A stretch of 53,448 bases of DNA, taken from a virus. Its lineage: Duplodnaviria > Caudoviricetes. Positions 1 through 53,448 of this stretch are shown piece after piece; position 1 is the first letter of the stretch, and the number at the start of each line of letters is the position of its first letter. Both the position numbers and the translations under genes were made by a program. The notes under the pieces were generated by a model that was given only the letters and a program-made list of their open reading frames with translations, made no database searches and was not told the origin of the DNA. The stretch is from positions 1 through 53,448 of the IMG/VR virus record IMGVR_UViG_3300048591_001682; one strand, 5' to 3'.

Positions 1-1988
1 GTCGTGACCTCGCGCAGGAGCCGCACGATCTCGTCCTCGGCGGCCTTCAGATCTCGATCGATTTCCGCCAGAGCGCGCGGCGGCGTGAAAACGTAGAAGT
101 GTCGGTTGAAGTTGATCTCGTACCCGACCTTATCCTTGGTCCGGTCCATCCACGCGTCTGGCACGTGCGGCCTCACCTCGCGTTCGAAGTACGCCTCCAC
201 GTCCTCCGTGAGCGGTACGTTCTCAAAGTCGCGCAGGTCGGCGTCGGCTTCGAAACCCGATCCACGACCACCCGCTGGCACGGCCTCGGCCTTCGCGTCG
301 CGCTGCGTGAACACCGAGCGAAAGAGCTTCTGCTCGGTCGCCTTCCAGCGGCTCCCACGCTTCTTCAGGAGCGCCTCGATCTCGTCCCACGTCGCCGGCC
401 AGTCCAGGCGCGGCTCGCGGCCGAGTGCCTTGTCGATGGCCTGCACGTCGTCGAGCAGGTGCGGGCAGGCGTCGAGGAAGCGCGCCTTGTCGTCCGTCGT
501 CATCTGGTAGCGCAGGCGAAGTGGGCGCTCGATGGTGACCCGCGTGTAGCCGAAGGCCGAGTTGTCGAAGATCTTGGAGCGGGGGCCCTCCTCGAACTTG
601 CCGTAGAGCCGCACGATCTCGTCGATCTGCGCGACAGTCATGTGCCGCCTCTTGTCGCCGAGACTGCGCTTGCTGTCCTCGCTACCACCCGCGGTCCACA
701 CCTCGCGCGCGTCGAGGAGCTGCACCTTACCTTTGCGCCGCCTCTCCTTACGGTTGGTGACGACCCAGACGTAGGTACCGATGCCGGTGTTGTAGAACAT
801 CGACTCGGGAAGCGCGACGATGGCTTCGAGCCAGTCGTTCTCGAGGAGCCACCTGCGAACCTCGCTCTCGCCCGAACCCGCGCCGCCCGTGAACATGGGC
901 GAGCCGGAGAAGACGATCGCGAGCCGCGAGCCCTCCTTGTGTTCCTTCGGCTTCACGTCCTCGCGCTTGCTCCACATGTGCTGCAGGAACAGCAGCGCGC
1001 CGTCGTTCACGCGCGGCAGCCCGGCACCGAAGCGGCCGTCAAAGCCGCGCTTGTCGCTCTCCCTCTGGATCTCCTTCTGCTGCTTCTTCCAGTCGACGCC
1101 GAAGGGCGGGTTGCTCAGGAAGTAGTCGAAGGTCTCGGACGGGAACTGGTCCTCGGTGAAGATGTCGCCGAAGCGGACGTTGTCGCCGCCGCCGTTGTGG
1201 CTCACCTCCTTCATGAGCATGTCGGAGGCCGCCGTGGCGAAGGCCCGCTTGTTGTAGTCCTGCCCGTAGGCGTAGAGCTTCGCCTCGGTGTTGTGCTCGC
1301 GCAGATAGCGTTGCGCCTCGGCCAGCATGCCGCCCGTGCCGCACGCCGGGTCGAGGAGCTTGCGCACCGTGCCTGCCGTGGCGAGCAGCTTGTCGTCGTG
1401 GATGAAGAGCAGGTTGACCATGAGGCGGATCACTTCGCGGGGCGTGAAGTGATCACCGGCCGTCTCGTTCGCGAGCTCGTTGAAGCGGCGGATGAGGTTC
1501 TCGAAGATGAGCCCCATCTGCTGGTTCGGCACGTTCGACGGGTGTAGATCGACGTCGGCGAACTTCGAGACCACGAGGTAGAGGATGTTCGCCTCGTGCA
1601 TCTTCTCGATCTCGGCTTCGAACTCGAAGTACTCGAAGATGCGCTGGACGTTCGTCGAGAAGCCCTTGATGTAGCTGACCAGGTGCTTGTTGATGTTGTC
1701 CGGGTCGCCCTTCAGCTTCTCGAAGTCGAGCGGCGAGTGGTTGTGGAAGCGCTGGTCCGCGACCTTGTTCAGCGTCGTGTCGAGTGCGTCGCCTGCGAGC
1801 TTGCCGCCCTTGTGCTTCTCGTGCGCGGCGATGACCTTGGCCTTCGTCTCGGCGAGGACGCAGTCGAAGCGACGAAGCACCGTCATCGGCAGCATCACGC
1901 GCTCGTACTGCGGCGGGCGGTACGGGCCGCGCAGGAGGTCGGCGATCTGCCAGATGAGGTTCGCGAAGGAGTTGTGATCAGTAGCCAT
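1..1988 (-). CDS. hsdM: Type I restriction-modification methyltransferase subunit (stop just beyond left edge)
   Basis: Manual minus-strand translation from ATG 1988: MATDHNSFANLIWQIADLLRGPYRPPQYERV; DPACGTGGM (~1325-1352) and NPPF (~1100-1112) motifs; absent from ORF track because no stop in window. Confidence 0.93.
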   Translation of the reverse strand, partial: MATDHNSFANLIWQIADLLRGPYRPPQYERVMLPMTVLRRFDCVLAETKAKVIAAHEKHKGGKLAGDALDTTLNKVADQRFHNHSPLDFEKLKGDPDNINKHLVSYIKGFSTNVQRIFEYFEFEAEIEKMHEANILYLVVSKFADVDLHPSNVPNQQMGLIFENLIRRFNELANETAGDHFTPREVIRLMVNLLFIHDDKLLATAGTVRKLLDPACGTGGMLAEAQRYLREHNTEAKLYAYGQDYNKRAFATAASDMLMKEVSHNGGGDNVRFGDIFTEDQFPSETFDYFLSNPPFGVDWKKQQKEIQRESDKRGFDGRFGAGLPRVNDGALLFLQHMWSKREDVKPKEHKEGSRLAIVFSGSPMFTGGAGSGESEVRRWLLENDWLEAIVALPESMFYNTGIGTYVWVVTNRKERRRKGKVQLLDAREVWTAGGSEDSKRSLGDKRRHMTVAQIDEIVRLYGKFEEGPRSKIFDNSAFGYTRVTIERPLRLRYQMTTDDKARFLDACPHLLDDVQAIDKALGREPRLDWPATWDEIEALLKKRGSRWKATEQKLFRSVFTQRDAKAEAVPAGGRGSGFEADADLRDFENVPLTEDVEAYFEREVRPHVPDAWMDRTKDKVGYEINFNRHFYVFTPPRALAEIDRDLKAAEDEIVRLLREVT

Positions 1989-2032
1989 GTTAGACGTCCG
2001 TAGAGGAGTCGCGCGCGCGAATCGATAGAGCC

Positions 2033-2236
2033 CTAGTCATCATCGCGGGCCTCTCCGGATCGCACCGCGACTTTCTGTTGCTCGATCCACGCGTCAATGT
2101 CGCCACGTTTGAAGCGCCACTGACCGCGCACCTTGAACGCAGGAAGCTCGCCCCTCTGGGCCATCGTGTACACGGTCTTCTCCGCGACTTTCAGCAGCTG
2201 GGCGATCTCGGGTAGTGTGAGAATCTCATCCGGCAT
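2033..2236 (-). CDS. Excisionase-family helix-turn-helix protein
   Basis: MPDEILTLPEIAQLLKVAEKTVY...GELPAFKVRGQWRF, typical HTH_17 pattern, upstream of hsdM. Confidence 0.88.
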   Translation of the reverse strand: MPDEILTLPEIAQLLKVAEKTVYTMAQRGELPAFKVRGQWRFKRGDIDAWIEQQKVAVRSGEARDDD

Positions 2237-2329
2237 TTGGGCGCGGCTCACCTGGGCAGCGGTTGGCAAGCATTGCCAGCCGCCGGCAAAGTACACTAGG
2301 CGTGCCGCATGCTCAAATCTCTTTGGAGA

Positions 2330-2764
2330 CTAGCGCCGGAAACGCGTTCGCTGCTCCACCCAAGCCCCCGCATGCGCCACCGCCCGCAGCGTCCGCTCCG
2401 CCATCGGCTCAGCCCCATCAACCGCTTCGAGCGCCAGCACGGCCTCCTGCACGTCCGGCGCCAACATCAACAGGTCCAACAGCTGCGTCACCCGCGCCCG
2501 CGTCAGCCCGAGCTTCCGCGCCACCGCGGCCCGGTCAGCCACGAGCCCGCCATCGATCGCCCCCTGAAGGTGATGCGCCAGGGCCAGCATCCGAGCCACC
2601 TTCGCCGGCCGACGCACGGGCTCAGGCTTCGCAAGCGGCGGCGTATCGGCGATCGCCACGCTCCGACTCTTGTGCCGAAACAACGGCCCCTCGATGGGTC
2701 GGAAGACGTCACCGCCGACCTCCTCGACCGCCCCCGCGCGATCGCCGCCCCCAAGCTCCGTCAC
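2330..2764 (-). CDS. Hypothetical protein coupled to the serine recombinase
   Basis: GTGA overlap with recombinase stop; AAVARKLGLTRARVTQLLDLLMLAPDVQE HTH-like segment seen downstream of large serine recombinases. Confidence 0.65.
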   Translation of the reverse strand: MTELGGGDRAGAVEEVGGDVFRPIEGPLFRHKSRSVAIADTPPLAKPEPVRRPAKVARMLALAHHLQGAIDGGLVADRAAVARKLGLTRARVTQLLDLLMLAPDVQEAVLALEAVDGAEPMAERTLRAVAHAGAWVEQRTRFRR

Positions 2765-4770
2765 GCCGCCTCCGTCGTGCTCACCGCGGCGTCGAAGTTC
2801 ACCAGTTCGACCCGGCACACCCCACTCTCCTCGTCGACACTGACCTTGGCGACCAGCGCCCGCAGCAGCCGACCCCGATTCACGGGCGTCATGCCGCCCC
2901 ACACCTTTCCGAAGTTGCGCAGCGCCCCCACGAACCAGTCGCGATGGTGCTCGGCGTCGGCGAGGCTCTCCACGTCGCGTTCGGCAGCACGTTGCCTCCG
3001 CTCGGCATCAGCAAGCTTGGCGGCCTCGATCCGCAGCTTGTCTTCGACGACCTGCCTGGCGCGGCCCTCGAACGCGCTGAGGTCCTCCATGAGCTTGTTG
3101 GTGGTAACCACCGCTTCCGCGATCTGCACGGCCAGCGCAGCGCGCACGTCGGCGAGACGCTTGCGGTCCTTGGCCAAGCGCGCGGTGAGCTTGTCCGCAA
3201 CGCGCTGCGCGAGCGTGCCGTCCGCGGTGGCCTCGGTGATGCGCTGAAACACGAAGTCCTCGATGGCCTTCGCGGGCAAAGGCCTGCCAGAGCACTGGCG
3301 CTTGCCGAACTTGTCCCGCGTCGAGCACCGGTAGAAACGGTAAGACTTGCCGCTCCTCTTGGTCGTCGACGCGGGCGTCATCGCCTCGCCGCACGAGCCG
3401 CAGCCCAACAAGCCCCGCAGCACGTACTCGGGATTCTGGCCGGTGACCCGCAGCTCGCGACCTCCCTCGCCGACCAACTCTTGCGCCTGCCGGTAAGTGA
3501 CGCCGTCGACGAGCGGCGGTTGCTCGCCGCGGAACAGCTCGTCGCCGTACATCATCTGGCCTGCGTAGAGGGGGCTGCGCAGCACGCGCGCGATGCCGTC
3601 CTTGGTCCACAGCGCCCCTCGCTTGTGCGTGCGCTTGGTCGTGCGAGGCAAGAGGCCGCGCTGGTTCAGCTCGCGCGCGACGACGGCCATCTGACGGTGG
3701 GCGAGCAGCAACGCGAAGGCCTCGCGCACGACGTGGGCCTCGGCCTCGTTCACGACGAGCTTCTTGTCCTTGGCCGAATAGCCGAAGGGCACGGGACCTC
3801 CCGTCCACTTCCCCTTGCGGCGCGCATTGGCGATCTTGTCGCGCGTGCGCTCGCTGACCATCTCGCGCTCAAACTCGGCGAACGACATCAACATGGTCAT
3901 CGTCAGCCGGCCCATCGCGTCGGCCGTCGAGAAGTTCTGCGTGATGGAGACGAACGACGCGCCCACTGCGTTGAGCCGCTCGATCACCTTCATGAAGTCG
4001 AGCAGCGAGCGCGAGAGGCGGTCGACCTTGTAGACGACGATGACGTCCACCTTGCCGGCCTCGACATCCGCCATCAGGCGCTTGAACGCGGGGCGGTCGA
4101 TGTTGGCGCCCGTGAAGCCGCCGTCATCGTAGCGGTCATCTACGAGCGTCCAGCCCGGGGTGCGCTCGATGTACGCGAGGCACGACTCGTACTGGGAGTC
4201 GAGCGAGTCTACAAGACCAACCACCAGCTCTTCACCCGCGATGGTGAGGAGGGACTTCAAGCGCTGCATCGCTCGCGACCGCTGCCGCTTGAGGCGTTGG
4301 TAGAGACGCTCGCGGGCCACGTCGTCGTCAGGCTCGAGACGCTCGACGTATGCGCGCAAAAGTTCTCGGCGCAGCACCGTCGCCTCGACCACATCGAGTC
4401 CGCTCGTGGAGAGACCTTCCTGGATGGCGCGGTAGAGGTGCGGTGCGATTGGGACGACGCCTTGGACGAGCAGCGCCTGACTGATCGCTCGCACCTTCGC
4501 GATGTTGCCGGCAGGGTCGAACGCGAATGGATGGCAGACGTAGACGCGCCGTCGCCGAGCTACCTCGCGCCGACGACGACGCACCAGCTCCGCGGCGATG
4601 TAGTGCAGACCGTCGAGCACCTCGGCATACGCCTCGCTTGGGTAGTCGCGACCGTCATCGATGCGCCACGGGCCATACTCCCGTCTCCCTTTTTCGAGAC
4701 GACCGAGCAGCGCATCACAGATCTGGCGCTCGTCTTCCGCTAGTCCGTTGATGCGACCACCAGCGCGCAT
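2761..4770 (-). pseudogene. Large serine recombinase lacking its catalytic N-terminus, fused in frame to unrelated fragments
   Basis: YDDGGFTG, DRPAF, VYKVDRLSRS, FAEFERE, recombinase and Zn-ribbon (CGSCG, YRC) domains present; no YxRxS motif before DSLDSQ. Confidence 0.75.
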
Positions 4771-4938
4771 GCGCTCCAGCAGCCGCCGCGCGACTTCGAG
4801 GCCCTCGCAAGCTGCCGGCCGACGTCGACCACGGCATGCCTACCTGGTAGGCCACGGTGGGGGGGCGGGTCAGATTTTCGCGTCCTGCCTCGCTCGCGGT
4901 GGAGTGCCTGGTCCCGTTTTCGAGTGGGTCAGTTTCGG

Positions 4939-4990
4939 GAAACCGAGCAGCCCCGCGATTCGAAACCGAGCGCCGAACAAGAAACCGAGC
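4939..4990 (+). repeat. Three direct repeats of GAAACCGAGC
   Basis: Exact copies at 4939-4948, 4962-4971, 4981-4990 in intergenic DNA. Confidence 0.8.
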
Positions 4991-5043
4991 AAGCAGGCGC
5001 GTTCGGTTCTGTTCGGCAAGTAGGTCGCGGACGCGATGCACGC

Positions 5044-5661
5044 TCAGCAGATGAGCGCCTGGACGGCGCGGAGCAGCTCGTCGTCGGTGGGGTGCGTGTA
5101 GATGCTGGTCGTCACGACAGACTTGTGGCGCGCAAACTTCTGGGTGAGCCGCAGGTCCTTCGACGCGCGGTACACGGCGCTGCACCCCGTGTGACGGGTC
5201 GAGTGGAAGTTCAAGTGGCGCTCGAACCCGGCTCGCTCCTGCCAGACCCCGAAGGCGTGCCGCAGCTGGCGCGCCGACAGCCTGCGCCCGAGCCGGCTCA
5301 CGAAGACCGGCGTCTCGGGCGTGATGGTCTCGCCGGCGCGCTTGCGCCTTGCGAGCAGCCGCTCGAGCTTGGCGCGCACAGCGTCGGGCAGCAGCACTTC
5401 CTGGAGCGCCGGATCCTTCGCGGAGCGCTTGAACACTCGGAGCACGACGCGGCGCTTGGCGCGGCCCGCGTTGTCGAACACGTCGCCCACGTCGAGCGCG
5501 AGGAGCTCGTGCTCGCGCAGCCCGGTTCCCATTGCGAGGCTAAAGATGCAGTGGTCTCGGAAGCCAGCGACATGCTGCCCCGTGACCTTCAACAGCTGCC
5601 GCTGCTCCTGCTCAGTCAGTGTCTTTACGGGACGCACGATGGTGTCGGCGTAGGCGGTCAT
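5044..5661 (-). CDS. Tyrosine recombinase (catalytic domain only)
   Basis: GTGLREHEL (R), FHSTRHT (HxxR), [12 protein letters not shown] (H/Y); ~205 aa. Confidence 0.9.
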
Positions 5662-5738
5662 GGCGGCTCCCCTCCACACCCATACACGCTTCCGCTTGCG
5701 AAGAAGGCAAGGTCATTCGCGACGTCCCCGAGGGCCGC

Positions 5739-7172
5739 GTGACGCTCGGGATCGTCAAGCGCACCGAGGCGGAGTTCCAGCAGTGGCTGATGACGGAGCC
5801 AGGCTTCGTCACGGCGCTGATGGCGTACGACGACGAGCCCGTCGTCCTCGAGGCGTACCAGCGTGAGTTCCTCACCAACCGCTCGCGGTTCCGGTGGGTC
5901 AACAAGAGTCGTCAGGTCGGCTTCTCGTTCCTCTTCGCGCTCGAGGCGCTCGCCCGCTGCCACCTGCGCTCGAAGCACACGGCTGTCTTCGTCAGCTACA
6001 ACATGGATGACGCGAAGGAGAAGGTGCTCACCGCACGCCAGCTCCACGAGGAGCTTCCGCTCGTGTACCAGAAGCGGCTCGTCGTCGACTCGAAGACGGA
6101 GCTCGCGTTCGAGTCGAACGGCGCGACGAAGCGGCTCTCGCGCATCCTCTCGCACCCGTCGAAGGCACCGCGCGGCAAGAAGGGCGACGTCTACCTCGAC
6201 GAGCTCGCACACTACGTGAACGACCGCGAGGTGTACCGAGGCTCGACGGCGCTCATCCTCCGCAGCAACGGGCAACTCACCGGCTGCAGCACGCCGCTCG
6301 GGCGGCGCGGCATCTTCTGGGAGATCGCCAACGAAGAGCTGCGCAAGTATCCGCACCACACGCGGCAGCACGTGCCGTGGTGGCTGTGCCGCTTCTTCAC
6401 CGCCGACGTGAAGGCCGCCTCCGAGGTCGCCCTCGACATGCCGACGGAGGAGCGTGTCGAACGCTTCGGTCGACCGACGCTCATCGAGCAGTTCGACTCG
6501 CTGCCCATCGAGGACTTCCAGCAGGAGTTCGAAGGCAAGTTCGTCGACGAGACGTACAGCTTCTTTCCCTACGAACTGATCCTCCCATGCACCAACGACG
6601 ACCTGGTGCTCTACGACGAGCCCACCAGCGTGCGCACGCCCGAGGGCCGCATCGTCGCAGGTTTCGACGTCGGCCGAACGCGCGACCGCTCGGAGCTGGC
6701 GGTGTTCGAGGAGATCGAGGGTCGCTTCACGGCGCGCATGCTGCGTAGCTTCGAGGGGACACCGTTCGCCGAGCAGGAGGCCGAGCTGCGGAGGCTGCTG
6801 GGCACGCTGCCGGTCGCGCGGCTCTCGATCGACCGGAGCGGCATCGGCATGAACCTCGCCGAGAACCTGTCGCGCGACTTCCCGCAGGTCATCGGCGAGA
6901 ACTTCACCAACGAGTCGAAGGAGCGCTGGGCGACAGACTTCAAGATCGTTCTCCAGCGTCGCGATGTGACGCTGCCACGTGACCGCGAGCTGGTTGGACA
7001 GATCCACGCCATCAAGCGGCGCGTGCTCCCCTCAGGCAAGGTCAGCTTCGACGCCGAGCGCAACTCGCGCGGGCATGCGGACAAGTTCTGGGCGGTGGCG
7101 CTGGCGTGTCAGAAGGAGCGCACGGTGAGCGGCCCGCGCACCGGCGAGATCGGCGTGCGTGTGCTGGGGTGA
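5739..7172 (+). CDS. terL: Terminase large subunit
   Basis: Walker A KSRQVGFS, Walker B VYLDE, nuclease GFDVGR and HADKFWA; GTG start at 5739 inferred. Confidence 0.92.
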
Positions 7173-7267
7173 CCGTCGACTCTTGCAGAGAGCGACCGAA
7201 ATCGCGCTCATTGCAGCCCACGCCCATGACGCGACTCGCGCGCTTCAGCAGCGCTTGCCACGCGAAC

Positions 7268-7696
7268 CTACTTTCCACACAGCGCGAGCCCCTCCGCAAT
7301 CAACCGCCCCAACGACACCCGCATGTCCTCGCCGGAAAGCTCAGACAGTCGCTCGTCGCGTGCCCAGATCGGCTCGATACTCGGATAACGGCTGGCTGCC
7401 GTGCCATTCAGCGCGAAAGCCCGGCCATCCGAGGTGCGAAGGATGACGGAGTTGGGCCGTACGCAGAGCAACTCGCCTGCATCGACAGTCAATAGCCATT
7501 CATCGCCGTACTGAGCGCGGTGCACGTGTGAGCGGCTCTCGGAGTGGGATGCCAGGGGAGAAGTGCTTGAAGTCAAACGGGGCTTGGTGGGCGCACCTAT
7601 CAGACCGACGGCGAGATAGATCGCGCCACCGAGGATCGCCCACCTACCCATGCGAGCACTCCAGGAAGCTCCCGCCCACGTTCCTGTCGTGTTCAT
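7268..7696 (-). CDS. Membrane-anchored DUF2511/YebY-like protein
   Basis: Hydrophobic N-terminal segment then YGDEWLLTVDAGELLC...FALNGTA...IEPIW; start uncertain. Confidence 0.55.
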   Translation of the reverse strand: MNTTGTWAGASWSARMGRWAILGGAIYLAVGLIGAPTKPRLTSSTSPLASHSESRSHVHRAQYGDEWLLTVDAGELLCVRPNSVILRTSDGRAFALNGTAASRYPSIEPIWARDERLSELSGEDMRVSLGRLIAEGLALCGK

Positions 7697-8333
7697 CGTC
7701 TGTCCTTTCACCGCCGCTCGCGTGAGCACGTTGGTGACGGCAGCACTGTGACGCTTCCCGGTGCGGCGAACGCAAGCGTAAGGTTGAGCGAACCTTGGCA
7801 ATCTTCAGCAACCCTGTGCCGGCCGTGCTCCGGGTCTGCAGAGGCTCGCCTACTCCGGTCGGGTGGTGCTGGCGCGCTTCGCGCGTGCGCCGCCAACGGT
7901 GATGGGCGCAATGCCTATCCGCAGCGAGAACCCGATGTCGAACGACCCGCCCACCCCCTCCCAACGCCCACTGGGTCCGGAGCTCTTGGTGCACCGCGAA
8001 TGGCTGGCAGAGTTTCGTTAGAAACGACTCAGCCCCGGTCTTCACCCCAAGTCGATCAAGTTTATTTGTTTGATTCTCTTGACCCCGAACCTGGAGCAAT
8101 GTACAAAGTTCAAAGCTGGAGGACTTGGCGTCCTTCGCGATCGAGAACGAGTCATGTTGCGGCACAGCGAACATAAGAAAGCGCAGAGGCAAGCGTTGCT
8201 CGGGTGGTGCCCGAGCAATGACGCAAGCCCCGTGCTCTCCGTGCGTGCCCTGCCAGCGGCCACCACTGGCAATTTCGCGCGCCAGGAGGGCCTTCCCTAG
8301 GGCGGTTCGATCGTTCATCGAGTGACGAGTTCG

Positions 8334-8369
8334 ACCGCCCCTGGCCACGCCACGGGCGGTTTTTCTTTT
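8334..8369 (+). terminator. Rho-independent terminator
   Basis: ACCGCCC...GGGCGGT stem followed by TTTTCTTTT. Confidence 0.6.
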
Positions 8370-8498
8370 GTCTTTTCAGGCATTTTGGGGCTCCCAAGGG
8401 AGGCCCGAGTTCAAACGACAGCGAGCAGGATGTGCGGTTACGCAAGGGAGGAGTGATGGGACACCGAATGAAACCGGAGCCGACCATTCCTCACCAGC

Positions 8499-8574
8499 GG
8501 GGTCGTAGCTCAACAGGCAGAGCATCCGGCTTTTAACCGGGCGGTTGTGGGTTCGAGTCCCATAGGCCCCACCA
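8499..8574 (+). tRNA. tRNA-Lys(TTT)
   Basis: Cloverleaf, loop CT TTT AA, GGTTCGAGTCC, CCA. Confidence 0.9.
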
Positions 8575-8575
8575 C

Positions 8576-8648
8576 GGATCCGTAGCTCAACAGGCAGAGC
8601 ACCCGGCTCTTAACCGAGGTGTTGGGGGTTCAATTCCCTCCGGGTCCA
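8576..8648 (+). tRNA. tRNA-Lys(CTT)
   Basis: Cloverleaf, loop CT CTT AA. Confidence 0.88.
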
Positions 8649-8734
8649 CCGCGCTTTCATTTCATGAAAGCGAACAATATTGGTGCGTATTCAAACGTAC
8701 TAACGAGCGAAATCAAAACGCATTGTTTTGATAT

Positions 8735-8808
8735 TCGGGAGTCGTCCAGCGGCAGGACGCCTGGCTCTGACCCAGGTAACGGGGGTTCGAATCCCTCCTC
8801 CCGAACCA
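8735..8808 (+). tRNA. tRNA-Gln(CTG)
   Basis: Cloverleaf, loop CT CTG AC, CCA. Confidence 0.92.
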
Positions 8809-8817
8809 ACGTCGCTT

Positions 8818-8844
8818 GCAGCGATCTTTGACAATCGAGAGAGA
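8818..8844 (+). promoter_or_regulatory. boxA-like sequence; left arm of long-range inverted repeat
   Basis: GATCTTTGACAA resembles rrn boxA; 25/27 complementary to 12818-12844. Confidence 0.55.
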
Positions 8845-8897
8845 CTTTTCGTGCGGCGCGCTGGGTGTAGCGAGCCACGGCGCGCCGCACATCCTTT

Positions 8898-8972
8898 TGC
8901 ACGGTAGCTCAATGGTAGAGCGGCGACCTGTTAAGTCGACAAATGGAGGTTCGAGTCCTCCCTGTGCAGCCA
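8898..8972 (+). tRNA. tRNA-Asn(GTT)
   Basis: Cloverleaf, loop CT GTT AA, GCCA. Confidence 0.9.
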
Positions 8973-8973
8973 A

Positions 8974-9032
8974 GGCGAATGCTGAAGGGACTACATCGAC
9001 CGCTAATCGACGTCTCTTCGTTCCTCGTCGCC
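8974..9032 (+). ncRNA. Short Y-RNA-like gene (Rsr-binding stem only)
   Basis: GGCGAATG motif; shares GGGACTACATC and GTCTC..CTCGTCGCC with the two YrlA-like RNAs. Confidence 0.65.
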
Positions 9033-9038
9033 GTTGAT

Positions 9039-9107
9039 AGGTCGGGCGCTGGGACGCAGGCGGGCCTCCAAAACCTGCCGCGCGAGGTTCGATTCCTCGA
9101 CGACCTG
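9039..9107 (+). tRNA. tRNA-Trp(CCA), degenerate D arm
   Basis: AGGTCG/CGACCT acceptor, loop CT CCA AA, CGAGG TTCGATT CCTCG T arm. Confidence 0.65.
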
Positions 9108-9195
9108 CTGAAACATATGTTCTGTGATCGCGATGCGCATGCACGTCTGAAGACGCACGCGCGCATCGCGAACGCAGACAACATGAGAACTCGCT

Positions 9196-9362
9196 GGGGC
9201 CGCGGTCCAGTTCGGAGTGGACGCCTGCTTGTCACGTAGGAGAGCGCGGGTTGACTAGGGTCCTACGGACCCGTCCTTCACCTGGAATCGTGCAGCTACG
9301 TGGACTGCGTCCACTTCGCCTCGCACGATTCCACGCGAAACCAAGTCCCGTCGGCCCCGCCA
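9196..9362 (+). tRNA. tRNA-Asp(GTC) interrupted in T loop
   Basis: Normal cloverleaf with TTCAAGT loop and GCCA restored on removing 9253-9341. Confidence 0.85.
9253..9341 (+). mobile_element. ~90 bp tRNA-interrupting element, copy A1
   Basis: GACTAGGGTCC..GGACCC...GCGAAAC at GGTT^CAA, no target duplication. Confidence 0.8.
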
Positions 9363-9364
9363 AT

Positions 9365-9439
9365 GTCACGATAGCTCAGTGGGTAGAGCGCTCGCTTGAA
9401 GCCCGAGAGGCACTGGTTCAACTCCGGTTCGTGGCACCA
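9365..9439 (+). tRNA. tRNA-Phe(GAA)
   Basis: Cloverleaf, loop TT GAA GC, CCA. Confidence 0.85.
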
Positions 9440-9479
9440 CGCTCCTTCGCAGCGTCATCGACGATGCAGGAGGGGCACT

Positions 9480-9551
9480 CAGGGTCATCGTCCAAGGAGG
9501 GCGCCCCGGTCTGGAGCCGGGTGGCGGTGGGTTCGATTCCCACGGCCCTGA
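9480..9551 (+). tRNA. tRNA-Pro(TGG), atypical
   Basis: CAGGGTC/GGCCCTG acceptor, loop TC TGG AG, canonical T arm. Confidence 0.65.
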
Positions 9552-9563
9552 CGAACGATTTTT

Positions 9564-9695
9564 TGGGCGAATGCAGTAGGGACTACATCGGCATTTAACC
9601 GCGTGGTCGCGGGTTCAACTCCCGCCGTTCATCCGCAAGGGTGCGCGTAGCTCAGTGGTAGAGCGCGTACGTGTCTCTGCGTTCCTCGTCGCCCA
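9564..9695 (+). ncRNA. YrlA-like Y RNA with circularly permuted tRNA domain
   Basis: GGCGAATG 5' motif; T arm GCGGG TTCAACT CCCGC precedes a GCAA-closed acceptor stem and D arm GCTCAGTGGTAGAGC; terminal stem then T run. Confidence 0.85.
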
Positions 9696-9703
9696 TTTTT
9701 TCT

Positions 9704-9778
9704 GGTGGCCGATCCCGAAGTGGTCGAGGGCCCCGGCTGTGACCCGGGGGTAAGGCGGTTCAAGTCCGCTCGGTCACC
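9704..9778 (+). tRNA. tRNA-His(GTG)
   Basis: G-1:C73, loop CT GTG AC. Confidence 0.85.
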
Positions 9779-9785
9779 CTGCTTT

Positions 9786-9860
9786 CCGCCTGTCGTCCAA
9801 TGGTCAGGACTCCCGTCTGATATGCGGGCAACGATGGTTCGATTCCATCCAGGCGGACCA
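9786..9860 (+). tRNA. tRNA-Ile(GAT)
   Basis: Cloverleaf, loop CT GAT AT, CCA. Confidence 0.85.
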
Positions 9861-9995
9861 CTCGCTCGGCGCGGAGATAGCGCGTGTTCGCGATATCTCT
9901 GCGGCCGTTTCGCCGGGCGGCGTGCGCTCGCGTGCACGCTGGAGCTCCGAGCTCGACGCCCGCGCACTCGCGTGCGTGCGGTTGGCAACCACCAT

Positions 9996-10162
9996 GGTCC
10001 GGTAGCTCAGTCAGGTAGAGCGTCTGTATGACATGCAGAAGGCCGCGGGTTGACTAGGGTCCTCCGGACCCGTCCTTCGCCCGGAATCGTGCAGCTGCGT
10101 GGACTCACGTCCACTTCGCTCCGCACGCTTCCACGCGAAACCGACGCCCGCCTGGACCACCA
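9996..10162 (+). tRNA. tRNA-Val(GAC) interrupted in T loop
   Basis: Cloverleaf restored on removing 10052-10141. Confidence 0.85.
10052..10141 (+). mobile_element. ~90 bp tRNA-interrupting element, copy A2
   Basis: Near-identical to A1, at GGTT^CGA. Confidence 0.8.
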
Positions 10163-10166
10163 TCAC

Positions 10167-10239
10167 GGGGCTGTAGCTCAGCAGGGAGAGCGCTGTCGTG
10201 GCACGGCAGAGGCGGCGGGTTCGAGACCCGCCAGCTCCA
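10167..10239 (+). tRNA. tRNA-Ala(GGC)
   Basis: G3:U70, loop GT GGC AC. Confidence 0.88.
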
Positions 10240-10247
10240 CAAACAAC

Positions 10248-10320
10248 GGGGAGGCATGTACCAAGGGGGCGAGCTGGCCCTGCAAGTCGGCTGCGGTGGG
10301 TTCGATTCCCATCCTCTCCA
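10248..10320 (+). tRNA. tRNA-Ala(TGC), atypical
   Basis: G3:U70, loop CC TGC AA, weak D arm. Confidence 0.7.
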
Positions 10321-10328
10321 CCCGTTTC

Positions 10329-10400
10329 GCGCCCGAAGTGTTTTCGGCGGCACCCCTGGCTTCCAACCAGGAGGGGCGGGTTCGAGTCCCGCCGGGCGCT
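10329..10400 (+). tRNA. tRNA-Gly(TCC)
   Basis: GCG start, loop CT TCC AA, U73. Confidence 0.85.
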
Positions 10401-10409
10401 CAAGTCATT

Positions 10410-10484
10410 ACCTCTGTGGTCCAACGGAAGGGCGTCGGTCTTCTAAACCGAAAGGTGGCGGTTCGAGTCCGTCCAGGGGTGCCA
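10410..10484 (+). tRNA. tRNA-Arg(TCT)
   Basis: Cloverleaf, loop CT TCT AA, GCCA. Confidence 0.88.
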
Positions 10485-10493
10485 TCGCTTTTT

Positions 10494-10660
10494 ACCCACG
10501 TAGCTCAACGGAAAGAGTCCCCGGCTTCGGTTTCGGGTGGAATCGTGCGCAGCGGAACGGACGACAAGTCCGTGGAGCCGCAGGATTCCGGCCGAAGGAC
10601 GGGTCCGCAGGACCCTAGTCAACCGGTGGGGTGGGGGTTCAAATCCCTCCGTGGGTGCCA
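10494..10660 (+). tRNA. tRNA-Arg(TCG) interrupted in anticodon loop
   Basis: Loop CT TCG AA restored on removing 10530-10620. Confidence 0.82.
10530..10620 (-). mobile_element. ~90 bp tRNA-interrupting element, copy A3 (inverted)
   Basis: Reverse complement reads GACTAGGGTCCTGCGGACCC...CCCGAAAC, at minus-strand GGTT^CGA. Confidence 0.8.
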
Positions 10661-10662
10661 AT

Positions 10663-10740
10663 GTCCTCGTAGCTCAGTGGATAGAGCGCCGGCGTGCGAA
10701 GCCGGGACTGCCGGAGGTTCGACTCCTCCCGAGGACGCCA
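10663..10740 (+). tRNA. tRNA-Arg(GCG)
   Basis: Cloverleaf, loop GT GCG AA, GCCA. Confidence 0.85.
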
Positions 10741-10744
10741 TTTT

Positions 10745-10815
10745 CGCGGGGAGGGCCGGCGCCCAGCGAGGCCTCATAAGCCTCTGCCCGTCAGGTTCAA
10801 CTCCTGGCCCCGCAA
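10745..10815 (+). tRNA. tRNA-Met(CAT), initiator-like, degenerate D arm
   Basis: CGCGGGG with C1:A72 mismatch, loop CT CAT AA. Confidence 0.7.
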
Positions 10816-10822
10816 CAGTATC

Positions 10823-10894
10823 CCCGCTGACGATCGGATCGACGCGCCTCTCATACGGGCGACGGCGGCGGTTCGACTCCGCCCGGCGGGACCA
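10823..10894 (+). tRNA. tRNA(CAT) (Met or Ile2), degenerate D arm
   Basis: CCCGCTG/CGGCGGG acceptor, loop CT CAT AC, CCA. Confidence 0.6.
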
Positions 10895-10895
10895 A

Positions 10896-10971
10896 CGGGA
10901 TGTGGCGCAGTTGGAAGCGCGCCGGTCTGGGGGACCGGAGGTCGCCGGTTCGAGTCCGGCTATCCCGACCA
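10896..10971 (+). tRNA. tRNA-Pro(GGG)
   Basis: Cloverleaf, loop CT GGG GG, CCA. Confidence 0.92.
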
Positions 10972-10977
10972 AACTTC

Positions 10978-11052
10978 GCGGGGTTCGCTCTCTGGGAGAG
11001 CGCCTGCCCTACAAGCAGGACGAGCTGGGTTCGATTCCCAGACCCCGTACCA
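10978..11052 (+). tRNA. tRNA-Val(TAC)
   Basis: Cloverleaf, loop CC TAC AA, CCA. Confidence 0.82.
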
Positions 11053-11055
11053 AAA

Positions 11056-11142
11056 GCCCGGGTGACGGAACACTGGCAGACGTGCAGCGTTGAGAGCGCT
11101 GCGGGGCTCGTCCCCGTGCAGGTTCGAATCCTGTCCTGGGCA
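11056..11142 (+). tRNA. tRNA-Leu(GAG)
   Basis: Long variable arm, loop TT GAG AG. Confidence 0.88.
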
Positions 11143-11148
11143 CTGATC

Positions 11149-11234
11149 GCTCGCGTGGCGGAACGGGCAGACGCGGTCGGCTTAAGTCCGACTGCCCCTC
11201 GGCGGGCATGGGGGTCCGACTCCCTCCGCGAGCA
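11149..11234 (+). tRNA. tRNA-Leu(TAA)
   Basis: Long variable arm, loop CT TAA GT; T loop TCCGACT variant. Confidence 0.82.
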
Positions 11235-11240
11235 CACTTT

Positions 11241-11329
11241 GCCGGGATGGCGGAATCAGGCAGACGCGCTGGGCTTAGAACCCAGTGACCCTTGAGGTCG
11301 TGCAGGTTCGACTCCTGTTCCCGGTACCA
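11241..11329 (+). tRNA. tRNA-Leu(TAG)
   Basis: Long variable arm, loop CT TAG AA, CCA. Confidence 0.9.
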
Positions 11330-11334
11330 ACTTT

Positions 11335-11495
11335 GCGGACTTGGCGGAACTGGCAGACGCGCCTGACTCAAGCTCAGGTGAGCTCTCAGCTCATGGGGGT
11401 TCAAGGTGTCCCGCGGCGAACGCCGCAGGCACCTCGTTGTTGGTCAGCACGCCCCTCCGGAGCGTCCTGACCAACTGCGACTCCCCCCGTCCGCA
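11335..11495 (+). tRNA. tRNA-Leu(CAA) interrupted in T loop
   Basis: TTCGACT loop restored on removing 76 bp at 11403-11478. Confidence 0.8.
11403..11478. mobile_element. Two-hairpin insertion B1 in tRNA-Leu T loop
   Basis: Hairpins AGGTGTC..GGCACCT and GTTGGTCAG..CTGACCAAC; boundary ambiguous by 1 nt. Confidence 0.6.
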
Positions 11496-11543
11496 CAATG
11501 GCTCTCATCGCTGAGGAGGTGAAGCGCCAAGGAGACTGTGACC

Positions 11544-12074
11544 ATGAGAACGCTCGTACTGGACCACGGCTACCAGCCGCACCGCATCGTCAGCTGGCAA
11601 CGCGCCGTCATCATGCTGTTCGATGGTAAGGTCGAGATCGTCGAAGAGTACGACGAGCCGATCCGCTCGGTGAGCATCACCATCAAGATGCCTGCCGTCG
11701 TACGCATGCTGCGCGCGGTGCGCGGTCGTAGACGCGCAATCAAGTTCTCGCGCATCAACGTCGCCACGCGAGACGACTTCCGCTGCCAGTACTGCGGCGG
11801 CAAGTTTCCCCTTCGTCGACTCACTCATGACCACGTCGTGCCCCGTTCCCAAGGCGGACGCACCGCGTGGGACAACATCGTGATGGCTTGCTACCCGTGC
11901 AACGAGGCCAAGAGAAATCGGACGCCTGAGCAAGCTGGAATGAAGCTGCGCAAGCAGCCCGTGAAGCCCTCGTGGCTTCCGGTGATCGCATTCCATGTCG
12001 ACGCGACGCACAGCATTCCCGATGCCTGGGCCAACTGGCTCTACTGGCACGGGGCGCTTGAGGAAGGCTCGTGA
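11544..12074 (+). CDS. HNH endonuclease
   Basis: RDDFRCQYCG...THDHVVPRSQGG...WDNIVMACYPCNEAKRN; AGGAG RBS. Confidence 0.92.
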   Translation: MRTLVLDHGYQPHRIVSWQRAVIMLFDGKVEIVEEYDEPIRSVSITIKMPAVVRMLRAVRGRRRAIKFSRINVATRDDFRCQYCGGKFPLRRLTHDHVVPRSQGGRTAWDNIVMACYPCNEAKRNRTPEQAGMKLRKQPVKPSWLPVIAFHVDATHSIPDAWANWLYWHGALEEGS

Positions 12075-12163
12075 GAGCAAGCCTCGCACCTTCCGACCGG
12101 ACGGCGGACCCGCGGTAGTCTTCGATGGCTCCGACGCCGCCGCCGTCCTGGTCGGAAACCTTT

Positions 12164-12240
12164 CGGAGCATAGCGCAGTCTGGAAGCGCGCCTGGTTCGG
12201 GACCAGGAGGTCGTGGGTTCAAATCCCACTGCTCCGACCA
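12164..12240 (+). tRNA. tRNA-Pro(CGG)
   Basis: Cloverleaf, loop TT CGG GA, CCA. Confidence 0.93.
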
Positions 12241-12273
12241 GATGGAGGTCGTTCTGACCTCCTTACTTTTTCC

Positions 12274-12396
12274 GCGGCGAATGCATGCGGGACTACATCA
12301 CCCTGGTGAACTCGGTTCGATTCCGAGCCGATCCTGATGGAGCGGTCGTCTAACGGTAGGACCCCAGGCAAACGTCTCGCGACGACTCGTCGCCGC
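12274..12396 (+). ncRNA. Second YrlA-like Y RNA
   Basis: GGCGAATG motif; order CCTGG - T arm CTCGG TTCGATT CCGAG - loop-closed acceptor - D arm GTCTAACGGTAGGAC - CCAGG. Confidence 0.85.
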
Positions 12397-12400
12397 CTTT

Positions 12401-12553
12401 GGAAGGTCACGTGGCAGTGGTGCCACACCGGCTTCGAAACCCGGGGGCGTCATCGACGCAGAGGTTCATGGTTGATCGTTCGGCTCTGCCAAACGGTCAA
12501 CCATGGGATGCCTCGCGATGCTCGGACATCAGCGACTCCTCGGCCTTCCGCCA
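12401..12553 (+). tRNA. tRNA-Ser(CGA) interrupted in T loop
   Basis: GGAAGGT/GCCTTCC acceptor, G73, long variable arm; T loop restored on removing 12468-12533. Confidence 0.75.
12468..12533. mobile_element. Hairpin insertion B2 in tRNA-Ser T loop
   Basis: ATGGTTGATCGTT..AACGGTCAACCAT hairpin plus weaker second stem; boundary ambiguous by 1 nt. Confidence 0.6.
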
Positions 12554-12558
12554 TTCCA

Positions 12559-12645
12559 GGAGGACACAGTAACGGTGGTCGTCACGACCGGCTGCTACCC
12601 GGTTGGCGCGTTCGCGTCGAGGTTCGACTCCTCTGTCCTCCGCCA
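12559..12645 (+). tRNA. tRNA-Ser(GCT)
   Basis: Long variable arm, loop CT GCT AC, GCCA. Confidence 0.82.
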
Positions 12646-12651
12646 ATGTTC

Positions 12652-12726
12652 GCGACCAAGGTGTTGACGGCTGCACGCTGCCCCGCCACGGCGGAAGCGC
12701 GGGTTCGATTCCCGCTGGTCGCTCCA
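12652..12726 (+). tRNA. tRNA-Gly(GCC)
   Basis: GCG start, loop CC GCC AC, TCCA. Confidence 0.82.
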
Positions 12727-12731
12727 TTCTG

Positions 12732-12807
12732 TCCCTGTCTTCTAGCTGGACAAGGATCCCGGGCCCTCAACCCGGAGACGGGGGTTCAACTCCCCCCAGT
12801 GACGCCA
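12732..12807 (+). tRNA. tRNA-Glu(CTC)
   Basis: Loop CC CTC AA, GCCA. Confidence 0.8.
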
Positions 12808-12817
12808 CAGCACGAGT

Positions 12818-12844
12818 TCTCTCTCGATCGTCAAAGACCGCTGC
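12818..12844 (+). repeat. Right arm of long-range inverted repeat
   Basis: TCTCTCTCGATCGTCAAAGACCGCTGC, complementary to 8818-8844 at 25/27. Confidence 0.7.
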
Positions 12845-12868
12845 GCGCGAATACCTACGGAGATCACC

Positions 12869-14437
12869 ATGGTACTCAAGGCATTGTTCAAGAGCGCAGC
12901 TCGGTCCGCACCCAAGGCGACCAGCGTCAACCACGAGAACGCCCCGGCGTATGCGCTCGACTCGCGTACTGCGCTCGCGCAGCTCGCGGCGACCGGCTGC
13001 TTCGGAAGCACGTTCTACGTGACCGGCCAAGAGCAGCTCGACAAGGTGCTTGAGCACGCGGGTCGTTGTGACCCGGTGTTCGTGGCCAAGGTCGCTGTGT
13101 ACGCGCGTGAGCGTGGCTTCATGAAGGACATGCCGGCGGTGCTGCTCGCGCATCTCGCGACGCGGGGTGCGGAGGGCATCGCGGCCATGAAGGCGGCGTT
13201 CCCGCGCGTGGTCAACAACGGACGAATGCTTCGTGCGTACGTCCAGGTCATTCGCTCCGGGCAGCTGGGTCGAAAGTCCTTGGGTACGGCGCCGAAGAAG
13301 GTCGTGCAGCGTTGGCTTGGCGCGCGCTCGGCGATGAGCCTGTTCTCAGACTCGGTCGGAAACGATCCGTCACTCGCTGATGTGATCAAGATGGTCCACC
13401 CCACGCCGACCTCGGACGAGCAGCGGGCGATGTACGGCTACCTGCTTGGTAAGCCCTACGACGTCGAGAAGCTTCCGTACACCGTGCGGTCGTACGAGGC
13501 CTGGAAGCGCGGCGAGGGTGATGGTTCGGTGCCGAAGGTGCCGAGTCTGATGCTCGCCGGACTGCCACTGGGCAAGAAGGAGTGGACGGAGATCGCAAAG
13601 CACGCACGTTGGCACGAGACGCGAATGAACCTCAACACGTACCAACGCCACGGCGTCTTCGACGACGAGGCGTTGGTGAAGCTCATCGCGTCGCGTCTCG
13701 CAGACAAGGATGAGGTGCGGGCGGCCAAGGTCTTCCCATACCAACTCTTGGTGGCCTGGAAGACGGCGTCGGAAGTCCCGGCCCTGATCCAGAACGCCCT
13801 GCAAGAGGCCATGGAGCACTCACTCGAGAACATCCCGGAGATCGACGGTCAGGTGGTCATCTGCCCAGACGTCTCCGGCTCCATGCAGAGCGCGGTGACG
13901 GGCTACCGCAAGGGCGCCACTAGCACGGTGCGATGCGTGGACGTCGCGGCGATGATCTCGGCGGCGCTCTTGCGGAAGAGCCCGTTGGCGCGCGTCATCC
14001 CCTTCGAGCAGGACGTTCGCTCTATCCGACTCAACCCTCAGGACTCAGTCATGACCCTCTCACAGCAGCTCGCATCGATCGGCGGTGGCGGAACCAGCTG
14101 CTCGGCGCCGCTGTCGCTCCTGAACAAGGAGAAGGCGAAGGTCGACGCCGTGATCTACGTCTCTGACAACGAGTCGTGGGTCGATGCCCAAGACAAGAGC
14201 GGCTACCAGCGCGGCACCGCGATAATGGAGGAGTGGACCAAGCTCCGTCAGCGCAACCCGCAGGCGAAGCTCGTATGCGTTGACCTTACTCCCAACACCC
14301 ACAAGCAGGCGATCGATCGGCCGGACATTCTCAACGTCGGGGGCTTCTCCGACGCGGTGTTCGACGTGACCGCCCAGTTCATCAAGGCCGAGGGCCAGGC
14401 ACCTTGGGCTGAGGTGATCGACCGAACTGAACTGTAA
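12869..14437 (+). CDS. rsr: Ro60/Rsr TROVE-domain RNA-binding protein with vWA domain
   Basis: LAQLAATGCFGSTFY, ARERGFMKDMP, RMNLNT, MIDAS-like CPDVSGSM, GGGTSCS, SDNESW, VGGFSD. Confidence 0.93.
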   Translation: MVLKALFKSAARSAPKATSVNHENAPAYALDSRTALAQLAATGCFGSTFYVTGQEQLDKVLEHAGRCDPVFVAKVAVYARERGFMKDMPAVLLAHLATRGAEGIAAMKAAFPRVVNNGRMLRAYVQVIRSGQLGRKSLGTAPKKVVQRWLGARSAMSLFSDSVGNDPSLADVIKMVHPTPTSDEQRAMYGYLLGKPYDVEKLPYTVRSYEAWKRGEGDGSVPKVPSLMLAGLPLGKKEWTEIAKHARWHETRMNLNTYQRHGVFDDEALVKLIASRLADKDEVRAAKVFPYQLLVAWKTASEVPALIQNALQEAMEHSLENIPEIDGQVVICPDVSGSMQSAVTGYRKGATSTVRCVDVAAMISAALLRKSPLARVIPFEQDVRSIRLNPQDSVMTLSQQLASIGGGGTSCSAPLSLLNKEKAKVDAVIYVSDNESWVDAQDKSGYQRGTAIMEEWTKLRQRNPQAKLVCVDLTPNTHKQAIDRPDILNVGGFSDAVFDVTAQFIKAEGQAPWAEVIDRTEL

Positions 14438-14499
14438 ACGGGGGCGGACGTGCGCCGCCCAAATGCCGGCGGGGCCGTCAAACCCTTGTCGCGTTCTAC

Positions 14500-14574
14500 G
14501 CTCTCGATGCGTTGGTGGTGACGCACCTGTCTCGTAATCAGGAGAACGGGGTTCGATTCCCCGCGAGAGCTCCA
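14500..14574 (+). tRNA. tRNA-Thr(CGT)
   Basis: Cloverleaf, loop CT CGT AA, CCA. Confidence 0.85.
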
Positions 14575-14575
14575 T

Positions 14576-14654
14576 GCCGCCGAAGACTCTGATGGTTCGG
14601 GTCGCCAGGTTTTCACCCTGGAGGTCGCCGGTTCGATTCCGGTCGGCGGTGCCA
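14576..14654 (+). tRNA. tRNA-Glu(TTC)
   Basis: Loop TT TTC AC, GCCA. Confidence 0.82.
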
Positions 14655-14657
14655 CAA

Positions 14658-14732
14658 TCGGGGCTGGTCTAACGGCAGGATGCCGGACTTTGAATCCGTG
14701 CGGTGGGGGTTCGAATCCCCCGCCCCGAACCA
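14658..14732 (+). tRNA. tRNA-Gln(TTG)
   Basis: Cloverleaf, loop CT TTG AA, CCA. Confidence 0.88.
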
Positions 14733-14823
14733 TATGCGTCACGGGGGCGCCGGCGGCTGCGAACGGGGCGCGCGAGGAGCGCCGCGCGCACGGTCGCGCT
14801 CGCTGCTTGGCAACGACGTGAGG

Positions 14824-15267
14824 CTACTCGTTGATGGCTTCGATGCCCTGTGCAGCAAGCCGCGCAAGCCCGTCCTTCATCGCTTGGAGCTGCTCGGGCG
14901 CGTGGCCCTTCCAGTCGATGATCTCGCCGATCACCCGGATCGGCGCCCGCGTGCGGAAGGACCTCGTCGGGTTCCCGGGGAACTTCTTGTCGGTGAGGTT
15001 CGGGTCGTCTTCGATCGGCCCCGAGGGTTCGACGATGTAGATGCGGCCTGGCCCGTCACCGATCGCCAGCTCGGCGCCCCATGTGGCGGCGTCCAGGGTG
15101 CCCGTCAGGTACACGAAGGCGGCGTTCTTCCTCTCGCCATAGTTGGACGAGCGACCGGCCTCGATCAGGTCGCCTGGCTTCAGGTCGGCCTTCGTGCCGT
15201 GGAGGTAGCCCGGCGTCCCGGAGCTGTCCGTCCACACCTTGAAGGGCTCGGGTGTCGGCATCGTCAT
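14824..15267 (-). CDS. arr: NAD+--rifampin ADP-ribosyltransferase
   Basis: HGTKADL, SNY, AATWGAELA, EDDPNLTDKKFPGNPTRS are Arr signature segments. Confidence 0.93.
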   Translation of the reverse strand: MTMPTPEPFKVWTDSSGTPGYLHGTKADLKPGDLIEAGRSSNYGERKNAAFVYLTGTLDAATWGAELAIGDGPGRIYIVEPSGPIEDDPNLTDKKFPGNPTRSFRTRAPIRVIGEIIDWKGHAPEQLQAMKDGLARLAAQGIEAINE

Positions 15268-15299
15268 CGGCAGTCACTGTACGCCGAGCCTCACTGACT

Positions 15300-15329
15300 G
15301 TCCCCGCCATTCGCGCCCCGAGGCTTTGC
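15300..15329 (+). promoter_or_regulatory. Conserved bipartite motif, copy 1
   Basis: GTCCC-N18-GCTTTGC upstream of portal module. Confidence 0.7.
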
Positions 15330-15434
15330 CCTTGCCGGAGGCGAGGCGCGCGGTCCAGCTGCTCGGTGCCCAGGTGGACTGCCTCCTCGCAGGCTGGCCA
15401 AGCGCCTCGCCTCCGCTGATTCGCGGAGTCCACC

Positions 15435-15640
15435 ATGCGGCGTACGCTCACGACCTTCGTCATCCCGGCAGGCAAGCCTGCGGGCGCTCCGCCCGAGCCT
15501 GGACCGCAAGTCGAGCTCGAAGCGCCCACCGAGGACGGGCTCCTGGCCGCCGCGCATAGCGCAATCGCCGAGCGCGGGCTGCGGCTGCGCTCCATGTCGT
15601 TCACTCCGACGGGGCTCGTCGCCTACGCGGAGGCGGCCGG

Positions 15641-15644
<4 letters not shown>
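15435..15644 (+). CDS. Small hypothetical phage protein
   Basis: GGAG RBS; stop overlaps portal start. Confidence 0.6.
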
Positions 15645-17441
<1,797 letters not shown>

Positions 17442-17452
<11 letters not shown>

Positions 17453-17696
17453 GCATCAGCATGCGTGGGTGCAGCAAGCCCAGCTCGACGCCGAGCGTGG
17501 TGTCATCACCTGCCGCATGTGCCAGCGCCACGCGGGGCTTGACGAGACGACCACATTCTGGCGCAACGGCCTTTTGGTCTTCGCGCTCTGCGACCGCTGC
17601 GCCTCGTGCCACGAAGTCGTGTTCTCGCCCACGGAGGCGGGTGTCGAGGTGCGGGCCAAGCAGAGAGGCCCGCTCATCGTTCGAGGGCGTCCATGA
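17442..17696 (+). CDS. Small Zn-ribbon protein
   Basis: CxxC pairs; coupled to neighbours. Confidence 0.55.
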
Positions 17697-17992
17697 AGAT
17701 CAACCCTTCAAGCAAGCGCCCGTGCCGCCTCGAGCGCGGTGATGTGCGGCGCGTACCGCAGGAGCGGCGCGCGATGCTGGTTGGCTACCATCTCTGCTGT
17801 CCGCGCTGCGGGTTCGTGTGCGTCGCCCTGGTCGGCCATGATGACCTGGTGATCACGGAGGGCGAGGACAACGACATCGTCACCTTCTCGTCCGCGGTGC
17901 GCTGCGTCTTCTGTCGCGTGCTCATTCATCTCGATGGGGGCGAGCTGCGACTTGAGGAGGACGCCGATGTGCGCAACGTCCGTTACCGTTGA
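17693..17992 (+). CDS. Small Zn-ribbon protein
   Basis: CPRCG and CVFC; ATGA overlap. Confidence 0.55.
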   Translation: MKINPSSKRPCRLERGDVRRVPQERRAMLVGYHLCCPRCGFVCVALVGHDDLVITEGEDNDIVTFSSAVRCVFCRVLIHLDGGELRLEEDADVRNVRYR

Positions 17993-19052
17993 GCCGCTCG
18001 TGCTGGTGCACGAGGCACGCGTCGCCGCGGACGAGATCGCGGAGCGCTTCCTCGGCACGCCGATCGCCAAGGCCATGGACCTCGGCAGCGCGGCGGGCTT
18101 CGACCGCGCGGTGGTGCTCCTCGCCGCGCGCCTGCGCCGCGCCACGGGCAAGGCAGACGTAGACGCAGTCCGGGAGGCCGTGGTCGTGCTCGACGTCGAC
18201 TGGAGCCGTACGACCGCGGGCGAGCGGCGCCGGCTCGTTGCCGAGGCACGGGCCGCCGCAGGTCGCACCACCGCGATCATCCCGTCGCGCATCCAAGCTC
18301 CACTCGGTGACGCCGCCGAGTCGGTCGTCACAGCGACCCGTACGCAGGCGCGGCGGGCGCAAGGGCTCGCGATCGGCGCCGACTTCAACGCGCTTGATCG
18401 ACGCATCGTTCGGCACGTCGTCGCCTCACAGGGCAACTTCGTACGGGACGAGTATGGGCGGCGCCTCGATGCGTTCGGGGAGCAAGCGCGCGCCGTCGTC
18501 GCGGCGGGCCTCGAGCAGGGGCTCGCACGCGATGACATCGCCGCGAACCTTGAGCGTGCAGCCCGAGCGGCCCTCGTCGAGCGCGCACCGTTCTACTGGG
18601 AGGTCGTCGCGAGCTCGTTCATTGGCCAGGGGCGCTCGTTCGCGCAGATGAGCAGCTACGCGGAGGCGGGCATCCAGCGGTACCGCATCGAGGCCGTCCT
18701 TGACGAGCGCACGACCCACATCTGCCGCTACCTGCACGGTAAGACCTTCGCCGTGGCGGACGCACTGCGGCGCTTCGAGCGCATCGATCAACTGGAAGAT
18801 CCCGAGGACATCAAGAGAGCGATGCCCTGGGTGCGTGAGGCGCCCGACGCCGAGACTGGCCGCACGCGGCTTTACGTGAACGGCAGCTCCGGGCGGACCG
18901 AGCTCGCCGAGGTGCGGCGTTCGGGCGTGGGGGCGCGAGACGACCGGGGCGACTTCCGCGCGCTAGCCAGCGACAGCGAGCTTAGCGAGGTCGGTATCGG
19001 GTTCCCTGGGTACCACGCGCTCTGCCGCACGACGACACTCGCGCTCGTTTGA
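17967..19052 (+). CDS. Minor head morphogenesis protein (MuF/SPP1 gp7-like)
   Basis: AVLDERTTHICRYLHGK and PGYHALCRT motifs. Confidence 0.85.
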   Translation: MCATSVTVEPLVLVHEARVAADEIAERFLGTPIAKAMDLGSAAGFDRAVVLLAARLRRATGKADVDAVREAVVVLDVDWSRTTAGERRRLVAEARAAAGRTTAIIPSRIQAPLGDAAESVVTATRTQARRAQGLAIGADFNALDRRIVRHVVASQGNFVRDEYGRRLDAFGEQARAVVAAGLEQGLARDDIAANLERAARAALVERAPFYWEVVASSFIGQGRSFAQMSSYAEAGIQRYRIEAVLDERTTHICRYLHGKTFAVADALRRFERIDQLEDPEDIKRAMPWVREAPDAETGRTRLYVNGSSGRTELAEVRRSGVGARDDRGDFRALASDSELSEVGIGFPGYHALCRTTTLALV

Positions 19053-19061
19053 GCGCGTCGA

Positions 19062-19574
19062 TCACACCGCGTCGAACTCAGGGCGGAAGCGCACGACCCC
19101 CCACACGCCGTCGAGCCCATCCGGCGAGAGGCGCTGAACGAAGAAGACCTCGTCCGGCACCGGTTTTTCCCACCGGAGGTTGTGGCTGCTGGCCCGCACG
19201 AAGCCGTGGCGTGGGTAGTAGTCGGCGTGGCCAAGGACCACGCACAGTGGGTGCCCAGCGGCCCCAAGACGCCGCAGCCCCTCTTCGATGAGCTTGCCAC
19301 CGATGCCTTGGCGTTGATGAGCCGGCGAGACGGCCATCGGCGCGAGTCCGACTCCTTGGGCCGCGCGCGCCTCCGACTCGATGACGACGGGTGAGAACGC
19401 GATGTGGCCGATGACTTCGCCACTCGCCACCGCCACGAGCGACAGGCTGAGCGCCGCGTTGGCTCGCAGGGCATCGACCAGTCGCGCTTCGCCGTCGGTC
19501 TCGAACGCCGACACGTTCAGAGCGCGGATCGCGGCGATGTCGGCAGGCGTCTCTTCGCGGATCTCAATCTGCAT
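19062..19574 (-). CDS. GNAT acetyltransferase (YhbS-like), accessory
   Basis: IGHIAFSPV, LAPMAVSPAHQRQGIGGKLI, VLGHADYYPRHGF. Confidence 0.9.
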   Translation of the reverse strand: MQIEIREETPADIAAIRALNVSAFETDGEARLVDALRANAALSLSLVAVASGEVIGHIAFSPVVIESEARAAQGVGLAPMAVSPAHQRQGIGGKLIEEGLRRLGAAGHPLCVVLGHADYYPRHGFVRASSHNLRWEKPVPDEVFFVQRLSPDGLDGVWGVVRFRPEFDAV

Positions 19575-19593
19575 CGCGAACGCCATACCACGT

Positions 19594-19623
19594 GTCCCCT
19601 CCACGTGCGGGCGGCTGCTTTGC
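19594..19623 (+). promoter_or_regulatory. Conserved bipartite motif, copy 2
   Basis: GTCCC-N18-GCTTTGC then GGAGG RBS. Confidence 0.7.
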
Positions 19624-19641
19624 CCCAACGGAGGTCGACGC

Positions 19642-19830
19642 ATGCCCGAGACTGCGAAGCCGCGCGCGCCAGAGAGCCGCGCCCCGGATCAGGGGAACGG
19701 CACGGCATCGTCCGCGGCAGCGCGGCAGCAGAAGCGCTACGAGCCGGTCGTTTGGCCGCGCGACTTGAACGCGCCCTCCACCGACCAGCCGGCGTGGGGC
19801 TCCGACCCGGAGGCGCTGCGCGATGGGTGA
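19642..19830 (+). CDS. Small hypothetical phage protein
   Basis: GGAGG RBS; overlaps next start; its WPRDLN resembles WPLDLN at the scaffold C-terminus. Confidence 0.5.
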   Translation: MPETAKPRAPESRAPDQGNGTASSAAARQQKRYEPVVWPRDLNAPSTDQPAWGSDPEALRDG

Positions 19831-21997
19831 CCGCCGCGATGCCGCCATCGCCCACGCGCGCCGCATCCTCGCAGCGAACCAGCGCGCGCGCCAGGAGGTC
19901 GAGAAGACCATCTGGGGATCGCCCGCAGGCAAGAAGCGCCTGGCAGACCGCCTGGTGGCGATGCTCCCGGCGCACAAGACCTACGTCGAGCCCTTCGCCG
20001 GCAGCGCTGCGGTGCTGTTCGCCAAGGAGCCCTCGGAGGTCGAGGTCATCAACGATGCGGACCTCGAGATCGCGGACGCCTACCGGCTCATCAAGAAGCT
20101 CTCGTCCGAGGGGCTCGCGAAGCTGAAGAAGCTGCCGTGGGTCGGCGACGAGGAGACCTTCAAGCGGCTCCTCGACGTTGAGCCCGAGGACGACGTCGAG
20201 CGGCTGCACCGCTTTCTGTACCTGACGCACTTCTCCCACGGGAAGATGCGCGGCAAGAGCTTCAGCCCGACCGTGGTTGGCGTCGAGGCGACGACCATCA
20301 AGCGCATCGAGAAGTTCGCGCCGCGCCTGAAGAAGGTGAAGGTCTACGGCGGCGACTACGAGAAGGTCGTTCGCAAGTACGACAGTAAGGACACCGTCTT
20401 CTTCCTCGATCCGCCGTACCCCGGCTACAACGTGGACGTTGGCGAGAGCGAGTTCGACGAGGAGCGCTTCTTCAAGCTGCTCAAGTCGCTCAAGGGCCGT
20501 TTCCTCATCACCTACGGCATCCGGGGCAAGTTCCCGGAGCTGGTGAAGGACAGCGATTTCTGGACGAAGCGCATTCGCACCCGCCGCTCCATCGCGCACA
20601 TGCGGGGCGTCGGCGGCAGCTCCGTGCTGACGCAGCTCCCGGTCGCGAACTACGAGCCGACCACCAAGGCGCTCGACGACGAATTCGCCCTCGACGACTG
20701 GGACGACGCACTCGACGACGGCGCTGACGACGTCGAGAAGGCGCAGCCCTTCGGTACGTTCGGCGGTTCGTTCCACTACGCGAAGCGCATCGTGCCGCTC
20801 ATCCCAGCGCACAAAACCTACGTCGAGCCCTTCGCGGGCGCGGCGGCGGTGCTGCACGCCAAAGACCCGAGCGACAAGGAGGTCATCGCGGACCTCGACG
20901 ACGACGTGGTGTTCCTCCACCGGAGCATCAAGGCAATGACGCCCGAGCGCGTCGAGGAGCTGCGCCGCCGCTTCGAGTGGACCGTCACGCAGGAGAGCTT
21001 CGAGAAGGCCCGCGACATGACGCCGAAGGACGATGTCGCGCGCTTCTACAAGCTGGTGTTCGTGCGCACCCACGCGCGTGACTGCCGCCCCGACGGTACG
21101 CACCCGGCGCAGCAGCACCTCGGCTCGACGACGAACCCCGAAAAGTACCTCAGAGCCGCCGAGCGCCTGAAGGGCGTGAGCATCCTGCGGCAGGACTACC
21201 GCAAGACGATCAGCGCCTACGACAGCAAGGACACGTTCTTCTTCATCGACCCGCCGTACCCCGGCGAGTGGTTCGACAAGGACAAGGTCATCGATCTCAA
21301 CGAGTTCATCGACACGCTGGCGAAGGTCGAGGGCAAGTTCATCGCGGTCCTCAACCCCACGCCCGAGAACGTGGCGGCGTTCAAGAAGGTCGGGCACGTC
21401 TTCCGGCTCAAGGTGCGCGAGGCCTCGGGGCGCGGCGGCGCCAAGCAGGCCATGCGCCTCTTCGTCGCCAACTTTCCGGTGCGCAAGGCACAGGAGTTCG
21501 AGCTCGTCGCCAAGTGCGAGCACCTGCCGCTTGATCCCGGCGTCGATGCCCTGGTGTTCGACAAACCCTCGCGCCTCGTGAAGGGCATCGACCCGAACGA
21601 CGAGCGCTTCGTGCTGGGCATCGTGCTCGAGCCGGAGGTGGTCGACGCGCAGGGCGACATCTACTCGCCTGAGGAGATCCGCGCGGCCGCCCACCGTTTC
21701 ATGGAGGACTTCGGCGGTCTCGGGCTGATGCACCGGCTTCGCGTGAACGGGCAGGTGAAGGTGCTCGAGAGCTACCTCGCGCCCACCGACTTCACCATCG
21801 GCGAGCTCGCGGTCCGCAAGGGCACGTGGCTCCTCGCGGTGCGCGTGCTCTCCGACGAGCTGTGGGAGCGCGTGAAGTCTGGCGACCTCACGGGTTTCTC
21901 CATCGGCGGCTCAGCGCGCCGAGTGCCCGAGCCCGCTCCCGTTCAGACGTCGGAACAGCCGACCAACAACCAGCCACCCTCGGAGGCCTCCGCATGA
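19823..21997 (+). CDS. Tandem Dam-type adenine methyltransferase domains fused to XkdF-like prohead protease
   Basis: Two YVEPFAG and two DPPY motifs; C-terminal [19 protein letters not shown]...LMH...GTWLL...GFSIGG. Confidence 0.88.
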
Positions 21998-22791
21998 CGA
22001 CGCCGATAAGCAAGGCGGATGACGGCGTGCATCGCCTTGTCGACATGGTCGTCGAGGAGGTCTCGCTCGTCGACCGCGCCGCCAACAAGCACCGCTTCCT
22101 GATCGTGAAAAGGGATGACGCAATGGACGACGACAACACCACTGACAGTACGACCAACGATCCGTCGCCGCCCGCTGCGCCCACGGCGAAGCTCGACGAC
22201 AACTCGGCGCTGAACGCCGCCCTCGCGGCCCTCGAGAGCCTGACGGGGCTCGTCGAGCTGCTCGGTGATCTCGGCGCAGACCAGGCTGACGCGCGGCTTG
22301 CCGGGCTCGCCGAGGAGCTGCGCAGCGTCGCCATGCAGCTTCTCGATCGCACCGACGGAGATGGCGTTCAAGAGACCGACGATGGCGTCGAGGCGCGTGT
22401 GAAGAGCGAGCCCGCGACGTTCGCGGCCAGCGTCACCGCCGCGAAGCAGGCGCTCGCGCGGCTCGGCGAGTTGGCGAAGCAGGTGCCCGCGAAGGCCGAC
22501 AAGCCCGCTGAGCCGAAGCCCGAGCCCGCCCCGGCGGCGAAGACCGTCGCGGCCGACGTGACCGAGTCGCTCGCGAAGCTCGCCGATTCGTTCCGCGCGC
22601 TGTCGGAGACCGTGAAGGAGCAGCAGCAGCGACTCGGGCGCGTCGAGAAACAGTTCGGACTGCCCAACAGCGCAGCGCCTGCCGAGCGCGTCTCGAGGGC
22701 CACCGTCGAGGACGTGGGATGGCCGCTCGATCTCAACAAGCCCAAGGACCGGGAGAGCGTCGACAAGTCGGTCTCCTTCCACGACCTCTGA
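21994..22791 (+). CDS. Putative head scaffolding protein
   Basis: [12 protein letters not shown]-terminus, helical acidic body, position between protease and capsid. Confidence 0.7.
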
Positions 22792-22813
22792 TTTCCGCCG
22801 GAAGGAGACCCTC

Positions 22814-23755
<942 letters not shown>

Positions 23756-23767
23756 GGAGAACAAGAC

Positions 23768-24172
23768 ATGACCGACACCCTGCTGGTTCGCCTCAAGCCC
23801 TACGACCCGCGACGCGGCTTCGTGCTGCGTCGCTTCACCTACGCCGGCATCCGCTTCCAGGACGCGCGGGGCTGGTACCGCGTCGAACGCAAAGTCGGCG
23901 AGCACCTGCGTGCCGTGCGTACGGTGCCCACCGACCCGTACGCGCCGCTCGCGTTCGATGTCTGCACCGAGGCCGAGGCGAAGGCGCTCGATGCGGGCGA
24001 GAGCGAAGCCTCGAAGCTCAAGCGCAGCGCCACCGACGACCTCAAGCTTACGGCCGCACGCGGTGCCGTCACGACTGACGACCTGCCGAAGAACACGCCC
24101 GCCACCTCCGCGTCGCCGACCGCGAAGGACGACGAAGCGGGAAGCAAGCGCGGCAAGCGCGACCGAGAGTAA
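23768..24172 (+). CDS. Hypothetical phage protein
   Basis: GAGGAG RBS, position after capsid. Confidence 0.7.
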
Positions 24173-24173
24173 G

Positions 24174-24815
24174 GTGTACGCCTCGGTCGCCGACCTGCGC
24201 GCCGAGGGCGTGACTGCGGCCGAGGCGAGCGACGCCCGCCTTGAGCTGCTGATCGCCGAGGCCTCGAGCCTCATCGATCGCGTGACGGGCTGGTTTTTCG
24301 AGCCGCGCTTGCTGACGCTGCGTCTTTCGGGGCGCGACGCGCGAACCATTGAGCTGCCGGTGCCGCCGATCCGAGTGGACCGGCTCGTGCTCGACAGCGC
24401 GGAGCTGTCGCTCGATCCGAGTGAGCTGCTCGTCGTCGGCGCGCCCATCCGGCCTGGCTTCGATGGCCCGCGTCTCACGCGCCGCCGCGCATGCGTCTTC
24501 CCGCGCGGCCATGGCAATGTGGTGGCCGAGGGGCTGTGGGGCTTCACGGAGGACGACGGCACGCCCACGGGGCGCACACCGCCCGCGATCCGCCGAGCGA
24601 CGATGCTTCTCGTCCTGCGCTCGATGGCGCCGCTTGCCGACGACGCCTCGTTCGAGGCGCGCAGCCGGTGGCGCATCATCGAGGAGCGGACGCGCGACCA
24701 GAGCTACAAGCTCGAATCCACGAAGGCCTCGACAGCTGCCGCTCTGACGGGTGATCCCGAGGTCGACGCGCTGCTCTCGCTCTACGTGCGCCCGACTGCC
24801 ATGGGAGCCGCTTAG
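24174..24815 (+). CDS. Putative head-tail adaptor
   Basis: [31 protein letters not shown], gp6-like pattern. Confidence 0.7.
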
Positions 24816-24836
24816 CTTCGGCATTTGCTCCCGCTT

Positions 24837-25340
24837 CTATACGTCCGTAAGGCCCCACGCGGAGCGTTCTGATTCTCCCGGCGCCTCCCATGCATCGGAG
24901 GCGCGCTCGAAGAACTCCGGTGGCACCACCTGCGTGAATTCTCCCGGTGCACGGTTCCGATTCACAACGCGCTCACGCCGGACCGCGCGTGGCGCGTTGA
25001 CCACGTAGACAACGAGCACAAGCTCTTCGTCGCGCGCTCGTTCGTAGTACGTCTCCCGCTCAACTCGCTGGAGGAGGCCGAGCTCGAGGAATACGTCGGT
25101 GCCGCAGCGTAGTGCGCCGAGTGCTACGTCCCACAGCAGACTGCGACAGCGCTCGCGACGCTCCAGGTACCAAGCCATCACGCCCTCCGCGGGGCGCGGA
25201 TCGTCTCCGAATAGGCGCACCATGCAAGTGTCGACGTCGAGGTGAAGCGCCGGCGACTTGGCCATGCGTCGCTGCGCGTACGTGGTCTTCCCGGCGCCGA
25301 CAGGACCGATCAAGAGATGCAGCGTGCCCGGCGACGTCAT
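24837..25340 (-). CDS. P-loop kinase/ATPase (AAA_33-like), accessory
   Basis: GPVGAGKTT Walker A. Confidence 0.8.
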   Translation of the reverse strand: MTSPGTLHLLIGPVGAGKTTYAQRRMAKSPALHLDVDTCMVRLFGDDPRPAEGVMAWYLERRERCRSLLWDVALGALRCGTDVFLELGLLQRVERETYYERARDEELVLVVYVVNAPRAVRRERVVNRNRAPGEFTQVVPPEFFERASDAWEAPGESERSAWGLTDV

Positions 25341-25588
25341 GACTTCTCTTGCGCGCAGCCGTGTGGCTTGAAAATGCGTTGCGTCGAAGCTGGGTTCGCC
25401 GCGAGCTTGTTCGCCGGACGACGCGGGCGCGGAGTGAGCTCACCGGCGCAGTTGGGGCAGATGCCCTTCAGGCGCTCCGTCGTGCAGGTCACGCAGAACG
25501 TGCACTCGAAGGAGCAGATGCGCGCGTCCGGCGAGTCGGGAGGGAGATCACGATCGCAGCATTCGCAGCTTGGACGTAGTTGCAGCAC
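25337..25588 (-). CDS. DUF1272 family protein, accessory
   Basis: LQLRPSCECCDRDLPP..ICSFECTFC..CPNCAGELTPRPRRP. Confidence 0.85.
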   Translation of the reverse strand: MLQLRPSCECCDRDLPPDSPDARICSFECTFCVTCTTERLKGICPNCAGELTPRPRRPANKLAANPASTQRIFKPHGCAQEKS

Positions 25589-25641
25589 AGGGCGGCCTCC
25601 TTGGCCTTGCGAAGGAACCACGGGACACGACGAAGGGCAAC

Positions 25642-25672
25642 GTCCCTGTGGTGCCCTTGAGCGGCGCTTGGC
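25642..25672 (+). promoter_or_regulatory. Conserved bipartite motif, copy 3 (variant)
   Basis: GTCCC-N19-GCTTGGC. Confidence 0.55.
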
Positions 25673-25678
25673 CCGTAT

Positions 25679-26179
25679 GTGCGTGGGCGCCTGATCTTCC
25701 CCTTTCTCGCCGAGCTCTATCGCCTCGATACCGTGGCGATGGCTCCTACCTATGACGAGGACTTCAAGGAGCCGGTGCTCGTCGACTCGGACGACGACGG
25801 ACTCGGCGAGCCCTTTCGAAGCGAGCACCCGCCAGTGCGCGTCCCCTGCCAGGTGGAGCCGGAAGCTTTTGAAGCCTTGCGCATGGCGACGTCCGGGAAC
25901 ACGCCCAGGTCGAGCTTCGACCTGGTCTTCCACTTCAGGGATCTCGAGCGGCTCGGCCTCGTCGACGCTGCCACGGGCGACGCCCTGATTCGTCCGAGCG
26001 ACAGGCTGGGCGCGCTCTACGCGCGCGACGGCCAACTCGTACAGGCCGTGCGCACGCCTCCCGGTCTCTACGTGACCGAGGCGCGTCCCATCGGCTTTGG
26101 GCTCCATCGGCGTCGGCCCAGCCGGAACCTGCTGCTCGTGTCTTTCCAGGATCGAGCAGCGGCAAGGAGCGGAACATGA
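25679..26179 (+). CDS. Putative head-closure/neck protein
   Basis: Position and size; coupled to next gene. Confidence 0.55.
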
Positions 26180-26466
26180 TGAAGAAGCTGCTGCCCGCGG
26201 CACTCGCGCTGGGCAGTCTCGGCGCGCACTGCCGGTCTGCTGACGGATGCGAGCCCGGCGCGACGCGCTGCAGAGACAACGTCGCCGAGCTCTGCGACGC
26301 GAATGGCAACTACCACGAGCTCGCCGACTGCGAGGACGTGAGCGAGCGGAGCGGCGCGCCATTCGTCTGCGCGTACGTCGATGAGACGACCGAGGACGGG
26401 CGCATCACCGGTCACACCTGCGTGTCCGCGAGCGACGCCGACGCAGCGGCGGGAGGTAGGCGATGA
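26176..26466 (+). CDS. Small Cys-rich putative lipoprotein
   Basis: [18 protein letters not shown] signal plus further cysteines. Confidence 0.6.
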
Positions 26467-27104
26467 AGGGCTACCTCCAGTCACTACCGGTGGTCGGCAA
26501 GGTGTTCCACGACGTGCAGCCCGAGGAAGTTCGGGCGTTCTGGCGCTTCATGCAGGATCGCTTTCGTACGAGCGTGATCAACAAGAACAGCGCGCTCGAG
26601 ATGCAGCTCGTCGCGCGAGGCCTCGAGGCGCTCGGCATCCAGAACCGCGAGCGCTTCCTCAAGAACTTCACGACGACCATCGGCCGCCGCATCTACACGC
26701 CGTTTGAGGTCGGCTCCCCGAAGGGCGGCTGGGACCTCTGGCGCCAGATCGTTACTTGCGTGCATGAGCACCAGCACGTGGTTCAACGCGATCGCGAGGG
26801 CTTGTCGTTCCAGCTCAGCTACCTCGCCGACCGCGCCGCGCGCGCCCGCTGGGAGGCCGAGGCCTACCGCTCCAACTTCGAGCTGCAGTTCTGGCGCACG
26901 GGGAGTACGCCCTCCGCGCAGCGCACGGCCTCGGTGCTCAAGGACTACGGCTGCCGCGAGGAGGACGTCGAAGTCGTCGCGAAGTCGCTCGCTCTCGCCG
27001 CCGTTTCCATCCGGCACGGAGCGGTCATCAACGAAGCGACGCATGTCGCGCTCAGTTGGCTCGACGAGCACCTGCCGCGCTTGCGCTTCAGGCAGGTGGC
27101 ATGA
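26463..27104 (+). CDS. Putative zincin-like metalloprotease
   Basis: HEHQH (HExxH) and downstream WEAEAY. Confidence 0.6.
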
Positions 27105-27108
27105 CGTC

Positions 27109-27699
27109 ATGACGGTCTCGCGCACGGGAGAATGGGCACGAGCGCGGCAGCTTCTGACCGCTGCGCCACACCGCCTGCAGACGGCGATCGGCACCGCCGT
27201 GCGCCAGGAAGCCCACGCCCTGCGCAACGAGATCGTCCAGGGGCTTACGAGCCAAGCGCCCGGTGGCGAGCCGCTGAAGCCGCCGTCGCCGCTCACGATC
27301 GCAGCCCGCCAGCTCGAGGGCTTCGGCGGGAGCAAGGCGCTCATCGTGCGCGGCGACCTTCGCAACTCCATCACCGTGATCGTGCGGGGCGACGAGGCCT
27401 TCATCGGCATCTCGCGTTCCGCGCGTTCGAAGGACGGCGCCTTGATGGTGGACCTCGCCAAGCTCCACGAGTTCGGCGGCCCGCCCGTCATCATCCCGAT
27501 GACGCCGAAGATGCGCCGCTTCCTGTTCGCGCTGCTCCGTAAGGCAGGCAGGGAGCCCACGGGCGGAAGCGGTCGTGGGGCCATCGTCATGCAGGTACCC
27601 GCGCGGCCGTTCCTGCGGCCGGCGTTCGAGAAGTTCCGCAGCGGGGCGAGCCGCCGTTTGCTTGAGCGTGTCGCCAAGCAGCTCGGACTTGATACTTAG
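27109..27699 (+). CDS. Virion morphogenesis / tail completion protein
   Basis: [27 protein letters not shown]. Confidence 0.8.
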
Positions 27700-27995
27700 C
27701 GGTCGTCGTCCGGATCGAGCTCGCCAAGCAGCCTGTGCCCTTCGAACACAGTGAGCACTACGATGTCCTTGTCGACGACGCGGTAAACGACGCGGTACGT
27801 GCGCAGGAACACTTCGCGTACGTCGCTGCGACCGATTTCCGGCACGACGCGACCAGCAGTCGGCAGCTCCGCGGCTCGTGCCGCACGTTCTCGTAGCCGC
27901 TCGACCCACGATCGGGCAGCGATTGGATCGTCGAGCGCGATGTAGTCACCGATCGCGAAGAGGTCCGCGATGGATCGTTCAGTCCAGCGAACCAT
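27696..27995 (-). CDS. RelE/ParE family toxin
   Basis: [31 protein letters not shown]. Confidence 0.88.
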
Positions 27996-28316
27996 CTACT
28001 TCTTCTTCGGTAGAGCGCCGAAGCGCGCGTCGAGGCGACGTCCGACCTCGTCGTGGCTTACGACACGCCCCTCCTCGTAGTCGTCGAGTCCCTCCTGAAC
28101 CGCAGCAATGAACCGAGCCTGGGCGGTCAACCGGTCGAACTCCTCGGGAGCTAGAAGGACCGCGGCCGCCTTTCCATTCTGGGTCACGACAAATGGACGC
28201 TGGCGCCCCCGAAGCTCTCGTATTCTTTCCGAAAGATGGGCTTTTAGTTCCCCGATAGGGATGATGTCCTCAGCCACGTGGAGCGCTGACACGGGACCAT
28301 TTTTCGGCCTGCTCAT
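27996..28316 (-). CDS. Phd/YefM family antitoxin
   Basis: IIPIGELKAHLS, PFVVTQNGKAAAVLL; directly upstream of toxin. Confidence 0.88.
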   Translation of the reverse strand: MSRPKNGPVSALHVAEDIIPIGELKAHLSERIRELRGRQRPFVVTQNGKAAAVLLAPEEFDRLTAQARFIAAVQEGLDDYEEGRVVSHDEVGRRLDARFGALPKKK

Positions 28317-28368
28317 GGGACTGAATTTAGACCTATCCCCGACCCCTGACAAGCGGAGCGCTGCGCCC

Positions 28369-28399
28369 GTCCCCAGCACCCTGACGCCCCTGGCTTTGC
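28369..28399 (+). promoter_or_regulatory. Conserved bipartite motif, copy 4
   Basis: GTCCC-N19-GCTTTGC. Confidence 0.7.
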
Positions 28400-28405
28400 T
28401 TGCGC

Positions 28406-29314
28406 GTGGCCCTCCCGACGCTCAGCTCCGTGCAGCCTCCCGCTGGGCCGTCCAGCGGCGGCGACCTCGTTCGGCTCGTCGGAGCCGATTTCGCCGATCG
28501 GGTCCAGGTGGTGTTCGGCGGCGTGCTCGCCGAGGTGCTGTCCGTCCGTGACGAGGCGGGGCTGCGGATCGTCGACCTCCGCACGCCGGTCCACGCGGTC
28601 GGCGTCGTCGACGTCGAACTGCAGAACCTCGACGCGGCGGGCGACCCGATCCCCGGCGAGTCCGTGGTGCTCGCGAGCGCCTACCGCTTCGCGCGACCAA
28701 CCGTCGCTCGCGAGGCCGACCTCACGCGCGTCATCCGGCAGCTGCTGCGCGAGCTGAAGCGCCAGGTGCTCGCCAACGTGAGCGCCACGGTCAGCGTCGA
28801 CTACGACGACACGACGCTCGACGGGCTGAACGTCATCGCGATGGCCAAGGTGCCGTCGCTGGTTCTCTCGGGGCCGACACTGCGCCCGAATCGCTTCTAC
28901 TCGGCGAACGTCGCCCACGAGGATGTGGTGGGTGGCGTCTCGGGTCCCGAGCTCGTTCGGCGCAAGCCGCCGTACACCGTGGACCTGGTCTTCTCGCTCA
29001 CCGCCGCGTCGGAGCGGACAGCCGAGCTGTTCAACCTGATGGCGGCCGTCGCGACGTTCCTGAACCGCAACCGCTGGCTCGAGCTGCAGCGCGATCCCGC
29101 CGACGCGTCGCGAGGCACCGTCCGCTGGGAGCTCGACGCCGATGGCGAGTTCCGCACCCAGCTCGCGGGCAAGGACGACGTGCGCGCGTTCACCTGCGGC
29201 TTCGTCTTGCGCGGCTTCGACGTCGACGAGGGGCTGCTCCTCGACCTTGGCAAGCGCGTCACCGAGCCTGAGCTGCTCCCGACTCAGGCGATCGCTCCCG
29301 GAGTTGCCTCGTGA
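28406..29314 (+). CDS. IPT/TIG-domain protein, putative tail terminator
   Basis: PTLSSVQPPAGPSSGGDLVRLVG IPT-like start; position before sheath. Confidence 0.65.
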   Translation: MALPTLSSVQPPAGPSSGGDLVRLVGADFADRVQVVFGGVLAEVLSVRDEAGLRIVDLRTPVHAVGVVDVELQNLDAAGDPIPGESVVLASAYRFARPTVAREADLTRVIRQLLRELKRQVLANVSATVSVDYDDTTLDGLNVIAMAKVPSLVLSGPTLRPNRFYSANVAHEDVVGGVSGPELVRRKPPYTVDLVFSLTAASERTAELFNLMAAVATFLNRNRWLELQRDPADASRGTVRWELDADGEFRTQLAGKDDVRAFTCGFVLRGFDVDEGLLLDLGKRVTEPELLPTQAIAPGVAS

Positions 29315-29666
29315 CCGTTTCGCTGACCAACACCAGCGGCCGCTGCCTCGTGTTCGTGCTCGCACACGAGACGTACTGCATGGCGCTCGGCGAGTGTCGC
29401 TGCGACGTCGAGCAGGGGCGCCGGGCACGGCGAACGGCGAAGTCGCTCACGCTGGCGAGCGACGTGACCAGCCCTGCGCTCGATGACGCGGTGCTGACCA
29501 TCCCCGACGTCGTGCGCGCGGTGAAGCGCGGCGACCTCAGCGTGAAGCGCCACGTGCCTGAGCTGCCGAAGCCCGTCCTGGCCGCGACTCTACCCGTCCT
29601 TACGACCTCGCTCGCCGAGGTCAGCCGCCCTGACGTGAAGGCGAAGAAGAACAAGCGAGGTGCATC

Positions 29667-29670
<4 letters not shown>
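29311..29670 (+). CDS. Hypothetical phage protein
   Basis: GTGA overlaps at both ends. Confidence 0.6.
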
Positions 29671-31889
<2,219 letters not shown>

Positions 31890-31903
31890 CGAGGAACTAA
31901 CCC

Positions 31904-32365
<462 letters not shown>

Positions 32366-33178
32366 CTACGGAGCGCTCGGGACAGGGTGGTGCGTCCGAA
32401 CTGCGGCATCGAGGCGCCGATGCACGTATGACACGAGCGTAAGGAGATCGAGTGCGTCTTGCTCCGAGATCGCCCAGTCAACGCGTGGCGCGTGGGCAGT
32501 CGGATTCCTAAAGGTGCCGAACAAACCCACGACAAGATTGACGAAGCCCTTCTGCTCCGATCGTTCGGTGTCGTTCTGGAGGCTGTTGATCGCGAGGCAT
32601 GGCTGCTGGCCGCCAAAGGCCCCCTGCACCAAACCGGCGCCGTCATCTTGAAGGCCAGATTTCAGTCGAATCTTTGCGGCAACGCTCTTGGTCGCCTCGA
32701 GCACCGCATGGAAGTAGTTGCCGTCGAGAAGCTCAGGACGACAGAAGGCCAGCACGTCGGCGTGCACGCACCGCGCGAGCAACTTCGCGCGAAGGTCGTT
32801 CGCTCGCACCTCTGCTTCGTTCAGGGTTCGCGCTGCGGTGACGGCAGCAAGCCGGCCGGCCTCAGTAAGGGTTAAACCGTGAAAGGCCAAGATCCTGTTG
32901 AGGGCCTGGCGCAGCGATACATGGACCTCGTGACTACCAACGAAGTTGACCGGAGCCATGACGGCCTCGATAAAGGCGCCGACGTTGTTTCCGACGCGGT
33001 CACTTGCCTGACGTGCCGCGAGCGCCTCGAGTACACGGCGCCACCTCGGTCCCTCACTTGGCGCATCAAATCCGAGCCGCTGAAAGAGATCGGTGAACTG
33101 GCCATGCGTCCGCGCATCCGCCAGAGCACGGGCGATCTGCTCAAGCTGGTCATGTGGGAATGTTGTGATGCCCATCAT
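32366..33178 (-). CDS. TIGR02391-family / AbiJ-like protein, accessory
   Basis: [32 protein letters not shown] (HEPN-like RxxxxH). Confidence 0.8.
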
Positions 33179-33222
33179 CGCTGATTGTTACGCGCAAACA
33201 CCAGAGCGACCAACCACTGCCT

Positions 33223-33253
33223 GTCCCCCCTCGCGCATCCCTGCCCGCTTTGC
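33223..33253 (+). promoter_or_regulatory. Conserved bipartite motif, copy 5
   Basis: GTCCC-N19-GCTTTGC then GAGGAGG RBS. Confidence 0.7.
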
Positions 33254-33270
33254 CCCCGAGGAGGCAGCGC

Positions 33271-34047
33271 ATGGCCGACGTCATCACGTGCCCTTCGGGG
33301 CTCACGGGCCGCATCCGCGGCATGAAAGTGCGCGAGGAGCGCGTCCTCGCCGACCGCAAGCTCGCCAAGAGCGGCGGGCAGATCGACGAACTGCTCAACG
33401 CCTGCTGGGAGGAGACGCTCGACGCCGGGCCGTACACGCTCGCTGAGGGCGGCAAGCTCGACTGGAGCAAAGTCCTCCAGGGCGACCGCTTCTTCGCGCT
33501 CCTGATGGTGCGCGCGCTGACCTACGGGCCCGAGTACGCCTTCGGCGTCGGCTGCCGCAACGACGCGTGCCACGCCCGCATCGAGTGGGAGGTCGACCTG
33601 ACGAAGCTGCCGGTGCGTGCCCTCTCTGACGAGAGCCGCGCCGCCTTCGCGGACGGGAACCGCTTCGAGGCCACGCTGCCCGACGCAGGTAAGCGCCTCC
33701 GCTTTCGGCTGCTCACCGGTGACGATGAGCGGAAGCTCCCTTCGCTCCAGCGCGCCGCACCCGACAAGCTGCTCTCGGCGGTGCTCGCATACCGCGTCCT
33801 CGACATCGACGGCGTCGAGCCGAAGGCGAAGCGCCAGTCTCTCGAGGACCTCACGATGCGCGACGCGGACTTCCTCGTGGACGAGTTCGACCGCGTCGAC
33901 TGCGGCGTCGATACGACCATCGAGATCGAGTGCCCGGAGTGCTTCGCCACGCAGGAGGTCGACCTCCCTTTCGACAAGGGGTTCTTCCTCCCGGGCCGGG
34001 ACAGGACGGCGAGGCGGAAGGCCCGGAGCAGCTCTTCCCCCACGTGA
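33271..34047 (+). CDS. Tail/baseplate assembly chaperone (T4 gp26-like)
   Basis: [19 protein letters not shown], CxxxxC and CPEC Zn sites, position before tape measure. Confidence 0.75.
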
Positions 34048-34235
34048 CGATGGAGGCCTGGCGCGAGGGCATCTTCCAGGTCTGCTGGCAACAGCACGGA
34101 GGCTCCGGGCTCGCCGTGACGCTGGGCGACGCCCTCGAGCTGCCGACGACGGACCGCGACTGGCTGGTCGAGCGAATCGGCCAGCAGCGCGCTTGGGAGG
34201 CGAAGGAGCTCGAAAAGGCAGCGAAGCGGAGGTGA
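34044..34235 (+). CDS. Small tail chaperone-like protein
   Basis: Fills gap between chaperone and tape measure; [14 protein letters not shown]. Confidence 0.5.
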
Positions 34236-34238
34236 TCG

Positions 34239-36696
34239 ATGGCGCTCAACAACCTCGGCCTCGGCTTCGTCTTCACCGCGCGTGACCTCGCGTCCGGGGC
34301 CATCCAGAACCTCGAGCGGAACTTCATGAGCCTCGACCGGCGCGTCGGGCTCGGAACGGAGAACATCCAGGGCGCTTTCCAGCAGCTCGGCGTGGGCCTC
34401 GCCGTGTTCACCGCGGGCGCCGCGACGGTGGGCGCCGCGTTCTCGCTCGCGAGCGCGGCCGGGCGCTTCGAGCAGGCGGTCGCCGCGGCAGGCGCCATTG
34501 CAGGCGCGACCGCCATCGAGCTCACCCAGCTCCGCGACGCAGCCATCGGGGCCGGCCTCGCGACCCAGTTCTCGCCGACCGAAGCGACGCGGGCGCTTCA
34601 AGACCTAGCCGCCGCGGGCTTCAACGTTCAGGAGTCCGTCCGGCTCCTATCGCCGGTGCTCGACCTCGCTGCGGGCTCGCTTGGACAGCTCACGCCATCG
34701 CAGGCTGCGGGGCTCGCCTCGCAGGCGATGAAGGCCTTCGGGCTCTCCATCGACCAGGCCTCGAGCTCAGTCGACCGCATGCTCCAGGCGGTCAATGTGT
34801 TCGCGCTCGACGCGAGCGAGCTGCCCCTCGCCCTTGGCACGGCCTCGCGCGGCGCGCAGGCGCTCCATCAGTCGCTCTCCGAGACGCTCATCTCGCTCGG
34901 CCTCGTGAAGAACGTCGTGCCCGGTGTCGAGCGCGCGTCCACCGCCGTCGCGGTCGCGATGGAACGCATGGCCGATCCGCGCGTGCAGCAGAGTCTGCGC
35001 GGCGTTGGCGTGTCCGTCACCGACTCGCGGAACCGCTTCCGCAGCTTCCTCGACATCCTCGGGGATCTCGCACCGAAGCTCGACCGCATGAGCGAGGCAC
35101 AGCGCTCGGCGTTCCTGCTCGCCACCTTCGGGCGCGAGGCGCTCGGCGGCGTGAACGCCATCCTTACAGGTCACGAGCGGCATCCGCACGAACACCGGCG
35201 AGACGCTGCGCGGCGCGGCAGCCATCGCATCCCTTCGTGACCAGTTCGAGAACGCGGGAGGCACGGCCGCGCGCTTCCGCGAGCAGATGCTCAACACGTT
35301 CGAGGGACAGCGGCAGCTGCTCGGAGGTTCGCTGGAGACCCTCGCCATTGTCGCTGGTGAGCCCTTCGCGCAGGTGTTCAAGCCGCTCGTCAGCATCGTC
35401 GTCGAAGTGGTGAACGCGGTGCTCAACGTGTTTCGTCTGCTGCCCGTACCCTTGAAGCGCGCGTTCGCCGCGTTCGTCGTCTTTGCCGGAGCTGTGATCG
35501 CGATGGTGGGCGCGGTGATCGCCGCGAAGGCAGGCATCGCGCTACTCATCATCGGTTTCAAGGCTGCCGGTATCACCCTCGCGGGACTGCTCGTCACGAT
35601 CCTGCCGGCGACTCTGATCTTTGGCGCGCTTGCGCTTGCAGTCGCCGGGTTCGTCGTCGCCTTTCGCAACAACGTCGGCGGCATCGCGGACTTCTTCCAG
35701 CGCGTCGGCGAGCGCATCTCGCTCGCGTTCCGCGGCATAGTGCAGCTGTTCGAGCAGGGCGGCTTCTCTGGCGCCATTCGCGAGGAGCTGAACCGCGCTG
35801 AGAATCGCGGTCTCAAGGACTTCCTCATCCACGTGTACCTGTGGGTCAACCGCATCCGGAACTTCTTCGCAGGTCTCGCCGCGGGCTTTTCCGCAGGCCT
35901 CGAGGCCGCGCGACCGACCATCGCCGCGTTCCTCAATGCCCTCACACATCTCGGCGCCACGCTCGACCTGCTCTTCGAGCGGAACGATGCGTCGACGGCT
36001 TCGTCGCGCTTCCAAGCGTTCGGCGCCACCGGAGAGCGCGTGGGCCGCGTACTCGCCGGCGTGCTCGAGCTCGTCATCAGCAACATCGGTGTGATGGTCG
36101 CCACCCTCTCCGTGGCGGTGTCGATTGTCAGCGCCGCGATCCAGACAGTGATGACCGTCTTCTCAGGCCTCGTCGACGTCATCACCGGCGTCGCCTTCAT
36201 CATCGGCGGCATCCTCAACGGAAGCTGGACCGAGATCTGGACGGGCATGAAGCTCGTCGCGTTCGGAGTCGTCGACGCCATCATTGGCGTGGTACTCGAG
36301 CTCGCTGGGGCCATCGCAGGCGTCATCGAAGCGCTGTCCGGTCTGTTCGGCGAGGGCCATCAGTGGCAGCAGGGCATCCGCGATTTCCGTGAGTCGCTCC
36401 GCACTGACATCGTCGAGGGCTTGGGCGTGCAGGACCTTACTTTCGCGCGCCCCGCACGATCTGGAACGGTGACCCACTCGTCCCCGGGGCCATCTAACGC
36501 GATGTCGTCGATGCCGGCTGTCGCCGCCATGATGCCCGCCGTGCCGGCGTCCTCCACCATGAGGCCAGCCGCGCCGTCCGCATCGCCTCCCATCACCGTC
36601 AACCTCCAGGTCGACGGAGCGACTCTCGCCACCGCGGTCCATCGAGCAGACCGCGACTCGGCCACCCGCTCGTTCTCGCCGGTCCCCACGTACTGA
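34239..36696 (+). pseudogene. Tape measure protein (TP901 family) with frameshift near 35168
   Basis: ATQFSPTEA..LAAAGF core; frame restores to ILTQVTSGIRTNTGETL if 2 nt are added; joins ORFs 34239-35240 and 35287-36696. Confidence 0.85.
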
Positions 36697-36708
36697 CGGA
36701 GGCTCGTC

Positions 36709-37221
36709 GTGTCGCTCAACGCCGCTCTCGCTCGCACACCCAGATGCGTACTCGTCAACGTGACGAGCGGCGAGTCAATCGAGTGCCTCTTCAACCCGAC
36801 GCAGCTTTCCGAGAAGCTCGACGTCAACTGGAACCGCCTCTCAGTGCCCGGGCTCTCGCACCAGGTGCTGCAGTTCCAGAGCACGGCCAGTCGGCAGCTG
36901 TCCGGGGTCGAGTTCTATCTGGACCGCTTCTTCGCGGCCGAGCAGCCGGGCGACGTGGATATCCTCGACTTCCGCTCCTTCCTGCGCGCGCTCACCGTGC
37001 CGCCGACAGGCAGCGAAGGCGTCGTTGCGACAGCGCCGCCGCGCGTGCTGTTCATCTGGCCGGGCGTCGTCACGATCGAGTGCGTCGTGGGCAGCATCGA
37101 GTTTCAGTACAAGCAGATCGCGGTCGATGGCGCCGTGCTGGTCTACGCGGCCAGCGTGACCTTCGAGGAGATCCTCGACACCCGCGTGACAAGCGAGGAG
37201 CTGCGAGCCGAGGTAGGCTGA
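36709..37221 (+). CDS. Tail tube initiator (CIS tube N-terminal-like)
   Basis: [29 protein letters not shown]. Confidence 0.75.
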
Positions 37222-37227
37222 AGGCTG

Positions 37228-37986
37228 ATGAGCATCAACCCCGTTAGCGAGGCCGGTTTTGGCGGCGACATGTCGGTCTACGAGCGGGGCCGCCCGTCCT
37301 ACCCGGCAGACGCGGTCGCGTGGCTCGTCGACGGACTCGGCATTCGACCGGGCTGCGACGTAGTCGACCTCGGCGCGGGCACCGGCAAGTTCACGCGCCT
37401 GCTCGTGCCCACGGGCGCGCGCCTCTCGGCGGTGGAGCCCTCGGAGGCGATGCGCGAGCAGTTCGCCCGAGCGGTCCCCGGCGTGTCCATCCTCGACGGG
37501 ACCGCGATGGCACTGCCGCTCGCTGATGCTTCCGTCGACGTCGTCACCGTTGCGCAGGCCTTCCACTGGTTCGACGTGGCCGCCGCGACCACCGAGCTCG
37601 CGCGCGTACTTCGCCCAGGCGGTGGCGTAGGCCTCATCTGGAACGAGCGCGACGCGAGCGTGCCGTGGGTCCGCGAGCTGAATGCGATCTTTGGCTGGGA
37701 CAAGCGTGAGCGTCAGGGCGTGCCGTTCACCGTCGAGGTCGACTGGCGTGATGTCTTCGAGCAGCAGGCGCACCCGCGGCTCAAGAAGCTCGAACGGTTC
37801 GTGACCACCTACCGCCAGAAGCTCGACGTCGACACGCTGGTGCTGCGCGTGCTGTCCACGAGCTACCTCGCCTCTGCGTCGAAGGAGGAGCAGGCGCGCG
37901 TCGACACCGCCGTGCGCGCGCTCGTCCGTGAGTTCCCCGCAGAATTCGAGCTGCCCTGCGTGACGATGGCGTACCGGTCGCTGTGA
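37228..37986 (+). CDS. Class I SAM-dependent methyltransferase, accessory
   Basis: [37 protein letters not shown]. Confidence 0.9.
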
Positions 37987-37988
37987 CC

Positions 37989-38019
37989 GTCCCCGAAGAA
38001 CCGGGGCGTGCGGCTTTGC
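37989..38019 (+). promoter_or_regulatory. Conserved bipartite motif, copy 6
   Basis: GTCCC-N19-GCTTTGC beginning 3 nt after the methyltransferase stop. Confidence 0.7.
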
Positions 38020-38026
38020 CCTGGGC

Positions 38027-38368
38027 ATGGCCCCTCGCACCGGTTCGCGTCACTCCTTCGCGCTCGGCGTGCCCGATGAGCTGGGGCGCCGCTTTCTCAG
38101 CGCGCGCGAGCCTTACCGTTTCAGAAAGCACACCGACACCCGCGTCCACCTCGTCGCGCAGGGCGACACGCTCTTCGACCTGGCGGGGCGTTACTTCGCG
38201 CCGCTCCCGCGAGCGTGCGGCTTCTGGTGGGCGCTGGCTGACTTTCAGCCCGATCCGATCGTCGACCCGACGCTTGAGCTCGAGGTCGGGCGGCGGCTCT
38301 TCGTGCCAAGCCTCCGCGTCCTCACCGACGTCATCCTCGGCGAGCAGCGCAGGAGACTTACCTTCTAG
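38027..38368 (+). CDS. LysM/gpX-like baseplate protein
   Basis: HLVAQGDTLFDLAGRYF..WWALADF..GRRLFVP. Confidence 0.8.
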   Translation: MAPRTGSRHSFALGVPDELGRRFLSAREPYRFRKHTDTRVHLVAQGDTLFDLAGRYFAPLPRACGFWWALADFQPDPIVDPTLELEVGRRLFVPSLRVLTDVILGEQRRRLTF

Positions 38369-38371
38369 GCA

Positions 38372-38773
38372 TCACGATGAAAGTCGCGCCAAGAGCTCGC
38401 GCACGTCGATGTGCCAGTCCGTCTCCTCGCCGTTCTCGTCCCAGAGCTCGCGTAGCTCCGACCGCTCGTAGACCCTTTCCACAGCCTGCCGGGCTCGCGC
38501 CGCTCCGATCTCGCGGACGGCATCACGATTCTCGTTGAGCCACTCCGCGGCCTCCTCCCGCAAGCGGTCGTCCCCCTTGCCGAGCGCTGCGGCTACCAGC
38601 TCCGCGGCCGCCAAGGCGGCGGACGCTTCGTCGACCTCCAGGTAGGCGTCCTCGGCTGATCCTGCAGCCACATCGAGCGCCTCGCCCACGAGGGAAGGAT
38701 CTCCTTCCGCGAGGTCACCCAGCCAGTCGAGCGCCGAATCGTTTTCGAAGGTTCTGTGTCCCCATGCACCCAT
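38372..38773 (-). CDS. DUF4259 family protein, accessory
   Basis: MGAWGHRTFENDSALDW...SELRELW. Confidence 0.85.
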   Translation of the reverse strand: MGAWGHRTFENDSALDWLGDLAEGDPSLVGEALDVAAGSAEDAYLEVDEASAALAAAELVAAALGKGDDRLREEAAEWLNENRDAVREIGAARARQAVERVYERSELRELWDENGEETDWHIDVRELLARLSS

Positions 38774-38803
38774 GGCGCGTTCCTAGCGCAAGTTGGGTCG
38801 ACG

Positions 38804-38833
38804 GTCCCTGCGGCGAGGGGTGAGCCGCTTTGC
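38804..38833 (+). promoter_or_regulatory. Conserved bipartite motif, copy 7
   Basis: GTCCC-N18-GCTTTGC. Confidence 0.7.
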
Positions 38834-38840
38834 TTCGGCG

Positions 38841-40118
38841 ATGAGCACCATCGACCGGAGCGCCCCCGGCGTACGCATCACCACCCTGTCCAGCGAACGC
38901 GCGCCCAGCGGCGAGCCACTGAACCTCGAGGGGCGCATCATCAGCTTCACCTACGAGGACGTTGAGCGACGTGCGGACCAGGTGGCAATCCAGCTCGACA
39001 ACTACAACCTCGACCTGTTTGAACGCGGCGAGCTCGTCGGCGGTGCGACGCTCGAAGTTTCCTGGGGTTATCCCGGCAACATGGCGCCTCCACGGCGAGT
39101 GGTGGTGAAGAAGCTCAAAGGCTTCCAGACACTGACCATCGAGGGGCAATCCACGAGCGTGCTCATGAACCGGGAGGCGAAGACACGCTCGTGGTCGAAC
39201 AAGTCGCGCAGCGATGTCGTGAAGGAGGTCGCCGCCGAGTACGGCTACGAGGGCGCGTTTCTCCACGTCGAGGACTCGGGCGAGGTGCTCGACACCATCA
39301 ACCAGAGCGCGGAGACCGACGCGCGCTTCCTCCGGCGCCTCGCTGCGCGCGAGGAGTTCGAGTACTTCGTCGACGATGCCGGACTGCACTGGCGCTCGCG
39401 CGATCAGGCGAGCGCACCGACGCACGTGCTGACTTGGTTCTCGGACCCCGGGCGTGGCGACATCATCTCGCTCAACGTCGAGTCCGACCTCGCGCGCCGA
39501 ACCGGGCGGGTGGAGGTGCGCGGGCGCGACCCGCTGGCCAAGAGCACCATCGAGGCGCGTGCGAGTAGCGCCACGGTCGAGCGTGCGACGCTGAGCGACG
39601 TGCTCGAGGTCGTCGATCCGCAGACGGGCGAATCGTCGCTGCAGGAACGCAACGCAACGACCAGCGTGCACCCGACTTCGGCGCCCACTCCTCGAGCAGC
39701 AGAGCGCGAGTCGGCGGCTCGCTACCGACGCGCTGAGCGCGAGACGGTGAAGCTGACAATGCAGGTCGTGGGCGACCCGACGCTGCGCGCGAAGCAGGTC
39801 GTCGAGGTGCGAGACATCTCGACGCTGCTCTCCGGCAAGTACTACGTGACGGAAGCGAGGCACGTCATCGCGTCCTCGGGCTACGTCGTCGATCTGAAGC
39901 TCACGCGTGATGGGACCGGTCGCAGGATTCGCGCTGAAGCCGCAGCGCAGGGCCAGCTTCAGGGGGGCGAGCCGAACCGCGCGGCACCGGCTGCTGGAGG
40001 CGCAATGACCGAGGTCGAAGTGTTCGACCCTGCATCGGGTGACGCGCATGTCGAGTATCGACGCGACGGGCGGCAGATCGGCTCCGAGGATCCCGAGACC
40101 GGCACACGACGCCGATGA
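38841..40118 (+). CDS. Baseplate hub (late control D / gp27-like)
   Basis: VSWGYPG, QSAETDARFLRRLA, GDPTLRA, LSGKYYVTEARH. Confidence 0.88.
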   Translation: MSTIDRSAPGVRITTLSSERAPSGEPLNLEGRIISFTYEDVERRADQVAIQLDNYNLDLFERGELVGGATLEVSWGYPGNMAPPRRVVVKKLKGFQTLTIEGQSTSVLMNREAKTRSWSNKSRSDVVKEVAAEYGYEGAFLHVEDSGEVLDTINQSAETDARFLRRLAAREEFEYFVDDAGLHWRSRDQASAPTHVLTWFSDPGRGDIISLNVESDLARRTGRVEVRGRDPLAKSTIEARASSATVERATLSDVLEVVDPQTGESSLQERNATTSVHPTSAPTPRAAERESAARYRRAERETVKLTMQVVGDPTLRAKQVVEVRDISTLLSGKYYVTEARHVIASSGYVVDLKLTRDGTGRRIRAEAAAQGQLQGGEPNRAAPAAGGAMTEVEVFDPASGDAHVEYRRDGRQIGSEDPETGTRRR

Positions 40119-40139
40119 GCCGAGTGACAGGAGCGACGC

Positions 40140-40718
40140 ATGAGCACCTTCGACGACGACATCCATACGCACGACTCCCGGCTGCTCGGGATGTACGTCG
40201 GCTACGTCACGGAGCGCGACGACGAGGAGCAGCTCGGGCGGGTGCGCGTCTGCATTCCCGTCGTCCTCGAGCCAGAGAGCGCTTGGGCCTGGCCGCTCGG
40301 GACCAGCGGTGGCGGCTCGAAGGACCGCGGCTTCTTCGCGGTGCCCGAGGAAGGCGCCGAAGTCGCAGTCTTCTTCAACCAAGGTAACATCGACGCGCCT
40401 TACTATCTAGCCGCGCACTGGGGGAAGCCGAACGGCGAGAGCGAGGTCCCCGAAGAGGCGCGAAAAACTCCGCCTGACAACCGCGTCTTCGCCACGAAGA
40501 CGTTTCGCATCGAGCTCGACGAGTCGAAGGACAGCCGGAAGCTCAAGCTCACCAACAAGAAGACCGGCGACCACCTCGTCTTCGATGCGGAGGAGAACTC
40601 CGTGACGCTCGAGGCGACGACGGCGCTCACGCTGCGCGCAGTCGGCGCCATCTCGCTCGAGGCCACGCAAGTCACCATCGCCGGGCGGGTAGTTCGCCCC
40701 ATCGCAGACCCCATCTGA
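40140..40718 (+). CDS. Baseplate spike protein V (gp5 OB-fold)
   Basis: [39 protein letters not shown]. Confidence 0.88.
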
Positions 40719-40737
40719 GTGGGATGCCCGAAAGGAG

Positions 40738-41418
40738 ATGACGATGGCGCTGCCTATCTGCCTCGAGATTCCGGAGCTCCCTGACCCGCTGACCATCACG
40801 CTGCCGGGCGGTGTGAGCATGCAGCAGATCAACCTGATGGAGGCGATTCAGCCCGCGCTCACGCCGCTGGTTCCGCTGTTCGAGGTCATCGACACTGTGG
40901 TTGCGGTCTTCAACTGCGTGAAAGCCATCCCGGACTCGCTCGGCCCGCCGCCAGATCCGACGGCGCTCGCGGCGTGCATCCCTGAGCTCGCGGAGAAGGT
41001 GTCGAAGCTTCTGCGGCTCATCCCGCAGCTCTCGCTGCCGTACACCATCATCGGGATCATCGACCTCGTCATCGACACGCTCCGGCAGGCGCGCAGCCAG
41101 CTCGTGCACCTCCAGCAGCAGATGCAGCAAATTCTCGGCGCCATCGACCGCGCGACGGAGCTTGAGGACGCGGGGCTGATGGCCATCACGAGCTGCGCGC
41201 ACGCGAACGTGGCGCAGGAGGCCGCGAACGTGGGCAAGTCGCTCGCCAGCCTCGGCAAGCTGATCGGCCTCCTCAACCTGTTCCTCGGCATGATCGGTGC
41301 GCCCGAGGTGGCCGACCTCTCGAACCTCGCGGGCCGTCCGCTCGACGACGTCCTGCCTCCGATCGACGCCATCATCGAGGCACTGCGGAATGTGCGCAGC
41401 GCTGTCCCGGTGCCGTGA
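40738..41418 (+). CDS. Hypothetical phage protein
   Basis: AAGGAG RBS; within baseplate cluster. Confidence 0.7.
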   Translation: MTMALPICLEIPELPDPLTITLPGGVSMQQINLMEAIQPALTPLVPLFEVIDTVVAVFNCVKAIPDSLGPPPDPTALAACIPELAEKVSKLLRLIPQLSLPYTIIGIIDLVIDTLRQARSQLVHLQQQMQQILGAIDRATELEDAGLMAITSCAHANVAQEAANVGKSLASLGKLIGLLNLFLGMIGAPEVADLSNLAGRPLDDVLPPIDAIIEALRNVRSAVPVP

Positions 41419-41428
41419 GGAGTACAGC

Positions 41429-41809
41429 ATGAGCCGAGAAGCACAGAACCTCCTCATCCCTTTCCGCCGCGACAAGAAGCGCGACTTCGCCGTGGGCAGC
41501 GGCGAGGCGCTCCTGGCGTCCAAGGTGCGGCAGGCGCTGCTCACCGAAGGCGCCACGGCGCGCTCGTCGGGGGACCTGCCCTGGCGCACCAACTTCGGCG
41601 CGGGTCTGGCGCTGTTGCGCCACCAGCGCAACGACGCGGCGCTCAAGGAGCTGGCTCGTGTCTACGTGCGCGACGCGCTGAAGCGCTGGGTGCCGGGCGT
41701 TCAGCTCGTGGCGCTCGTTGTCGAGCAAGATGGGCCGGCGCTCACGTTGCGGGTGCGGGTACGTGCGCGCGAGGCCACGGCCAGCGTCGTGGTGTCGATC
41801 GAGCGCTGA
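41429..41809 (+). CDS. Baseplate wedge gpW/gp25
   Basis: GDLPWRTNFGAGL, VRDALKRWVP. Confidence 0.85.
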   Translation: MSREAQNLLIPFRRDKKRDFAVGSGEALLASKVRQALLTEGATARSSGDLPWRTNFGAGLALLRHQRNDAALKELARVYVRDALKRWVPGVQLVALVVEQDGPALTLRVRVRAREATASVVVSIER

Positions 41810-41879
41810 TGCCCGGCTAGCGCGCGTTCCGTGGTACCGTCGCAACCTACTGGACCGCGAGCATTCCCAGGAGTGAGTG

Positions 41880-42224
41880 ATGTCGGATCGCAAGGAACTG
41901 GGGTTCGACCTCACCACAGCAGGCGGCCTAAAGAAGGCGGCGGACTTTCTCGAGACGCCCTTGGGCAGCACTATGTTTCCCGTGCTTTGGATCGCGAAGA
42001 GGCTCGTGGACTACGCCAAAACCAAGTCCGACGTGAGTCCAGAAAAGCAGGCCGAAGCCGCGGAGAAGATTATCGAAGCTGCTCGGCGCAGCGGAGCCCG
42101 GCGCGTGAAGTTCAAGGTCGACAAGTCGGTCGGCGCAAAGCTCAAGGGGAACGTGAAGGGAGATGCGACCGTCGAAGGAAGCCTTGGCGTCGACGGTAAG
42201 ATGGAACTCGAAGTCGAGTTTTAA
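41880..42224 (+). CDS. Hypothetical protein, accessory
   Basis: AGGAG RBS; Lys-rich, lower GC than neighbours. Confidence 0.65.
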   Translation: MSDRKELGFDLTTAGGLKKAADFLETPLGSTMFPVLWIAKRLVDYAKTKSDVSPEKQAEAAEKIIEAARRSGARRVKFKVDKSVGAKLKGNVKGDATVEGSLGVDGKMELEVEF

Positions 42225-42245
42225 GTCTAGGACGCACTCAGCACA

Positions 42246-42276
42246 GTCCCCCGAAGCCCCGTCGCCCGGGCTTTGC
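42246..42276 (+). promoter_or_regulatory. Conserved bipartite motif, copy 8
   Basis: GTCCC-N19-GCTTTGC then GGAGG. Confidence 0.7.
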
Positions 42277-42296
42277 CTCCCCGGAGGCATCCCGCT

Positions 42297-43817
42297 GTGG
42301 CCACGCTGCCGGAGTCCGTCGACTACACCGACAAGGATTTCGACGCCCTTCGGGCGCGCCTCATCGCGCTTATCAAGAGTGTCTTTCCAGACTGGACCGA
42401 CTTTGACGTTGCGAGCTTCGGCAACCTGCTCATCGAGCTCTACGCCTTCATCGGCGACGTCCTGACCTTCTACCAAGACAACCTTGCCCGCGAGTCGCGC
42501 CTTGTGACGGCCATGCAGCGCAAGAGCGTGATGGCCCTCGCCAAGATGCTCGGCTACCGCCTGCAGGGCGCGCAGGCGGCGACCGCCGAGGTGTGGCTCT
42601 CGCTCGCTCGCGTCCCCGTCGCCAGCGTCACGATCCCCGTGGGCACCGTCCTGCGCACGCAGGAGGTCACCGAGCCGGTGCGCTTCCAGCTGGTCGCGCC
42701 GGCCGTCGTTCAGGCCGCCGCGGACCCGCCGCGCGTCCTGGCGGTGGTCGAGAACTCGAAGACGCACACGCAGCTCTTCGACGCGCGGGGGCTCGCGGAC
42801 CTCGAGCTTCACCTCGACTACACGCCCTACCTCGACGGCTCGGCGAAAGTGACGACGCCGCAGGGGGCCTTCGTCGAGGTCGACAGCTTCCTCGATTCGC
42901 GCCCCAACGAGCGCCACTTCGTCGCTGCCGTCGACCAGAACGACCGCGCCACGCTGCGCTTCGGCAACGGTGTGAGCGGCATGCCACCGAGCGGCACCGT
43001 CTCGGTGACCTACAAGACCGGCGGTGGGAGTGCCGGCAACGTCGACGCCGAGCGCATCGCGGTAATCGAGGGCGCCTTCAAGGACGCCTACGGCAACGCG
43101 GTGCAGATCTCCGTGAGGAACCCCGCGCCCGCGTCCGGCGGTGCGGACCGGCAGACCGTGGCCTCGGCGAAGCTGCTGGCGCCCGAGAGCCTGCGCGCGC
43201 TCACGAGGACCGTCGCTCGCGAGGACTTCGAGATCAACGCGCGGCGCCTCTCCGGCGTCGCCCGCGCGCTGATGCTCACATCCAACGAAGATCCAACCAT
43301 CGCCGAGAATGCCGGCATTCTCTACGTCATCCCGCAGAGCCGGACGCCCGGGATGCTGCCAACGCCCGCGCTGAAGAACCTCGTGCTGAGGCAGGTCACC
43401 GAGGTCTACCCATGCACTCTTACCTTTCAGGTCAGCGTGCAGGACCCGGTCTACAAGACCATCGACGTCGCGGCGCGCATCTTCCTGAAGCAAGGCTTCG
43501 CCGGCGGCGACGTGCGCGACCGCGTGCGTGCGAACCTCGCCGCCTACTTTCGGGTGAGCGAGCCGGACGGAACCCCGAACCCGCTCGTAGACTTCGGCTT
43601 CAACATCAAGGACGCCGAGGGCAATGCCGTTGGCGAGATCGCCTGGAGCGACCTCTTCAACGTCATCCGCGACACGCCTGGCGTGCGGAAGATGGGCGAT
43701 GCGCGCCTCGACCTGACGCTCAACGGGCTGCCCGCAGACGTGCGCCTCAACGTGCGCGAGTTCCCGGTCCTGCGGAACGTCACGATCGTGAACGGCGACA
43801 CGGGAGCGGTGCTCTGA
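42297..43817 (+). CDS. Baseplate J/gp47-like wedge protein
   Basis: [46 protein letters not shown]. Confidence 0.92.
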
Positions 43818-44365
43818 TGGCGCTTCAGAACGCGAGCTTCGAGTATGCGGGCACGCTCCGAGGAGAGGCCGAGTACTGGACGCTCACCGCAGTAACGAGC
43901 CTTGAGGTACTCGCCGGCTTTGGCACCGCGCCGGAAGACGCGTGGGAGGACTTCGAGCGTTGGCACACGCTCTGCGATGCGTTCGATGACGTGACTGTGG
44001 TGCTCGCGTTCTTCGACAACGCGCTCAAGGGCTACGAGGCGTTCGAGAGCGGCTGGGCAAACGTCGTCTACCTCTACGAGCTGCCGCCCGCGCAGCTCGT
44101 CACGTGCGCGTTCGCGGGCGGGGCTGTCGAGGACTGCGAGAGCGGCTGGAGCAACGTGCCGTACCTCCGCGATTGGGCGTTCATCACTACGGCGACGGGC
44201 GTCTTCGATGGCGATCCGCGCGAGGATTTCGAGGACCAGTGGCGCGAGAACCAGTCGTACGCGTGGACGTGGGGTGCGGTCACAGCGAGTGCCGCACTCT
44301 TCGACGTCGGCATGCAGGCCGTCGAGGACTTCAATGACCGATGGTCGATCATGACCACCCTGTGA
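43817..44365 (+). CDS. Hypothetical tail-associated protein
   Basis: TGATG coupling; repeated EDFE..W units. Confidence 0.65.
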
Positions 44366-44375
44366 GGAGCGACCG

Positions 44376-45071
44376 ATGGCCGAAGCAGACTGGACCTACT
44401 TGAACGACGGGCTCGACATCGCGACCGTCGACCGCGGCGTGACGGCCGGCATCGCGCGCCCGCCAGGCGGCGGGAGCTTCCTCTACGCGTTCAACTCGCT
44501 CGCCGCCGTGAACGGTGCGGTGGCCCTGTTCGCGAACCTCGCGAGCTTCGCGCCCATGGCGAAGGGCGGCTCGATCCGTGGCGTCGTGCAGCGTGGTCCG
44601 GGTGGCGGCCCCACCGGCTTCTCGCCGTTCCTGTTCCTTTGCTGCCAAGGCAACTCGGTCAACGACAGCGCGTACCTGCTCGGCCTCTCCGACGACGACC
44701 CGCACCGCATCGTACTCCGCAAGGGCGCGGTGACCGTGGGCCTCCCGTCGGCAGACGCGCCCGGAGTGCTGCTCAAGTCCGCGGCGTCGTTCGCGCAGGC
44801 GACATGGCTGCACCTCCGCCTCGACGTCATCGTGAACACCAACGGCGACGTCGTGCTCAAGGTCTTTCAGAGCGACCTCGCGCTTCATCCGCTCAGCACG
44901 CCGCCCGACTGGCAGCCCGTCTCCGGGATGGTCGAGTTCATCGACGATCACCTCGGCATCAACTCCGGCAGCCAGCCGCTCACCTCAGGGCGCGGCGGAT
45001 TCGGCTTCTCCGTGAAGGACGTCACGCGGCGGGCGTACTTCGATCACCTCGAGTTGTTCCGCCAAGTGTGA
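44376..45071 (+). CDS. Hypothetical tail-associated protein
   Basis: GAGGAG RBS; beta-rich sequence. Confidence 0.7.
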
Positions 45072-45075
45072 TCCA

Positions 45076-45465
45076 ATGGCGCTGACCGCATTCACGAGCA
45101 GCGTCGGGCGCGGACAGGGGCGCCTGCCGACGCCGAACGCCATGGATGGCGAATACGCATTCGTACTTGGCGACGCGGAGCCGGGGTGCTTCTTCGAGCT
45201 GGCGCTGGGCGACCACGCCGACGTCACCCAGAGCACCGACCTCACGGGCGTCATGCTGGTGCGCGCGCTCCTGCGTCTCTCGGTGCCGGCGAGCACTCCG
45301 GCCGGGCTCACGTGGGAGGCGAGCATCACGGTCGACGGCGCCAAGCTCGCGAGGATGCGCGCCAGGTCCGGGCGGGAGAGGCTCGTTACCGATCTCGCCG
45401 CCAACGTCTCGAAGCTCTCTGGCGTGCACACGGTCGGTGTGCGGCTCGAGCTGGTGGGCGCATGA
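45076..45465 (+). CDS. Hypothetical tail-associated protein
   Basis: Tight operon packing. Confidence 0.6.
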
Positions 45466-45475
45466 GGAGCGCGCC

Positions 45476-46813
45476 GTGAGCAGCGTCGAGCTTCCTGCGC
45501 TCTACGTCGACAGTGTCGCGCTCCTGGTGAGCACGCCGCGCCTCGTGCTCGTGAACCGCGATCCGAGCCCCGACGAGACGGGCGTGCCCGTCGACGCGAC
45601 GCTCGCGCTCGAGCTCGTCGACACCGGTCCCGATGGCGTCAATCGGGCGAACGCGCGCGTGTGGGTCGACGGTGTCCTCGCGTTCGAAGGAGGCGCGCCC
45701 ACGGAGATAGCTCCAGCCTACGCGGGACCGCTCGCCGCCGTCGTCCAGACCTCCGACATGCTGCGCGTCGTGCTCCATCCTGTCGTCCCGCTCGCGAGCT
45801 TGTCGACGGTGCACGTACGCGTGCTCGCGCAGACCGGCGGCGGCGCAGCCTCGCTCGACGAGGTGTACTCGTTCGTGGTCGAGGATCGGACCGCGCCGCG
45901 CGTCGTCGGAGCACAGGCCCTCGCGCAGCGGACTGTGCGTGTGGCCTTCGACGAGCCGGTGCTCGTCCCGCTCAGCGCCACGTTCGCGCTCACCGCGCTC
46001 GGAGCGCCCGCTGTGCCGCTCGTCGCGGTCGCAGCCGCGGTGGACGGCAGCATCGTCCTCCTCACGCTCGACACCGAGATGACGCCGGACATCACGCACG
46101 AGCTCGTCGCGAGCGGCGTGACTGACCTCTTCGGCAACGCCGTCCTCGGCCCCTACGACCGCACCACCTTCACCGGCTTCCGCCCCGCGCGACCGGAGCG
46201 ACGCCGCTTCGACCTGTGGCGGATGCTGCCGAAGCACAACCGCCGCGACGACCAGACCGGAGACCTGTTCCGCTTCATCGCGTGCCTGCAGGAGGTGACG
46301 GACCTCCTGCTTGCCGACATCGATCGCTGGCCCGACATCTTCGACCTCGAGCGCGCGCCGGAGTCCTTCGTCGAGCTCATTCTGCGCGACCTCGGCAACC
46401 CATTCCCGTTCGAGCTCGATGCGATGGGCAAGCGCCGGCTCGCGTCGGTCCTTGTCGAGATGTACCGGCAGAAGGGCACGGCGAAAGGCATCCAGAACGC
46501 GATCCGCTTCTTCCTCGGCATCGACATCTCTGCGATCACGCCGTTCAACGCGGACACGCTCACGCTCGGCGAGGTCGAGCTCGGCATCGACTGGGTACTC
46601 GGTCCCTCGGACCGGTTCGCGCGCTACGCGTTCAACGTCGAGGTCGCTCGCATTCTCACGGCCCGCGAGCGCGAGCAGCTTCGCGCCATCGTCGAGTACC
46701 TGAAGCCCGCGCACACGCACTTCGTGGACCTCGTCGAGCCGCTGCCCGTCATCGCACCGCGCCACTGGGAGCTCGGGCTCAGCGACCTTGGTGAGACGGC
46801 GGATTTGCACTGA
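45476..46813 (+). CDS. Phage tail protein (P2 gpI-like) with Ig-like domains
   Basis: [17 protein letters not shown] Ig-like; [18 protein letters not shown]. Confidence 0.85.
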
Positions 46814-46879
46814 GAGCGCTTGGGGTGAGCCAAGTTGGCGGGCTCAAGCAAACGGGCGCGCTACTCTTTGGGGCGCCCC

Positions 46880-47839
46880 ATGACCCCTCCCGTGTTGGAT
46901 ATCGACCTATCCCTTCCGCCCTCGCGGCGCTGGGATGTCCTGCGCCCGTACCGCACCGCGGTGCGCGAGCTCGTGTCGATGTACGTCAGGGATCTCGGCG
47001 ATCTAGCAGGCGCTCGCGACGAGCTGACCTTCTACCGCTTGTCCTGCATCTCGCCCGAGTACGGCGCAGAGATGGATGCCATTGCCGAGCTCGCAGAGCT
47101 TGAGCCGCTCGAGGTGCTCCTCGCCAACGTGTACTACGACGCGTTCAAACACCTCATGGGCTGCACCGCGTTCGCGGTCGATACCGCGAGCGGACCGCTC
47201 CACGCGCGCGACCTCGACTGGTGGACCGAGCGCAACGCGCTCAGCCGTAACACCGTCATCGCTCGGTTCGTCCGAGGTGACGCTCTCTTGTGCGAAGTCG
47301 TCACGTGGCCCGGATTCGTCGGAGCGCTCTCTGGCTCCGCACCCGGGCGCTTCGCCGTGACCTTGAACGCGGTGCTGAGCGACGAACCTCCAGGGGTCGC
47401 GCCTCCGATTGGACTCGTGCTGCGCGACTTGCTCTGCACGGCAGACTTCAATGCGGCTCGCGACGACCTCGCGCGACGCCCTCTCGCCTGCGATTGCCTT
47501 CTACTGCTCACGGGCACGCGCAGCGGGGAGATGTGCGTCATCGAGCGAACCCCAACGCGCGCCGAGGTTCGGAGCACGGACTCCGGCGCAATCGTCGTGA
47601 CCAACGACTACCGAGCCCTCAGCGCGTCTGGGTGGACGCGTGCGAACACCACCACATTGCAGGCTACGTCGTGCGGCCGATACGACCGAGCTAGCTGGCG
47701 CGTTCACGCCGAGCAGTCGAGCTCGGCCGAGGCCTGTTTCGCCATTCTCGACGACAAGGGCGTGAAGATGGACATCACCGTGCAGCAGATGGTGATGTCC
47801 GCTGCCCAGGGGTGGATCTCGGCGCGAGAGGGACGGTAG
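46880..47839 (+). CDS. C45/acid ceramidase-like Ntn hydrolase, accessory
   Basis: IDLSLPPSRRW, GCTAFAV nucleophile site, HARDLDW, WPGFVG, VVTND. Confidence 0.8.
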   Translation: MTPPVLDIDLSLPPSRRWDVLRPYRTAVRELVSMYVRDLGDLAGARDELTFYRLSCISPEYGAEMDAIAELAELEPLEVLLANVYYDAFKHLMGCTAFAVDTASGPLHARDLDWWTERNALSRNTVIARFVRGDALLCEVVTWPGFVGALSGSAPGRFAVTLNAVLSDEPPGVAPPIGLVLRDLLCTADFNAARDDLARRPLACDCLLLLTGTRSGEMCVIERTPTRAEVRSTDSGAIVVTNDYRALSASGWTRANTTTLQATSCGRYDRASWRVHAEQSSSAEACFAILDDKGVKMDITVQQMVMSAAQGWISAREGR

Positions 47840-47847
47840 GAGGCTCA

Positions 47848-48285
47848 ATGTTCGACGAGTTTGAGCCAGTCCCCTCCCTCAACTGTCCGAGGTGTGATGC
47901 AACGATAGACGGCTGGCAGGGCAAGGACGGTCCGTGTTGCCTCGTTCGCTGGCGTCAAGGCCACGCGCAACCAGAGGTCCTTCCCGATGAAGCAGACTGG
48001 GTCGACGCAACAGCTGCTCGTCTCTGGCGTCTACCCCGGTCGTTCGGACTGTATACGACGTGCGAAAGTTGCGGCCTCTGGGTCGACGCAACAGGTTACT
48101 GCCAAGACGATATCTGGTCGTACACCGTACTCGGATTAACCGTGGTCGCCCGAGCCGAACCTGCTTTCAGCGACGAGCCAGGGCGGCGGCGTTGCGGCCG
48201 CTGCAACAACGTTTGGGTGGCCGATCCCGTCAGCGACGTCGGGCCGTGCCCAGCCTGCGGAGTGGCAACGCGCCTCGTCCCATAA
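47848..48285 (+). CDS. Cys-rich hypothetical protein, accessory
   Basis: AGGAGG RBS; multiple CxxC. Confidence 0.65.
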   Translation: MFDEFEPVPSLNCPRCDATIDGWQGKDGPCCLVRWRQGHAQPEVLPDEADWVDATAARLWRLPRSFGLYTTCESCGLWVDATGYCQDDIWSYTVLGLTVVARAEPAFSDEPGRRRCGRCNNVWVADPVSDVGPCPACGVATRLVP

Positions 48286-48382
48286 GCCAACGAAGGCAGA
48301 GACCTTCAACGTCCAGCGGCCTTGGGGTACGCTCGAACTCCGCAGCCGGGACTTGCGCAGGCGTCCTGCCTATAGTTCGAGG

Positions 48383-48859
48383 ATGAGCTCGCCGCTGAAG
48401 TTAGAGATCCGGCCACCCACGCACGGCTGGGCAGAGACCACGATCACGCTCGGGGACGCGAGCGTGTTCATTGACGCGTCGGACGTCGGTCCGGATTGCT
48501 TTGAGCAACTTGCAGGCTGTGCGCTCTATGCGCTGGAAGCCTACGAAGGAATTCGGGAGGCCGTGTTCTTCGAGGAGCCGGGGGCGCACATCCTTGGAAT
48601 TCGACACTGCAAGGAAGGTAAGGTTTCGGTGACGATCCATACCACGCGAGACATGCATGACGCGACCGCGCGCCGGGAGCTCGTCGCGCGAATTGAATCG
48701 ACCGCGTTCGACGTCGCGTTGGCAATCTGGCGTGGCCTTCGAGCGCATGAGACCATGCTCAACGAAGCGAGCGCCGCGGGGCACTGGAACAACTTTCCGG
48801 CAAGAGACGTGGAAGTGCTCGGAAAGCTACTACAGGAACGACGTCAAGACCTGCCATGA
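48383..48859 (+). CDS. Hypothetical protein, accessory
   Basis: HGW and FEEPG segments; coupled to next ORF. Confidence 0.6.
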   Translation: MSSPLKLEIRPPTHGWAETTITLGDASVFIDASDVGPDCFEQLAGCALYALEAYEGIREAVFFEEPGAHILGIRHCKEGKVSVTIHTTRDMHDATARRELVARIESTAFDVALAIWRGLRAHETMLNEASAAGHWNNFPARDVEVLGKLLQERRQDLP

Positions 48860-49128
48860 ACCGCCTCGACGAGTTGAAGTTCGAGAGCGCCGGGGCAAGC
48901 GGTTGCAGCAACTCGGACTACGTCCTCTGCCGAACCACCTGCTGCGCCGCACTCTGCGTGGAGGACGTGGAACTGACGCAGCTCTACGTGGCTCCGGACG
49001 ACCTTAGCAAATTGGTCGCCTTGTGGGGCGATGTTGACAGATGCCCGATATGCGGCGCGGCTGAATGGGACGTGCTGCCAACAGCCGATGATGACGTCGT
49101 CGCTGGTTCGTGGGCACGCTTCACCTGA
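48856..49128 (+). CDS. Small Cys-rich hypothetical protein, accessory
   Basis: ATGA overlap; CPICG. Confidence 0.55.
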   Translation: MNRLDELKFESAGASGCSNSDYVLCRTTCCAALCVEDVELTQLYVAPDDLSKLVALWGDVDRCPICGAAEWDVLPTADDDVVAGSWARFT

Positions 49129-49224
49129 GAGCGGCCCTCGCGCCCGCGACATCGTGCCAAATCACAGCGGTGGTCCGAAGGCGACGGACCTGCAGCGCGG
49201 GACCCGCTCGCGTAGAGTCTCAGG

Positions 49225-49548
49225 ATGAGCATCAGCGAAAGACCGCTGCAGCCGCTGCGAATTCCCAGCAACTGGCAAGTGACCTACAACGAGTTCCGTG
49301 AGATCGATCCGGCGGACGCCAAAGCCGCAGCCTACCTCCGTGAAGACCTCTTCCAAGCCTTCAATCGTCTCACGAAGATATTGATCGACGTGGGCTGGTA
49401 CCCGGATGGCGATCCGGAGGGCGGGTATGTCTTGAGCGCTCATCGGGACGACTTCCACGGAGAGGAGTTGCTCCGACGCGAAGCCCGCACACGCGGAGCC
49501 ATTGTCGAAGCGATCGAAGACGCCCTTCTTCAATTCCAGCCTGCGTAG
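49225..49548 (+). CDS. Hypothetical protein (immunity-protein-like), accessory
   Basis: [26 protein letters not shown]. Confidence 0.65.
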
Positions 49549-49561
49549 TGGATCAGTCCAT

Positions 49562-49591
49562 GTCCCCTCCAGGGCCAACCGCTGCCTTTGC
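49562..49591 (+). promoter_or_regulatory. Conserved bipartite motif, copy 9 (variant)
   Basis: GTCCC-N18-CCTTTGC. Confidence 0.65.
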
Positions 49592-49626
49592 CTCCCAGAG
49601 GGCCCCGCGCCCCCCGAGGCAAGGAC

Positions 49627-51084
49627 ATGGCCGACCGCGTCGACTTCTACTTCCGCCAGCGCGTTACTGAGGCCGAGCTCGACCTCGCGTTCGCCTTGCT
49701 CGAGAAGGCGGACCGCGACCTCGCCGCCGACCTGAACATCTACGGCATCGTCTCAGGCGCTGTCCCCGCGCCGCACTCGCCAGTGCCCGATCTGACGGTG
49801 GACCTCACGGCCCCGGCACGCGCCTACGACAACCTTGGCCAACGCATGTTCTTCGGGACCGGGCAGACAGTCGACTGCGCCGTCGATCTCTCGGGCATCC
49901 CCACCGACGTCGCCTCCGCGGGCAACGAACGCTGGCTTGGCGTCTTCCTGCGCTTCAAGCGCCAGCTCTCCGACCCGCGCACGGACGGCAACTCCCAGCA
50001 GGTGTTCTTCCGACGCGACGAGTCGTTTGAGCTCGTGGTGCGACAAGCGCCCGAGGGCGCGGTCGGTATTGCACCAAAACCAGCGCTGCACGCCGACGAG
50101 CTGCTCCTGTGCGACGTGCGACGTCGTCCGGGGCAGACGCAGATCCTCGCCACAGACATCGACACCTCGCGCCGCCAGGCCTTCGTCTTCGCACAGGGCA
50201 CTTCGGTGGCCGTCGATCCAGCTGCCTGGCAGGTGCTGAGGCCGGCCGCGAGCACTGTGCAGTCGACACTCAACGAAGCGGACACCGTGCTCGCGCGCCA
50301 CTTCGGCGGAGCGGCACGACGTCACGGAGCCGACGCGATCGACATCAGACCGCGCGGCTTCTTCACCGCCAACAACGTGCAAGCCTGGCTCGATCAACTG
50401 ATCGACGTGCTGACGTCGACCGCCGATGGAGCTCCCGGTGCTGCACGCATCGGCGCGGATGCGGTGGTCGGCATCCCGAACGCTCTCGGCCCGGCCAGCG
50501 TCGATGCTCAGCTCGCGCAGCTGTTGGGCTTCCTCAACGCTCACGTCACCGCGAGTGCCAACGCGCACAACGCTTCCGCGATCCCATCCCCGGTGCAGTC
50601 AGGGACTCCTTACTCACTCGCGGCCGGCACCGTACGGTCCCAGCTAGTCGCGCTGCTCGCGAACCTCAACACCCATGCCACCAGCGCTGATCACGACGCT
50701 CGGTACTACCGTAGCGGCGCGAAGGTCGCGGACGCGGAGCTGCTCGATGGACTCGACCAATCCGCGTTCGCAAGAGCCACGCACGACCACGATGGACGCT
50801 ATCCGCGCCAGCTCTTCGCCAACTCGCAGATCTACAACGCCGGCCAAGCGCGAGACCTGACCTCCTTCGCGTCGCGACCCGCGTTCGTGCACGTCGAGTA
50901 CGCGTACCTCAGCAGCGACGACACGCCGCAGTCGACGTTCTACGGCAGAGGCGCGTTGAGCGAGTCGATACGGCACTGGGTCACCAAGGTGTCCGCCGGA
51001 GGTGGCTCTGACTTCCGCCTGACAGTCCAAAACACCAGCAACACCCGCCTCTACTTGACGGTGGCGGCTTACGGGACGGGATGA
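49627..51084 (+). CDS. Putative tail fibre protein
   Basis: Position; [22 protein letters not shown] fibre-type motifs. Confidence 0.75.
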
Positions 51085-51087
51085 GCG

Positions 51088-51633
51088 ATGACCGACGACC
51101 TCCAGAGCGCCCGCGCTCGCTTCGAAGCAGCCTTTTCCACCCTCGGCAGCGCGGGAGCGCTGAGCTTCGTAGCTGCGCTTCGGGGAGACGGCATGCAGGG
51201 GCGTTTGCCCTGCTGGGGCGGACTCGCCGATGTGTTCTCGTCGGCGTTTTCCACAGAGGCCTCGCAGATCGACGCCCTCAAAGTGCTCGCTGCCGACGGC
51301 GACACCCGCTCGCTACTCGTCTTCCTCCACCTCGCGAGGTCGAAGCAGAAGGTGCTGCGAGAGATGGCTCGCATGGCGCCATCGCTCCCGCTCGTCGTTC
51401 AGCGCGCCTTGGTCGCCCTGGCGCCTGACGCGTTGGACGACGAGAGCATCAACGGCCTCGCCTCCGTGGCGCGCGCCCTCGTGAGCTCCCCCGACGACCG
51501 CGCCCGCGAACGGGAGCAAGCCGAACGGCGCATTGATGAGCTCCTGTCCCTGCGCTTCCTGGCTCCTGACGAGCGCGATCCCAGGGAGGAGTACAAGTGG
51601 GCTGCGCAGTACAAGCGAAGCGGGTTCCTGTGA
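51088..51633 (+). CDS. Hypothetical protein
   Basis: Fills gap; GTGA overlap with amidase. Confidence 0.55.
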   Translation: MTDDLQSARARFEAAFSTLGSAGALSFVAALRGDGMQGRLPCWGGLADVFSSAFSTEASQIDALKVLAADGDTRSLLVFLHLARSKQKVLREMARMAPSLPLVVQRALVALAPDALDDESINGLASVARALVSSPDDRAREREQAERRIDELLSLRFLAPDERDPREEYKWAAQYKRSGFL

Positions 51634-52376
51634 ACCACCTCGTCGTAGCTGGCACCCTCGTCGCAGCTCCAGACGACGTGTGTACCGTGACCTTCGCGGA
51701 GCACGGCATCGCGCGGTTCACGGGCAAGCCGCGTTCGAGGGCAAACGAGGTCGTCTTGCATGAGACGGTCACGCGGGACGCGCCGACGACTCTTCGCGTT
51801 CTGAGGAAGCGCCGACTCAGCGTTCACGTGGTCATCGACCACGAGGGCACCGTGTTTCAGCACGGTGATCTGGCTGAGGTGATGCAGCACGCGGGCCCCG
51901 ATCACAACCCAGCGTCCGTCGGCATCGAAGTGGTGAATCCCTACTACCCAAGGGACCTCAAGACCACGTCGCCGTGGCGGCGCGTCATTACCGCCCCATG
52001 GGCGCACGAGGGCTTGTATGTGGTGCCCACGTTGGCTCAGGCGGAGACCACTGCGAAGCTCGTCGCCTGGCTCACGAGCGCGCCGCATCCCGCGCTCGGC
52101 ATCCCGCGACGCTGGCCCGGGCTTCGCGATGGTCTCTTCTCGATGTCGCGGCTGAAAGCCTCGCGCGCTGGCGACGGGATCTACGCACACCTGTACTTCG
52201 GACACGCCGATGGTGCTTGGCTGGCGCTCTACACGTGGCTGCGACTCGAGGCCGGCCTCCCACCGACTGAGGCCTATGTGGAGGCGGTTCGACGTGCGAG
52301 CCGCGTTCGGGACGCTGCCAACGTTCAAGACCTACTACCCGCGGCAAGCAGCGCATCAAGCGCGCAGCCGAGCTGA
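51630..52376 (+). CDS. N-acetylmuramoyl-L-alanine amidase (endolysin)
   Basis: VVLHET, SVHVVID..G, HAG..HN..SVGIEVVN, IYAH. Confidence 0.85.
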   Translation: MNHLVVAGTLVAAPDDVCTVTFAEHGIARFTGKPRSRANEVVLHETVTRDAPTTLRVLRKRRLSVHVVIDHEGTVFQHGDLAEVMQHAGPDHNPASVGIEVVNPYYPRDLKTTSPWRRVITAPWAHEGLYVVPTLAQAETTAKLVAWLTSAPHPALGIPRRWPGLRDGLFSMSRLKASRAGDGIYAHLYFGHADGAWLALYTWLRLEAGLPPTEAYVEAVRRASRVRDAANVQDLLPAASSASSAQPS

Positions 52377-52390
52377 CCCGGAGGAGCGAG

Positions 52391-52627
52391 ATGGACGACA
52401 TCAAGGACATCGCAGTCTGGCTGCAAGCATCAGGTCCTTACGGTTTCGTATGCGTCCTGGGGTGGGCGTTCTGGCGCATGAACGAGAAGAAGGATGCCGC
52501 CCTGCGCGAGCTCTGCGACAAGGTTGCCGAGATGAGCCGGGCGCAGACGGAGGCGGTCACGAAGGTCGAGGCTGCGCTCGTGGCACTGAAAGATGCGTTG
52601 AAAGACCTGCGCGATCGGGCGGTGTGA
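52391..52627 (+). CDS. Putative holin (single TM plus coiled coil)
   Basis: GAGGAG RBS; one TM segment; follows endolysin. Confidence 0.6.
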   Translation: MDDIKDIAVWLQASGPYGFVCVLGWAFWRMNEKKDAALRELCDKVAEMSRAQTEAVTKVEAALVALKDALKDLRDRAV

Positions 52628-52672
52628 GCTGCGTGCGCGGCTTCTCTCCAGATTCCGCGGGCCTTGGCGCGT

Positions 52673-52726
52673 AGGTCGATTCTTCGCTTCTTCGCCTTGG
52701 AACCTGCGCAGAAGGAAGCCTGTATG
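52673..52726 (+). promoter_or_regulatory. Repeated leader, copy 1
   Basis: AGGTCGATTCTTC-N8-GCCTTG-N14-GGAAGCCTGTATG. Confidence 0.65.
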
Positions 52727-52776
52727 TCGTCGCGAACGGGGCGCACGATGCAACCCACCCCGACGGAGACGACGAC

Positions 52777-53055
52777 ATGAAGGTAAGCGAATTGATCGAG
52801 CTTCTGGAGGAGCAGGACCCGGACGCCGAAGTCCTCGTGATGATGCAACGAAACTGGCCGTTCGAATGCGCTCTGGCAGGCGTGACGACGCGCGAAGAAA
52901 TGCTCCGCGCCGACGCCGAGGAGCGCGAGGCTGAAGGCGATGCAGCCAATGAGCCCCGCCTCGAGAGCGGCACGGCCAAGAGCGACGTCTTCATCGTAGA
53001 GGGCGACCAGTTCCGCTACGGCTCGAATACGGCGTGGAGCGTAGCCACGCGTTGA
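52777..53055 (+). CDS. Hypothetical protein
   Basis: MKVSELIELLEEQDPDAEV; GGAG RBS. Confidence 0.75.
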   Translation: MKVSELIELLEEQDPDAEVLVMMQRNWPFECALAGVTTREEMLRADAEEREAEGDAANEPRLESGTAKSDVFIVEGDQFRYGSNTAWSVATR

Positions 53056-53076
53056 GCTCGAACGCGGTTCCAAGCG

Positions 53077-53130
53077 AGGTCGATTCTTCACGGAATGGCC
53101 TTGCTTGGGTCGCGAACGGAAGCCTGTATG
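53077..53130 (+). promoter_or_regulatory. Repeated leader, copy 2
   Basis: Same three blocks with identical spacing. Confidence 0.65.
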
Positions 53131-53157
53131 GCTGGACAAACAACGCGGAGGACGGCG

Positions 53158-53448
<291 letters not shown>

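Follow-up and report, generated by a model that had tools for sequence, protein, structure and literature searches.

What are the segments of about 90 nucleotides that split tRNA genes in this viral DNA, introns or mobile DNA? The window, by which we mean the whole stretch of 53,448 nucleotides, is a fragment of a tailed phage in which a long tRNA array is placed between the terminase and the portal genes; the record is 51% complete. YrlA-like RNAs lie inside the array, alongside an HNH_5 and a Ro60/Rsr gene. The landmarks are:

5619-7172, terminase gene, on one side of the array
8499..14732, plus strand, tRNA array with 26 intact tRNAs (ARAGORN) and further interrupted ones
11544-12074, HNH_5 endonuclease gene (Pfam) in the array
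12869-14437, Ro60/Rsr homologue in the array
15641-17452, portal gene, on the other side of the array

The array is like the L-arrays of Santamaria-Gomez et al. 2021 (PMC8421152) in having more than 26 tRNA genes and an embedded HNH gene, and RtcB, found on the MAG contigs discussed below, is another common feature. The passages of that article consulted here mention pseudogenes and not T-loop inserts. Close phage relatives were tried as a source of further copies: the element is absent from 51 terminase-relative loci, and the 12 of these that were scanned for tRNAs are all devoid of them. Relatives of Ro60 were sought in viral contigs and none was confirmed.

Three copies of one element, A to C, interrupt tRNA genes of the array (scores are from the covariance model, 103-110 bits):

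9253..9341, plus strand, copy A, 89 nt, separates T55 from C56 in the T loop of tRNA-Asp(GTC), in tRNA sense; 106.8 bits
9197..9362, plus strand, interrupted tRNA-Asp(GTC), exons about 9197-9252 and 9342-9362, CCA encoded; restored span -56..+21 around the junction
10052..10141, plus strand, copy B, 90 nt, splits the T loop of tRNA-Val(GAC), in tRNA sense; 110.5 bits
9997..10162, plus strand, interrupted tRNA-Val(GAC), exons about 9997-10051 and 10142-10162; restored span -55..+21
10530..10620, minus strand, copy C, 91 nt, splits the anticodon loop of tRNA-Arg(TCG), orientation opposite to that of the tRNA; 103.5 bits
10494..10659, plus strand, interrupted tRNA-Arg(TCG), exons about 10494-10529 and 10621-10659

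An earlier note, made from the letters alone, had described these copies as free of target duplication and as removable with restoration of each tRNA, and the alignment bears it out. Each copy runs from GACTAGGGTCC to CGAAAC between the flanks ...GGTT| and |C(A/G)A, the mean column identity inside the element is 91%, and BLAST among the copies within the record gives E values of 1.6e-42, 7.2e-30 and 1.4e-18. In-silico removal gives back tRNA-Asp(GTC), tRNA-Val(GAC) and, on the strand opposite to its element, tRNA-Arg(TCG), each called by ARAGORN; the Rfam tRNA model covers 10494-10657 with copy C as an insert. The inverted copy does break tRNA-Arg in its anticodon loop, at a minus-strand GGTT|CGA. 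As 31 GGTTCRA sites exist on both strands of the 6,400-base array region, the odds that three random insertions would all fall on such sites are about (31/12800)^3, roughly 1e-8.

The element, about 65-100 nt long across its family, consists of two hairpins, both with covariation support. For copies A to C the RNA folding energy is below that of all 200 shuffles (z -6.8, -5.8 and -4.9), as is the DNA folding energy (z -5.0, -4.6 and -3.8). The compensatory stem change noticed earlier is seen in the alignment, with GTGGAC/GTCCAC in A and B and ACGGAC/GTCCGT in C. Across 576 cells pairing holds in 96.7%, against 24-43% when slid, 10 of 24 pairs are changed on both sides, and 0 of 500 shuffles score as high. 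The left end, adjoining the target triplet, has a conserved RACTA followed by a GGGTCC-TNC-GGACCC hairpin, with only 5 nt between the cut and this first hairpin. The second hairpin is unlike the first in both size and sequence, the 3' end is base-paired to a segment 5' of the second hairpin, and the first and last paired bases of the element are adjacent. There are no terminal inverted repeats and no target duplications.

With the covariance model, three Myxococcota MAGs (G001, G002 and G003) are seen to carry the family in tRNA arrays that are syntenic, and it is also found at non-tRNA sites of metagenome contigs and, embedded in longer MITE-like repeats, in a fourth MAG (G004). The genome loci hold 33 matches, spread over 18 of 22, and the metagenome loci 63; per MAG the matches number 6, 4, 8 and 32 for G001 to G004. 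The family motif is present in 3 of 401 sampled Myxococcota genomes. Removal restores a tRNA at 3 of 3 copies in the window and at 19 of 37 model matches tried overall. At locus L119 near-identical copies occupy different tRNAs of one array. Across the arrays, the share of genes that are split reaches about a third. Rfam and the literature searched contain no described family for the element, as the earlier note had also recognised none. The exact end motif has no match in viral contigs, and distant BLAST against a phage collection likewise gave none.

Outside Myxococcota, matches to a 17-base motif (L063, L069, L071, L078 and 9 metagenome loci) were rejected, having no model match and a different downstream sequence; since by our own estimate some 70 chance matches are expected in 596 Gb, they are treated as chance or unrelated. 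Locus L129, cut by a contig end, may hold a longer relative of the element.

The proposed target GGTT^CRA is longer than what is conserved: it stands on its left side and weakens on its right. In 33 curated sites the three positions before the cut are G in 31, T in 33 and T in 31, with this G-T-T always abutting the RACTA-hairpin end, while the three after it are C in only 26, G in 25 and A in 23. Targeting of the tRNA T loop describes 19 of the 33 sites, all in sense; 6 are antisense in or at tRNAs, 7 lie outside tRNA genes and 1 is unclear. The left flank is common to the antisense and non-tRNA insertions as well. Some insertions are in palindrome loops (L155, L142).

The most direct evidence for the nature of the element comes from relatives of the window. 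All runs compared are assembled contigs; the best run shares 0.41 of the window words, the RNA runs X15-X20 share 0.07-0.17, and window parts without run cover were left out of the evidence. In contigs of other public runs that are 90-99% alike, the sequence is joined exactly across A and B and copy C is kept. For copy A, position 9252 is joined exactly to 9342 in contigs of X5 and X7. For copy B, position 10051 is joined exactly to 10142 in X1, as the major form, in X5 and in X11, where the contig is 35.7 kb long; in X7 the empty site of copy B is diverged. The filled form of copy B is also present in minor contigs of X1 and X5, and copy C is filled in all four runs compared. Two of the empty-site runs are labelled 'DNA?'. 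Reading the filled and empty pair in X1 as ongoing excision was rejected: its flanks differ (15 versus 3 other letters), so that the pair represents two loci or strains and is no proof of excision. In syntenic viral arrays the same tRNAs are uninterrupted in 8 of 10 listed for Leu(CAA), 8 of 10 for Asp and 6 of 10 for Val(GAC).

The empty sites that the earlier note had suggested as a check are therefore present, exactly, for A and B: the insertion is polymorphic at the DNA level, and its borders are those predicted. As close relatives are without two of the three copies at these borders, the element moves as DNA. That we deal instead with immobile structured spacers or regulatory hairpins of mere resemblance has a negligible probability; the hairpin content would suit it, but not the exact presence and absence in relatives, the multi-copy spread over unrelated sites and genomes, or the position inside otherwise intact tRNA genes. 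The empty sites, the intact syntenic tRNAs, the antisense and non-tRNA sites and the lack of a transposase among the window ORFs scanned together uphold the earlier view of a non-autonomous, sequence-specific DNA element that is not an intron, and we hold with high confidence that the copies are DNA elements.

Short intervening sequences whose removal restores a tRNA are also known as archaeal bulge-helix-bulge introns and bacterial group I introns of the anticodon loop, and archaeal tRNA introns can lie in the T arm. An intron-like element would reside as sense copies in the pre-tRNA; its hairpins would join its ends, an endonuclease or the RNA itself would cut, and RtcB would rejoin the exons, with DNA mobility as an extra and antisense copies as dead ends. 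The adjacent first and last paired bases would fit such an arrangement, and the interrupted genes still yield good cloverleaves. Some tRNAs, namely Asp in the window and Tyr, Lys and Asp at L119, are found only as interrupted genes. However, the element is antisense to the tRNA at 6 of the 33 curated sites and outside tRNAs at 7, the copies in G004 are embedded in MITE-like repeats genome-wide, and the polymorphism at exact borders is in DNA. G.U pairs are not favoured either: the cell counts are 4 G.U, 19 mismatches and 46 double changes, and G.U being rarer than mismatches while double changes are common is a better fit to DNA than to RNA pairing.

RtcB is present on 4 of 4 MAG contigs with element-bearing arrays (G001:C469, G002:C10, G003:C255 and G003:C328), and the array of the window has the Ro60 homologue and YrlA-like RNAs, but no RtcB is found in the 53-kb record, 51% complete as it is. 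In addition, RtcB and HNH genes are general companions of long tRNA arrays (PMC8421152), and their presence here is therefore nothing peculiar to the element. Inspection of the folds shows no bulge-helix-bulge, no 3-4-3 motif at the joints, no group I core or other group I/II features and no HDV-like P1/P2. A search of window positions 8000-15500 against Rfam 15, with E up to 1, gave only tRNA, YrlA and chance-level matches, with no ribozyme or intron, and met the elements only where tRNA models read into or through them. HDV-like, hammerhead, bulge-helix-bulge, group I and integron readings of the ends were ruled out in this way. To our knowledge, a splicing endonuclease is not to be expected in a bacterial or phage host. 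We therefore consider an intron-like element unlikely.

The window has two more T-loop inserts, absent from the earlier note:

11402-11477, plus strand, fourth T-loop insert, 76 nt, two hairpins, in tRNA-Leu(CAA), directly upstream of the HNH gene; z -5.8
12467-12532, plus strand, fifth T-loop insert, 66 nt, two hairpins, in tRNA-Ser(CGA); z -4.85

Their sequences are unrelated to copies A-C and their position, TT|CGA, is identical; removal restores the tRNA-Leu. Relatives of the 11402-11477 insert are found neither in the loci compared nor in G001-G004, and those of the 12467-12532 insert not in G001-G004. Unrelated inserts at one position would be odd for a transposase in need of conserved ends, and hint that the site or the fold matters. 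That inserts of different sequence and similar two-hairpin build share this position also speaks for an intron-like nature. On one such reading, the two-hairpin inserts would be a bacterial or phage counterpart of T-loop tRNA introns: sense copies, those of unrelated sequence at the TT|C position included, would be recognised by their fold and cut from the pre-tRNA, whose halves the array-linked RtcB would seal; we regard this as improbable.

If the element moves as DNA, which enzyme moves it? A transposase gene with the same ends, which the earlier note had suggested looking for, was found neither among the window ORFs, nor at the Y1 loci of G001-G004, nor among the array-contig ORFs. The 53-kb record has no Y1 transposase, and no transposase-like Pfam family is seen among the 30 window ORFs scanned or transposase family among the 20 scanned on array contigs, where the other ORFs belong to Band 7, TetR, transglutaminase, sacsin-like and phosphatase families. 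Y1 transposases were rejected as the mobiliser: the model finds nothing at the 8 Y1 loci of G001-G004 (best E 0.25, in MAGs that like the record are incomplete), and one clear IS200-like copy has end hairpins that differ from those of the element. An autonomous relative with the same ends and a Y1 TnpA was found neither in the window nor at these Y1 loci.

The only protein common to the three arrays compared is the HNH_5 endonuclease; that of the window is 73% identical to the one in G001 over 174 aa and 52% identical to the one in G002 over 180 aa. In collaborative homing, as at cyanophage psbA, an ORF-less intron is served by a neighbouring free-standing HNH endonuclease. The same could be imagined here: the endonuclease of the array would cut intact T-arm DNA, repair would copy the interrupted neighbour, and the insert would protect the site. 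The setting is alike, as all 4 element-bearing arrays have tRNA-Leu(CAA), the neighbour of the HNH gene, in interrupted form. However, HNH homologues of 35-78% identity occur at 62 viral loci, many of which have 25-37 tRNAs, and none of the 62 has a model match with E up to 0.1, which makes the array's HNH gene an unlikely mobiliser; a structure-blind T-loop scan of the same 62 loci gave 11 candidate rows in 9 loci, none element-like. Elements at non-tRNA sites and the 32 copies of G004 are distant from all such genes, different tRNAs have only a few bases of flanking homology in common, and HNH genes accompany long arrays generally (PMC8421152). Homing is thus very improbable.

We suggest that the element is mobilised in trans. 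The family inserts precisely, just 3' of G-T-T and without duplication, always with the end that carries RACTA and the GGGTCC-TNC-GGACCC hairpin beside the triplet: in sense in T loops, and in antisense where the opposite strand reads GTT|C, as in NCG anticodon loops and acceptor 3' ends. The enzyme would be encoded elsewhere and most likely recognise single-stranded DNA in folded form, in the manner of HUH transposases of the IS200/IS605 type. The joints are seamless, a short motif lies 5' of the insertion, the hairpins are subterminal and the 3' end is paired, all of which is consistent with this. The T loop of every tRNA gene carries GGTTCRA, so long arrays are dense in targets and the element accumulates there.

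One close likeness is to PATEs, non-autonomous derivatives of the IS200/IS605 family moved by a Y1 HUH TnpA. They share with the element the seamless joint, the lack of duplication, oriented insertion 3' of a short motif that abuts one end, and subterminal hairpins without inverted terminal repeats, and the pairing of the element's 3' end 5' of its hairpin is reminiscent of the guide and cleavage-site pairing in IS608. However, a cognate TnpA or TnpB was not found for the element, its end hairpins are unlike each other, its cut is 5 nt from the first hairpin, and it is 65-100 nt long with a G-T-T target biased to tRNA T loops. REP/REPIN sequences with their RAYT (Y1) are also short hairpin repeats with a conserved head of 4-5 nt before the palindrome, comparable to CTAG-G in the element. 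Both are multi-copy and presumably mobilised in trans; the REP head is GTAG. In contrast, the head of the element is (R)ACTAG, no copies lie near the Y1-like genes of G001-G004, the insertions fall on a defined nucleotide within tRNA genes and not in intergenic arrays, and the copy number is low in most genomes, with the motif in 3 of the 401 sampled. As no cognate enzyme was found, the HUH or IS110 mobility evoked by the earlier note holds as no more than a resemblance in joints and hairpins. Taken by itself, an HUH-like mechanism is tentative, somewhat short of an even chance; the whole statement, a mobile DNA element mobilised in trans by an HUH-like enzyme, we put at a probability of roughly 0.55.

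It could also be speculated that the element derives from another seamless, site-specific system: an IS110/IS1111-type element, whose DEDD recombinase is guided by a bridge or seek RNA, an IS91-like rolling-circle element, or a recombinase of the tyrosine or serine type that uses hairpin-like sites. The lack of duplication and of inverted terminal repeats, the specific target and the insertions in palindrome loops at L155 and L142 would agree with such an origin. In the ...CATGTT subfamily the last bases of the element repeat the left-flank G-T-T, as a shared core would, and a core dinucleotide TT of the IS110/IS1111 type is possible there; not so in the window subfamily, which ends in ...GAAAC and so has no dinucleotide common to both joints. 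An integron-type G|TT crossover should leave GTT at both joints, and attC sites have GTT at both borders with RYYYAAC...GTTRRRY cores, but on inspection the right joint in the window reads ...GAAAC|C. IS91 targets GTTC/CTTG as a whole, which would also speak against it. We find a derivation from these systems rather improbable.

For the preferred reading, a mobile DNA element moved in trans, the simplest view is that the split tRNA genes have been inactivated and ride along in an array with genes to spare, unless the element can leave them again. ARAGORN calls none of the five interrupted tRNA genes of the window (0/5); tRNA finders miss such genes, and tRNA counts for such arrays are therefore underestimates. 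While tRNA genes are the classic landing sites of large integrating elements, a passenger of 65-100 nt that splits the T loop at one phosphodiester bond, in either orientation, has no match in Rfam or in the literature searched. If it is a pure parasite, it shows the decay of accessory tRNA arrays in phages and Myxococcota and represents a compact, highly site-specific and seamless insertion system. If the inserts were T-loop tRNA introns, a loaded array would stay functional and could be switched on by the RNA-repair machinery, with DNA mobility serving the spread of the introns. More generally, inserts that could be taken out again, at the DNA or the RNA level, would work as a switch that controls how much of certain tRNAs is available in infection or stress.

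The three copies of the hairpin element in the window align across 89-91 nt with a mean column identity of 91%, and they are the only strong matches within the record, both by BLAST and with a covariance model built from these copies.

9253-9341, plus strand: copy A
10052-10141, plus strand: copy B
10530-10620, minus strand: copy C

All three are flanked by ...GGTT on the left and C(A/G)A on the right, without duplication. Two hairpins are predicted for each copy: the 5' one is short (RAC..GGGTCC-TNC-GGACCC..GTY), the 3' one is long and built in three tiers, and at the base of the latter the 3' end of the element is predicted to pair with the bases directly after the first hairpin. The folding energies are better than those of 200/200 shuffles, with RNA and DNA parameters alike. 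After in-silico excision of copies A and B, ARAGORN finds tRNA-Asp(GTC) and tRNA-Val(GAC), in each of which the insertion had separated T55 from C56. Excision of copy C restores tRNA-Arg(TCG) on the opposite strand; here it is the anticodon loop that is broken. A match of the Rfam tRNA model likewise extends across this copy. Counting both strands, the array (6,400 bases) offers 31 GGTTCRA sites, and the odds of three chance insertions are about 1e-8. The copies that an earlier note had described are thus real, judged by their identity, their borders, the tRNAs restored in 3/3 cases and the comparison with shuffles.

No public sequencing run contains the window stretch itself, the best share of words being 0.41. 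The comparison was made with assembled contigs, not reads, from four runs of different studies (X1, X5, X7 and X11; the library label is missing for two) that hold relatives 90-99% alike. At copy A, X5 and X7 have contigs that run from 9252 straight to 9342, so that exactly 9253-9341 is missing, while X1 is filled. For copy B the empty form, in which 10051 is followed directly by 10142 and precisely 10052-10141 is missing, stands in X1 (depth 75.6), X5 and X11 (where the contig is 35.7 kb long); the site in X7 is also empty but diverged, and minor contigs of X1 (depth 12.9) and X5 are filled. Copy C is filled in all four runs. The element is therefore a DNA insertion with exactly the predicted borders. 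The filled and empty forms of copy B in X1 could be taken for ongoing excision, but we rejected this because their flanks differ (15 vs 3 other letters), so they represent two loci or strains. In more distant syntenic viral arrays, among the loci listed, tRNA-Leu(CAA) and tRNA-Asp are uninterrupted in 8/10 each, tRNA-Val(GAC) in 6/10 and tRNA-Ser(CGA) in 2/10.

IMG/VR classes the 53,448-base record as a 'provirus', and its completeness is estimated at 51%. Its other structural-module products (MuF-like protein, capsid, tail and baseplate proteins, amidase) are of the tailed-phage type. A single ORF (19823-21997) fuses a D12-class N6-adenine DNA methyltransferase domain to an XkdF-type phage serine protease domain. 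The array lies between terminase and portal:

5619-7172: large terminase
8499-14732: tRNA array, 6.3 kb, 26 tRNAs (ARAGORN)
8972-9037: YrlA-like RNA, 26.5 bits
9564-9698: YrlA-like RNA, 61.9 bits
11402-11477: T-loop insert in tRNA-Leu(CAA), 76 nt
11544-12074: HNH_5 endonuclease gene, inside the array
12274-12399: YrlA-like RNA, 55.3 bits
12467-12532: T-loop insert in tRNA-Ser(CGA), 66 nt
12869-14437: Ro60/Rsr homologue, inside the array
15641-17452: portal

The YrlA-like RNAs all score below the Rfam gathering score of 69; together with the Ro60 homologue they look like a phage-borne Ro/Y-RNA module within the tRNA array. None of the 12 terminase-relative loci scanned (of 51) has tRNAs, and therefore the whole array was acquired by the lineage of the window. 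With its HNH gene, Ro60/Rsr and YrlA-like RNAs it looks like a mobile cassette, and arrays with a matching gene order stand in Myxococcota MAG contigs and, beside HNH homologues, in other viral contigs. The array is of the kind described in PMC8421152 as 'L-arrays', with linked HNH and RtcB genes.

Among the 51 related-phage loci the model has no match. A scan for the end motif, using one genome per species, gave 22 loci, of which 18, all in four Myxococcota MAGs (G001-G004), carry 33 model matches. The remaining four look like chance, as about 70 chance matches are estimated for 17 fixed bases in 596 Gb. The motif is present in 3/401 sampled Myxococcota genomes; the family is therefore rare. 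Genome-wide, the model matches 6 times in G001, 4 in G002, 8 in G003 and 32 in G004. In G001-G003 the matches listed are all on short contigs, mostly contigs with tRNA arrays; these arrays are syntenic with that of the window and again contain the HNH gene. In G004 and one metagenome the ~90-nt module is embedded in a longer repeat. The G004 unit (loci L058-L076) measures ~230 bp, has inverted ends, is flanked by TA and often follows directly on a stop codon; some copies contain a further nested insert. Longer repeats with the module also occur in metagenome loci L125-L186, and the bare module is found at non-tRNA sites in other metagenome contigs. One array, L119, has six nearly identical 71-nt copies in six different tRNAs, which from their sequences speaks for recent spread within the array. 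In the same array, two antisense copies bracket tRNA-Gln(CTG) at 3128-3367, one lying in its 3' end, where removal restores ...CCG^AACCA (^ marks the joint), and at 3933-4110 one tRNA-Ser(CGA) is interrupted by two copies placed head to head, one in the anticodon loop and one in the T loop. A copy at metagenome locus L129 (5578-5857) opens with the family's left flank (...GTT), first hairpin and long-stem 5' strand; from the apex onward its sequence departs from the family, and it is cut off by the end of the contig. This may be a longer relative with cargo.

Removal of model hits gave a tRNA across the joint in 19 of the 37 tried; the other 18 are truncated, outside tRNAs or have borders misplaced by the model. 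Of 33 curated sites, 31, 33 and 31 have G, T and T, respectively, on the left, and 26, 25 and 23 have C, G and A on the right, a tally in which the right flank of L119 5680-5785 is to be disregarded (right border misplaced). The target GGTT^CRA proposed earlier holds in part: judged from these flanks, the conserved target is G-T-T 5' of the cut, and the remaining letters are largely T-loop background. Nineteen sites are T-loop insertions with the same orientation as the tRNA, six lie within or at tRNAs in antisense orientation (anticodon loop twice, D-arm region once, 3' end three times), seven are outside tRNAs, two of them in palindrome loops, and one is unclear. The orientation of insertion is set by the strand bearing G-T-T^C, as DNA-level, sequence-directed insertion predicts. 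The earlier note argued the same from one inverted copy.

Some observations leave room for a reading in which sense copies would be removed at the RNA level. The Leu(CAA) and Ser(CGA) inserts of the window, each predicted to fold as two adjacent hairpins, have no relatives in the family or the other sequences searched and share with the family the TT^CGA position between T55 and C56. In 4/4 element-bearing arrays the gene immediately upstream of HNH, tRNA-Leu(CAA), is split, and the four elements concerned all differ (window 11336-11497; L117 5860-6035; L119 6100-6410; L121 470-640); among the element-free syntenic arrays listed it is intact in 8/10. Further, RtcB is found on every MAG contig with an element-bearing array, and Ro60 and Y-RNA-like genes are in the window array.

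Covariation was analysed with 24 copies of the long type aligned by MAFFT. The structure predicted by RNAalifold has 24 pairs, ten of them with changes on both sides; 96.7% of the 576 cells are paired, vs 24-43% with a slid partner, and 46 cells are double changes. In four of five measures 0/500 shuffles reach the observed values; the fifth, further pair types, is not above shuffles (462/500 reach the observed number). The 5' hairpin is kept in sequence and the 3' hairpin mainly as shape, being replaced altogether in the short subfamilies (65-72 nt). G.U cells (4) are fewer than plain mismatch cells (19), a modest indication that selection acts on DNA pairing, not on RNA pairing.

As to the mover, the window has no Y1 transposase, and neither its 30 ORFs scanned for transposase-like families nor the other ORFs scanned on array contigs gave a transposase; the element is therefore non-autonomous. 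The HNH endonuclease is the sole protein common to the three arrays compared. It was rejected as mover, with 0 model matches in 62 viral loci with HNH homologues, many bearing 25-37 tRNAs. A structure-blind scan of these loci for T-loop inserts, which doubles as a specificity control, gave 11 candidate rows in 9 loci, none element-like. The Y1 genes of G001-G004 were rejected as the element ends are absent nearby, and a clear IS200-like copy was rejected as source, its end hairpins differing from those of the element. By anatomy the element would be closest to IS200/IS605-type single-strand transposition: the joint is seamless, insertion is oriented and 3' of a short motif, hairpins lie near both ends, and the 3' end pairs with a segment 5' of its hairpin, an end pairing resembling that of IS608. 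However, the two hairpins are dissimilar and the 5-nt spacing fits poorly, and we do not assign the element to this family.

No Rfam 15 family describes the element, and full-text literature searches found no T-loop-splitting elements in bacterial or phage tRNA arrays. The kind of element, small, non-autonomous, seamless and target-specific, is already known; the target and the habitat are its unusual features.

Follow-up and report, generated by a model that had tools for sequence, protein, structure and literature searches.

Variable cargo slots at operon boundaries of a myxobacterial prophage and the putative late-promoter motif beside them

The window analysed here (the whole stretch of 53,448 nt) covers the half of a myxobacterial, myovirus-type prophage that encodes the virion structure; the prophage belongs to a family widespread in Myxococcota. 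Its variable gene slots are probably best explained by a putative phage late-promoter motif that stands next to passive hotspots for moron and defence genes at operon boundaries. The first-pass annotation had proposed a distributed gene-capture system in this prophage family, with gene types that resemble the content of integron cassettes. This interpretation is partly supported: the slots are real and recurrent, and at a given junction relatives have different genes or an empty site. An integron-like machinery that works on the motif is not supported: the motif is a fixed, strand-locked element of the backbone and inserts also exist at junctions that lack it.

Cargo slots in the window and their turnover among relatives

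Non-backbone genes directly precede every motif copy in the window; their families were assigned with Pfam and NCBIfam. Slot S0 (7173-15299, from the terminase stop to the motif of the portal operon) contains 26 tRNA genes, an HNH endonuclease (11544-12074, Pfam), a Ro60/TROVE protein (12869-14437, Pfam) and, on the minus strand, arr (Arr-ms; 14824-15267, Pfam/NCBIfam). Minus-strand genes with Pfam matches occupy S1 (a GNAT acetyltransferase, 19062-19586), S2 (an AAA_33 kinase-like gene, 24837-25340, and DUF1272, 25337-25621), S3 (a ParE toxin, 27696-27995, and a Phd/YefM antitoxin, 27996-28316), S4 (a Hypoth_Ymh/TIGR02391-family protein, 32366-33178, also matched by NCBIfam, for which "immunity-like" was the label of the first-pass annotation) and S6 (a DUF4259 protein, 38372-38773). 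The plus strand encodes the cargo of S5 (a class I SAM methyltransferase, 37228-37986, Pfam), of S7 (a 114-aa protein, 41880-42224, without a Pfam or NCBIfam family match) and of S8 (46814-49561; cargo ORFs 46892-49548), which holds a C45-family hydrolase (46892-47839, Pfam/NCBIfam) and several small unknown ORFs. The ORF of the GNAT gene is readable up to 19643. Cargo GC3 is 0.70-0.82 (0.88 for the S5 methyltransferase) versus 0.85-0.93 for most backbone genes.

The Pfam matches bear out the gene types read in the first pass (arr, GNAT, toxin-antitoxin (TA) pair, methyltransferase, DUF1272, DUF4259), and cargo does lie in either orientation. The tight packing was also reproduced: cargo follows the upstream stop after 0 nt (32365/32366), 3 nt (38368-38372), 6 nt (37221-37228) and 9 nt (19052-19062, behind the MuF-like gene), the neck gene (27109-27699) overlaps ParE by 4 nt, and the distance from the end of the cargo to the motif ranges from 2 nt (methyltransferase) to 52 nt (Phd). 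The count of nine slots holds only if S0, which lies before 15300 and outside the range then described, and a degenerate motif copy are both included.

The comparison set comprised 110 related Myxococcota prophage loci. Across the family, S4, between the tube gene and g33271, is a hotspot: 64 of 90 loci have it filled, its size varies from 4 to 7658 nt, and its 103 ORFs fall into 74 clusters, ORFs in the slots generally being called by a heuristic based on GC3. Three related prophages carry ~630 nt of unrelated content at S0, where homology to the window ends at 7172 and restarts at 15298-15323. The S1 junction has the motif in 29/29 loci, 11 of them filled; it is empty in L003, L005, L014, L045 and L050, and only L109 has a homologue of the GNAT gene (68% identical) in the same slot. 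S3 is a 50-nt empty slot with the motif in close relatives and a 2-6 nt junction without motif in other clades. S5 is filled in 3 of 57 relatives, and in close relatives with an empty S5 the TAG stop overlaps GTCCCC. S7 is either empty with the motif (55-72 nt) or holds 693-1124 nt of other content; S8 likewise measures 9 nt (empty, G003 C9) or contains 495-1010 nt of other content. Thus the relatives show neither the same genes nor the diffuse breakpoints that would have spoken against variable slots: contents differ and boundaries are sharp.

Only arr and GNAT, among the 15 cargo proteins of the window, have any homologue in the 110 loci. No cargo cluster is common to different slots across these loci, and arr forms the one cross-slot family (window S0 versus S4 of L022, 56% identical). 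The families found include AbiE, PD-T4-6 kinase, PD-Lambda-3, Shedu SduA, mad6, RT, GmrSD, HEPN, PIN and Arr; the slot contents are genes of defence, TA and resistance type. In RNA-library evidence, which consists of assembled contigs from four runs holding related sequence, depth is 17-90 over the backbone versus 0.7-7 in cargo bins, and the contigs include the cargo-skipping joints 32365>33247 and 37205>38020.

A bipartite motif at the head of structural operons

The motif (tGTCCCC-N17-19-gCTTTGCc; search form GTCCC-N-spacer-YTTTGC) has eight matches in the window, all on the plus strand, versus 0.47 expected and with at least eight in 0 of 100 shuffles; neither half-site, tested singly in the window, was enriched. 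The match at 15300-15329 heads g15435, portal and the MuF-like gene and stands at the same place in relatives. Those at 19594-19623, 33223-33253 and 42246-42276 precede ATG 19642, ATG 33271 and GTG 42297 by 18, 17 and 20 nt, GGAGG included. Shorter distances are found at 28369-28399 (6 nt before GTG 28406; operon g28406-sheath-tube), 37989-38019 (7 nt before ATG 38027) and 38804-38833 (a GTCCCT variant, 7 nt before ATG 38841), and the match at 49562-49591 lies 35 nt before ATG 49627. The ninth, degenerate copy (25642-25672, plus strand; GTCCCT-N19-CTTGGC, two core mismatches) is 6 nt before GTG 25679.

Across relatives, the boxes are near-invariant and the spacer is free in sequence and held to a length of 17-20 nt. 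The distance from motif to start is constant for each downstream gene (7 nt for g28406, g38027 and g36709, 18-21 nt with GGAGG for g19642, g33271 and g42297), and is 37 nt in another clade. The exact motif occurs 108 times on the plus and 0 times on the minus strand of the 110 related loci, and the relaxed form 183 versus 7 times (1.68 Mb, window included). In a 10.1-Mb Corallococcus genome, 7/7 matches lie on one strand within one 33-kb prophage stretch, and two further host genomes have motif clusters in the prophage and a few scattered matches. The motif heads about seven short structural operons. It also stands in empty slots (52 of 139 motif-bearing junction instances), for example in L003, L005 and L010 at S1, S3, S5 and S7 and in G003 C9 at S8, and is a fixed backbone element. 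Where S4 is empty or short, a 16-17-bp stem-loop lies directly 5' of the motif (L007, L010, L011, L014, L041, L042), a predicted terminator-plus-promoter layout.

Strand-locking, restriction to prophages, fixed start distances, conserved boxes and a spacer held in length fit a promoter. From this arrangement of the sequence we infer that the motif most likely serves as a late promoter specific to the phage, or, failing that, as a transcription start element dependent on some factor. Some features speak against a promoter: CTTTGC is unusual as a -10 element, and the GTG of g28406 follows the motif after only 6-7 nt, which suits a leaderless mRNA poorly. To our knowledge, on comparison by eye, the motif fits neither the consensus for sigma-70 nor that for sigma-54. 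No sigma-70 region-2 gene was found in or near the G001 prophage, nor among the best 25 of 52 Pfam families in the flanks of the G002 prophage.

Breakpoints, new motif copies and alternative readings

Breakpoints at the slot junctions of related loci are sharp. On the left, the final codons of the gene upstream may be eroded or replaced, and 24 close relatives show 19 different left-junction sequences; on the right, the distance to the motif is 1 to ~45 nt, and most of ~40 distinct S4 contexts have their breakpoint within a few nt of TGTCCCC. The ends of 78 distinct inserts have no common sequence, attC-like or other, in agreement with the earlier remark that no canonical attC is evident, and their terminal repeats are at control level (inverted 3.87 versus 3.43, direct 3.74 versus 3.53). 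Motif junctions are filled in 87 of 139 instances versus 46 of 1247 for motif-less ones (odds ratio 44, kinship ignored). Put otherwise, the 10% of junction instances that bear the motif account for 65% of insertions; of the 133 insertions of at least 150 nt, 46 are found where the motif is absent. This enrichment would be explained by tolerance of such positions; a mechanistic role of the motif would fit too.

In all relatives, or nearly all, translation is coupled across three junctions: S2, S6 and the one between TMP2 and g36709. The S2 junction measures -4 to +30 nt in 61 of 64 relatives and S6 -18 to +38 nt in all 55, mostly with overlapping stop and start codons. Among inserts at normally motif-less junctions, the co-oriented ones (~10 events) come without a motif, and all five events with a reverse gene of at least 94 aa carry one (window S2, window S6, L039, L063/L095 and L026). 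The S6 copy is unique to the window (0/55 relatives), the sole relative with a motif at S2 is L049 (8 nt before g25679), and new copies between TMP2 and g36709 occur in L026, L039, L063/L095 and L067. We read the new copy beside a large reverse insert as a restart promoter.

The same copies might suggest promoter-linked mobile modules, in which cargo would move as one unit with the motif beside it, or relaxed phage recombinases would use the motif as a short anchor of homology; were this so, the motif would help to create slots rather than merely mark tolerated sites. PeSL cassettes of T4-type phages offer a precedent, since there too a repeated regulatory motif bounds variable non-essential genes (PMC2839356, PMC4122927). 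The clustering of right breakpoints near TGTCCCC, the composite of stem-loop and promoter at S4 and the concentration of insertions at motif junctions agree with such modules. PeSLs, for their part, stand on both sides of genes in hyperplastic regions, recombine mutually and form mini-circles, and their promoters are early and sigma-70-like, whereas here a motif unlike sigma-70 sites heads late structural operons. We nevertheless consider mobile modules unlikely. The motif occurs once per slot, not on both sides, so that an intragenomic exchange between motifs would delete essential genes. Moreover, slots have no cargo cluster in common, and the one cross-slot family, arr, is only 56% identical; a donor sought for the right ends and motif copies of S2 and S6 was not found; conservation within the motif spans only ~14 nt; about a third of the larger inserts lie at motif-less junctions; and no sign of exchange between motifs was seen, the ends of the single large deletion (L002) lying inside TMP2 and g45476, away from motifs.

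It is less probable still that the motif is an operator-type binding site instead of a promoter, in which case the slots would be ordinary hotspots all the same. Its strand-locked, intergenic and phage-restricted occurrence close to stop and start codons would suit an operator, and the one-orientation stoperators of cluster A mycobacteriophages, like start-associated sequences, have these properties too. However, the bipartite layout with a free spacer of 17-19 nt, together with start distances that fit a leaderless or RBS-bearing transcript, is more in keeping with recognition of the sigma type than with a lone repressor site. The motif is also confined to operon heads, being absent from most intergenic sites, and reappears exactly where reverse inserts would interrupt transcription.

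Site-specific insertion of cassettes at the motif by a phage recombinase, such as the 205-aa tyrosine recombinase (5044-5661, minus strand, Pfam), is very improbable: although content is cassette-like, boundaries are sharp, alternative contents per slot are many and this small backbone gene adjoins the terminase in 4/4 relatives examined (85-88% identical in three, 66% over half its length in the fourth), only its catalytic C-terminal part matches the integron-integrase model (33 bits, cut-off 265; XerC 79 bits, cut-off 335), the flanks of 0-55 nt at most slots of the window are too short for attC sites (57-141 nt), crossover points are not fixed, cargo lies in both orientations, inserts share no ends and occur at motif-less junctions, and the motif spacer, variable both in sequence and in length, does not look like the core site of a recombinase. 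As an integron integrase, the protein was rejected on its score.

Relation to known systems

Integrons resemble the slots in that small accessory, TA and resistance genes come in discrete units with sharp bounds; they differ from them in that we found no IntI and no attC-like ends, and several dispersed sites. For the putative promoter, the nearest likeness is with phage late-promoter sets recognised by factors that the phage itself encodes: the C-dependent late promoters of Mu are few, phage-only, co-oriented elements heading structural operons. The P2 Ogr-dependent promoters and those of the SPO1 and T4 sigma factors are likewise phage-only sets heading structural operons. Unlike these, our motif differs in sequence and its promoter role is putative. 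A classical moron has its own promoter and its own terminator; here an own sigma-70-like promoter was detected by a promoter scan for the ParE/Phd pair (28352-28324), and terminator-like sites were not above chance. Reverse cargo would presumably be expressed in the lysogen from its own compact promoter.

Prophage hotspots, like the slots, are short stretches flanked by two conserved phage genes; their contents change often from relative to relative, abound in genes for defence, TA and host fitness, and are often opposed to the phage operons. Rousset et al. 2022 describe them as loci of ~1-5 kb between two conserved genes (PMC9122126). Unlike them, up to nine slots per genome are spread here through the virion-structural module, most are followed directly by a repeated, promoter-like motif specific to the phage, the spacing is very narrow and the host phylum is Myxococcota.

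As to the route of acquisition, we infer that foreign DNA would enter by illegitimate recombination and survive only where it leaves operons intact, behind the stop codon that ends one of them and ahead of the promoter of the one that follows. Related phages might then exchange cargo through homologous recombination in the flanking genes, which are highly conserved; exchange of this kind is discussed in a 2026 NAR study (PMC13586616). Slot boundaries would be sharp and tight because deletion pressure trims the non-coding remainder. Taken together, the pattern seems to be that of the well-known prophage hotspots, not that of an integron-like machine for gene capture.

Prophage family and conserved backbone

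The provirus record of 53,448 bases in IMG/VR (66% G+C, estimated completeness 51%) contains the structural half of a myovirus-type phage, as seen in the gene map and in PHROG and Pfam scans. A large serine recombinase (2761-4770, minus strand) and a small tyrosine recombinase of 205 aa (5044-5661, minus strand) precede the terminase large subunit (5739-7172); a tRNA array (26 genes) comes next, accompanied by an HNH endonuclease and a Ro60/TROVE protein. Then come the portal, a MuF-like protein, a methyltransferase-protease fusion, the scaffold and the major capsid protein (MCP), the adaptor and neck proteins, the sheath (29667-31889) and the tube (31904-32365), and finally tape-measure pieces, baseplate and tail proteins and an amidase. 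The best sheath identity in the isolated-phage collection is at most 30%, and the phage is therefore without a named close relative. The prophage family is common in Myxococcota genomes and MAGs: a search with the sheath protein recovered 76 loci in genome contigs and 34 in viral contigs, at 43-97% identity, and synteny is kept across these 110 loci. We placed 28 backbone proteins in each locus by tblastn and measured the size of every junction, in up to 102 loci; longer stretches from three host genomes (G001-G003) brought in S0 and S8, the outermost of the nine cargo slots.

Several features of the window and its relatives deserve mention in their own right. At the edge of the record, beside the serine recombinase, the gene for an HsdM methylase of a type I restriction-modification system (3-1988, minus strand), which may be of host or of prophage origin, runs off the left end. 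The two recombinase genes are adjacent in the window (4770-5044); in G001 and G002, ~20-24 kb intervene between the serine recombinase and the tyrosine recombinase with the terminase. Moreover, the first 100 nt of the serine-recombinase region of the window match relatives in inverted orientation, ~3.3 kb from the tyrosine recombinase. Possibly, the element in the window was rearranged or its early region was lost. The methyltransferase-protease fusion is a 724-aa ORF (19823-21997) with an N-terminal DNA methyltransferase-like region and a C-terminal prohead-protease-like region in PHROG; it is 92-96% conserved in three close relatives and 44% in G003 C8. In one MAG contig, L002, residues 1-147 of a tape-measure piece are fused at position 10446 to residues 219-445 of the homologue of g45476 (backbone genes are named by their start in the window), and ~10 kb of baseplate genes are absent, owing to a deletion or to faulty assembly.

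Cargo slots and their turnover

The first-pass annotation had proposed a distributed, integron-like system of gene capture, with cargo slots lying between a phage stop codon and a motif, which we identified as the bipartite GTCCCC-N17-19-CTTTGC. The slots proved real and variable, since relatives hold other genes or none at the same junctions, with sharp boundaries. In the window, Pfam and NCBIfam matches to the non-backbone genes directly upstream of each motif copy assign the tRNA block, HNH, Ro60 and arr (the latter on the minus strand) to S0, a GNAT protein to S1, an AAA_33 kinase-like protein and DUF1272 to S2, ParE/Phd to S3, a Ymh-family protein to S4 and DUF4259 to S6, all of S1-S4 and S6 on the minus strand; the plus strand carries a SAM methyltransferase in S5, a 114-aa protein without family match in S7, and a C45-family hydrolase with small unknown ORFs in S8. 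Cargo is thus found in both orientations (8 genes minus, at least 5 plus). The close packing described earlier was reproduced from the gene map, with gaps of 0, 3, 6 and 9 nt and one 4-nt overlap at the upstream stops; from the end of the cargo to the motif the distance is 2-52 nt. GC3 is 0.70-0.82 in cargo (0.88 for the S5 methyltransferase) versus 0.85-0.93 in most backbone genes. A classical moron is an inserted gene with its own promoter and its own terminator. A sigma-70 promoter scan of the whole window returned a single sigma-70-like site, upstream of the Phd/ParE pair, and terminator-like sites are fewer than expected from shuffled sequence.

Among the relatives, most backbone junctions are tiny and invariant, and a few vary. 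S4, between tube and g33271, ranges from 4 to 7658 nt, and in 64 of 90 loci it measures 150 nt or more. Counting the window in each case, as for S4, S1 (before g19642) is filled in 11 of 29 loci, S3 (neck to g28406) in 11 of 74, S5 (g36709 to g38027) in 4 of 58 and S7 (g41429 to g42297) in 6 of 21. The inserts of S2 and S6 are all but unique to the window: the S2 junction measures -4 to +30 nt in 61 of 64 relatives, and that of S6 -18 to +38 nt in 55 of 55, with stop and start codons mostly overlapping. S8, between g45476 and its motif, spans 2748 nt in the window; one relative has an empty version of 9 nt, and the others carry 495-1010 nt. Cargo-free versions are known at S1, S3, S5, S7 and S8. 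At S0, between the terminase and the motif of the portal operon, the window has 8.1 kb where three close relatives have ~630 nt, made up of unrelated ORFs on the reverse strand, indicating that the tRNA/Ro60 block behaves as slot cargo.

Within this S0 block, the 26 tRNA genes lie between 8499 and 14732, together with the HNH gene (11544-12074) and the gene for a Ro60/TROVE-vWA protein (12869-14437). A non-tRNA element of ~140 nt, without an Rfam match, occurs twice inside the array (9222-9362 and 10021-10162; 80-85% identical). Given the Ro60 gene nearby, a Y-RNA-like partner is conceivable and worth checking.

The contents of the slots are highly diverse. A GC3-based heuristic called 194 slot ORFs, which fall into 147 clusters; S4 alone accounts for 103 ORFs in 74 clusters (43 plus, 60 minus). 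Only 2 of the 15 cargo proteins of the window, GNAT and Arr, have homologues in the 110 loci. The GNAT homologue (68% identical) occupies the same slot in L109, and the rifampin ADP-ribosyltransferase gene arr lies in S0 of the window (14824-15267) and in S4 of L022 (12731-13159), at 56% amino-acid identity. The DUF4259 and Ymh cargo had no close relatives in viral contigs. In a family scan of the 147 cluster representatives, from which gene functions are predicted, matches were obtained to AbiEi/AbiEii, PD-T4-6 kinases, PD-Lambda-3, Shedu SduA and mad6, as well as to reverse transcriptase/group II intron maturase, GmrSD, HEPN, PIN, Arr, MFS and others. Independent support for slot variability comes from contigs of four RNA-library runs (three studies), which derive from relatives and are silent on expression. 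Placed on 19000-38999 at a likeness of at least 80%, they reach a depth of 17-90 in backbone bins versus 0.7-7 in cargo bins and include joints that skip cargo (32365 to 33247 and 37205 to 38020).

The edges of the inserts are sharp, with no single crossover point. On the left, similarity stops at the stop codon (S0, S1, S4) or shortly before it, within the terminal codons of the upstream gene, and the ends of the neck, g36709, g38027 and adaptor genes are rewritten in the window. On the right, it returns 1 to ~45 nt upstream of GTCCCC, and in most S4 contexts at (C)TGTCCCC itself. A stem-loop of 16-17 bp between S4 cargo and motif is kept in L014, L041, L042 and partly L018, and the same stem-loop occupies the short cargo-free S4 slot of L007, L010 and L011.

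The slots therefore lie between two conserved phage genes, with contents that are different or absent in relatives and that are, as predicted by family, mostly defence, toxin-antitoxin or host-fitness genes unneeded for virion formation. In the simplest account, they are accessory-gene (moron) and defence hotspots of a known kind; hotspots between conserved phage genes are already described in PMC9122126 and PMC13586616. Here they would be concentrated at operon boundaries because insertion is tolerated there, and their contents would be swapped via the highly conserved flanks and then trimmed by deletion.

The motif as a candidate promoter

In the window, the motif has 8 matches, all on the plus strand, versus 0.47 expected, and none of 100 shuffles reached 8; the half-sites GTCCCC and CTTTGC taken singly are not enriched there. 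A ninth, degenerate copy, GTCCCT-N19-CTTGGC, at 25642 ends 6 nt before the GTG at 25679. The strand bias extends to the 110 loci, with 108 exact copies on the plus strand and 0 on the minus strand, and a relaxed form gives 183 versus 7 (window included). The distance to the start codon is constant for each downstream gene: 7 nt for g28406, g38027 and g36709, and 18-21 nt, with an intervening GGAGG, for g19642, g33271 and g42297; in another clade, the motif lies 37 nt from g33271. The boxes (tGTCCCC and gCTTTGCc) are near-invariant across the family, and the spacer between them, 17-20 nt in length, varies freely in sequence. In the 10.1-Mb chromosome of Corallococcus exercitus, all 7 matches fall on a single strand within one 33-kb stretch, and two other host genomes show motif clusters in prophages plus a few scattered matches at control level. 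Two boxes, a length-constrained free spacer, co-orientation and a constant distance to the start codon or ribosome-binding site are the traits of a sigma-type bipartite promoter. Together with the restriction to prophages, they are properties of a phage-specific promoter set, and we infer from the sequence that such a set would be read by a phage-specific factor. The transcript predicted from the copies at 7 nt would begin at or beside the start codon. The motif may also be likened to stoperators and start-associated sequences.

The identity of the putative factor was also considered. The boxes and their spacing are unlike the sigma-54 and sigma-70 consensus sequences. The reverse complement of TGTCCCC, read as a -35 box for minus-strand cargo (GGGGACA, with TANNNT 16-18 nt on), fits only 1 of 30 minus-strand contexts, and this reading was discarded. 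G001 has 48 Sigma70_r2 matches, none in or near the prophage; among 25 of 52 Pfam families listed for the prophage flanks of G002 (41 ORFs), no sigma factor occurs, and helicases, DUF2924, DUF5131 and ars genes are present. Rfam matches in the window are tRNAs only, with no family at the motif copies. A literature search, which excluded supplementary files, returned nothing specific on a myxophage late promoter or on morons at late-operon boundaries.

Two further observations concern individual copies. The copy at 15300 is separated from the first gene of the portal operon by a 105-nt leader that contains an inverted repeat with 27-nt arms (15336-15415). Although non-coding, the leader shows 87-95% identity in three relatives, which suggests that it is structured and regulatory. 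An extra exact copy occurs in G002 (contig 1, 34441; L111, 9441), outside the structural module and towards the serine-recombinase end, and the plus-strand genes downstream of it have no counterpart in the window.

Inserts are concentrated before motifs. Among motif-bearing junction instances, 87 are filled (at least 150 nt) and 52 empty, versus 46 filled and 1201 empty among motif-less ones, an odds ratio of 44 when shared ancestry is ignored; the portal-MuF junction, with two intervening backbone genes outside the marker set, was excluded. The association is incomplete in both directions. One third of inserts lie at motif-less junctions (sheath-tube, MCP-g23768, g23768-adaptor, TMP2 (a tape-measure piece)-g36709, g40140-g40744, g40744-g41429 and others), and more than one third of motif copies have no insert. 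Indeed, L003, L005 and L010 keep the motif without cargo: the neck stop is followed by 14 nt, the motif, 7 nt and g28406; GTCCCC overlaps with the TAG that ends g36709; and the stop of g41429 is followed by 5 nt and the motif.

At normally motif-less junctions, the orientation of the insert seems to play a part. None of ~10 co-oriented inserts has a motif. Each of the five events involving a reverse-oriented gene of 94 aa or longer (S2 and S6 of the window, L039, L063/L095 and, with a less certain call, L026) shows the motif or a close variant 6-23 nt upstream of the start codon of the next gene; three small reverse ORFs, whose reality is doubtful, lack it. This pattern, which rests on small numbers and heuristic ORF calls, matches the expectation for a restart promoter and suggests a rule by which reverse-oriented inserts need one. 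A donor search with the right ends of S2, S6, S3, S0 and S8 matched only the cognate slots of relatives. 

The motif might also be more than a marker of tolerated sites, if cargo and promoter formed one unit in which reverse-oriented genes dock, independently of a recombinase, at any junction of the structural module along with a restart promoter. We regard docking as one unit as unlikely; if true, such promoter-anchored docking would allow up to nine defence or accessory slots to be carried within the virion operons of this phage family.

Comparison with known exchange systems and significance

The slots were compared with two known exchange systems. The closest parallel is the PeSL of T4-type phages (PMC2839356 and PMC4122927), a repeated regulatory motif bounding variable genes. 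A PeSL is defined by exchange between flanking copies, which is not seen at these slots, and pairs a promoter with a terminator stem-loop; here, each slot has one motif, and stem-loop and motif occur together at S4 only, in some loci. The only large rearrangement met, in L002, joins the interior of TMP2 to the interior of g45476, not motif to motif.

The integron-like part of the first-pass proposal is not supported. The only tyrosine recombinase (5044-5661) is not of the IntI type of integrons, scoring 33.4 bits on TIGR02249 (cut-off 265) and 27.7 on NF011946 (cut-off 435); it is a conserved backbone gene adjoining the terminase, with identities of 85-88% in three relatives and, over half its length, of 66% in a fourth. 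Integron cassettes end in an attC site, a structured imperfect inverted repeat, of which the slot inserts show no sign. Non-coding flanks are 0-55 nt at most window slots, and these remainders are too short for the size range of attC sites. The ends of the 87 motif-adjacent inserts (78 after deduplication) share no 7- or 8-mer beyond small lineage groups, and terminal inverted and direct repeats of the 78 are at the level of shuffled-partner controls. Finally, integron cassettes are co-oriented at one attI under one promoter, whereas here cargo lies on both strands at nine dispersed junctions, and no cargo cluster is common to two slots.

To conclude, our results reveal no new recombination system. 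They describe a large and easily recognised set of hotspots in a widespread prophage family of Myxococcota, a host phylum whose phage biology is poorly known. In the sample, 133 insertions measure 150 nt or more, and S4 alone has 74 ORF clusters. The motif is a candidate phage-specific late promoter. Known defence genes are present in many inserts and unknown genes in many, which makes the slots a practical target in the search for new defence or counter-defence genes.
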